From Octopus bimaculoides (Eukaryota), in contig NC_068983.1 in NCBI RefSeq assembly GCF_001194135.2, positions 105,633,610 to 105,697,609 on the forward strand: a stretch of 64,000 nt of DNA, in the 5' to 3' direction. The position numbers were made by a program, and so were the translations under genes. The notes beneath the pieces were generated by a model that saw nothing but the letters and a program-made list of their open reading frames with translations, was not told the origin of the DNA and did no database searches. Below, in pieces: positions 1 through 64,000 of this stretch; within the stretch, counting starts at the first letter, position 1; each line of letters opens with the position of its first letter.

Positions 1-609
1 CTTCTGTAATACTGTTGTCAGTAAAAAAAAAATGTCTTTTGTGTCTTCTGTTCTGACTTAGCAGTTGCTAATTAATAAGAGTCCTAGCCATTTAAAAAAT
101 AAACAGACAGCTGCAACCTTTACAAAATCTTTTTCAGTGTGAAGACATGTAGAAAGATGCTGCTTTTTGAACTCCTTCAATCCAAGTAGCAATAAAACAG
201 CAGGCATAAAATCATTAATGATAGTGATGATGACTCATATTTGAAAATCCTTTTGGAACATACATTCTCTTTTTTTTTTTCTTCAATTTTGGAGGACTAT
301 TTGTATGGAAATCATTGATTATTGGAAGTCTCATATTTTAGAGCCATGATTTAGCTCTTTTTTTTTCTCTTTTTCTTGTTTCCACATCCTATTTTTCAGA
401 AAGAAGATAGCATTGTATGGCCTGATCTCGTATTGTGTAGCTTATTTTCTGTTTAATGAAATATGTCTTTAGTGAATGCATGTTTACTTTAACCCTCTTA
501 ATACTAATATACTTGAGATAGCCTGTAGTAAAGTGTTATTTAAATTAAAATCTCAATCATAATCTTGTTACAGCATAAATGATATGAAATTTCAGTTGCT
601 CAACAATAG

Positions 610-1216
610 CATCATCAATAATATTAATATGCTAACTTGTTGTTTTGTATGTACCTGATGTGTGTGTCACAGTTACTTCAAAGAAGTGGCAAAGCAAGAG
701 AGAGGACAGAGGGAGTAAGAGAGAAAGAAAGTGAGTGGTGAAGGCATTCGTTTTGTGTTTTTAAATGTTTCAGAGAGGACATAGGAGAGAAAGAAAGAGT
801 GAGAGAGAAAGAAAAAAAAGTGAGAGAGAAAGAGAGAGAGTGAAAGAGACGGTGAGTGGTAACCGTGTTCGTTTTGTGTTTTTAAATGTTTATCACATCG
901 CAAGAGAAGTAGATACATAGATACATATAAACATTATTAAATCAAAAGTGGGAGAGAAGGGGGACCCAAAGGAAGTGAAAGAAAGAGAGGTGAGAGAGAC
1001 AGTAGAAACAAATCTAAAGAAACGTTCATACACAGATACATTGACAAATATTGGATGTCAGTTTCACTTTTCATTACCACACAAGGATAAAATTAACTTA
1101 CAAATGGCTGAGTACTCCACAGACATACATAACATTAACGTAGTTCTCAGGGAGATTCAGCCTCACACAGAATATGACAAGGCTAGCCCCTTTGAATTAC
1201 AGCTACAACTCAAGAC

Positions 1217-1254
<38 letters not shown>

Positions 1255-1579
1255 ATNNNNNNNNNNNNNNNNNNNNNNNNNNNNNNNNNNNNNNNNNNNN
1301 NNNNNNNNNNNNNNNNNNNNNNNNNNNNNNNNNNNNNNNNNNNNNNNNNNNNNNNNNNNNNNNNNNNNNNNNTATGTTACTTATTTTTAGTAGTTCTTCG
1401 ACTTATTTAGTCCCTCGATAGCGTGAGGCATCGATGCACAGTTAATGCCCTTTATATATTATTAAATATATCCATGAAGAAAGGATGAATTTTTTCATTA
1501 CGAAATTTTTCGTTATTTTTTCATTGAGGTTTTTTCACGCTGACTACTTGATAAATTCTTATAAAGAATTTATCCTATA

Positions 1580-1614
<35 letters not shown>

Positions 1615-1960
1615 GAATGTATTTTAAAGTTAATTAGTAATTCCGTTTACGTTTATGTAACAGATATTTTTGTTGGATTATATAGTCATTTGTGTTACAT
1701 TACTTTCTCTATTTTGTAACTGTCACAATATACTTCTCTAAGCCTGAAATTTTTGTGGGGAGGGGGCCAGTTGATTAGATTGACCCCAGTACACAACTGG
1801 TACTTAATTTATCGATCTTGAAAGGACAAGTCAACATCGGCAGAATTTGAACTCAGAACATAAAGACAGATGGTCATAATATACAAACATTTCTCATGGC
1901 ACCAGTACACTGTTTATATTTTCCGTGAATTTTTCACAGGTCCGGCTAGTAATATATTAA
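610..1960 (+). repeat. Composite dispersed repeat, copy 1
   Basis: Same module order as 61340-62455 (GA-rich tandem subunit, SINE-E-like core, SINE-A piece); interrupted by a gap. Confidence 0.8.
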
Positions 1961-3278
1961 TATATAAAGTTGCATGTATTTACTAAACCTTTCAAAATTT
2001 TAATCCTGAAAATTATTTGAAACATATAGTCTTTTCATTAAAAATATAATCACAAAAGTTCTGTTTGCTCTTCAGGTATCCCTACCAGAATGTTATTTAA
2101 TACTTAATTCACTTTCTTCTTTTTTTAATGGTTGATAGGTTAATAGATCTGTGGCATTGTTTTGTTTTTTAGTAAGAGTTTTACTTGTGTTTCAAAAAAA
2201 TGATATAGACCCAGTATCATTTAATAGAAAATTTAGCAGAAGGAAAGGCAACCTGTAGTAACCACATCAAATTTCAAGAACATCTATTTAACATCTGCAC
2301 AGCAAATTACTGAAAGGTAACCTATATATGCAGTGTAAACAATCCATAACTACATTCTGTTGGCAGCCACACAACTATATGTCTAACCACATAGATACAT
2401 TTGTTGCATACCAGAGGACATTGTGTTCTTCCTAATTTTAAGCTGGTAGGGTACGATTTGAGTGAGATGTGGATGTTATTTCTTGAGCAATTGTGTAGAG
2501 GCTCCTTCATTGGCTAGCTTTTAAACATGTAGTCTTACAAACACTTCAATAAAAAGTGGAAAAGTCATTGCTGAAATGTCTTGGATTATATGTCTACTAA
2601 TTTAACGATGATTTGGAGCTAAACAATCAGAACACTTGTACAATACATCTTAAACTCACTGTCTCTCCATTACACCTGCACATTCCTAAAATGCATACTG
2701 AAATTGCTGTTACATCATTTGCATCTCTATATACTAAAGCAAAACTCATTACTGAATTGCCATATGCTCTATAATAAATGTGAGGATTTAAATTTACTAT
2801 GTGTCCATGGAATCTACAGAACCAATTTCTACTGCAAACTACACCAGGGTAGCAAACTGACTGACTATATGATTGACAATTGTCACACTATAATACTCTG
2901 CCATGGAATATAAGTACAGTCTTATATCAGATTTAAGCAACACATATTTGGTTTGCTTTAGGTTATTCTGAAATTATTCAATCAGTTACACTTGAGTAGA
3001 GCTGGTTGGCTTTACTCAACTACACTTCATGTATCTATAAATTCATGACACATTTAGTTTATTCATGATGGAAGAAGAAATTTTAAAATATAGTATAATT
3101 ATGCTATCATACTTATTTAAAATGATGACACATTAACACTCCAAGTTTATATTTGAATACATGCAGTCATTACTTGCTATACCTTCTTGGGATAGAGTAG
3201 TGTTGTTGATCAAATTATAGGCATGATCTCTTCATCTCTCTCTCTCATATATCTACCTGTATATGCTTATGCTTGCAG

Positions 3279-3335
<57 letters not shown>

Positions 3336-6300
3336 CTCTTTGCTTTCTTATGCTGTCATGGGTTGGTTGGATGGGACTTTTTGAGAAAGTATTTTGTAGC
3401 AAGGTGGCCGTTTCGTCGCTTCTTACAGCATGCATTCATATAATATATATTTCAATCATTTAAGACCTAACCATGAATGTAGTACAATAAAAAGAGAATG
3501 TGTCCATATATATATATATTAGCTTCTTCTTGTGATTTACAAAGCGTTACTGTCTCAGCATAGATTGAGAATATAAGAGGTATTTCTAAAATACAGTTCA
3601 GTATATACTAAGAACTTAAAGGCAAAAACCTCCCCCCCCCATACATACACACACACCCTTTTTTTTCCTTCATTATTTTATACATTTGCTTTGCTTCTAA
3701 TGTTTTTAGGCCTTTTAGTTCTTAATGCACTAGTGTATATTGAACTGTCTTGTAGAATGTCTTTTATTCTCAGATGATGTGAAAACTCGGGCATTTTATA
3801 AATCATAAACAACATTAATTTTGTATAATTCTACATATGGCTTATATTAAGTTCTTTATTTGAATTGTGGACATCTTGGCCATATATATAATTTATGTAA
3901 CTAAGAAGTACATCATCATAAAGTAATATTAGTATTCTCCTTTATGCATTGAGTTCTATTTCTCCCATTTGTATAAACTATCCTTTGTGTGTCTATATGC
4001 ATGCTTGTGTGTGTATGTATATATATGTATGTGTGGGGAAGGAAACCATCTCTTTTAAATATGTTGTTCTACAAACATTAAAATCAATTTCCTCATTTAG
4101 TGCTAATATGAGAGGCTGCTGAAAGTGGTGAATGTGTGAGATGAAGAGAGAGCTACCTCACACTGACCATACAGAGGGATAAGCAGTTCAAATCAACAGC
4201 AGATAAAATGATTAAGGACTTGAGAGGTAGAGCTACAGACCCCCTTCTCTCATACTTTAAACCTTTCATTTCCAAACATAAAGCCCTGTCTTTCAGGGTT
4301 TGTAGTCTTGCAAGCTGTATAGTGACCTTACTTGTGCTATTGTCATGAAAAGAGCACTCAGTGTGTGCTATAAAGTAGTTAGCATTAGGAAGGGTATCCA
4401 GCCATAGAAACCATGCCAAAATAGACAATTGAACACAATGCAGTTCTTGGACCTGTCAAATCTGTCGGACTATCTAATCCATACCAACATGGGACATAGA
4501 CGTTAAATGATGGTATATATTTATAAGGTGGGAGAGATTCATATTAAAACTATGTTTCCATTTACAGGAAATTTAGTTTTTTCAGTTGTAAAAATGTACA
4601 TAGTTTGAAACATTTGTTTACATTGGCAATTTGTTACATGATTTTGTTGGTCATAGGAGACATTAGATACCTTATTGTTTTATTGTGTGGCCATTGTCAG
4701 TTCTATTGGAAAGATCTGTAGCATAAATAAGATTTTATCAACACTTTAAAATGTGCTCATCTTGGGCATGGTGTAAGCTATTTTTGTACTTAAGATTTAA
4801 ATTCATTTGGTTCTTGTTTTAAACTTGGCAGGGAATTTGTTGAAAGAAATTTGGCAACTATTCTGAATAGGTGGACTAATTAGTTCGAGTGATATGGAAA
4901 AAATTGACCATGGTTTTAAATTTTCTTTAAAAGTTTAAGTTACTGATGTATGGAAGGGTGGAAAACAATGAAGTTCTTGATGAAGATAGGAATCTGAACA
5001 TTAAGAGCTTAGGAGCATGTGTTGAGTTTCCTCTATTGATTGGATCAATTTGAAGTATTGCAATTATGAGCAGAAATGAAATCTATTGTTTTTTGATATT
5101 AGGAAGAATCGATTTATTTTAAGGGTCTTTTGTGCTATTTCATTAAAAATATTGTTGCTCTATTATTTATAATAAAATAAATTTCTGATGACTCATTGGT
5201 GGGAGAAGCAAATTTTTAAATATATATATTTAAGTAATATATCGTGGAAAATTTAAAATGTTCATATTAAAGACACAGCCCTACTTGGATTTCATTGCTA
5301 AAAATATTAACTCCAGCTAAATATAGAATACTCTAGCCTTATTTTTGATTTGTTTACAATATATGCTCTTGAGGCGAGTCTTCTACATTAAAATGCTTTC
5401 CTTTGAAATAACCACTCATAATGCTTATCTGAAACAATTTTGAAAATTGTTAACAAAGTTAAATCCATAGTGAAATACGAATGTTACTGAAACAATGTTT
5501 CAATAACCTTTGTCAGTAAATTATTATAAAAATACTTACATTTGCATAACAACCTTAAACTAATAAACTTTGATGAATTGTTGAATAATTTTTTATAAAA
5601 CTACTTAATTTTGATATGTCTAATAAACTTTTTTCTTTTAAAATTTAAACAGTTGTAACAAATTTTAAAGTTTCAAAATATAGGCTCTTTATTATTTTTA
5701 TTCTTTATCATTAAGATTGTTTTAATATTTATTGTTAGAAATTTTGGTTTCTATTTTAAAAACTTATAAGAAATGTAGAAGAATTAAAATTTTTTTAAAA
5801 TGTAACTGAGAAAACTCTTATTTTATTTTTATAACAAACATTTTTTTTAAGAGAATAATTTTTATTTTTTTTGCTATAAGCATTGCAGAGTTTACATTAA
5901 TAGTTTTGTTATTTAGTTGGTTTTTATAGTGTTTTAATTTTGTTTCATTACTTTTTACAGTTTTACCTCACGATGACTAATAATTAACTTCTTTTTCAAT
6001 TAACCCTTTGTGGGCATTAATAAATGATGATTGCTGTAATGATTATATTTTCATATGGTTAGTAATGGTTAGAGTGGGGTATTATATTCTAATTAGTCAT
6101 GTTATAAAGGCATGTTTGTTGAATTAAGTGCATGCGCTTTCAGATAGCCAAACCAGCATGCAGTGTTAAATATAAACTGGATATCTGCATGCTCCACATG
6201 TTTACTGTTCAGCTTACTTCATGATGCATGACTGAATATTATATAAATACTGTTCAGTATATTTGCTTGTGTATATACTGCATCACTTCTTGAGTTGTTT

Positions 6301-7673
6301 TTTTGTTGTTTTTTTTCTGCTGGTGGGGATACTCTCTTGTCTTTTTATCCTTTTTTTTCTAGTAAGTGCAAGAATTTATTTTGATTTGCTTGGTTTATAT
6401 TTACAGTCCTCAAAACTGAACTAAGAATATAGCAATGAACTGCAAAATTTGCGCAAAAAAGAAAATCATTTCATTTTGTGCAAAATATATCTCTAAATAG
6501 ATGGCTTTTATCTTCATAGGTGAAATTGCTGCTAAGCCTTATGACAATTTCTTTTCAATTCGCTTTTTTTTTTAATTACATAATATTTATTACACATAGA
6601 AAAGTGAATGTTTGTCAATCTTCAAGCAGGGTAAGATGCTGTTAAATAATTTGGATTGGTGGATTATTTTTATATCTCAAATTTTCTTTCTTAATAATTA
6701 TCATGTTTGTTTTTTGTCCCCAAGAGGACAATCAGCTGAGTGAAGATGATTTTGTTCACATTCCACCAGTTGAAATTAATTCATCTTTAACATAATATAA
6801 ACATAATATTAACTGGTTAAGATATTAAAGTAAGAGAAGCTATCAACATTTAATATTTTTAATCATTACTAATCAAAAAGGAAAACAAACAAATTAATTA
6901 CATACATGTTGTTTTAACTATTGTTAATTAAAAATGAAAATTAGTGAAATGTTACAATTGCAATTGATATAGAATTGCAAATATATTGTTTTTGCTACAA
7001 ATTTCATGGTTTGTATCATTTTCAAACAATTTTAAAGTGATGTTTCTTTCTTTGGAATACTTCAATATATTTCATTCTACTAAATGTAACTCAGCATTTT
7101 GTCTTAGTGTTATTGACAAAATGTATGAAGATAGATTTTTTTTTATGAGTTGTAGAACTACATTTGTTTTGGTTAATATGTACATTAGCTATTGAAAAAG
7201 TTCTGTTGCCAAGAAAATATAGCAAATAAATTTGTATTTAATTTAAGCCATATATCCAACTTCTCATGTTTAGAATAAAAACAAAATTAATAATCACTTT
7301 GAGGAAGGGCATAATTTTAGTAGCATATAAAAATTGTGCTGTTTTCGTTTAAAGTATTCATCTAAGTCTTCGCCCAATCATCTAATACACTCACAAGGAT
7401 TAAACAATTTAAACTATAAGATTTAGTAATTAACCTTTGCACGTATAGCTTCCCTAAATCTGCTAGAATTCAGTAATTTGCACATACAACTTCCCTAAAT
7501 ATGATACTTTGGGGATGTTAAAACCTTCAAGGGTTTTCTTTTCCTCCCAAAGAAATTTATTAAAGTTGCTGGGTTTTTTTTTTTTATATTAACATACAAA
7601 TATATTTCATGTAATCTTGGTGAACTTTTGACATTTTAGAATTAAAATTTCTTTTTTTCTTTTTCTTTTGTAG

Positions 7674-7940
<267 letters not shown>

Positions 7941-9777
7941 TAGTAAAGAGAACTGGAGTGGGTAGAGGGATAGAATTGATGGAACAAAGTCAAAACATCT
8001 TGATGAATTTTAGTACATCCCTTTAGATTCTGAATTTAAAACTTGTGATTTACTTTGTCTTTCATTCTTCAGGTATTGATAATATTAAATGCCAATCACG
8101 CACTAAAGTAGATTACATTCAGCAGAATATTATAACAACTAAGTTTGGTGGGACAGTATAGAATTTTAAAATAAGAGCTATAATTAAAGCAGGAAATAAT
8201 CTTATGATATAATTTCAACAAACAATTCTGTGTATATTTTGCTGCAAGAAAGTTTTCACATGATTATAATGCTAGCTATAGAAAATGTTAGAAAATTCTG
8301 CAACAATTTCATTCATACTTAATGTGTTAAACTCAAAGCTCAGGTATTGTTTTATGCAGTTTGCTGACATCATTATGATCATTTTTACTTTCATTTTTCC
8401 ATACTAGCATGGTTTGTGTGAGTTGTCATAGTCCACATAAGTTCTTATTTGAAATTACTGACCACTTGATTGGATAGCCTGTGATGTGACTTTTGGGCAG
8501 AACCCACATCTTGCTGATATATGATTTTCGGTATGGGTACTTCTTATCACCAAACACTTCACAGGATGCATAGGTGCCACCTGCATCAAGGAAGATGTCA
8601 TAGATAAAGAGGATGAAAGTGTTCTCGCTACTATGTAGCAGTCTTATTTGAAGTTAATGCTCCCTTAAACAAGTAGTATATAATGCAGCTTCCAGACTCC
8701 ATGTCTTGCTTGTGTTCTACTTTGGCATAGTTTCTATGGCTAGATGTTCTTTCTATCACTTATCCCTTCAGAGTGTATTGGGCACATCTTACATCAGTAG
8801 AATGAAAGAAATTGTCTTACGTCAGCAGAACTAAAGAGTCCCTGCTACCCAATATCAGTTCTTATGCAAAGTTACTACTTCCTAGACAGGTCAACTGCAC
8901 CACCCACTGTGCTCCTTTGTGTCACCACATCTCTCACCATAGTCCATCATCCTGCTATCTGCTATAGTTCTTCTCATCTAGCACACAAAACAAATGAAAA
9001 AACTAGCTAACTTTTGTTGTGTATGTGCTGTTGTTAGCAACTGTTTTCCATCTGGATGCCATTCCTATCATTAACCACTTTACAGTGGGTACTTTTTATT
9101 CACTGCTTTATGTTGGAGAGCTAAAGACTCCCTACTTTCTTATACTGTCTCCATTCAAATTTACCATTTTCAGCGGGATTAAATGGGTGAAAGGTCTTGG
9201 TTGTGGTGAGAAGGCTAGCAATGGTTTTTATCAAAATTAGTGTAGGTCAAAGTATTCTTAAAAGAATGACAGCTTTATCTCTGTATATATAGGAGGGGGG
9301 AAAGTTTTAGACTAATGGCAATTCACTCAAAATTTTAAAGATCAGTGGAGTGGGTGGACAGGCAGGTGCATTGGCTAGTGAAATTGTATTGTGTGCTAAG
9401 TAATATTATTAATTGGCTCATGTTTAAATTTAAATCGTCCTTCTTAGAAATAGTTATTTAAGATAGAACAATACATAGATAATAATAAACTAATAAATAT
9501 GGTACTTTACCTTTATAATATCTACCAAGCATTCACAGGTATCAATATCTCTGCTATATTTAATTTTATTTTAATGACTTATATGGAGTTGACACTATTG
9601 TTGTTGGTTGTAATAATGCCAACAACTACTAATTATTTCTTTTTTATCTTGGCACAAAGTTCCTTTTGATGAAGTAATAGGCTTACTCAATTGACCCACT
9701 TATATCACTAGCACCAGTTGTATGAAAGATAGTCATTGCTAAATGGCATAAATGGAAGCAGTTCAACTACTCTGATA

Positions 9778-10188
9778 CTCTTTTTTTTACTCTTTTTAAT
9801 TGTTTCAGTCATTTGACTGCGGCCATGCTGGAGCACCACCTTTAGTCGAGCAAATCGATCCCAGGACTTATTCTTTGGAAGCCTAATACTTATTCTATCG
9901 GTCTCTTTTGCCGAACCGCTAAGTTACGGGGACGTAAACACACCAGCATCAGTTGTCAAGCAATGTTGGGGGGACAAACACAGACACACAAACATATACA
10001 CGCACATACATATATATAAATACATATATACAACAGGCTTCTTTCAGTTTCCGTCTACTAAATCCACTCACAAGGCTTTGGTCAGCCCAAGGTTATAGTA
10101 GAAGACACTTGCCCAAGGTGCCACGCAGTGGGAATGAACCCGGAACCATGTGGTTGGTAAGCAAGCTACTTACCACACAGCCACTCCT
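9778..10188 (-). mobile_element. tRNA-derived SINE family B, near-complete copy
   Basis: Head AGGAGTGGCTGTGTGGTAAG..GGTTCCGGGTTCATTCCC, internal microsatellite, (GAGTAAAA)-type tail; at least 10 related copies in the window. Confidence 0.85.
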
Positions 10189-10264
10189 GATGATAACAAT
10201 AATTATAAATTGCATTTGAAGTGTTATAAATATAATATTCCATGGAGTCTGAGATCTTTGACAA

Positions 10265-10478
10265 GCTGGCAGCATCGTTAGCACACCAGCTGAAATGCTT
10301 AGCGATATTTTGTCTGTCTTCATGTTCTGGGTTCAAATTCCATCATAGTCGACTTTACCTTTCATCCTTTTGGCGTTGATAAATTAAGGACCAGTGAAAC
10401 ACAGGGGTTGATGTAATCAAGTACCCTCCCCGCAAGTTTCAGGCCTTGTGCTTTTAGTAGAAAGGATTATTATAATTA
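10265..10478 (+). mobile_element. SINE family A copy
   Basis: GCTGGCAG..GTTAGCAC..GAAATGCTTAG..GGTTCAAATTCC..GACTTT.CCTTTCATCC; related copies near 17175, 17505, 19140 (+) and 1745, 35690, 53095, 62235, 63485 (-). Confidence 0.78.
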
Positions 10479-10763
10479 GAATCTTTGATATAGTAGTAGC
10501 TTTCTGTAAATTGTTTTATTTGTGAAAATAGGAATAGTTTCTTGAAAATTAAAGATGAAATGATATTGCCAGAGCTTCATCCAGTATTTTTGTTCTTTGT
10601 ATAATTTTTAATAACGGTTTCAACTTACTTAGCTGCATCTCAAGAAATACTTTAATGTTAAATAAATTGAAAATGTTACTCAAAAGCGAGCATCTTTTGA
10701 TTATTGTTTTAAGATATAACAAACCCCTACTGAAATTCTAAAAAGTGTTTCTTGTTTCATTAG

Positions 10764-10844
10764 GTAAAAATCCTTCGGCTATTAAGGATACTTGGTAGAC
10801 TGGATTTGGAAGCCAGTGAGACAATGAATGACATACTTGCACAA
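10764..10844 (+). CDS. AP1G1: AP1G1 exon (VKILRLLRILGRLDLEASETMNDILAQ)
   Basis: TAG acceptor, GTGAGT donor, 81 nt, in frame; matches the gamma-adaptin ILRLLRILG..MNDILAQ motif. Confidence 0.96.
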
Positions 10845-11178
10845 GTGAGTTGTAAAGACTTTCTATTCTTTTCCAAAATTTATATTCATATATTATGTTA
10901 ATTACATTTTGTACTTAAAGTATTTTTTGTATTCTAAAATTATTGTATTACAAAATTAAATAAATTCTCTTCCATTTATCCCTTTCAGAAATTTTATGAA
11001 TATTTTTAAATGACCATTTAACAAATCTATATTATAATTTTTCCATGTATTTTAATGGAATTAATTTCTAATGAAATATTATTGTAAAAAGTATAGGAAA
11101 AATTAAGACATTTAATGATATAAACTTTTACTTACTTTTTGTGGTTGATGTAACATTCTAAAATATCTTAAAATTCAG

Positions 11179-11277
11179 GTTGCTACAAACACAGACACCA
11201 GTAAAAATGTAGGACATGCTATCTTGTATGAGATAGTTTTGACCATCATGGGTATTCAGTCAGAAGCTGGTTTGAGA
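11179..11277 (+). CDS. AP1G1: AP1G1 exon ([33 protein letters not shown])
   Basis: CAG acceptor, GTAAGT donor, 99 nt. Confidence 0.96.
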
Positions 11278-11967
11278 GTAAGTGGGAATATTTTCATTCT
11301 TCAAAAGAATCTACTTCCTATTTTTTTTTTTTTATATAGTTATTTTAATGAATGAGTTTTGGAAGGATGCATTATTTAACACAGTCAAAAAGGATGTATT
11401 AACCCTCACTTCACTATTTAAATTTTTACATACTAATGTGCAGATACTGAGTTAATTAGTTAACTGTGCCTACTACATCATATGAAATGTAGTATTTGTG
11501 GAAAATGCCCTGCTATCAAAAATGAGTTAACTTGGTTCCTGTGTCCCAAGTACACATGCACAGTTTTCATGCAGTAAAGGCAAACTCTTTAGCTGTCCTG
11601 TGTATCATATGTGGAACAGTTTTATGAGATTCTAATGCGAATTTTCCCAAAATGTAAGTTAGAGCAGAATATATTAAGATATATGAAGACACATCAGAAT
11701 GAACACAGGATTCCTGGAAAATTGACAAAAATGGGAAAAAAATAATTAGAAACAGTTATTTACCAATGATATATGAATTAGACTCTTTGTTCAGCTCTAG
11801 TAATTTCTATCATCAGGAACATAAAAATGATGCAGTTGATGAATGAAAATATTTTATCATTTGCAAGAGATTTGTTACCTTAGTTTATTTTGAAAATTTT
11901 AAATTATTTTATGTCTGATTTTATATGTCTGATAAATTAAAAATAATATCATCAAATCTTCTTTTAG

Positions 11968-12023
11968 GTTTTGGCTGTAAATATTTTGGGTAGATTCCTT
12001 TTGAATAGTGACAAAAATATTCG
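11968..12023 (+). CDS. AP1G1: AP1G1 exon ([19 protein letters not shown])
   Basis: TAG acceptor, GTATGT donor, 56 nt, ends phase 2. Confidence 0.96.
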
Positions 12024-12944
12024 GTATGTAAATATTTCCCCTGCTTTTTATGACATTCTATCTTTCTGTTTCTGTTGTTAATGTTTGAATTGAGAATTCA
12101 TTTAAAGAATTTGAACAGATATTATATGTTGTTGCCACAGATATTGTTCAGATTATTACACTTCATCATAGCCATGAAATACTTTTTATTAAGGTTCTGT
12201 GTTGAATAATGATAAGGACTGGTTAGATTTGCATTTAAATTCTCTAGAAAAAATCCAAAAATGAAAACAGTAACTCTGTTGAGAACATAATTCCTTTAAT
12301 CCATGTTTACTTAAGTACTCACTTTTATGACCATCTTGCATAATAAGAAGGAAATCAAAATCCTCTTATTCCATAATCAGAAACCTTACCTTTAAAACTG
12401 TTCCAAATAAACAGTGAAATGTAAAAATTAGTTTGGCGATTACACACATTTGACCAATTCATATATAATTAGTAGTGTCACAAATTTTCATGCTGCTTAG
12501 ACTATTTAGCTCAGCCAGCTTTATCAAAATGTTTGTATAGTAACTTCTCTCAGGGAGAACTCTACCTGAAGCATTAGCATTCACTTCTTATAACACAAAA
12601 ATGTATTCAATTTTATGAATTTTGCAGTCTTTGATTTGTTGTATCATTTCCAAAACATGTACAACCTCTTCGAGCTCTTTGCACAAGAGAGTGAATCCTA
12701 GTAAAAGAAAAGAAGTGTTAGGAAACAGAATTGTGTTTTTTCATTGATGCTTTTTCTTTATTTGACTATTATGAGGAACTAATTCTGGTGAAGAATAATT
12801 TTGCAAAGAAATGTGAACTTATTAGAATATGATATATATGTATGAAATAATTTTGTTATTATTTAAAAAACAGTGGTAGATTGACAGAATCATATTGATC
12901 TTAGATGAAAGCTTAATTAAGATTAATATTCTTTATTGTTGCAG

Positions 12945-13058
12945 ATATGTTGCTTTAAACACACTACTGCGAGTTGTATATGCTGATCACAATGCTGTAC
13001 AGCGACACCGGACCACAATTGTTGACTGCTTGAGAGACCCTGATATTTCTATTCGGAA
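12945..13058 (+). CDS. AP1G1: AP1G1 exon ([37 protein letters not shown])
   Basis: CAG acceptor, GTAAGT donor, 114 nt, phase 2-2. Confidence 0.96.
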
Positions 13059-14209
13059 GTAAGTCAAGTAGTTCACATTTGTTCTTTTTTGTACATAGTC
13101 ATAGGAGGAAGATCAGCTCACATGACATATTGCAGGCCCTCAGAGACTAGTCTGCATGCTTGCAACAGGCTTGGGTCAGCCCAAGTCCATAGAAGAAGAC
13201 ACTTACCCAAGGTGTTGTACAATAGAACTGAACTCAGCGCCATGTGGTTGTGAAGCCACATAGTGATACCTGTTCTAACACTAGATATTTTAAAATTGTG
13301 GAACATGTCGTTTCCTCTTCTACTTGCAAAATATCTCTGTCCTCCTACTGTTGATAACCTGTTTGCTATAGCCAACTCCTCCTCTTTGTTTCTCTTCCCT
13401 CACACTCTAAGCATGTTAACAAACTCATGATTCTCAATACCACCCACCATCCAACACTATCACTATACCTTCCCACACAAATTTTGTTAAAAAAAAAAAC
13501 AACCAAATTCCCCAACTCAGCTCTCGTCTCCACCTTCACTTATCCCTCAAAAATTCTTCATTCACAAACACACCTCTAAAAATCTTTACCCTGGCCTTTA
13601 AAATAATTCTGAGTACCAATGGATCTCATTTTCACAAATAAACATCCATGCCTGCTTGTTTGCCAAAACATCCACCCATTTACACACTATGCCACTCAAT
13701 AACAAATTAAACTTTTCCACCTTCTTTCTTATCACAATAACAGATCAATTGTTCTAACACCTAATCATTCATACTTATACTCCAATGCTACCCCACACAA
13801 AATCACTCTCATCAGCTAAAAACAAATATAATAAACCCTCCAAAAACCCCAACCACTTTACATACACTCCCCACACTTCTAAGCTTTCCAACACCCACAA
13901 TAAAATACACATACATGTATTTTTATTAAAGTTAATATGAAATCTGTAATTACATTTTGAATTGAAGTGGTACGTTGTAAAGCTTATAAAGTAAGCTTGT
14001 ACTTTGTAGATTTACACATTGTATAAGATTATATCTCCAGGCAAAGCTCCTTACTGTATTTGCTTTATTTGTCCTGACAAGAACTTGAGTACCATCTCTA
14101 CTTTTTGATAGGGAGTTTTTTTTTGTTAAAAAATAGGGTTTCTGCCATCATATAAATACCATAATTTGGGAACTTATATTTGTCATTTCAATTTTTTTTT
14201 TTCTTCTAG

Positions 14210-14350
14210 ACGTGCTATGGAACTATGTTTTGCTCTCATCAGTAGCTCCAATGTACGAGGAATGGTTAAAGAGCTGCTTACATTTCTGGAAACCTGTGAT
14301 CCTGAATTTAAAGCAGACTGTTGTTCCAACATAGTCTTGGCTGCTGAAAA
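14210..14350 (+). CDS. AP1G1: AP1G1 exon ([47 protein letters not shown])
   Basis: TAG acceptor, GTAATT donor, 141 nt; overlaps ORF-track entry 14166-14354. Confidence 0.96.
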
Positions 14351-15695
14351 GTAATTTCTATTCTTTAATTTTCTCAGGCTTTACTGTTAAACTCATGCTG
14401 AGAGCCACTATAGTTGATAACTAAATTAGTAGATACATATTAACTATTGTGACTCACAGCATGAAGGATTTAATAACACCACCTATAAATGATAGATTTG
14501 TAAATCTTTAAGATGTTTTGTTATCTTTTAATTACATAATTTCATTAATTGCCATCACCATGAGTTTAAAATTGAGTTAGATGTTTTATTAGGTGGAGTA
14601 ATGGTGGTCATAATGGCCTTCAATATAATGATACAAACCTATTTCTGCATGTATCCAGCTTGCAATTATTACACTTGTGATATATTACTTAATTTAGAAC
14701 AGCTTGTTTTAAATAGATTACTTTCAATATAGAGTGTATCTCTCTTTTATAAAATTTAGTATCATTGACAGAAAGGATCATAGCAGAAAAGTAAATGTGT
14801 TCAATCATTTGGAAAGAAATGAGTAGATATGCTGTGCTGTGTAACAGACTGACAAATTTTGTTGTACAGGTGGATTACTGTTTCAAAAACAGAATAAATT
14901 TTATTGGTGGATGAATTTCATTACTTATATGTTACTTTACCAGCTTTGGAAATTAAACCATGAAATGTTTTTAAAAGTTACAACATTTATTGCCTTTGCC
15001 AACAATGAAAGTGTGTATGCTAAGAACAGCCTTTATAATACCTATGTCAAATGTAGAATGCAACATGGTAGAGAACTGTAACAGTAGATGGCAGTTATAA
15101 TGCACATATAAAGGAAGATAGTTTATGATGTATTGTGTAAATTAAATTTGTCAAAATGACAAGAACTACTATTTTCTACTTTCAGTGTGTGATTAGAATG
15201 AACAGGGCAAGGTTTAAAAAAATAAATAATATAGTTTATTTTATTACTAATATTTTGGAGACTGATTCTTTTTACAGGGCAGATTCCTCTAATTCATGAA
15301 ATTTTGATACTAAAATCATTGATACTTTTGAAAACTACATTTTTATCTATTTTGTACATGTATTCATGCATTTTCCATTTTTCCATATTAATATCAGTTA
15401 AACCAATACATATTATCGAGACATTGTTTTACAGCTAGATGCCCTTGCTATCATTAGCCTTGACCTATTTTTCAAGTTTGAGATTTTTCATTGCAGTCAT
15501 CTTCAAAAATGCAGATCTAGAAACAATTTCAAATTACCATATGTTGTTCACCACTTTTATGTTTGAAGTGCTGTATATTTGTCAAATAAAATTATTTGAA
15601 CTTTTTTGAAAATTCCTTTTCAAAAAATTTTATCCTCTTTACTGTTTCTTGTAAATGTTTGAGAGTTTCTAGAATGTTACCTTTAATTATTGCAG

Positions 15696-15750
15696 GTATG
15701 CACCAAACAAACGATGGCATATTGATACTGTGGTAAAAGTTTTGACAACG
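15696..15750 (+). CDS. AP1G1: AP1G1 exon (YAPNKRWHIDTVVKVLTT)
   Basis: CAG acceptor, GTTAGT donor, 55 nt; conserved RWHIDT motif. Confidence 0.96.
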
Positions 15751-17368
15751 GTTAGTATTGCATTACTGTTGGCATTAAGTTCATTTTGCAAGCTTTAACT
15801 GTTTTGGTTGGTTCCGGATTATGTTACTACTATTATTTATATTTAAATGGTAAATGCGCACTGACTGAATGAGAATAAACTTACTCAGGAACTGGTATTT
15901 GCAATATGAAGTTTCTTACTAATCTAAAAAAAAAAAAATTTTTTTAATAAAAAAGGGATATTTGGCTAAAAGATCTGGTTGAAAAGTATAAAACTTACGA
16001 ACATGTCACTGAAGTTTTAGAAACAATTAAAGGAATGTTCTATTTACTTCAGTGTCCATAACTGAAATAAAGACAGCACACAGAACATAATCCCTCATTG
16101 TAGTTGATTAAGAAATAAGTATAGCTTTAGCTGTAATGTTTAAAACAAATTTGAGTTGTTAGTTTGTAGCTGTATATCTCTTTCTCTCCATATTATGTCC
16201 TATTAGCAACCTTCTATTATTCACTTATCTTTAAACATAATTTGAGAACAATGCTTCATACAGTTCATTATTTTAGGTAGTGGTGTCACTATGCACATAC
16301 AAAAGACTAGATTCTAAGTATTATTTACATATCAGTGCCATTCACCCAAGACACAGAGACCATAACGAAGGAGACATATACTTTAAGAAAACTGATTCTT
16401 TGCCATCAAATTTCATGGCAAAGAATCCAAACTAAATTGAAAACATGTTATAGCTTTACCAGTTCTCTCCCATCCTATCATTTCATCTGTGCAATAAACT
16501 AGTATCAAAAACAAGTCCTTTCACCACATAAGCTTTACATACACTATAGTTACATATCATTCAGCTGAAAAAAAAATAGTAATGCCCCAGTTGAATATGG
16601 AAATGGTTTCAGAGTTTAAATGAATAAAATTTGTAACCTCTTTGTAAGAATACAAGACTATAAATGAACAGTCATTTGATAGTTGTTCTAAGTTCAAACA
16701 ACTTGTAATTGTCTAAGCTATATGGTCTGAAAAGTCGAAAATTTGAGACAATTTTAAAATTATTGAATTTTAAAAACATTGAGACTAGTTTTAAATTTTA
16801 AAAAAAATTACAACTCTGAAACTCAATTCTGTGATGGTACTCTAGTTCTAAAGTTTTCAGGCATCTGTACACTTGCACAAATCAAATTCTAGAATAATTT
16901 TCTTTTAGTTCTTGGGGTGTTAAACTATTCTGGTTAAGCCAAATATCCGTGTATGTGTAATACAAGCAATATTAACAAGATTCATGTACACTAATAAACC
17001 TTTCAAACATTAATCCTAAGATACACTCACTCAAAAATACACTCAGCAAGCAACAATAGAAGCTATTTATTCCTATCTGTTCATTGAATTACATAATATC
17101 TATTATCTGTGTGTGTGTTAATCATTGATATGATATTGGAAAATATTGTGCTTATAGTAGAAAAGATTATTATATAAGATGGCTTGCTAGCAGAATCATT
17201 AGCATGCCAGACAAAATGCTTAGTGGAAATTCATCCATCTTAACTTTCAGAATTAAAATTCCACCAAGTTCGACTTTGCTTTTCGTCCTTTCAGGGTCAA
17301 TAAAATAAGTACCAGTTGATGTAATTGACTTACACCCTCCCCCGAAATTGCTGGCCAAAATTTAAAAC

Positions 17369-17369
<1 letters not shown>

Positions 17370-17408
<39 letters not shown>
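17370..17408. repeat. (ATT)n microsatellite; the window also holds many (TA)n and (CA)n tracts, most N-gaps abutting them
   Basis: Directly visible. Confidence 0.9.
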
Positions 17409-17410
<2 letters not shown>

Positions 17411-17926
17411 GGCAGCAACTTGGAAGGATCAATTTGCCTTTCATCCATTCCCACCCCCACACAAAATGCAGGCCTTGTGCATATAGTAAGAATAATTATT
17501 ATTCTGAAGGCAGCAAGCTGGCAGAATTACTAGCATGTCAGGCAAAATGCTTAGTGGCATTTCTTCTAGCTATACTCTAAGTTCAAATTCTTCTGAGGTT
17601 GACTTTGCCTTTGAGTCCTTGTGCCTATAGTAGAAAGAATTATTAAGCTTGTCTTTTATCCTTTCAATTATTAGAACTATAACAAAGAATGCTTGACTTC
17701 TTGCCACCAATTTCACCTTTGTCAGACACTGTGTCATCTATTTATACATTGTATTTTACTATAATTTTGTGGTATGGTAATAAATTAATTGAACAGTATT
17801 TAAAATTTTTTTAATTTTTAAGGCTCTTGCAATTATTCATTTATTTGCTAATATAAAATTGAAAATTCTTATTTTTATTTGCTGAAATACTAAACCTTCA
17901 TTCTTGACTGCTTCTGATTTTTCTAG

Positions 17927-18139
17927 GCTGGTAATTCAGTGCGTGGAGATGTAGTCTCTATTTTGATTCAGTTAATAGCTAGTACCAGCAATCTACATAC
18001 ATACACAGTTTATCAACTGTATAAAGCTATTGGAATGGATATCGAGCAGCAACCTTTGGTCCAAGTTGCTTCTTGGTGTATTGGTGAATATGGAGACCTT
18101 CTAGTGAATGGACATTGTGATGAAGAAGAACCATTAAAT
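17927..18139 (+). CDS. AP1G1: AP1G1 exon ([10 protein letters not shown]...[10 protein letters not shown]...EEPLN)
   Basis: TAG acceptor, GTGAGA donor, 213 nt; conserved WCIGEYGD motif. Confidence 0.96.
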
Positions 18140-18513
18140 GTGAGAACATTTCTAATTACATATTTTCAAATGCCTTTTTAAGCGTAAAATACTTCTCTAA
18201 ATACAATATGGAATAATTCTTTTAAAACTTTTATAGTTTTTTTTTTTTAATCTGTGTAACTTTTCTATTCAGTTTGGTCTACTTTTTTAATATACACTTA
18301 TCAATCGTGTAATAAGGCCTGTGGCATAATAGATAACCTTCCTAGCTCATAATTTCTGGGAATAGGCATGGCTTTGTGATTAAAAAGCAACACTTCACTA
18401 CCATATGGTTCCAGGTTTGATTGCACTGCTTGGGCAAGTGTTTACTACCAAAGCCATGCGAATGAGATTCAGTTGATAGAAAATGTATGGAAGCCCATCA
18501 AATGTATATGTAT

Positions 18514-18553
<40 letters not shown>

Positions 18554-19574
18554 TTAGATAGATATATGAATAGTCACAGGCATGGCTGTGCAGTTAAGAA
18601 GTTTGCTTTCCCACCCATGTAGTTTTAGAATCAGTTCCACTGTGTGGCATCTTGAGCAAATGCCTTCTATATATAGCTCTGTGCCAACCAAACCCTTATG
18701 AGTGGAATCGGTACATGGAAACTGTAAGAAAGCCTATCATATGTATTTATGTGTTTGTTTGTTTTTTGTTTTTTTTTCTGACATGCAATACATATAAACA
18801 GACATCACCATTATACAAACCAATGTCCTTCATTTCCCCATTTTTGGGGGAAGCATATTACTCAGCTTGGGTGCAAAAGCGGAAGGGCATCTAACCATTG
18901 AAAATTTGTTTCAAATTCCATCTGACCCATGCAAGCATAGAAAAGTAGTTATTAAACCTTTGATGTTCAGGCTGGCCAGATCTGGCTTCTTACACCTACT
19001 CTTCAATGTCATGCTAAAAAATAAACAATAACATGATAGAACTCTCAAAGCTATGAGATAATCCATGATTAATTCAAAACAATGTGGATAGATAAGCATT
19101 ACAGTTGATTGAGTAATCTGAATGCTCAAGAATTAAACAATTTGTGTCTGTTCTGAGTTCAAATCACACCCAGGTTGACTTTGTCATTCACCCTTCTGTG
19201 ATTGATGAAATAAATATTGGCATCTATATAAATCGACTGGACCATGTATTGAAGTGTTCTAGGTGGCCAATATGCCAATGACTGGGACCATGAAAACAAT
19301 AAAATAATCGAACCTTAAATCAGTGATACCAAGTGCTCAATTAACTTCTTTTTTTTTTCTATTATATTTATAAACTATGTGTATTTTTCTGCATCTGTAA
19401 ACATTTTCTATAGTCATTTAATTTTTGATAAAAATTAGTTTCTTTAAGTAGTCGTTTCATACTTTTTTTGGTTTAGTTAGTGTGTTTGTAAGGTAGAGCA
19501 AATAGACCTGGGAGCTAAGACATCAATTTAGGAATTATACAAACAAGGATAAAGAATATGTATACCAATAATCA

Positions 19575-19883
19575 TTGCAAGTGAAAAGACATTCAAGCGA
19601 GATCGTTGCCAGTGCCGATGAACTGGCTCCTGTGCAGGTGGCACGTAAAATACACCATTTCGAACGTGGCTGTCGCCAGTACCGCCTGACTGGCCCTCGT
19701 GCCGGTGGCACGTAAAACACTCATTACACTCTCGGAGTGGTTGGCGTTAGGAAGGGCATCCAGCTGTAGAAACTCTGCCAAATCAGATTGGAGCCTGGTG
19801 TCGCCTCCTGGTCCACCAGTCCTCAGTCAAATCGTCCAACCCATGCTAGCATGGAAAGCGGACGTTAAACGACGATGATGATT
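19575..19883 (+). mobile_element. RTE-type 3' UTR copy in an AP1G1 intron
   Basis: GGTTGGCGTTAGGAAGGGCATCC..GGACGTTAAACGACGATGATGAT. Confidence 0.75.
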
Positions 19884-20152
19884 GCATATGTACTTAATTG
19901 TTGAATGTTCCATACAAATATTTCGTGTAATATTTCCTCTTTATATATACTCTTCACCTTCTCTATTACAATTTTTCTCCTTTTTTTCATTACAAAGAAC
20001 TTTCACATTGACACAAAGTGAGTTACTTTCTCTTTGTCAAAATTAATGCTATGATTGTTTATTAATTTCACTAAATTATTATTCTTATAAATTTTCTAAA
20101 TATCTATCCATAAGAAAGTAATTGTTACTTTTTACATAAATTCTAATTACAG

Positions 20153-20283
20153 GTAAAAGAAGATGATGTTATATCTGCTTTAGAGAAAGTCCTCTCTAAC
20201 AACAATTCTTCTATTGTATCTAAAGAATATGCCATAACAGCACTACTGAAACTTAGTACCAGATTTTCAGAACTTTCTTCGAA
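20153..20283 (+). CDS. AP1G1: AP1G1 exon (VKEDDVISALEKVL...ALLKLSTRFSELSS)
   Basis: CAG acceptor, GTGAGT donor, 131 nt; KLSTRF motif. Confidence 0.95.
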
Positions 20284-20372
20284 GTGAGTAATTGCTAAAT
20301 TTAATTTCTAAATATTTATTTTTTTGTTTTTTTTGTTTTAGAAATTTTGGTTTATAAATGGTCATTGGTGTA

Positions 20373-20712
20373 AGCATGGCTGTATCAGTAAGAAGCTTGC
20401 TTCTCAACCATGTGGTCTTGAGTTCAGTTCCACTGTACAACACCTTGAGCAAGTACCTTCTACTAAAGCTCTAGGCCAACTAAAGCCTTGTGAGTGGATT
20501 TCATAGATAGAAACTGGAAGAAAACCATTGTGTGTGTTACTTTTGTGCCCCATCACTGCTTAACAACCAGGGCTGGTTTGTTTACATCCCTGTAACTTAG
20601 TGTTTCAGCAAAAGGGATCACTAGAGTAATCACTTAAAAAGTACTGGGATCAATTTGTTCAACTAAACCCTTCAAAGCGGTACCCCAGCATCACTGCAGT
20701 CCAGTGTCTAAA
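20373..20712 (+). mobile_element. SINE family B copy
   Basis: GCATGGCTGT..CTTGCTTCTCAACCATGTGG..GAAACTG; other + copies near 18365, 18580, 27630, 33570, 36240, 38300, 59730. Confidence 0.75.
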
Positions 20713-20843
20713 ACTAATAAAAGATAAAAGAAAAATATATATCTTCTTATCTATGTCTGTTCATTTATATGATTCTTAAATATTAATAGCTTTTTTAAAG
20801 TCTATGTGTTAATTTAAGTTGGCTTTTATTTTAAAATTTACAG

Positions 20844-20948
20844 AAAAATTAAAGATGCAATTATTAAATATAGTCGGAGTACTATAGTAGAATTACAGCA
20901 GCGATCTATAGAATATTCTTCTCTCTTCTCCAAATATGATCATATGAG
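20844..20948 (+). CDS. AP1G1: AP1G1 exon (KIKDAIIKYSRSTIVELQQRSIEYSSLFSKYDHM)
   Basis: CAG acceptor, GTAAGA donor, 105 nt; ELQQR motif. Confidence 0.95.
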
Positions 20949-21414
20949 GTAAGACTTGCTTCAAACTTTTATATCTCTTAATACTCATAATTTTTGATAA
21001 ATTTCATGGTGAGGATATATCTGATTCTATTTGACTATTCTTTCACTTGAGAGTCCTTATACTGAACAAATTTCTATATATTTATTATTCTTTTTGAGTG
21101 TTTTTGTATATTCCAGTTATTTCCTTTTGAATTATTACCAGTGTTTTCATGTAACATCATTTAAAGTTAAATGTTTTTGTTCATAAACTTTTATATCATG
21201 TTAATTGTTAGCCTTACATTATAAAGCTTACTCTGAAGTACGATGTAGTGTTTTACAAACTCCATTTACTTGCATTTTAAAGCCATAACTCAGTGTCACT
21301 GTCATATGTGACATTTTTTTGTGTACATTCATGTTGATTTTATTCTATTTTCTCTTGTTATTATGGAATCAGCTTAGATTTCTTCATAATTTTCTCTTGA
21401 ATTTATTCTTGTAG

Positions 21415-21550
21415 AGGTGCCCTGCTGGAACACATGCCTTTGATTGAGAGTAAACGTCAGAGTATGTACAACAATGAAAGTTTACAAGAAAATGACTTAT
21501 TAAATGGAGATGTTGAAAAGACCAATGTACAGAACACTCAACACACTGAG
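21415..21550 (+). CDS. AP1G1: AP1G1 exon (GALLEHMPLIESKRQ...NTQHTE), trunk end and hinge start
   Basis: TAG acceptor; ALLEHMP motif; donor GTATAT runs into a (TA)n tract; 136 nt restores phase 0. Confidence 0.9.
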
Positions 21551-22118
21551 GTATATATATATATATATAGATACATGTATATGTATATATATATATCTTT
21601 TAACATTTTAAATTACCTAATGTTTAAAGTTTGCTAGTATAATTGTAGAAAATACAATTTTTAAACATTGTGCCTAAATGTTTAACAATTAATTTGTAAA
21701 TTAATCTAAGTAATGTTTCAAACAGCAGTCTTTGCTGGTAAAGAAAAATGAATTGGATTTCTCATAGTCATCTTTTGCTTACAACAAATTGTTGTTAATA
21801 TTATTTTTTTGGTAATATTATTTTACCAGATTCTTGTTGTTTGAAATACATATTTACTCACAGAACTGTTAAAAGTATTTTGAAATTTACAACTACATCG
21901 TTTAAATTTTGTACCAGTCATGTATTTTGTCAGTATGTTATTATAGTTAGTAAATTGAAAGAAGAGTAGCTTTAAGCAGTTATCTTGTGACATACTTTTC
22001 AAAAATATAAATTCAACATAGCTAGTTTTATTGTAATATTGTAATTTTAAAATCTATGTTGAAATCTCCACTAACAGACCCTAATTAATTTGCTGTTTTT
22101 ATATTCTATTGTTTACAG

Positions 22119-22269
22119 AGTCAAAATATTTTGGATCTTATTGGTGATCTTGGATCTGATCCAGTCATAAATACCAACCAAGAACCACAGAAACCGACTG
22201 CTGCCACAGATCTTCTTGATCTTCTTGATGTTGGCGTCAGCAGTACTAATTCAGACAATATAAATACAG
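22119..22269 (+). CDS. AP1G1: AP1G1 hinge exon with ILDLI and DLLDLLD motifs
   Basis: CAG acceptor, GTTAGT donor, 151 nt; DLL-type motifs typical of the gamma-adaptin hinge. Confidence 0.92.
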
Positions 22270-22937
22270 GTTAGTTTTTTTTTTGTCTATTCCTCCACAT
22301 CTTTTTTGTTACACAATTCAATTTTTACAACGGTTTGAGATAAAATGTAAGCTTATAAAACTAAATGTTATATAAACTCTATAGCTTACAGAGATCAATG
22401 ATATATAAACCAGTTTGCAATATTGCTTTATCAGTGTTTGAAAATCATTTCTTTAAAAATTGTTTGCTAATTAACTATTTAGCAAAGCAGTCTTTTACCA
22501 CCCTCTCTCTCTTTCAACAAAACAAAACTTGATATTCTTAGTGAATTTCAAGAAAATATGGTTACTTAAACAGATCACAGAGAAGACCAACCTATAAACA
22601 GTAAAATCATCACCTTTCCTAAATATCATCATTATTATTTAACACCTACTTTTCCATGCTTGCATGGGTTAGACAGAATTTGTTGAGATAGATTTTCTAA
22701 CAGTCAAATGCCATACCTGTCACCAACCCTCACTTTGTTTCCGAGGTCATATGTCCTCTAGCCAGACACTTTTTTTTCCCCCACAAAAAGGTTGCAAATG
22801 AACAACATCGCTTGTATGATAGTGATGCTTGTTTACAACCATTGTATGATGGCAAAACAAGGGTGTGTGTGTGTGTGTGTGTGCACGTGCACGCGCACAC
22901 ACTCGCACACACACACGCACATATAATGGACTACTGT

Positions 22938-23078
22938 TAGTTTCTGTCTACCAAATCCATTCACAAGGCTTTAGTCATCCCAAGTCTATCGAAGAAATAC
23001 ACTTGTCCAAGGTGTTGTGCAGTGGAACTGAACCTAAGACCACATGGTTGAGAAGCAAGTTTTTTAACCACACAGTCT
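22938..23078 (-). mobile_element. SINE family B head, minus strand
   Basis: Reverse complement of the 20373 head; other - copies near 13130, 49420, 55570. Confidence 0.75.
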
Positions 23079-23230
23079 CATCCACAAATTTCTGTTTTAA
23101 CACAGTATTACTACAATTCTCTCCACCACCTACAAATCATTCAAAACTGTACATTGCTTCATTACAGGCTCCAAACTACATCACGAACCACATCTTGTCT
23201 AAAATATGACAAATTCTTTTCTTTCTGTAG

Positions 23231-23311
23231 GTCCCCCTTCAATGAATAATTTGATAGATGGCCTTATACATTCATCTACACCTTTGAACAATCAAATTAA
23301 TGGCAAATCTG
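23231..23311 (+). CDS. AP1G1: AP1G1 hinge exon (PPSMNNLIDGLIHSSTPLNNQINGKS)
   Basis: TAG acceptor, GTGAGT donor, 81 nt, phase 1-1, joins both neighbours in frame. Confidence 0.88.
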
Positions 23312-23759
23312 GTGAGTGATTTTAAGTTTCATTTACAGTTCTCTAAATTGAGAATGAAATTTCATGAATTATATATTAAATCTAATTAAAATTTGATATT
23401 ATAGGTAAAGATAATAATGCTTAAGAAAACAAACAATTAAATCTTAGTCAGTTTTTGTTAATACATATAAATCCAAAGAAACATTTGTATCTTCATTTTT
23501 ATATTTATTATGAGAGAAAGGAAAAAGATAGGGAGATGATGTTCCCTGTTTCATCATCAAATAATTTAGAGAGTTTCAGAAAAAAAATAGTGAGAGTTGT
23601 GTAAATTCAATCTATATGCAAGATAATAAAGTTTAATTTGGCAAATTTACATTTTTGGTGTATTGGGTTACTAAATAATAACTCGTAAAGTTGGCTTACT
23701 AGTAAACATTTGAAATTTACTAGTCAAGGGAGAATATAGTTTTATTATTATCATTTGAT

Positions 23760-24163
23760 GCTTGTGTTTTTTGATGCTACGTATGTTGGCACTCTGTCGC
23801 TTATGACGTCGAGGGGTCCAGTTGATCCAATCAACGGAACCGCCTGCTTGTGAAATTAACGTGCAAGTGGCTGAGCACTCCACAGACACGTGTACCCTTA
23901 ACATAGTTCTCGGGGATATTCAGCGTGACACAGTGTGACAAGGCTGACCCTTTGAATTACGGGCACAACAGAAACAGGAAGTAAGAGTGAGAGGAAGTTG
24001 TGGTGAAAGAGTACAGCAGGGTTTGCCGCCATCCCCTACCGGAGCCTCGTGGAGCTTTAGGTATTTTCGCTCAATAAATACTCACAACGCCCAGTCTGGG
24101 AATCGAAACTGTGATCCTATGACCGCGAGTCCACTGCCCTAACCACTGGGCCATTGCGCCTCC
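23760..24163 (-). mobile_element. tRNA-headed SINE family E with a conserved central domain
   Basis: Minus head GGAGGCGCAATGGCCCAGTGGTTAGGG (A box) and GTTTCGATTCC (B box-like); CpG-rich, so probably young. Confidence 0.8.
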
Positions 24164-24882
24164 ATGATGCTACTTATATTGCATAGGTATCATCATCATC
24201 AGGTTAGACATGTTTCTCTGAGTGAGCATTATGTGGCTGGTCTATTGTCACTGGTTTTGATCGTTTCACTTCTCTTCTCTGAGGCCCAGCATCCTTTGGT
24301 CTCACTTTATCAATTCTTCCCAAGTGTGTATTTTGGGAAGAACAAAGAAAACCTGACTGGCTTTCTACAGATTCAATCACTTGAACTGACTATCTAATAG
24401 ACATATTAAGAAACTCTGTTGCTATCTGCTAATATGATAGTCATAAACACATAAAATGCACCCAGTACGCTCTGTAAAATCATTATTATTAGGACATTCA
24501 GCTGTAGAAACCCTACCAGAAATGGAGCATATGAATGAGACAGGTATTCCAACTCATCTATCAGGTAATGACTCCAAATAAAGACGGACTTGGACAATGA
24601 CAACCCATCCTACATCAGCCAACATAGAAAACGAACAAAACAATAACATTTGTGCTTGCCTAGATTAATATTTTCAAGCATTAACTAAAACGAAAAAAAA
24701 AGCAACAGTTGGTTGTTATTTTTGTTAGCAACCAGCAGTTTGATATAGATAAAAACAATCATGCAATCTTAGAAAGCATACATATACCCATGAATGTGTA
24801 CATAAATGCATGCATGCATATATATTATGTATATTGATTATTCTTTGTTATTTTCTTTTTAACACTAAATTCTTTTTTGTAG

Positions 24883-25043
24883 GTTTAGCAACTATTGTGG
24901 CTTTCAATAAGAATGGTTTGTTAATTGAGTTTCATTGTGAAAAGGATGAGACTCAGAGTGGTGTCACAACCATCAACCTTAAGGCTACCAACACTACTCC
25001 ATTGGCAATATCAGACTTTGTATTTCAGGCTGCCGTTCCAAAG
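24883..25043 (+). CDS. AP1G1: AP1G1 GAE (ear) domain exon (LATIVAFNKNGLLIEF...DFVFQAAVPK)
   Basis: TAG acceptor, GTAATT donor, 161 nt; FQAAVPK signature. Confidence 0.96.
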
Positions 25044-25688
25044 GTAATTATTTCTAAGTTAGTTTTTGTTGTTTTCAGTCTCTTGGACTTTCGTGATTGA
25101 TGTTTTTTTATGAACACCACAGTAATTTTAGTTTGTGTTATCATTTTAGGAGTCAAGTAGAAAATCTATAGCCAGTACAGAACATCTATAGCATGAGTTT
25201 TGGGACTTAAATTTACTAACTTCTACTCTCAGAAGTTAGAAAAATAAGCTGTCACACTCATGTTTATCATCATAATTATCATCACCACCACCATCATCAT
25301 CATCTCTATCATTATTATTTCATTTAAGAAACCTTGTTTTCTTTTCCTGATTAATTTTTTAATAATTTCATTAAAGTGGGCATGTGGGCAGTGCCAAAAC
25401 CTTTTCAAACCTTCCTCACCTGAAAAAAAAAATGACAAATGGATTACATCACTGTGGTTGGTATTTGAGCAAAAACACTGGACAAGTTTAGGTATGAGGA
25501 GAAAAAATTATGAAAAATGCAATGCTTAATACATAATCTAGGGACTGAAATGAAATGAAAAGAAACAGACCAGACAAGTGAATTTTGGTAGAAGGAATTT
25601 ATAGTTAGCAAGTGCCATTGTTTTAGCAACAAAAAGACACAGATACTTTCTAGCAAATGGTTAATGAGTGAAGATTTATTTATTAGGC

Positions 25689-25729
<41 letters not shown>

Positions 25730-27420
25730 ATGTAATCCATGTTGGTGTATCTAATAAGAGTACCATTCTATATGCATGAGTTGAGCAGAGTATCCACAGT
25801 AGGGTTACATTACATCTTCTATAGTGAGTAGCTCTTTCCATAAAGGCTAAAGAATATTATGGGCCTGAAAAAGAAATCCCTTTGAGGCTTTGGTTTATAT
25901 TGTACATCTGAAACTGTTACACAGTTGGTGGTAAGGACTAGAATTTGTAGAGAATAAGATGGTTTTAGCTAAGTGTAATTATTAATGATGTATTTTAGCA
26001 TTGTTTGAGATTCTGCTTCTATCACATTTTTAAAGTTTCTATTTATGATTGATGTGTATGTCTACCAATTCAAGAAATGTTGGGGTTCTATGTGCATGTA
26101 GTTTGAATGCAAAAAGAGAATGAAGTGTAGTGTAATGCCATCTGTACAACATTATGTGCAATTATAGGTAGCAGTAAGTAGGTAATTCATGTAAAGAAGT
26201 CAGTGGGAAAGATAATCAAAGACTTGGGGTACACTTAAGCTAATAGAATGATGAATGTTGAGAGCACTGTCAATTCTGCAATAGAGAAACTTGATATGAA
26301 GATCTTCTAATTTAGATTATTAAGGATATCTAGAACCCATATAACTAGCATTTGTATCTTGAAGGTTCAAAAGTTAGTCATGTATGGTTACAAACACCTC
26401 TTCATGAGCTACAAAAATGTGTTTCCATTGCGTTATAAAGAATGTAATTAAAGGGGAGTTTCTATAGGTAGACCATAATCACCATCAGTATTATAACTTT
26501 TCTTTCCTACTGTAGGCAGAATTGGATGCAGAGCCAATAACAGTTATTTGTTATGTATATTATACAGTCTCGTTGTTCAGGATACATCCACATGAAAAGA
26601 TAATGATGTCAATTAAGCCAAAAATACATGAAAATAAAAAAATATTCTGAAGTTAATATTAAGTACTACTCACCAAAAATTTCACTAAAAAAAAATTTAT
26701 TAGAAATACACTTAAATCAACTTACTGACAAACCAAACTGCAACATGTCATATATATTTCTATGACAGTCATATATTCTCTTCAAAGCATTGATTGTGAA
26801 ATTAATGTATTTCATGATGAACAGAAATGTTCATTTAAGAACATTTGTCATAAATTCTATAAGAAATGCTTGATGCTGATATTGGTTTCAGAATTTATTT
26901 TTGCTAGAATCAACCAGTATGACTTTTGTATGATTTGAAGTATGTATTAAACAATAAACCTCAATTGACGTTGAATTAAAAATATATCGTCTAAGAAAGT
27001 AAATAAACATATTGACAAGTACAGCATAGCTTCATTCATCTCTATGTAAATGTTGATAAACTCTTCAATTGGTTAATTTTTCATTTAGATAGACAGTTGA
27101 CTCTCTGTAACACAACACTTTTTTAAAGAGATTATGTGAAGAACCAGATTAAAAAACAAAACAACAACAAAAATTTACTAGAACACTTTTCAGAACATAA
27201 TACTGAGAATTTGTGTTATAATGTAGCTGTTTACATGATCAAATAATTTTTAATTTCTAGTTTTTCATGCTGGTATATGTTGATCAATTGTTCAGCATTA
27301 CTTCTCTTTTCTCTTTATTTTAGTCTTTTCTTGTGTGTGTCTGTTTTTAATGTTCTTCTCTTTTTTTCTGATAATCATTGAGACATGTTAAACACAACTT
27401 TCACTTTTTTAATTTTTCAG

Positions 27421-27519
27421 TCATTCCAACTGCAACTCTTGTCTCCGTCAGGAAATGCCATTCCAGCCCAAAACAAGGGAGCTGTCAGTCAAATAATCAA
27501 AGTGAATAATCCCCAGAAG
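27421..27519 (+). CDS. AP1G1: AP1G1 GAE domain exon (SFQLQLLSPSGNAIPAQNKGAVSQIIKVNNPQK)
   Basis: CAG acceptor, GTATGT donor, 99 nt. Confidence 0.96.
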
Positions 27520-27589
27520 GTATGTCTGTGTGTGTGTGGATGTGTGTATAAGCACAGCTTGCTACAAATAATGTGTGCTATGTTTTTTT

Positions 27590-27629
<40 letters not shown>

Positions 27630-27631
<2 letters not shown>

Positions 27632-28030
27632 GGCACAGTTATAGTTGTGTGGTTATGAAGCTTGCTTCACAACCACATAGTTTCAGGTCCCATTGTGTGG
27701 CACCATGGGCAACTGTCTTCTAATATAGCCACGGGACAACCAATGCTTTCTGAGTGAATTTGGTTGACAGAAACTGCAGAAGAGTGTGTCTGTCTGTCTG
27801 TCTGTCTTTGTGCTTATGTTTATCCCTATCACCACCACTTGATCACTGGTGTTGATTTGTTTACATCCCTGTAACTTAGAGGTTCAGCAAAAGACACCAA
27901 TAAGATAAGTAGCTGACCTTAAAATAAAAAAATTAAGCTCTAGGGTTGATTTGTTTGACTAAACGCTTCAAAGTGGTGCCCCAGCATGGCTGCAGCCCAG
28001 TGAATGGAACAAATAAAAGATAGAAGATAA
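27630..28030 (+). mobile_element. SINE family B copy
   Basis: Full head, microsatellite and tail organisation. Confidence 0.75.
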
Positions 28031-28547
28031 CCATATAAAAATATACTTATTTAATAGAAAAACAAAAATCCTTTAACTAATATATATAAAATGTTTTAAG
28101 AGCTGGCTTTTATAATAAATTCATCAGAAATATAAAACTCTCATCATGAAAATTCTTTCTTTCTTTCTTTTTTTTTTTTTTTCTATTTCACCTTATCTTT
28201 TAATTTTTAAAGAATAGCAATATAACTTCAATCTAATCCTGTTTTGATTATTTTATAATTTGCTTTTCTCTAAATCCCTTTTTGTTGATCGTCCAGTTTG
28301 AAAAACTATAATTGTTTCAGTAATATTTTTTTATGTCTACCCTTGCTTGTAGGGATTTGATGACACTTAAAAATTACATTAACGTATTTAGGCAGGCATT
28401 TTACAACTGGATCCTGGTCCTGAACATTAATTGACCTATTCACAATGTGGAATTGATAAATTATTTTCAGGCAGGTTAACTGAAGTGTATAGTATAATGA
28501 TTGATGTCAGCAGGATGGAAAATAGAGTTACCTGAGGGAAATTTTAA

Positions 28548-28754
28548 CCCTTTTGTTACTATATTTCTGTTGAAATTCACTACCTTTGTTTCACTTGATT
28601 GTGATAATAATGAAGAATTTAGTATAATAAGTTTGTCATTATTATTCTGGTGTTTGAAACATAAATTGACATGAAAATTTGGTTGACCATTTTAATTTAG
28701 ATCATCTTTATCATAGAACTAAGGGCAGTCTCAGGCAAGTTGATACTGAAAGAG
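28548..28754. mobile_element. TTAA-flanked MITE, second family
   Basis: TTAA|CCCTTT ... AAAGAG|TTAA. Confidence 0.6.
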
Positions 28755-29119
28755 TTAATTCAGAACAATGGGCTATGAATAAACATTAAAAAAATCATAT
28801 ATTTAGCAAAAATGAAAATGAGTTTGTATTAATCATGTCTTTCTCTTGAGTAACATAAACAGTTAGCTTATTTCAATGCATTGACCATCTTCCAGACAAT
28901 AGGAAGTTATTGAAAGAGCTTTGTCTCTAAGATATATCAAAATAAAAAGGGATTGATAATCCTGATAACATACTTCATAAGTACTCTGTAAATGAAGATA
29001 TACCAGGCTAACAAATATGACCTGTGATAGATGTAGGAATCCAGATAATCCAAACTCAACAACTGCAAATCTGGTACAGTTACCAAGAGAAACTGATACA
29101 TTGCTGCAGATACACACGT

Positions 29120-29486
29120 ATAATGGATTTTATACATTTATTAAAGGCTCACACATGTTTCTGGTAAATGTTGAAGGGAACTAGTGACATAGTTTAATCG
29201 TATTAATCAATCCATAGTCAATCGATTGAAACAAAACAAAAAAATAGAATACACTTCCTCAGACCCACAAATAGACTGACTGCCAAAAAAAAGGAATTTG
29301 GCCAAAATTGTCAGTCTTTTGCCAATCACTTTGTGGCTCTGAGGAAGATAAAGGTGTGAGACTGTACTCTTTTCTCCCTCCCAATCAATTAACTATAGAT
29401 TGATTGATTAATACGATGGAACTAGTCCCCTCTAACATTTATCAGAAACATGTGTAAGCCTTTAATAAATATATAAAATCCATTAT
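29120..29486. mobile_element. Foldback inverted-repeat element carrying hammerhead motifs (Penelope pLTR or retrozyme-like)
   Basis: Outer arms ~105 bp imperfect IR (29120-29229 / 29382-29486); inner IR blocks CTTCCTCAGA/TCTGAGGAAG, CCACAAA/TTTGTGG, AGACTGAC/GTCAGTCT. Confidence 0.7.
29335..29460 (+). ncRNA. Hammerhead ribozyme-like fold in the last AP1G1 intron, sense strand
   Basis: GGCT CTGAGGA A GATAAAGGT [~79 nt] ACATTTATC A GAAAC ATGT GTA | AGCC; 4-bp stem I, GUA site, A.A mismatch at the base of stem II. Confidence 0.6.
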
Positions 29487-29499
29487 CTGTTTGTGTGTG

Positions 29500-29533
<34 letters not shown>

Positions 29534-29929
29534 ATGTGCACACACATATATATATATATATATGTACATATATCTACACACATACTCGTACATATGAGTA
29601 TATGTGTAGATAAATGTACATATTGTATATATATGTATGTATGCACATATATATGTGTATGTATATTTATATAGTAATGTGATTAAAACAGACAGGATAT
29701 GTATGAAGGTGTGTGAGTGTACATGCACATATACATGTTCATTAGATGCTGAATAGTAATGGAGTGAAACATCAGCTTCAAAAAAAATAAATATATTCTA
29801 CTACATGTATTGACTATTCTATTTTCTGCTTGTATATGCAAACATATTCTACAGCTTGAAAGAACGAGGCAAACTATGACATTTTCCCCACCTCTAATAA
29901 CCACTTATTTATCTTTCAACTAATTTCAG

Positions 29930-30031
29930 CAACCTCTTCGTATGCGTATCAAGCTTTCATATTCCCAGAATGGCAACACAGTTACTGAGATGAGTGAAGT
30001 GAGCAACTTTCCGGAAAATCTGTGGCAATGA
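29930..30031 (+). CDS. AP1G1: AP1G1 terminal coding exon (QPLRMRIKLSYSQNGNTVTEMSEVSNFPENLWQ*)
   Basis: CAG acceptor; LRMRIKL..Y and NFP..W C-terminus; TGA at 30029-30031. Confidence 0.96.
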   Translation, partial: QPLRMRIKLSYSQNGNTVTEMSEVSNFPENLWQ

Positions 30032-30454
30032 TACAATAATCCCAAAGATATACCTGGCAGTTCCAGCAGGTTACAGATCTCTGTCTGTCTGTCTTTCTCC
30101 TCCTCTCTCCTCTCTTTCTCCCTCACCTCATTCTGCCTCATGAAAATACAGGCTTTTGCTTTCTGTCTTACCTTGTCTTTTTTTTTTTTTTTTTTTTTAA
30201 ACAATTATAGACAGGGAAGAAACTGCACTCCATTAATTTCAGTGACTGGATTTTAAACAGCTTGAATCTTACTTTGACTTCTACTTTTTTTTTATGTCTG
30301 TTCAATACCATCTCCTTTGCTGATGTCAATAACCATCTAATACATAGCAACAATGTTGTAAAAAGAAATATCAACTACCAAATCCTTTACAGATTTCCTG
30401 GAAGAAAAATTATATAAAATATATTGAGTAACCATTATATGAGTTTATTGATCA

Positions 30455-30460
30455 AATAAA
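30455..30460 (+). promoter_or_regulatory. Candidate polyadenylation signal of AP1G1
   Basis: AATAAA about 425 nt after the stop codon; further AATAAA sites near 30812 and 30871; usage unknown. Confidence 0.35.
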
Positions 30461-32697
30461 GGCACGGTGTTGATTAAACCTAACCCAGACATCCCTCCCT
30501 ATTCTCCACTTTTACTCAATTTTCTAAAGGGTATATATATATAATTAGCATACCCTTCCAACATATCTTTTTACAAAAATCACATACACAGAGGCATATG
30601 CTTATGTACACATATACATACTTATATGTATACACACACACATACATAAACACACATACATAAACATTATATATATATATGTACACAGATGTTCACAGAT
30701 GCGTTATATGTATATACACATATATATATATAATGACAATTATGAAGAAATATTTGTAGGTATGTAAATGAAAGAAAATATATTTGGGGTTGTAAAAAAA
30801 ATTATAATAATTAATAAAAACCACATACTTTATCTAAAATGAAATCATCTAACATCAGGATTTCACTGTAAATAAAAAAATATATGCCTCTCTGGCTGCT
30901 AAAGTGCTTGTATTATCAAATTGTCTTTTGCTGGGCAAATAAGAACTATTTCAATAGTTTCTTTCTCAATTTGATTAGGAACTTGTACCTTGTATTCTCT
31001 ATTTGCAAAACAGTATCTTCAAATTCAGTTCTTATAGTTTTATTATTCAGGTTATTTTCTTTCTAGAAATAATATTTAGTTTTGCTTTATCTTTTATTAG
31101 TCATTAAATTCCCACTTTTTTCCTTTCCTCCTTGGTCAGTAGTAATTTCCTTTTTTACACTCTATTTCATTTGAACTGTTTATGCTTTTTTTTAAATTTA
31201 AAACTTGTCTAGTTAAAATTGTCATTGTATTAATTCATAAACTTAGTCAATAAATACAATGAGATTTTTTTCTTTATTTTTTAATCATTTTTAATTTAAT
31301 TTTCTACTAGGTAAAATTAAGCGAAACAATCTCCAATTCAAGCTCGAGTTATTGACATACTTGTCATATCTGTAACATCTTTTTGTAAATTAATACTCTC
31401 CTATATGCTTGCTTGGAGAAATAATGTAAAATTATATTGACAGTGATTACATGAAAATTTGATTTTAAAAAAAATGAGATTCATTTAATGGGAATTGGTG
31501 ATTCAGATTGAGATATTAACTTTTCTATTGGAATTTTTTTCATTCTACACAATTTTACAACATCCAGAATTCACAGATAAACAAAAAGGGGAAGGCAAAT
31601 TAATTTTAAAAAAAGTTTAAAAGAAAGAAAATTACCATTAGCCCACAGGATGAAGTTTGTATAGATTATCAGTTGGATAATGAATTTGCAGTTATTACTG
31701 CCACTTCCCTTCATCAATGGTTTGGTATTTGATGTAGAGCTCAACTCTGTATTTGTTATTCAACATCTGTTCCTTCTACCATTTCCTCGTGTTGTCTACC
31801 ATTACATTAAATAAAACCTTGAAAGGTTTTTTTAAATAATAATAATAATAATAATAATACAGAAATTTTAAAGAAAATGCATAAAATTAAAGATAAAGAC
31901 ATAAAATATATTGTAAAATTTCTATTGCAAGAATGGAAACCAATCAGATATCATATTTGTATATGAAAGGAATTATCCCAACTATGTTTATCACTTATTT
32001 TATCTCCCCCTTCTCCTCCCACAACCTGTTAGGTATGCAACAATGTTTAAACTGATTGTCAAATCTTCATATTGAAAAAAATCAAACCAAAAGGACATTA
32101 AAAATAATTAAAAAAAAAAAATTAAAATGGGATCCTGTAGTTATTTGTTTCAAATTTTGGAAAAGGGAAACATACCTTTTAGAAGAAAGGGAAAGCATGA
32201 AGAATTGGAATTTTCATTACCAAGTATCATTCCAAGCCAAAATGTGTTCTCACAACTAAAATGTGTAATAAAGGTTTTAAAGTTGAATTTGCGTTTGTTA
32301 TATTTCCAGTTGATGATTTTAGTATAACATAACATGTCATGTTCTTACTTGTGAAACTGAAGTTCTCAGCAGCAGAATAAAACTATTGCCTAGCTCAGGG
32401 TTGTTAGATCAAGTTACACATATACTTAGGAATATGCAAGAGAGGCTGGAGGTATGTGAAGTTTGTGGGAACACTGGAACTTTAAAGTGAATTACAACTA
32501 GTGTGTCTAGAAATTGTGTGGAGAGACTTTTGCTGTTCCCATTCACTTGCTTTTGTGAACAAAGTGTTCAGCTACGTGACCAAACAAATTTTGTGCAAAA
32601 CTGTTGAGAAAGTTATGCATCTGTGCCTCACTGAAACTGTTCCCAGAAATACTTGTAAGAGCCGAACTCATCCATCTCATTAAGAATATAACATTTA

Positions 32698-32896
32698 CCC
32701 TTTAGCATTGAAACCAGCAATACTTGACTAAAATATTCTACAATTTTATGATCAAATTGGTCAGGTCTGGCTTCTTATACCTACCCTACAATATCTTTCT
32801 AAAAAATAAACAATCACATCGTTGAAATCTTGGAGCTATGAAATAATGTGAATAAATAAGCATTATATTTAACAGATTAATCTGAATGCTAAAGGG
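32698..32896. mobile_element. TTAA-type MITE, same family as 53519 in opposite orientation
   Basis: TTTA|CCCTTTAGCATT ... AATGCTAAAGGG|TTAA; another decayed copy near 18955-19135. Confidence 0.78.
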
Positions 32897-33722
32897 TTAA
32901 ATTAAAACAAAATTGATTTCTAACAAAGGTATAAGGCTAAAAATGTGGGGAGAGGGAACAATCAATATTACTCAGTAGTTTATTGTTACTTTCATTTATT
33001 GATTCTGGAAGCATAAAAAGCAAACTTGACCACCATGGGATTTGAACTCTTTAAATTAAGTAACAAATAATACATGCCTATTGCCTGTTCTACTGTATCC
33101 AAAGATTTTACAATATATTCTTCACACACATACCAACACTAGTAGACATGAAAGGGTATACTGAAAAAGTTGGTACCCTCTATCCTATAAAGACAAATAT
33201 TGGTGATATGGGGAAAGTGTTGGATTTTCAATTCATAGACATTAAAATCATAAGCCACTGAAGGTATTTTGTTCTCCAGTTTGTCAGTTTGACCTATCTC
33301 GATCCTTCAGGTACAAGGTAGCTAGAAGATTATTGAACCATTTCTTTCTCTCTCGTGTGTGTAGAAGAATGAATTGTTAATCTTTCCAATCCAACCGAAA
33401 ACATGATGTATCTGCATATTCCACTTGTAGTGGATAACTTGGCGACTGAAGAGCATTAGCAAGTTGATATGATTTTGATACACTACTGATATTACCTTTA
33501 AGATGAATCCTTAGATAACTATTCACATACATTATCAATATCATGTGTTTTCAAATACATACATAAATGCAGGTATGGCTATGTGGTAAGAAGCTTGCTT
33601 CCCAACTATATGGTTCCAGGTTCAGCCCCACTGCATGGCACCTTGGGTAAGTGTCTTCTACTATAGTCTCAGGACAAACAAAGCCTTGCAAGTGGATTTG
33701 GTAGACAGAAACTGATCATATA

Positions 33723-34567
33723 TGAGGTCTGATCAACATGTATCTGGACTGTTGCCATACTAACGAAGCTAAAGCACGCAGAGTGAAGCCACTTGGCACA
33801 GATTGACCTTGACTTCTGCTGTGCATGCACACTAAGTTGTAACGTTCTAGCTTTCTTTTCCTGTTTACAGCAGCACTTGGAAGTAACGTGATCATCGTCT
33901 TGACCATGACAGAAAAAGTTGTCATGGCAATACCTGCTCAGAGGCCTATACAAAGTTTCAGAAAGTGTATTAGTCACAGGTGTACGAGTGGTTCAAACGT
34001 TTCCAAGATGGCCAAAAAAATGTCGATAGTGATGAATGTTCTGGGAGACCTGCAACCAGCAGAACTGAGAAAAACTTCACAGATGTGCATGCAGCTATGA
34101 AGGGAAATCGTCAAATCACTATCTGTGAGTTATCAGAGGATGTGCAGATTAGTTATGATTCAGTTCAGTCCACTGAACTGAAGATTTGGGTATAAGATGC
34201 ATGTCTGCTGAGTTTGTGCCCAAACTGCTTTCAGCTGGCCAAAAAGACGCTCAGATTTCAATTGCACAAGATCTCCTTGGTTGTGTCAAGAATGATTAAA
34301 ACTTTGCATAGGCCTCGGAGCAGGTATTGCCAAGTTTTTGGCAAAATTTGATGCAGACTCTCTGCTCAACTTTCTCTGTCATGGTCAATGCAACAATCAC
34401 ACATTACTTCCAAGCACTACTGTCAACAGCGGAAGTGAGCTAGTATGTTAAAACTTAGTGCACATGCACAGCAGAGTTTAAAGTCAATCTGTGCCAAGTG
34501 GCTTCACTCTGGATGCTTTAACTTCATTACTATGGCAAGAGTCCGGATACTTATTGATTAGACCACA
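33723..34567 (+). mobile_element. Mariner-derived ~845-bp element whose right end is an inverted copy of the 5' end
   Basis: TA flanks; IR arms ~33723-33958 / 34299-34567; internal relic YEWFKRFQDG..SGRP; inserted into a SINE. Confidence 0.85.
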
Positions 34568-35689
34568 TATGTGTATATGTCTTTGTATCTGTGTTTGTCA
34601 CCCACCATGCTTGACAACCAGTGTTGGTCTGTTTACATCCCCTTAACTTAGTGGTTCGGCAAAAAAAATTGATACGATAAGTTCCAGGCTTAAAAAAAAC
34701 ATTGAAGTGGATTCATTCAACTAAAAATTCAAGCCTGTGCCCCAGCATGGCCACAGTCTAATGACTGAAATAAGTAAAAGATAGATACATATATGTTTTG
34801 ATATACATACATAACTGTTGATACCATCTAACACATTTTGTTGAAAAGTGGTTTTTCTACACAGACACAGTCATATCAAATAGTTAAAATATTTATTTAT
34901 AGACAATTGTAGTGAACCGTCAGCCTCTAACCATAACTGAACATTTGTATTGCATTCATATTAACTTTTCTATATTCTGGAAATTAATTTTAACTGCACA
35001 GATACAGTTCATAACTTTGTGTTGCCTATCTGTTATTTATGGGGATTGGCATCTACATCAGAATCTTTGTGTCTGTCTTCTCATTCATTATGACCAGATT
35101 TATCACTGGCGATCTGTTTCTTTCACTGTTTTTTCAAGAGTTGGTATGAAAGGCACCACCAAATTTATGTATGCAAGACAATTGTCATATGTAATATTAA
35201 TAGATGAGAAAGTACTGTGAATGGAATAGAAAATACATACAATAGATATAAAATAGAGTAATTCCATTATGTTCTCAGTTAAATTTCATAATTAAGATGA
35301 CATTGCAGTGAGAATCATTGGAAAATGCTACTAAAAATTTTATTGTAGCATAACTGAATGAAGTTAATATGATCAATGTTTGATAAGAATTATTAAAAGT
35401 TAAATGACTGGAGAAGAAATATGAGCATTAAAGGAGTTCTGGAAAGAAAGATTGAATATAACGTTTTACATGGATTCTCTGGTTGAGATCAGATAATGAA
35501 AGGATAAGTGACAGGTACTTTAAGTAAGGCTTAAGTAGAAATGATATGCAAAGAGTACTTTCAGAAATGAAGAAATTGTTGTATTTTGTAAGAGACAGAG
35601 AAAAATAGCATGCAATAATGAACCAGAATTAGCAAAGTGTAGAAGATTAAAGGCTTCTTTATCAGTGATAATTTGCCATTGCTTGCTCG

Positions 35690-35948
35690 TTCTGCTTGAG
35701 CCAGAGTATACATATTCATTTGTTTATTGCCAACAAAGAGCTAAACATAGAGGGGACAAACAAGGACAGAGAAAGGGATTAAGTCAATCACATCGACCCC
35801 AGTATGTAACTGATACTTATTTAATTGACCCTGAAAGGATGAAAGACAGAGTTGACTTCAGCGGAATTTGAACTCAGAACATAACAGCAGATGAAATACC
35901 ATGAAGCATTTCGCTTGGCATGCTAATGATTCTGCCAGCTCGCCACTT
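35690..35948 (-). mobile_element. SINE family A copy
   Basis: GGAATTTGAACTCAGAAC..AAGCATTTCGC..GATTCTGCCAGCTCGCC. Confidence 0.75.
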
Positions 35949-36452
35949 TTTGTTTACATGCAAGTATCATATATTTAAAACAAACATTGATTTACATAGC
36001 TATGGGACAGGCATTGCCAGGGTATACATATTGACTAACTCAAGGATTGAAATCACACTCACTAGCTAAGCTATTGACCAACACTTATGTTCACTATCTC
36101 ATTGTCCCATAGGACAATTAGGTAATGGCAGTTAGGTTTAAATCTAACTTTTTTTTTAAATGAATGTGAGTTTAATATTCTTTCTTAATGAAAGGCTTTT
36201 CCATGATATTCATTTCTATACTAGGCTTACTTAGAAATTTTAAGAATATTTTGCATTGCAACCACAAAGTTTTGAATTCAGTTCCACCTTGGATAATGCT
36301 TTCTACTATAACCTTAGATTTGACCAATTTTTTGTGAGTGAATTTGATTAATGGAAACTGTGTGGAGGCGCATTGTGTGTGTGTGTGTGCATGTGTGTGT
36401 ATAGTGAGACAGAGAGAGAGAGTATACGAGGAGTTTTCATCAACTGACATTA

Positions 36453-37737
36453 TGAAGGGGTATCCTAAAGTAACCAGAAACGTTCTGTGGGACAAGCCTG
36501 TTCTGGTTCAGGCTTCTACTGCAATCCCCACCAATCAGTCTGCCAACTGGCTGAAGTAGTACTGTCATGTGGTGTGTCTTTGTTTTGCAGTGCCTCTCCC
36601 CCTGTTCATCGATTTTTGCAATGGCTAAAACAAAGGAACAATGTGCTTCCATGAAATTCTGTTTTCTGTTGGGAAAAACAATGGCTGAAACAGTTCTCAT
36701 GCTTCAAACAGCTTACAAGGACACTGTCACGAGTAAAACACAAGTTTACAAGTGGTTTTCAGACTTTATGAATAGTCACTTGTTGCCTGAAAACCAACCT
36801 TGTTTAGGGCAACTGTCAACCTCCTGAACAAATGAAAACATCACAAAAATTCATGAGCTGGTCCTGGAGGACTGTCACTGAACAATTGATGAACTTGTTG
36901 ATATGACTGGTGTGTCCTGGAGTTCCCCACCAATGAATTTTGAGTGAGAAATTGCAAATGAAAAGAGTTGCAGCAAAATTTGTGCCTCACTTGATCATGG
37001 AAGATCAAAAACAGTCATGACTGAATGTGTATCATGAACTGAAAGAACAGCTGGAAGTTGATCCAAATTGTTTTTCAAAGGTCATCACTGTTGACAAAAG
37101 CTGGTACTATGGTTACCATCCAGAAACAAAGCAGTAATCAAGTCAATGAAAGCATTCAATGTCATCATGCCTTCCAAAAAGTGTGTCAAGTGAAGTCCGA
37201 TGTCAAGACGATGCTGATTGGTTTCATTGATGTGAAAGGAATTGTTCACACAGTATTTGTTCCTCCTGGTCAAACTATTAGCCAGACATTTTACTTGGCA
37301 GTTCTGAAGCATTTGTGGTACACAACTAGACAAAAACGCCCTGACCAGTGGCAAAGTGGAGATTGGTGGGTTCATCACGGCAATGCACCTTTGCACACTA
37401 CCTTGAGTGTAAGACAGTTTTTCACCAAACATGGCATGAACCCCTTTACCTGGTCTCCCTATTCACCTGATCTTGTTCCCTGCGACTACTTTTTTTTTAT
37501 TATCCCAAATGAAAAAAGTTCTTAAAGGAAAACATTTTGCAGATGTGGAAGACATGAAGAAAAAACAATGGAGGTATTAAAAGGCATCACTTTTCAAGAG
37601 TTCTAGGACTGCTTCAAACAGTGGAAAATGCATTGTTTCAAATGGAGAATACTTTGAAGGCGATAAAAGTGTAAACATGTAAAGCTAAGTGAATAAAATA
37701 ATGTTTCAAAATTCTGGTTCCTTTTGGGTACCCCTCA
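36453..37737 (+). mobile_element. Full-length (~1.29 kb) degenerate mariner transposon
   Basis: TA on both flanks, ~30-bp imperfect TIRs (TGAAGGGGTATCC.. / ..GGTACCCCTCA); relic KFCFLLGKT HTH, HHGNAPLH and YSPDLVPCD motifs with stops and frameshifts. Confidence 0.92.
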
Positions 37738-39713
37738 TATGTAATAGGTATGTACTATTCCTTGCCATGGATTATCATCAAACATTCTCATTGGAAACTG
37801 TTAATGGACCTTATCTATAACTTTATCATTTTTTAAATCATGGAATTGTGTAACACATATCCTTTTCACTTTGATCCTTCCTTCATTTTGACAAACTGGA
37901 AAGTACTAACACCGTCAATTGGAGATATTTCTTCATTTTTCATATTTTTCTGACTTCTCCCCCTCTGGTGACAGAACACCTAGCTTATGGAATCCATACT
38001 CAATATCATGAGCCACATGCTTGGCTATTCTAGAAACAGCTGTAAGAGACTCTATATTCTCTTAAGTTAAATGTTTTTAAGAGATGCCAAATATTTTGCT
38101 TTTTGATTTTTTATTTTAATCTCTCTCTCACTCTCTGTCTGTATATCTATATATATATGTGTGTGTGTGTATATATATTTATATATATATATCTTCCCTC
38201 GTGGAGGTGGACATAATTCCCTTTTAATAATTATGAGATATCCTCTAGAGTTAGAGATAATTTTAATAAATCAAAAATTTTTGGTTACTGATATGTGTGT
38301 GTGTGTGTGTGTGTTAGTGTTTGTTCCCCACTATTGCTTGACAACTGGTGTTGATTTGTTTACCTCCTTGTAACTTAGCAGTTCAGCACAAGTGGCTGAT
38401 AAAATAAGTTTCTTAGCAAAAAAAAAAAAAGTACTGGGACTGATTTGTTTGACTAAACCCTTCAAGGCAGTGCTCCAGCATGACCACCGTTCAATGACTG
38501 AAAAATGAAAAAGATAAAAGAGGATACTCTGACCAGAGGATACATTCACTGAAATATTTTGATTATGGCAAGCAAGATGAGAAAACTAATTTGAATATAT
38601 CAAAATATAGTAATGTTAATTCCTTACTTCAGAAATTCAAACAAAATTTACCAAATATAATAATTATAAACTACTGTTGCACAAGAGCTAAAAAATCTAC
38701 AGGTACTTAGGAAATCAATTTTCTCAAATGCCTCAGAGGCTCTTTAGAGGTAGTGGATAATTTCTGCTACCTAGGAGACCTAATTAGTGGTGGGAGAGGA
38801 TGCACAGAAAGTGTAATTGGTGGGAGAGGATGCACAGAAAGTGTAATTGCTAGAATAAGAATAGGATGAAAAAAATTCAAAGAGCTTTTACCTTTGTTAG
38901 CAACCAAAGATCTCTCACTCTGAGTGAAAAGAAAATTGTATGATACATATATATGAACAGCTATGTAAGTCGATCATATCAACCCCAGTGCTCAACTGGT
39001 ATTTAGCATAACCTAATTTTGTTACAAAGAATATAAATACACAACCATATATCAGTTCACCTCTTTGCTAACTCAGCACCTACTAAGAGCACACATCTAT
39101 CTTCCTTCTGTTTGATAGCAATGGAGAAGCAACACCTTTATGCAAGGGACAAAACAACCATTACTGTTTCTATCTACCTTGTCTCTCTCTAGTAGTCTCA
39201 CAGATGACATACACAATGGTCTATAGAACTAGAGACAATTTGTCTACTGCAGTAACACACAATTTGTGTAGACACAACAACTTGATGAAGTTGTATTTTC
39301 TATATTGTAACAACTAACATAATAATCAGATAAATAAATGGCCATCTTAGTAAGCAATTAATATTGTTCCTATTCAATCATTAAAACAATGCATCAGTAC
39401 ACATTGATTTTTATACTTGGTGAACTTCTCACTGAAGAACTACATGCCTTCTCTACTAAATGCTGCTAAAATTGGTTCCTATATATGGTCATTACATGTA
39501 ATTCTTAGCACATCATTTAAAAATTTTAGACATACTTCAAGGGAGTTTTTATCAGTTAATTGCACGAATAAGCTCACTTGACTGAAGTTTTTCACCTCAC
39601 TATTCTATACAACCCCAAATGCATTGCTATATATATATATATATATATATTGTCAGTAAATCCTAAATCCAAAAAAGAAGTACACCCTAAGTTATAAAGC
39701 AGTAGAGTATATA

Positions 39714-39925
39714 GATAAAGATTTGGCCGGTTTATGGGGTTACCCTGGGTTTCACATCCATAAAGCTCTTAGCTTTACAGCGTTTCTTCAGACTTTAAAC
39801 CCATTGGCTTATGGCTAGAGAGACCATGGGCAAATGGGTTTAGGGTCTTAAGAAATGCTGTAAAGCTAAGCGCTTAATGGATGTGAAACCCAGGGTAACC
39901 CCGTAAACTGGTCATATCTATCTTT
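39714..39925. mobile_element. Foldback element made of two inverted hammerhead-like units
   Basis: ~95-100 bp imperfect arms with a short loop (CTAGAGAGA); adjacent to TA/TC microsatellites. Confidence 0.7.
39731..39800 (-). ncRNA. Hammerhead ribozyme-like fold (core intact, stem I eroded); crippled mirror copy on + at 39839-39907
   Basis: Minus strand: GT CTGAAGA [hairpin with TAAAGC/GCTTTA] GAAAC CCAGG GTA | AC; the plus copy has CTTAAGA but a better stem I (GGGT/ACCC). Confidence 0.6.
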
Positions 39926-39966
39926 ATCTCTCTCTCTCTCTCTATGTATATATATATATATATATA

Positions 39967-40338
39967 CTCTCTTTTACTCTTTTACATGTTTCAGTCATTT
40001 GACTGCAGCCATGCTGGAGCATCGCCTTTAGTCGAATCAAATCGACCCCAGGTCTTATTGTTTGTAAGCCTAGTACTTATTCTATCAGTCTCTTTTTGCC
40101 GAACCGCTAAGTTACGGGGACATAAACACACCAGCATCGGTTGTCAAGCGATGGTGGGGGGATAAACACAGACGCACAAACATATATACGACGGGCTTCT
40201 TTCAGTTTCCGTCTACCAAATCCACTCACAAGGCTTTGGTCGGCCCGAGGCTATAGTAGAAGACACTTGCCCAACGTGCCACGCAGTGGGACTGAACCCG
40301 GAACCATGTGGTTGGTAAGCAAGCTACTTACCACACAG
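39967..40338 (-). mobile_element. SINE family B, young copy
   Basis: High similarity to 9778-10188. Confidence 0.85.
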
Positions 40339-52604: not shown

Positions 52605-53074
52605 AGGAAAAGGACATCAAAAACCAAGGCAGGACGGGTATCTCAAGTCATTTACAATAATTTAATTAGGGTAAGATAAATATGAAGTCTTACAGCTGTT
52701 TCTGGGATATCCCAAGTGATAGGCTTGCATGTTTGTACACTGGATATTCCATCATCAGAGATAAAGTGAGTATGAATGAAAGTTCTAGACAGGGAAATTC
52801 AGTTTATATGGAATAAAATAGAAAAATAAAGAGTAAAAGTAAATATAAGAATAGACAGGATAATAAAAATTCACAGTCCATCTTTTTTCCAGAGGGTATG
52901 AAAGTTGGTCTGTACTTCCACGAAGGTAATAAGCCCTTATGCTTAACCCCAGGTAAATCCAGGCAGAATTTTCCCAGAAACAACTGTAAAACTTCAAATT
53001 AACCTTACCCTAATTAAATTATTATAAATGACTTGAGATACTTGTCCTTCCTTGGTTTTTGATGTCCTTTTCCT
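52605..53074. mobile_element. Foldback element with ~103-bp arms and a hammerhead
   Basis: Arms 52605-52707 / 52972-53074 imperfect IR; each arm begins at the stem II 3' strand/GAAAC part of the ribozyme. Confidence 0.7.
52688..52761 (-). ncRNA. Minimal type-I hammerhead ribozyme with short stem I
   Basis: Minus strand: TCT CTGATGA TGGAATATCC ... GGATATCCCA GAAAC AGCT GTA | AGA; 9/10 stem II pairs, palindromic ACAGCTGT, GUA site. Confidence 0.7.
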
Positions 53075-53518
53075 TATGTGTGTATGTGACAAAGAATGAA
53101 ATATTGGTTTCAAATTTTGGCACAAGGCCAGCAATTTTGAGGGAGGAGTTAAGTCGATTAAGTCAACCCCAGTGCTCAACTGATACTCATTTTATCAATC
53201 CCGAAAGGGCTGAGAGGTAAAGTTGACCATGACAGAATCTGAACTTTGAATGTGAAGACAGATGAAATGCTGCTGAGCATTTTACTCAGTATACTAATGG
53301 TTCTGTCAGCTCACTGCCCAAACAAAGAATAAAATATTAAAATGTAAATTTGCATGCAAATGTGAATGATTAGACTAATGACGCAATTAGATATCAATTA
53401 TCAGTTTCCCATGTTGGCATAGTTCAAACAGAATTGCAATATAGCAACCTTTTTAGACATCTTGGTTGTACTGTTTCCTGACACACCATAAAGGTTTTGT
53501 TGTGCTTTTTTTTTTTAA

Positions 53519-53738
53519 CCCTTTAGTGTTCAGATTAATTTGTCAAAATTAATCCTTATTTATTCACATTTCAAAAAATTTATCTGATATTATTTTGTAG
53601 CTTCAAGATAGGAAAGATGTAATTGCTTATTTTTAGAATGACATTGCAGGGTAGGTGTGAGAGGCTGATTCTGGCCAGTTTGAGCATAAAATGTGTTGAA
53701 TATTTGGGCCGGATACAGCTGGTTTAAACACTAAAGGG
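53519..53738. mobile_element. TTAA-flanked MITE (piggyBac-like ends)
   Basis: TTAA|CCCTTTAGTGTT ... AACACTAAAGGG|TTAA, perfect 12-bp TIR. Confidence 0.85.
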
Positions 53739-53836
53739 TTAAAGATGCTACTCTTATCAATTAGTATAATTGAATGTGCTTGGTTTATCCTTATGCCCAT
53801 TCTCCACTTTATATAAGTAAAATAGTGTTCATGCTA

Positions 53837-54240
53837 CAAGGTCTGACCAAAAAGAAACCATAAGTTTTAAAAAGCAGATTTTTTTGCTTTATACATTATC
53901 TAACTTGCCCCTTTAAAATAATTCCCTCTACTGTTGACAGATTGCTCCCAACATTTTTTTTTTTTTTGCTTGAATGCCTTAGAAAGTATTTTCAAAAGTA
54001 GGACGCAGTACTTGTTGCAAATTTTCTTCTATCATCTAAAATAGACAAACTGTTTTGGGTGGATTCAACTTTAAGAACAGGAAAAAAAAAATCTGCAGTG
54101 GGTCTAAATCTGGAGAGTAAGGCAGCTGAGAGACAAGAATTATCTGGTGCTTTGTCAAAAAGTCATAGTTAAATAGTGCTGTCATTGTGCCGCATCCAGG
54201 TTTTGTTTATCCACACCTCAAGCCTCTTCCATCACATTTC
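53837..54240 (-). mobile_element. Mariner 3' relic
   Basis: TA-CAAGGTCTGACC TIR-like end; minus-strand PTADFFF resembles the mariner DLAPxDFFLF motif. Confidence 0.5.
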
Positions 54241-55185
54241 CTTTATAATGCCTATTTGTTGTTTGACCATATGGATCAAACTCATTATAATAACAGCCAT
54301 CCAATAAAAAGACAACTCTTGCAATTATCCAAACTGCAAAAGATGCCTTCATGCATCACACAGCTCTTAAGCAATCTGGCCTCCCAAATTGCCACCAGTC
54401 CTCTGTCTCTTGTCAAAGAATCCCTACCATCTTTGCAGAACCTTCTTTTCCTCCATTTCTCAACTACAATGACTCAGTGACCAGCACTTCCACGCGTTAC
54501 CCACTTTGCACCCCACTCCACTCTATATACACTTGGCAAATTCCCTCCAAATCCATACCCTTCCTCCCTACTAGGGTTCCCCACTTTGTATACACATGGA
54601 CCAAATGTAGAAATACCTCCAATCACTTCAAACCAAAAAGGTCATTAGCCCATACAATGTTCCATTATCTTCAAATATCACACCACAAAGTTTGTCCATA
54701 CACAACAAACTCTTTAATTTCTCGCTCTCTATGTTATATTCTTTCTTGTTTTGTTCATATAATTTCCATTCTTTGTTTAATATATTGAAATACTGTGTCA
54801 GTATAATCTATCAACTGGCTTGTGTGGCTCTGCTTCATTTAACTAACACATGAAGTACTTAATGATTGACCATTGGCTAACCTGCTGGGTTCCGTTGGTG
54901 TCCATATATATCTTGATAAAAATGTAACCTTTATCTTCCTCAAAGTGAGCTTATTTTTTATGCGAGTTATTTTTTAAATGATTACCAAAACTACTCTTAA
55001 AACTCATAAAATTTCTCTTTTCTTTCTTTCATTTTTTTTTTCTGTGTCCATGTGTAGTCAGCAATGTCAATTCTTTTTATGGCTGTATTAAATAACCAAT
55101 ATAACTGATAATAACTGGAAAAACACTATTTACAATGGTTATTAATGCATGCATTTAATATACATATATATTTGTTATTTTCCAG

Positions 55186-55308
55186 ACATTGTCTACAGGA
55201 TTTGGTTATCTCAATAATGGGCAAATGAATAATATTCACCTGGAAGGAAATATTAGTCTCATTGAAAAACTTTTTGAGAGACAATATAATTATTCTTCAA
55301 ATGGTCAG
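55186..55308 (+). CDS. Putative internal exon of the unidentified gene (TLSTGFGYLNNGQMNNIHLEGNISLIEKLFERQYNYSSNGQ)
   Basis: Pyrimidine tract TTATTTTCCAG acceptor, CAG|GTAAGA donor, 123 nt open, phase 0-0, compatible with the 41410 exon. Confidence 0.6.
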
Positions 55309-56607
55309 GTAAGAATATATACAAGAATTAAAAAGTATATTGATTTTTTCTTTTTAAAGATATTTTAATGGTATGAATAAGGTGTAAAAACTTATAAACT
55401 CTTCAAATGAAACTCTTTAAATAAACTTTATGAAGTAATTTATCTTCACCATGACTCTTAAAAGTGTTTGTGGACTAGCTTAGTTACAGAGCACAAAAAG
55501 ACTCAACATAAACCATGATGCTGGTCTTTAGACAACACACATACACACACACACACAAACATATGTAACAAACTTGTGCAGTTTCCATCTGTCAAATTCC
55601 TCTCAGAAGCTATTGATCATGTGAGGCTATAACAGACACTTTCTCAGTGTGTTACACACCAAGATTGAACTGGAATCATGTGGCTGCAAAGCAGAATTCT
55701 TAATCATGAAGGTATGCCTGCATTTATGTCAACAAAATGTTATCAATGCATATAATTGCTGCTCACCTTGATTATGTAAGTTACCTAACTGGTAAGAGAT
55801 AATACCAATACCTGTATTTCTGAAGAAATATAGCAAAAATTATTACTTTTCACATACCTTTCAAAATTACTCAATTTCAATATTGGTAAAAGAATTTATC
55901 TCTCTAAATAAAATAATTTCAAATTTTTAGACTAACATTTTCATGTATCTCTGTTTTACATGATATTTTGATTGGTGTACTGTAGTATGTCTTTTTGTAT
56001 TTAATAACATATTCACAAGTTAGGTTTGAACACATAACCCTATTACATACAGTTTAAGAGTGTTCAAATACTATATTAGAAATAAAGCTACTAAGTTCAA
56101 ATCTAATCTAGAATATATTAATACATAGGACAAGGAGCAATTGTTGACAAGTTGAAGGATGTTAAACAAGTATGAAAATATAGAAATTTTAAAGTATTTT
56201 AATGAAAAATTCAGATATAAAATTTTGCCAAATTGTTTATAGAACAATATACAACTGAGGCCAACTGAAAATTTTCCAAATATGTTCATAATTTATATAT
56301 CAGATTCTTTCTGAATTTTTCCCACTGCTACTCAGACTCAGGTGCAAATTCTTAAAGGATGTATTGCCAGGTCATCAGATTATACATTAGTGTCCACTGT
56401 AGAATATTAGATCCACTACATATTATCTCTCTGTTTAGAGAACTTTAATGAAATGCATGTTGTTACATATAATTTCAGTAAAATGCTTCATGAATCTTGG
56501 TATATGGAAATTTGCCTGAATTTCCTCAAATAATTGTTTCAGCCTTGTCCTAATTAATTAGATCAGCAGCTGTTTATTAGTAAATGTATTGCTACATATT
56601 ATAGCAA

Positions 56608-56929
56608 TCATCATCATCATCATCGTCGTTTAACGTCCGCTTTCCATGCTAGCATGGGTTGGACGATTTGACTGAGGACTGGTGAAACCGGATGGCAACA
56701 CCAGGCTCCAATCTAATTTGGCAGAGTTTCTACAGCTGGATGCCCTTCCTAACGCCAACCACTCAGAGAGTGTAGTGGGTGCTTTTACGTGTCACCCGCA
56801 CGAAAATGGCCACGCTCAAAATGGTGTCTTTTATGTGCCACCCGCACAAGCCAGTCCAGGGGCACTGGCAACGATCTCACTCGAAAATCCTACGGGAGCC
56901 AGTCAGGCGGTACTGGCAACGGCCACGCT
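56608..56929 (-). mobile_element. RTE-type 3' UTR copy, truncated by a gap
   Basis: (CAT)n then GTTTAACGTCCGCTTTCCATGCTAGCATGGG..GGATGCCCTTCCTAACGCCAACC; near-identical to the 19.6-kb copy. Confidence 0.75.
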
Positions 56930-57689
56930 NNNNNNNNNNNNNNNNNNNNNNNNNNNNNNNNNNNNNNNNNNNNNNNNNNNNNNNNNNNNNNNNNNNNNNN
57001 NNNNNNNNNNNNNNNNNNNNNNNNNNNNNNNNNNNNNNNNNNNNNNNNNNNNNNNNNNNNNNNNNNNNNNNNNNNNNNNNNNNNNNNNNNNNNNNNNNNN
57101 NNNNNNNNNNNNNNNNNNNNNNNNNNNNNNNNNNNNNNNNNNNNNNNNNNNNNNNNNNNNNNNNNNNNNNNNNNNNNNNNNNNNNNNNNNNNNNNNNNNN
57201 NNNNNNNNNNNNNNNNNNNNNNNNNNNNNNNNNNNNNNNNNNNNNNNNNNNNNNNNNNNNNNNNNNNNNNNNNNNNNNNNNNNNNNNNNNNNNNNNNNNN
57301 NNNNNNNNNNNNNNNNNNNNNNNNNNNNNNNNNNNNNNNNNNNNNNNNNNNNNNNNNNNNNNNNNNNNNNNNNNNNNNNNNNNNNNNNNNNNNNNNNNNN
57401 NNNNNNNNNNNNNNNNNNNNNNNNNNNNNNNNNNNNNNNNNNNNNNNNNNNNNNNNNNNNNNNNNNNNNNNNNNNNNNNNNNNNNNNNNNNNNNNNNNNN
57501 NNNNNNNNNNNNNAAAAAAAAAAAAAAAGCCTTTTACTACTCAATATGTTCCTTTCTCTTCAGAAATAACCTTTTCGCTATTACTTCAAGCTATTACAGT
57601 GTTATATGCCACATCTGTATATTCTGCTTTCTCATTATTTATCAGTTTGTATATATATATATGTGTGTGTGTGTGTTGGTAACAAAGGG

Positions 57690-58413
57690 CCTCTTGCTCT
57701 GAGTGAAAGACAGACTATGATGCCTTTGTGCAAACAGTCATGCTACATGGCAGTGTAATATGGGCTGTGACTGCTGAGGACATATGTAGGCTTGAAAGAA
57801 AGGAAGCTAGTATGCTCCGCTGGATGTGTAATGTCAGTATGCATGCACAACAGTGTCAGTGTCTTGAGAGAAAAGTTGGACATAAAAAGCATCAGATGTG
57901 GCGTGCAAGATAGATGACTGCATTGGTATGGTCATGTGATACATATGAATGAGGAGAGCTGTGTGAAGAAGTGTTGCACTCTAATGGTGGAGGGAACCTG
58001 TGGAAGAGGTAGACCCAGGAAGACATGGGATGAGGTGGTGATGCACAATTTTCAAATGTTGGGCCTCACAGAGGATGACAAGCAACTGAGGCCGAGTGTG
58101 ATTGTAGTCACGGCTGATGCCAGTGTCATATAACTGGCCCATTAAAAGCATCCTTCAATTGTTGGGCGATATGCTGTGCTTGTGAAGACCTGTTGAACCG
58201 AGTGAAATTGTAGTTGTTGCTGGTGTTAATGGCACCCATGCTGGCAGCACATAAAAAGCACCCACTACACTCTTAGAGTGGTTGGCATTAGGAAGGGCAT
58301 CCAGCCGTAGAAACCTTGCCAAATCAGATTGGAACCTGGTGGAACCCCCAGCTTACCAGTTTTCAATGAAACCGTTCAACCCATGCCAGCATGGAAAGCA
58401 GATGTTAAATGAT
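57690..58413 (+). mobile_element. RTE-clade LINE 3' fragment
   Basis: ORF track: MLHGSVIWAVTAED..ASMLRWMCNV and EGTCGRGRPRKTWDEV; same 3' UTR as the 48.4-kb copy. Confidence 0.82.
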
Positions 58414-60117
58414 ATATATATATATATATAGATAGATAGATAGATATAGATATAAATATATATATCTGCTATTAATACAAACCTCCAGTGCATTTTGCAA
58501 TTCAATGTTGACAATTTTATGAAATTTAACAGCATGCATTATCTCCAATGAATATATAGAAAACTTCACAATGTTCTTGTTTAAGTATCTTTAAAAATGT
58601 TGTCTTGAGAAGACCATATTCTAAATTTAGCAAAGCCAATGTCAATGAAATGTTCTTTAGCTATGAATAATAAGTATACTTTTAAAAGAGCTGATTAAGA
58701 ATACCAGTCTTTCCAATCCAAGATTGTCTCATAACTCTATTCATTCTTTACAAATTGAAAAAACAAATCAGTAAAAATGTGTTGTTGTTTTTCTTATAAA
58801 TGTTTTAGTTAAATCATTTCTTGTGTATTAGGAAACTGAAATCATGAAAATAAAAGAAAAAGTTGACTTTTTTTTTACCTAATTCACTGACATGTTTTCC
58901 AAAACATATAAGAATTTGTGTTTGTCTTCAAATGTAATTTATAAGTTTAAAAAAATAGAAAAAAATAAAAATTTTTATATTTATTTTAGATTTTTACATT
59001 AAACTATATCCATTTTGTTACTATCAATCTACAGCCCATGATATTTTTTTAACAAAATACAAAATCCAATGCATTTATCAATTGCTTTCTTTATCTAAAC
59101 TTGATCTCTGTATTTCATGATGCAAAATGTAGCCAGAACTACATGAAAAATTAGAAAAATTTCAATCTATATTATTTAAAATATATTTTTCTAATGCCAA
59201 ATATTTACTTAGACTAGTTTCATGGAATTAAACAAGTGAGATTTAAATTTCCCTTTTATTTGATGTAAGTTTATTGCCGGTAAGATTCCTAGATGATCTG
59301 GTAGCTTTTCTCTACTGCTGAGTAAATAGCTATGTAATATCATCTTGTTCAGATGAAACATCTGCTGTTGATTTGAACTCTTACAACTGATGAGTGGTAA
59401 TGCAATACTTTGCCCACACAATTTCCAAACAGTTATACTTAAGAAGTACAATTTGTTGAAAGGTTAAGGTGCCAACTTTTGCTTTGTTGTTCCTGATTTC
59501 AAAATTCTATCCTAAATATTTCATGATTTTGCTGCCTGCCAACAGACCCAATCCGTCCACCTGACCCACTGACCTGACCTTCCTTCCTTTACTATTAATA
59601 GATAATGCACAGTAAAATTTGTAAAATATTTCTTATAAATTTTTCTTTTAGATTTTAAAAATGAACATAAATATTAAAATATTCTAAATGAGTAATGATA
59701 GCTAAGGAAGGAAAAGAAAATGTTTGGAGGCAAAGCTGTGTGATTAAGTAGTTCACTTTTTCATATGATTCTGGAATTGATTCCACTGCATAGCAACTTG
59801 GGCAAGTTTTTTTCTACCATAGCTTTGGGTGGATCAATACATTTTGAGTGGAATTTGATAGATAGAAACTGCATGGAAGCTTGTTTGTGTATGAGAGACC
59901 AGCAGAAAACAACCTGGAGTTTGGTTTCTGCTAGTGTAATATCATTGACTTGAAGCAAACTTTGATGTTGTCATGTAATCCCAGAAAGGCTATGATGAAA
60001 AGTGTTCTAGTCTTGATAATCTCATCATTTGTATATCACGAACTATAAATAAGACAAAAAAAAACATGAAGTACAATTAAACCTTGGGAGAGGCATTATG
60101 CCGGTAATAAACACACG

Positions 60118-60371
60118 CACTGGTTCAGTCCTTTATTAATTTATATAGTTTTTTGTTAAATTATTTCATTGCACTCTTGCAATCTCTTCAGTAACTTGTC
60201 TCTCCACTTCCATTTATTTTGAATGTATGATCTGGCGTTGTTTCGAAACAACGCCAGATCATACATTCAAAATAAATGGAAGTGGAGAGACAAGTTACTG
60301 AAGAGATTGCAAGAGTGCAATGCAATAATTTAACAAAAAACTATATAAATTAATAAAGGACTGAACCAGTG
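60118..60371. repeat. Loopless 254-bp palindrome centred on TTCGAA, truncated by a gap
   Basis: 127-bp arms with one mismatch (60166 vs 60323). Confidence 0.85.
60155..60195 (-). ncRNA. Degenerate hammerhead-like fold in a palindrome arm
   Basis: Minus strand: GTTA CTGAAGA G ATTGCA agag TGCAAT GAAA TAA TT | TAAC; lacks the C that should pair with G10.1. Confidence 0.35.
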
Positions 60372-61339
60372 NNNNNNNNNNNNNNNNNNNNNNNNNNNNN
60401 NNNNNNNNNNNNNNNNNNNNNNNNNNNNNNNNNNNNNNNNNNNNNNNNNNNNNNNNNNNNNNNNNNNNNNNNNNNNNNNNNNNNNNNNNNNNNNNNNNNN
60501 NNNNNNNNNNNNNNNNNNNNNNNNNNATATATATATATATATATATATACCAGCAATTAACCAGTTCTTGTATAGAAAAATAATTGATGAATTGAACGAA
60601 AATTGTATTGTTGTGGAAGGCTGAAATACCTATGTGAGAAGCATTATTAGAAAGACTAGCAAAAAACTGTCAGGAGGTTGGTTTCTGTCAGTCTAATAAT
60701 ATCATTGGCTTGAAGCAAACTTTGTTATTAAGTAATCCCAGATCAGTTGAAAAGCTCTGATGCAAAGCATTCCAGTCTTGATAATCTTGTCATTTGTATA
60801 TCTGGAACTATATTGTCCTGTATAGCATGATATATTAAAGTTTTGACTGTTTTCAGCAGCTTGAGCAACAAATGAATTGTGTGTATTTGGTATGTCTAAT
60901 TGTAAAAGTGTTGGGTGTTTGGGAGAGTGTTTGCGAAAACTACATCTGTTATTTATGTGGATTTCAGACAAATCTAAATACGTAAAAGAAATGTGTAAAC
61001 TTGTGTAAAAAAATACAACACACCTTTTACGATTTGGAAAGAACTTTTTTTTTCTCTTCTCATTATTTAACATATTTTGTTTGGTAATAATTAGCAAAAT
61101 ATTGTTACATTAATGGCAGTAAATATGCATTAGTAAAATAATGAAGCCATTTACAGAGAGTAGAAATAACTCAGCTGAGAGTGTGAGACAGAAGCTCTAA
61201 AGATCCCGGGTTTATTCCTGGGTTTTTGGTATATTGATATCCTGGTTTGTTCTTGAAACTATTATTGAAATTTCTATAGGTTGAGTTAAGGGAAGCTGAT
61301 AGACGAGTAAGTTTCAGTTACATATACACACACACTAAC

Positions 61340-62455
61340 AAATCAATAATATGAATATGCTAACTTTTTGTTTTTGTACATACCTGTTGTGTGTGTTGCA
61401 CTTCAAAGAAGTGGCAAAGCGAGAGAGAAAGTAAGAGAGAGTGAAAGAGACAGTGAGTGGTGACAGCGTTCATTTTGTGTTTTTAAATGTTTCAGAGGAT
61501 ATAAGAGAGAGAGTGTGTGTGTGTGTGAGAGAGAGAGAGAGAATGAAAGAGACAGTGAGTGGTGATGGCGTTCGTTTTGTATTTTTAAATGTTTATCACA
61601 CTGCAAGAGAAGTAGACACATAGATACATATAAACATTATTAAATCAAAAGCGGGAGGGAAGAGGGACCCAAAGGAAGTGAAAGAAAGAAAGAAAGTGAG
61701 AGAGACAGTAGAAACATAAATCTAAAGAAAAGTTCATACTTAGATACATAGTCACAGCAAATATTGGATGTCAGTTTCACTTTTCATTACCACACGGACA
61801 AAATTAACTCACAAATGGCTGCGTACTCCACAGACATGCATAACATTAATGTAGTTTTCAGGGAGATTCAGCCTCACACAGAATATAACAAGGCTGGCTC
61901 CTTTGAATTATAGCTACAACTCAAGACATATATATATATGAATGTATTTGTGTGTGTGTGTGTGTAGTTTAGGTTAGTTAAAACAGGTTTGCAATAAGTG
62001 TTGCATGGTGGAAATAAACGCAATTACCAAACTTTCATTCATAAATCCATTTATTATTTCGTTCTTTTGCATTTCAATTTGTACACTGAGGTTCTTTGAA
62101 TATGTGTTATGTATTTTAAGGTTAAATAGTAATTCTGTTTACGTTTGTGTAACAGATATTTTGGTTGGATTATATAGTCATTGGTGTTACATTACTTTTT
62201 ATATTCTGTAACTGTCACAATATACTTTTCTAGGCTGATTTTTTGTGGGGAGGGAGTCAGTTGATTAGATCAACCCTAGTACACAATTGATACTTAATTT
62301 ATTGACCCCGAAAGGATGAAAGGTAAAGTCGATCTCAGCAGAATTTGAACTCAGAACGTAGACAGACAGTCATAATATACAAACAGTACACTGTTTACAG
62401 ATGCTTACATTTTTTATGTTTTCCGTGAATTTTTCATGGGTCCAGCTAGTAATCA
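61340..62455 (+). repeat. Composite dispersed repeat, copy 2
   Basis: Direct repeat of 610-1960; the ORFs 673-918 and 61403-61621 translate to similar low-complexity peptides. Confidence 0.8.
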
Positions 62456-63059
62456 TTATTATAAAAAGATGTAAGAGTTTGTTTAGTTAATCAAATAGTT
62501 TCAATCGTTTTGTCTTCCTCGTTGTTGCCTTAAGATATCCTTAACCACCACATATTCATTTATTCAAGTTTATCACAGTCACTTATTTCTCTAATTTTGT
62601 CATAGATTGGCTGACTGAAAACTCTAAGATTTTTCTACAACTTACCATAGGAGATATGTCTCAATTCTCTCATAAAAATCCTAAGTAGCTTACTTGTGCA
62701 ATAGCTAGAGGAAGTAATCTTGACCAACTTAGAGGTATCTCCCCATTATTGCAACACTTCAAAGACAGACCTTAGGAAAGCAGAATGTGCTTTTCTGCAA
62801 CACAAACTTTCAAGCTTTCACAAATTTCTGATGGCTCCCTTTCTATGAAAGTCACTACTTTTTCAGAATCCTACCACATGCACTTCTCAACTAACATTTC
62901 TGTTATTAACACACTTGCAGATGAAACTAGCAAATGTTTTTTTCTGTTTTGTTTCCAATTCAGATGTGCACCATGCCTACACTATCTTTGACTTGATCTA
63001 TTGTACTACTACATTAATGTATTTGACAAGTACATAGACCTCATTGATCAACCCAACCC

Positions 63060-63400
63060 ATCAAAGCCACCAGTTCTGATGGTGTTTCTTCTAGTATCTC
63101 CAAACAGTGCATTCCAGACCTAGCTCCCACTTTCACTAAACTCTTCAATTTCTGATTCACACAATGTCTCATCTTTAAGAAGATAAATCTTTTTGAATAT
63201 CCCTTCCGTAGATCACAAGTAATCGGATTTCTCTGGTATTTACTTCTGGTCTTTTGTCCTTTAGAACTTCAACAAAAGTAATGTTGTTACTTTAAACTGA
63301 GTCAAGCACAAGCACCTCTTTGCTACATTATTTGCAAATGGCCTCATTCCATTTTTCACCTTTTGGAAGTTTCCTGTCAAACCACTTTATTCCAACCTGA
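63060..63400 (+). mobile_element. Decayed LINE reverse-transcriptase fragment (CR1/L2/Jockey-like)
   Basis: KATSSDGVSSSISKQCIPDLAPTFTKLFN resembles the KAxGPDG..L..LFN RT N-terminus. Confidence 0.5.
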
Positions 63401-64000
63401 GTGTACAGGACTCTCTCTGAGCCACTTTCTGTCAACTCTGATATTTTCCTATGTTTTGGTTATATCCTACATTCTTTCTTCTTTATATTGGTTTCAAATT
63501 TTGGCACAAGGACAGCAATTTCAGGGGTTGGGGGTAAGTTAATTACATCGATCCAGTGCTTGACTCCGAAAGGATGTAAGTCAACCTTGGTAGAATTTGA
63601 ATTCAAAATGTAAAGATGGATGAACTGTCACTAAACATTTTACCCAGCATGCCAATGATTCTACCAGCTCGTTGCTTTTTTCCTTCTGTATATTGATGAA
63701 TTTTTTTCTGTTACTTCTCAGTGCAAGAACACACTCCTATGCTTAACATTTTGCACATAGGTGTCATGCAGCAAATTATGTAAGACTTGCATTGATTATA
63801 TAAACAAAGACTTAAGAATCTCTCTCTAACTGGGAGATGATAATCTTGCAACACTACACTTTATATGGTAAACATAATTAAGACTCCCAAATCTGCTTCA
63901 AATGCTAAGCCTCACAATCATAACTGCATCCCAGATACTAAGGCTGTAATTATAGTTATACCAGGTTTCTTTACTTTATCATTGATCTAGCAAACTTATC

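What the first reader, a model, noticed from the sequence alone, without database searches (positions are those of the whole stretch)
29120..60371. A set of sequence-unrelated hammerhead-ribozyme elements, mostly foldbacks, across one 31-kb span
Seen: six segments (29.3, 39.8, 42.0, 46.7, 52.7, 60.2 kb) with no obvious flanking similarity each give CUGANGA, a paired stem II, GAAA, a tiny stem III and NUH, with the bases after the site pairing with those before CUGA. Stems differ between copies but stay complementary, which is covariation-like. Five sit in 100-130 bp inverted-repeat arms, and at 46.7 and 52.7 kb the second arm starts at the stem II 3' strand/GAAAC. Established: minimal type-I hammerheads with palindromic loop III occur in Penelope-like element pseudo-LTRs and retrozymes, can cleave as dimers, and Penelope insertions often carry inverted partial pLTRs. 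Inference: several short, non-coding, ribozyme-bearing retroelement families have colonised this genome at high density. Whether they are already described for this species cannot be judged here.
Basis: partly seen in the sequence, partly recalled or inferred. Interest (0 to 1): 0.9.

Follow-up and report, generated by a model that had tools for sequence, protein, structure and literature searches.

The report
Hammerhead-ribozyme retroelement fragments, inverted pairs
Four of the six flagged sites are truncated copies of four unrelated, high-copy retroelement families that carry a minimal hammerhead-ribozyme motif near their 3' end and sit as head-to-head inverted pairs, a pattern already described for Penelope-like retrotransposons of animals; one site is doubtful and one is a chance match.

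Summary
Five inverted repeats with 100-130 nt arms are real. The six segments share no sequence. A type-I minimal hammerhead can be drawn convincingly at 39.8, 46.7, 52.7 and 60.2 kb.

With a descriptor built from published criteria, the real core boxes give exactly these four sites. 719 scrambled-core decoys give a mean of 0.17 and a maximum of 3.

All four sites belong to repeat families with hundreds to thousands of copies. In those families:
- CUGANGA varies mainly at N7.
- The 52.7 kb family consensus restores a 4-bp helix I.
- Helix II of the 39.8 kb family shows a compensatory A-U to G-C change.
- Helix III is palindromic or nearly so.

The 42.0 kb site is single-copy and fits badly, so I treat it as chance. 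The 29.3 kb site is an old, low-copy foldback with a non-canonical core junction and cannot be verified.

The foldbacks are not MITEs. Each is two 5'-truncated copies joined head to head, with 3' ends outward and the ribozyme 26-90 nt from the end. This is the known signature of Penelope-like element insertion.

No RT/GIY-YIG ORF was linked to them. No Rfam hammerhead model matches. RNA-seq shows no ends at the predicted cut sites.

Verdict: new members of a known kind, of modest interest.

The parts
46636..46822 (-). 46.7 kb, longer copy: the 3' part of a high-copy retroelement family, 5'-truncated at about 46822.
   Evidence: Thousands of contigs and reads match it. The family continues beyond 46822 with GAGAACTGTAGTTGGAGAAG.... 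The junction is confirmed by single-copy unitigs 46795-46847.
46691..46780 (-). Minimal type-I hammerhead. Helix I 46780-75/46696-91; CUGAAGA 46774-68; helix II 46767-58/46718-09; GAAA 46708-05; C-AUAU-G 46704-699; U16.1 46698; H17=U 46697; predicted cut 46697|46696.
   Evidence: It is the only hit of the strict flush descriptor. Family variation falls at N7 (46770, ~6%), at H17 (46697, giving GUC in ~14% of DNA reads), and as AUAU to AU. 46781 G>A extends helix I.
46818..46929 (+). 46.7 kb, shorter inverted copy. It starts inside loop II, lacks CUGAAGA, and reads GAAAC-AU-GUU.
52605..52850 (-). 52.7 kb, longer copy of a second high-copy family. The 5' limit is approximate and taken from read depth.
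   Evidence: Depth declines towards the 5' end and peaks at 52688-52723.
52687..52762 (-). Minimal hammerhead. Helix I 52762-59/52690-87 (window AUCU, family GUCU, pairing with AGAC); CUGAUGA 52758-52; helix II 52751-42/52712-03; GAAA 52702-699; C-AGCU-G 52698-93; U16.1 52692; H17=A 52691; predicted cut 52691|52690.
   Evidence: 52762 T>C in 95% of family reads restores the 4-bp helix I. One sub-family has a compact GGGAUAU-AAUAA-AUAUCCC helix II.
52972..53074 (+). 52.7 kb, shorter inverted copy. It starts at CCCA-GAAAC-AACU-GUA and has no CUGAUGA.
39711..39823 (-). 39.8 kb, left copy of a third family.
   Evidence: Depth is 300-340 at 39726-39761 but 10 or less at the foldback centre.
39739..39793 (-). 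Minimal hammerhead. Helix I GU/AC 39793-92/39740-39; CUGAAGA 39791-85; unpaired A 39784; helix II 39783-73/39765-54 (11 bp, one bulged A); GAAA 39753-50; CCCAGGG 39749-43; U16.1 39742; H17=A 39741; predicted cut 39741|39740.
   Evidence: Sub-families read CUGAUGA, CUGACGA or CUGAAGA. AAAG/CUUU versus AAGG/CCUU is a compensatory change. 39739 G>A (41%) would give a GGAU/AUCC helix I.
39824..39927 (+). 39.8 kb, right inverted copy with a dead core, CUUAAGA (G5 to U).
60072..60249 (-). 60.2 kb, left copy of a fourth, very abundant and homogeneous family. It is 5'-truncated inside a natural GTTTCGAAAC palindrome.
   Evidence: the family boundary is at 60072, and loose ends at 60248/9 continue with TGTTTGGTATGAGC...
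60155..60195 (-). Minimal hammerhead-like motif. Helix I GUUA/UAAC 60195-92/60158-55; CUGAAGA 60191-85; unpaired G 60184; helix II AUUGCA/UGCAAU 60183-78/60173-68; GAAA 60167-64; UAA; U16.1 60160; H17=U 60159; predicted cut 60159|60158.
   Evidence: The minimum-energy fold is exactly helix I plus helix II. The family is too uniform for a covariation test.
60245..60371 (+). 60.2 kb, right inverted copy, 99% identical to the left. It reads GCAAU where the left copy has GAAAU, and it runs into the gap at 60372.
   Evidence: The authenticity of the palindrome is unverified.
29107..29499 (.). 29.3 kb: an old, low-copy foldback, with arms 79% alike and about 74% over the whole length. Both halves carry CUGAGGA and GAAACAUGUGU.
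29335..29460 (+). Doubtful hammerhead-like motif. GGCU 29335-38; CUGAGGA 29339-45; A; GAUAAA 29347-52; ... UUUAUC 29438-43; extra A 29444; GAAA 29445-48; C-AUGU-G; U 29455; A 29456; AGCC 29457-60.
   Evidence: It passes only the laxer descriptor and fails the published-style one. The centre of the foldback is single-copy. In the left-arm copy H17 is G and the helices are broken.
42006..42057 (-). A chance match to the hammerhead boxes. It is not part of the system.
   Evidence: It is single-copy: one X1 contig at depth 46 and no relatives at 82% or more. It fails both descriptors.

Best explanation
WHAT THEY ARE
The sites at 39.8, 46.7, 52.7 and 60.2 kb, and possibly 29.3 kb, are dead-on-arrival insertions of four or five unrelated families of Penelope-like retroelements (PLEs) or PLE-dependent derivatives.

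WHAT IS SHOWN
- Each family's RNA carries a minimal type-I hammerhead a few tens of nucleotides upstream of the point where copies end.
- The motif has the CUGANGA box, a long helix II, the GAAA box, a helix III reduced to 1-2 bp with a self-complementary loop, an NUH triplet and a short helix I.
- Copies are 5'-truncated and sit as head-to-head inverted pairs with their 3' ends outward.

INFERRED MECHANISM
- The element's RT/GIY-YIG protein cuts both strands of a target, often a TA-rich microsatellite.
- It primes reverse transcription on both strands from an internal site just downstream of the ribozyme.
- Both cDNAs stop early, and their 5' ends are joined at short microhomologies.
- The result is two 5'-truncated copies head to head, seen as a foldback with 100-130 nt arms.

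INFERRED ROLE OF THE RIBOZYME
- It is expected to act only weakly, and as a dimer formed through the palindromic helix III between tandem copies in a full-length element's transcript.
- In these truncated single or inverted copies it is most likely a non-functional passenger.
For: MOTIF ABOVE CHANCE
The real core gives 4 sites, against a decoy mean of 0.14-0.17 and a maximum of 3.

STEMS ARE INTRINSIC TO ONE COPY
Both strands of helices I and II lie within a single copy. They are not produced by the large inverted repeat (coordinates).

FAMILY-LEVEL EVIDENCE
- 46.7 kb: the core varies only at N7, H17 varies between U and C, and the loop is AUAU or AU, so it stays palindromic.
- 52.7 kb: the family majority base at 52762 restores the GUCU/AGAC helix I. 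One sub-family has a different, compact helix II with the same 3' box.
- 39.8 kb: N7 is A, U or C. AAAG/CUUU versus AAGG/CCUU is a compensatory change. GGAU before CUGA is matched by a 41% AUCC variant after the cut site.
- In three families read depth peaks on the 3' half of the ribozyme.

FEATURES NOT REQUIRED BY MY DESCRIPTOR
- ACAUAUGU and ACAGCUGU are perfect palindromes.
- ACCC-A-GGGU and AU-A-AU are palindromes around a central A.A mismatch.
- An extra nucleotide after A9 is present at 39.8 and 60.2 kb.
- These are the authenticity criteria listed in PMC4209133.

RETROELEMENT RATHER THAN MITE
- Depth falls towards the 5' end, and the foldback centres and junctions are unique to this locus.
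- The 46.7 and 60.2 kb families continue upstream into sequence absent from the window.
- In five of five foldbacks the ribozyme's sense strand points outward.

AGREEMENT WITH PUBLISHED PLE BIOLOGY
- An inverted 5'-truncated copy next to the element, and a microsatellite target bias (PMC8557442).
- A purified PLE protein cleaves and extends both target strands and starts reverse transcription internally, roughly 85-90 nt downstream of the hammerhead cut site (derived from PMC11167929).
- Pairs of minimal hammerheads 100-700 bp apart on opposite strands, thousands per genome, and highly heterogeneous (PMC4209133).
Against: - No RT or GIY-YIG ORF was found in the window or linked to any of the families. 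ORFs of 55 aa or more show only mariner-type transposase matches.
- No Rfam hammerhead model matches, even at E<=10 on 71-81 nt stretches.
- RNA-seq coverage is continuous across all predicted cut sites. There is no pile-up of read ends and there are no circular junctions at the cut sites. The same is reported for a bona fide PLE (PMC11167929).
- G10.1-C11.1, which is highly conserved in published PLE hammerheads, is present only at 46.7 kb. A G-C pair is also present at 29.3 kb, but offset by the extra A.
- A large 52.7 kb sub-family reads CCGAUGA (U4 to C), which should inactivate the ribozyme.
- The 46.7 and 60.2 kb families are so homogeneous that conservation of the core says little.
- Helix I is only 2-3 bp in the window copies at 39.8 and 52.7 kb.
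- Both descriptors were written after I had seen the candidates.
Confidence: 0.7

Rival explanations
1. The foldbacks are MITEs or foldback DNA transposons, or generic long hairpins. The hammerhead boxes are chance matches, helped by AT-rich sequence and local palindromes.
For: - Long inverted repeats flanked by TA-rich sequence.
- The 60.2 kb hairpin scores sub-threshold against plant MITE-type miRNA hairpin models.
- No Rfam hammerhead hit.
- The window does contain a true terminal-inverted-repeat element (33717-34573) and a foldback without hammerhead boxes (47947-48224).
- The 42.0 kb site shows that chance matches do occur.
Against: - Family copies do not share the foldback. Depth collapses at the centres and junctions, and most copies continue into other sequence. 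A MITE family would be covered uniformly.
- The ribozyme helices lie within one arm or copy, not between the arms.
- Decoy cores in the same sequence, with the inverted repeats left intact, give a mean of 0.17 against 4 for the real core.
- N7-only variation and compensatory change occur within families.
Confidence: 0.08
2. The elements are hammerhead-bearing non-autonomous retroelements that are not PLE-derived. Candidates are schistosome Sm-alpha-like SINEs mobilised by LINEs, or metazoan non-LTR retrozymes that spread through circular RNA.
For: - The hammerhead motif and high copy number are as in the best explanation.
- No PLE ORF was linked.
- Octopus repeat annotation lists about 900 unclassified SINE families (PMC13282606). 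This applies only if the window is from an octopus, which I infer but did not test.
- Animal retrozymes are themselves proposed to be PLE derivatives (bioRxiv 10.64898/2026.07.22.740005), so the boundary between the two is blurred.
Against: - The window holds no tandem head-to-tail repeats with one ribozyme per unit.
- There are no back-joined RNA reads at the cut sites.
- The 3' ends carry no poly(A) or LINE-type tail.
- Both arms carry the same 3' terminus, which means priming on both target strands. L1-type twin priming would invert an internal 5' segment instead.
- The helices are of the minimal PLE kind (long helix II, short helix I), not the canonical 6-bp/4-bp kind with loop-loop contacts that is typical of retrozymes (PMC4209133, PMC7229834).
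Confidence: 0.17
3. Part of what was seen is an assembly artefact. The perfect zero-spacer palindrome at 60118-60371 ends at a gap, and the one at 47947-48224 does too. Both could be contig-end fold-back misassemblies.
For: - The 60.2 kb arms are 99% identical with no spacer. The turn lies inside a natural 10-nt palindrome, and the right arm abuts the gap at 60372.
- The 47.9 kb palindrome even includes inverted microsatellite flanks and ends at the gap at 48225.
Against: - The 60.2 kb arms differ at one base, GAAAU versus GCAAU.
- The hammerhead-bearing family itself exists in hundreds to thousands of copies independently of this assembly.
- The other foldbacks are confirmed by independent contigs.
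Confidence: 0.3

Closest known systems
Minimal hammerhead ribozymes of Penelope-like elements (Cervera & de la Pena 2014, PMC4209133; Lunse, Weinberg & Breaker 2017, cited in PMC6765202 and not read here)
   Same: - Type-I topology with the CUGANGA and GAAA boxes.
- A long helix II (6-11 bp) and a short helix I (2-6 bp).
- Helix III reduced to 1-2 bp with a palindromic loop, implying action as a dimer.
- An extra nucleotide after A9 in two of the four sites.
- Many heterogeneous families per genome, mostly single truncated motifs.
- Pairs on opposite strands 100-700 bp apart.
- No detectable RNA ends at the cut site.
   Different: - The G10.1-C11.1 pair is present in only one of the four sites.
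- Helix II at 46.7, 52.7 and 29.3 kb carries a 30-85 nt loop.
- The host appears to be a cephalopod. That is my inference. No hammerhead catalogue for such a host turned up in the searched literature.
- No pLTR/ORF context was shown.
PLE insertion architecture and mechanism (Craig et al. 2021, PMC8557442; Frangieh et al. 2024, PMC11167929)
   Same: - An inverted 5'-truncated partner copy forming inverted repeats.
- Insertion next to (TA)n or (TG)n microsatellites.
- The 3' end of copies lies a few tens of nucleotides downstream of the hammerhead.
- Both target strands are used as primers.
   Different: - Here both partners are short, at 100-250 nt.
- The 30-40 bp 'tail' could not be identified with confidence.
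- No target-site duplications were identified.
Metazoan non-LTR retrozymes (Cervera & de la Pena 2020, PMC7229834; Li et al. 2026 preprint, 10.64898/2026.07.22.740005)
   Same: Non-coding, hammerhead-bearing, type-I motifs with a weak helix III. They are proposed to be PLE derivatives.
   Different: Retrozymes are tandem direct repeats that yield small circular RNAs. Here there are no tandem units and no circular junctions.
Schistosome Sm-alpha/Sj-alpha SINE-like elements with a hammerhead (cited in PMC6765202)
   Same: High-copy short retroposons carrying a type-I hammerhead.
   Different: Those have a pol III promoter head and a canonical, active hammerhead. Neither was shown here.
MITEs / foldback transposons
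   Same: Long inverted repeats of a few hundred bp next to TA-rich sequence.
   Different: The families are not foldbacks as units. The junctions are locus-specific and the 5' ends vary.

Membership tests
Hammerhead ribozyme (catalytic core) | C3-U4-G5-A6-N7-G8-A9 box | tested here: met
   - Present at all six sites.
- Within the 39.8 and 46.7 kb families the variation seen is at N7.
- Exception: a 52.7 kb sub-family reads CCGAUGA.
Hammerhead ribozyme (catalytic core) | G12-A13-A14, an A15.1-U16.1 pair, and H17 not G, followed by the helix I 3' strand | tested here: met
   - Met at 39.8, 46.7, 52.7 and 60.2 kb.
- 29.3 kb needs an extra A before G12.
- The left-arm copy at 29.3 kb has H17 = G.
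Hammerhead ribozyme (catalytic core) | Three helices closing the core, supported by covariation | tested here: inconclusive
   - Helices can be drawn for four sites.
- A compensatory change was seen only in helix II of the 39.8 kb family.
- Pairing-restoring majority bases were seen in helix I at 52.7 and 39.8 kb.
- Linkage between variants could not be established from pile-ups, and no R-scape-type test was possible.
Hammerhead ribozyme (catalytic core) | Match to a curated covariance model (Rfam Hammerhead_1, _3, _II, HH9, HH10) | tested here: not met
   - No hit at gathering score or at E<=10, on the whole window or on 71-81 nt stretches.
- These models describe canonical hammerheads, not the minimal ones.
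Hammerhead ribozyme (catalytic core) | Site-specific self-cleavage | not testable with these tools
   - Standard RNA-seq shows continuous coverage and no pile-up of ends at the predicted sites.
- The same is reported for a proven PLE hammerhead (PMC11167929), so this is uninformative.
PLE minimal hammerhead (PMC4209133) | Helix II longer than canonical, helix I short, loop 1 undefined | tested here: met
   Helix II is 6-11 bp and helix I is 2-6 bp.
PLE minimal hammerhead (PMC4209133) | [quoted passage not shown] | tested here: inconclusive
   - Present at 39.8 kb (A, or U in sub-families) and at 60.2 kb (G).
- Absent at 46.7 kb.
- Ambiguous at 52.7 kb, where the U or C can pair.
PLE minimal hammerhead (PMC4209133) | A conserved G10.1-C11.1 pair | tested here: inconclusive
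   - G-C at 46.7 kb.
- A-U at 39.8 and 60.2 kb.
- U-A at 52.7 kb, with G-C as the next pair.
PLE minimal hammerhead (PMC4209133) | Palindromic 15.2-16.2 and loop 3 | tested here: met
   - ACAUAUGU and ACAGCUGU are perfect palindromes.
- ACCCAGGGU and AUAAU are palindromic around a central A.
- Cofolding forms helix III in trans for 39.8 and 46.7 kb.
Penelope-like element | An ORF with a telomerase-like RT plus a GIY-YIG endonuclease, flanked by pLTRs that hold the hammerhead | not tested
   - No such ORF is in the window.
- The upstream parts of the families could not be retrieved with these tools.
Penelope-like element | Insertions with an inverted 5'-truncated copy, variable 5' truncation, and a microsatellite target | tested here: met
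   - Five head-to-head pairs with 3' ends outward.
- 5'-ward decline in depth and locus-specific junctions.
- (TA)n or (TG)n flanks at 29.3, 39.8, 46.7 and 52.7 kb.
Non-LTR retrozyme | Tandem head-to-tail units, each with a hammerhead, yielding circular RNA | tested here: not met
   - No tandem copies in the window.
- No back-joints at the cut sites in RNA reads.
MITE | Uniform unit bounded by terminal inverted repeats and a fixed target-site duplication, shared by all copies | tested here: not met
   - Depth is 10 or less at the 39.8 kb centre against 300-340 in the arm.
- Most 46.7 and 60.2 kb copies continue into other sequence.

The most novel reading that the evidence does not exclude
Hammerhead-bearing, PLE-type 3' fragments may form a large and so far unrecognised share of the 'unclassified SINE/unknown' repeats of this apparently cephalopod genome, at 10^3-10^4 copies per family. 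Because insertion on both target strands builds inverted pairs, these elements could be a systematic source of the double-stranded RNA that ADAR hyper-edits. The 60.2 kb family shows dense RNA-only A>G and T>C changes. A bolder variant is that some of these minimal ribozymes are active in vivo and shape transcript ends.
Probability: 0.25. Interest if true: 0.55.

Novelty: new member of a known kind. Interest (0 to 1): 0.3.

Why it matters
The finding extends the known association between Penelope-like retroelements and minimal hammerhead ribozymes to another animal genome. It shows four unrelated families of hundreds to thousands of copies within one 31-kb stretch.

It also gives a mechanistic reading of the many 200-500 bp foldbacks in this genome. 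They would be by-products of retro-insertion on both strands rather than MITEs.

This matters in practice for repeat annotation, because such fragments are easily filed as MITEs, miRNA-like hairpins or unclassified SINEs. It also matters for interpreting hyper-edited dsRNA.

It does not reveal a new kind of ribozyme or a new mobility mechanism.

Tried and rejected
- Rfam at gathering score and at E<=10 on the whole window, and on short stretches round 60.2 and 39.8 kb, gave no hammerhead hit. The only hits were generic hairpin and microsatellite matches to miRNA models.
- A strict flush descriptor found only the 46.7 kb site, plus three overlapping non-A15.1 solutions at a single CUGACGA site near 41.8 kb, which I dismissed.
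- I looked for other copies of each element inside the window and found none.
- I searched the window for the upstream extension of the 46.7 kb family and found none.
- I looked for RT/GIY-YIG ORFs. ORFs of 55 aa or more gave only mariner-type transposase matches. Peptides that I recalled as looking like LINE RT tails gave no Pfam hit.
- I looked for RNA ends or circular junctions at the predicted cut sites in three raw RNA-seq runs, using a raw DNA run as control. None was found.
- I tried to verify the 60.2 kb palindrome from reads. This is not possible: the arms are identical, and k-mer contigs cannot cross a perfect palindrome.
- Lunse et al. 2017 (PMC5785218) is not held in the library.
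- I considered and rejected the MITE reading, L1-type twin priming (which has the wrong geometry), and retrozyme tandem arrays.

Full report
**The sequence and its gaps.** The window is AT-rich (about 30-35% G+C) and full of microsatellites and repeats. It looks like an invertebrate nuclear genome. I suspect a cephalopod, from a SINE-like sequence I recall and from dense RNA editing, but the tools hide organism names and I did not test this. The finding's 31 kb is a scaffold with gaps at 42279-43250, 45434-45737, 46409-46418, 48225-48398, 49291-49390 and 56930-57513, and a further gap begins at 60372. None of the six motifs and none of the repeat arms spans a gap. The right arm at 60.2 kb, however, runs directly into the gap at 60372. 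Spacing and density are therefore approximate. The elements are independent insertions, so continuity across the gaps does not matter for what they are. Contigs from other public runs reproduce several parts:
- the whole 29.3 kb foldback (930-nt contig, no differences);
- the centre and right arm at 39.8 kb;
- the 42.0 kb stretch;
- the 46.7 kb head-to-head junction, at single-copy depth (unitigs 46795-46829 and 46800-46847).

**The inverted repeats.** Five of the six sites lie in real inverted repeats: 29107-29211/29395-29499, 39711-39814/39824-39927, 46636-46749/46818-46929, 52605-52707/52972-53074 and 60118-60244/60245-60371. The six segments share no similarity with each other. CUGANGA occurs 35 times in the window on both strands, which is ordinary for a heptamer of that composition. 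Any signal must therefore come from the combination of boxes and helices.

**The motifs, read base by base.**
- 46.7 kb (- strand) is a textbook minimal type-I hammerhead: AUUUCC-CUGAAGA-GAAGAUUACA...UGUAAUCUUC-GAAAC-AUAU-GUU|GGAAAU.
- 52.7 kb (-): (A)UCU-CUGAUGA-UGGAAUAUCC...GGGAUAUCCCA-GAAAC-AGCU-GUA|AGAC.
- 39.8 kb (-): GU-CUGAAGA-A-ACGCUGUAAAG-CUAAGAG-CUUUAUGGAUGU-GAAA-CCCAGGG-UA|AC. I first undervalued this site, until I saw that helix II is 11 bp with one bulged A.
- 60.2 kb (-): GUUA-CUGAAGA-G-AUUGCA-AGAG-UGCAAU-GAAA-UAA-UU|UAAC. Its minimum-energy fold is exactly helix I plus helix II.
- 29.3 kb (+) needs an extra A between helix II and G12, and a 6-bp helix closing an ~85-nt loop.
- 42.0 kb (-) has a helix II of 1 bp + a 7-nt bulge + 5 bp, and a 1-bp helix III.

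In every case both strands of helices I and II lie inside a single copy. The large inverted repeat does not create them.

**Chance.** Shuffling would destroy the inverted repeats, so I kept the sequence and scrambled the core boxes instead. That gave 180 permutations of CUGA.GA times 4 of GAAA, or 719 decoys.
- A lax descriptor gives 4 real sites (29.3, 46.7, 52.7, 60.2 kb) against a decoy mean of 0.14 and a maximum of 3.
- A second descriptor follows the published features: an optional nucleotide after A9, helix II of 6 bp or more with at most one defect, and helix I of 2 bp or more. It gives exactly 39.8, 46.7, 52.7 and 60.2 kb, against a decoy mean of 0.17 and a maximum of 3.
- Both descriptors were written after I had seen the candidates, so the contrast is somewhat inflated.
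- Features that neither descriptor required point the same way. ACAUAUGU and ACAGCUGU are perfect palindromes. ACCC-A-GGGU and AU-A-AU are palindromes around a central A. Two sites have the extra nucleotide after A9.
- No Rfam hammerhead model matches at any threshold. Those models describe canonical hammerheads, not the minimal kind.

**Family evidence.** Public DNA runs of the same organism were laid on each element.
- *42.0 kb* is single-copy, with one contig at depth 46 and no relatives at 82% or more. Together with the poor fit, this makes it a chance match.
- *29.3 kb* has a single-copy centre and only a few ~83-85% relatives of its arms. It is an old element that cannot be tested. One relative reads GAAAC-AUAU-GUA.
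- *The other four* are abundant. A raw-read run sampled at about 1% gives depths of about 300 to 1600 where single-copy sequence gives 0-2. Summed contig depths suggest thousands of copies.
- *46.7 kb family:* the only core position varying at a few per cent or more is N7 (46770). H17 is U, or C in about 14% of DNA reads, which gives the classic GUC triplet. The loop is AUAU or AU, palindromic either way. 46781 G>A adds a U-A pair to helix I. The family is young, so this conservation is weak evidence.
- *52.7 kb family:* 95% of reads carry C at 52762, which turns the window's AUCU into GUCU and gives a 4-bp GUCU/AGAC helix I. The consensus is therefore a better ribozyme than the window copy. 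A sub-family replaces the long helix II by a compact GGGAUAU-AAUAA-AUAUCCC while keeping GAAAC-AGCU-GUA. The consensus of that sub-family reads CCGAUGA, a core mutation.
- *39.8 kb family:* sub-families read CUGAAGA, CUGAUGA and CUGACGA. Helix II shows AAAG/CUUU against AAGG/CCUU, a double compensatory change. CCA and CUG both pair with UGG. A 41% variant, AUCC, after the cut site matches GGAU before CUGA. Linkage between these variants could not be checked.
- *60.2 kb family* is too uniform to test.
- In three families read depth peaks on the 3' half of the ribozyme.

**What the foldbacks are.** They are not MITEs. At 39.8 kb depth is 300-340 in the arm but 10 or less at the centre. At 52.7 kb depth falls steadily towards the 5' end, taken in ribozyme orientation. 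Most copies of the 46.7 and 60.2 kb families run on, beyond the window's turning point, into sequence that the window lacks. Each locus is therefore two independently 5'-truncated copies joined head to head. The shared 3' terminus lies on the outside and the ribozyme lies 26-90 nt from it. In all five foldbacks the sense strand points outward. The shorter partner often lacks the 5' box: at 46.7 kb it starts in loop II, and at 52.7 kb it starts at CCCA-GAAAC. In other cases it carries a dead box, CUUAAGA at 39.8 kb and GCAAU in place of GAAAU at 60.2 kb. The flanks are (TA)n or (TG)n microsatellites at 29.3, 39.8, 46.7 and 52.7 kb.

**Comparison with what is known.**
- Cervera and de la Pena (PMC4209133) described minimal hammerheads in the pseudo-LTRs of Penelope-like elements. 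They report a long helix II, a short helix I, an extra nucleotide after position 9, and palindromic 15.2-16.2/loop 3. They find thousands per metazoan genome, extreme heterogeneity and mostly single truncated motifs. Some occur as pairs 100-700 bp apart on opposite strands. Activity in vitro is low and seen only in dimers.
- Craig et al. (PMC8557442) describe the inverted 5'-truncated partner copy and the microsatellite target bias.
- Frangieh et al. (PMC11167929) showed that a purified PLE protein cleaves and extends both target strands. It starts reverse transcription internally, which I derive to be about 85-90 nt downstream of the hammerhead cut site. Hammerhead mutants insert normally. 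RNA-seq shows no ends at the hammerhead site.

The window's elements fit this picture in geometry, motif style and RNA behaviour. In three raw RNA runs coverage is continuous over the cut sites, with no pile-up of ends and no circular junctions there.

What I could not show is the defining protein context. No RT/GIY-YIG ORF is in the window, and the upstream parts of the families are out of reach of these tools. PLEs are annotated in octopus genomes (PMC13282606). A literature search for hammerhead ribozymes in octopus found no catalogue of them.

**Verdict.**
Hammerhead-bearing retroelement families at high copy number and PLE-type inverted partials are supported. 'Short, non-coding' and any catalytic activity are unproven.
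- The most likely mechanism is retro-insertion by a PLE enzyme on both target strands, producing dead-on-arrival inverted 3' fragments in which the ribozyme is a passenger. My confidence in this is about 0.7.
- These are new members of a known kind, and interest is modest.

**Noticed along the way.** Transcripts of the 60.2 kb family carry dense RNA-only A>G and T>C changes, consistent with ADAR hyper-editing of dsRNA formed by such inverted pairs. That link may be worth a genome-wide look.

Noticed in passing
window 60072-60220: RNA reads of the 60.2 kb repeat family carry dense T>C and A>G differences that are absent from DNA reads. At 60097, T>C is seen in 133/336 RNA reads against 2/1580 DNA reads. 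At 60163, A>G is seen in 46/222 RNA reads against 0/437 DNA reads. Overall there are 25 T>C and 10 A>G places in RNA, against 1 and 1 in DNA. This looks like ADAR A-to-I hyper-editing of transcripts from both strands. The other three families do not show it (compared).
   Followed up: partly
window 60163-60227: A 'goes back 65' joint (60227 joined to 60163 with one A between) is seen in 19 RNA reads and in no DNA reads or contigs. It does not coincide with the predicted cut site at 60159|60158. It is probably an expressed copy with a 65-nt tandem duplication, but it remains unexplained.
   Followed up: no
window 47947-48224: This is a foldback with 112-nt arms 99% alike and a 54-nt spacer. It has no CUGANGA box. 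Its palindrome includes inverted (CA)n(TA)n flanks and ends exactly at the gap at 48225. It is either a contig-end fold-back artefact or a non-hammerhead foldback.
   Followed up: partly
window 33717-34573 and 37058-37525: The first is a mariner-like DNA transposon remnant, with 174-nt terminal inverted repeats (82% alike) around a fragment that I read, from recall, as a helix-turn-helix (weak sub-threshold Pfam match only). The second is a separate ORF with Transposase_1/DDE_3 matches, just under the Pfam cut-off.
   Followed up: partly
window 52703-52758 (family level): A large sub-family of the 52.7 kb element (124 loose-end reads) has a compact helix II, but its consensus core reads CCGAUGA (U4 to C). 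This should inactivate the ribozyme, and suggests that catalysis is not needed for spread.
   Followed up: no
window 46500-46560, 46940-47050, 39915-39950: Other very high-copy repeats flank the hammerhead elements. Summed contig depth reaches 870,000, and the 39915-39950 stretch is a CTAT/CT-type simple repeat. The elements therefore sit in a mosaic of nested repeats.
   Followed up: no
window 60131-60359: Sub-threshold Rfam hits to the plant miRNA hairpin families MIR2630 (104 bits against a gathering score of 144), MIR1023 and mir-2574 are generic long-hairpin matches to the perfect palindrome. They are not evidence of a miRNA gene. Many mir-297/466-type hits elsewhere are (TG)n/(TA)n microsatellites.
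   Followed up: yes
loose ends at 46818, 39944, 60132 in run X23: The palindromic string AGGTTCGTCCATCGATCGATGGACGAACCT recurs as a read extension at unrelated places. It is a linker from that sequencing library, not genome sequence.
   Followed up: no
window 27385-27723: An ORF with a weak, sub-threshold match to the adaptin C-terminal domain (PF02883, E = 4e-5). It may be an exon of a host gene upstream of the repeat-rich stretch.
   Followed up: no
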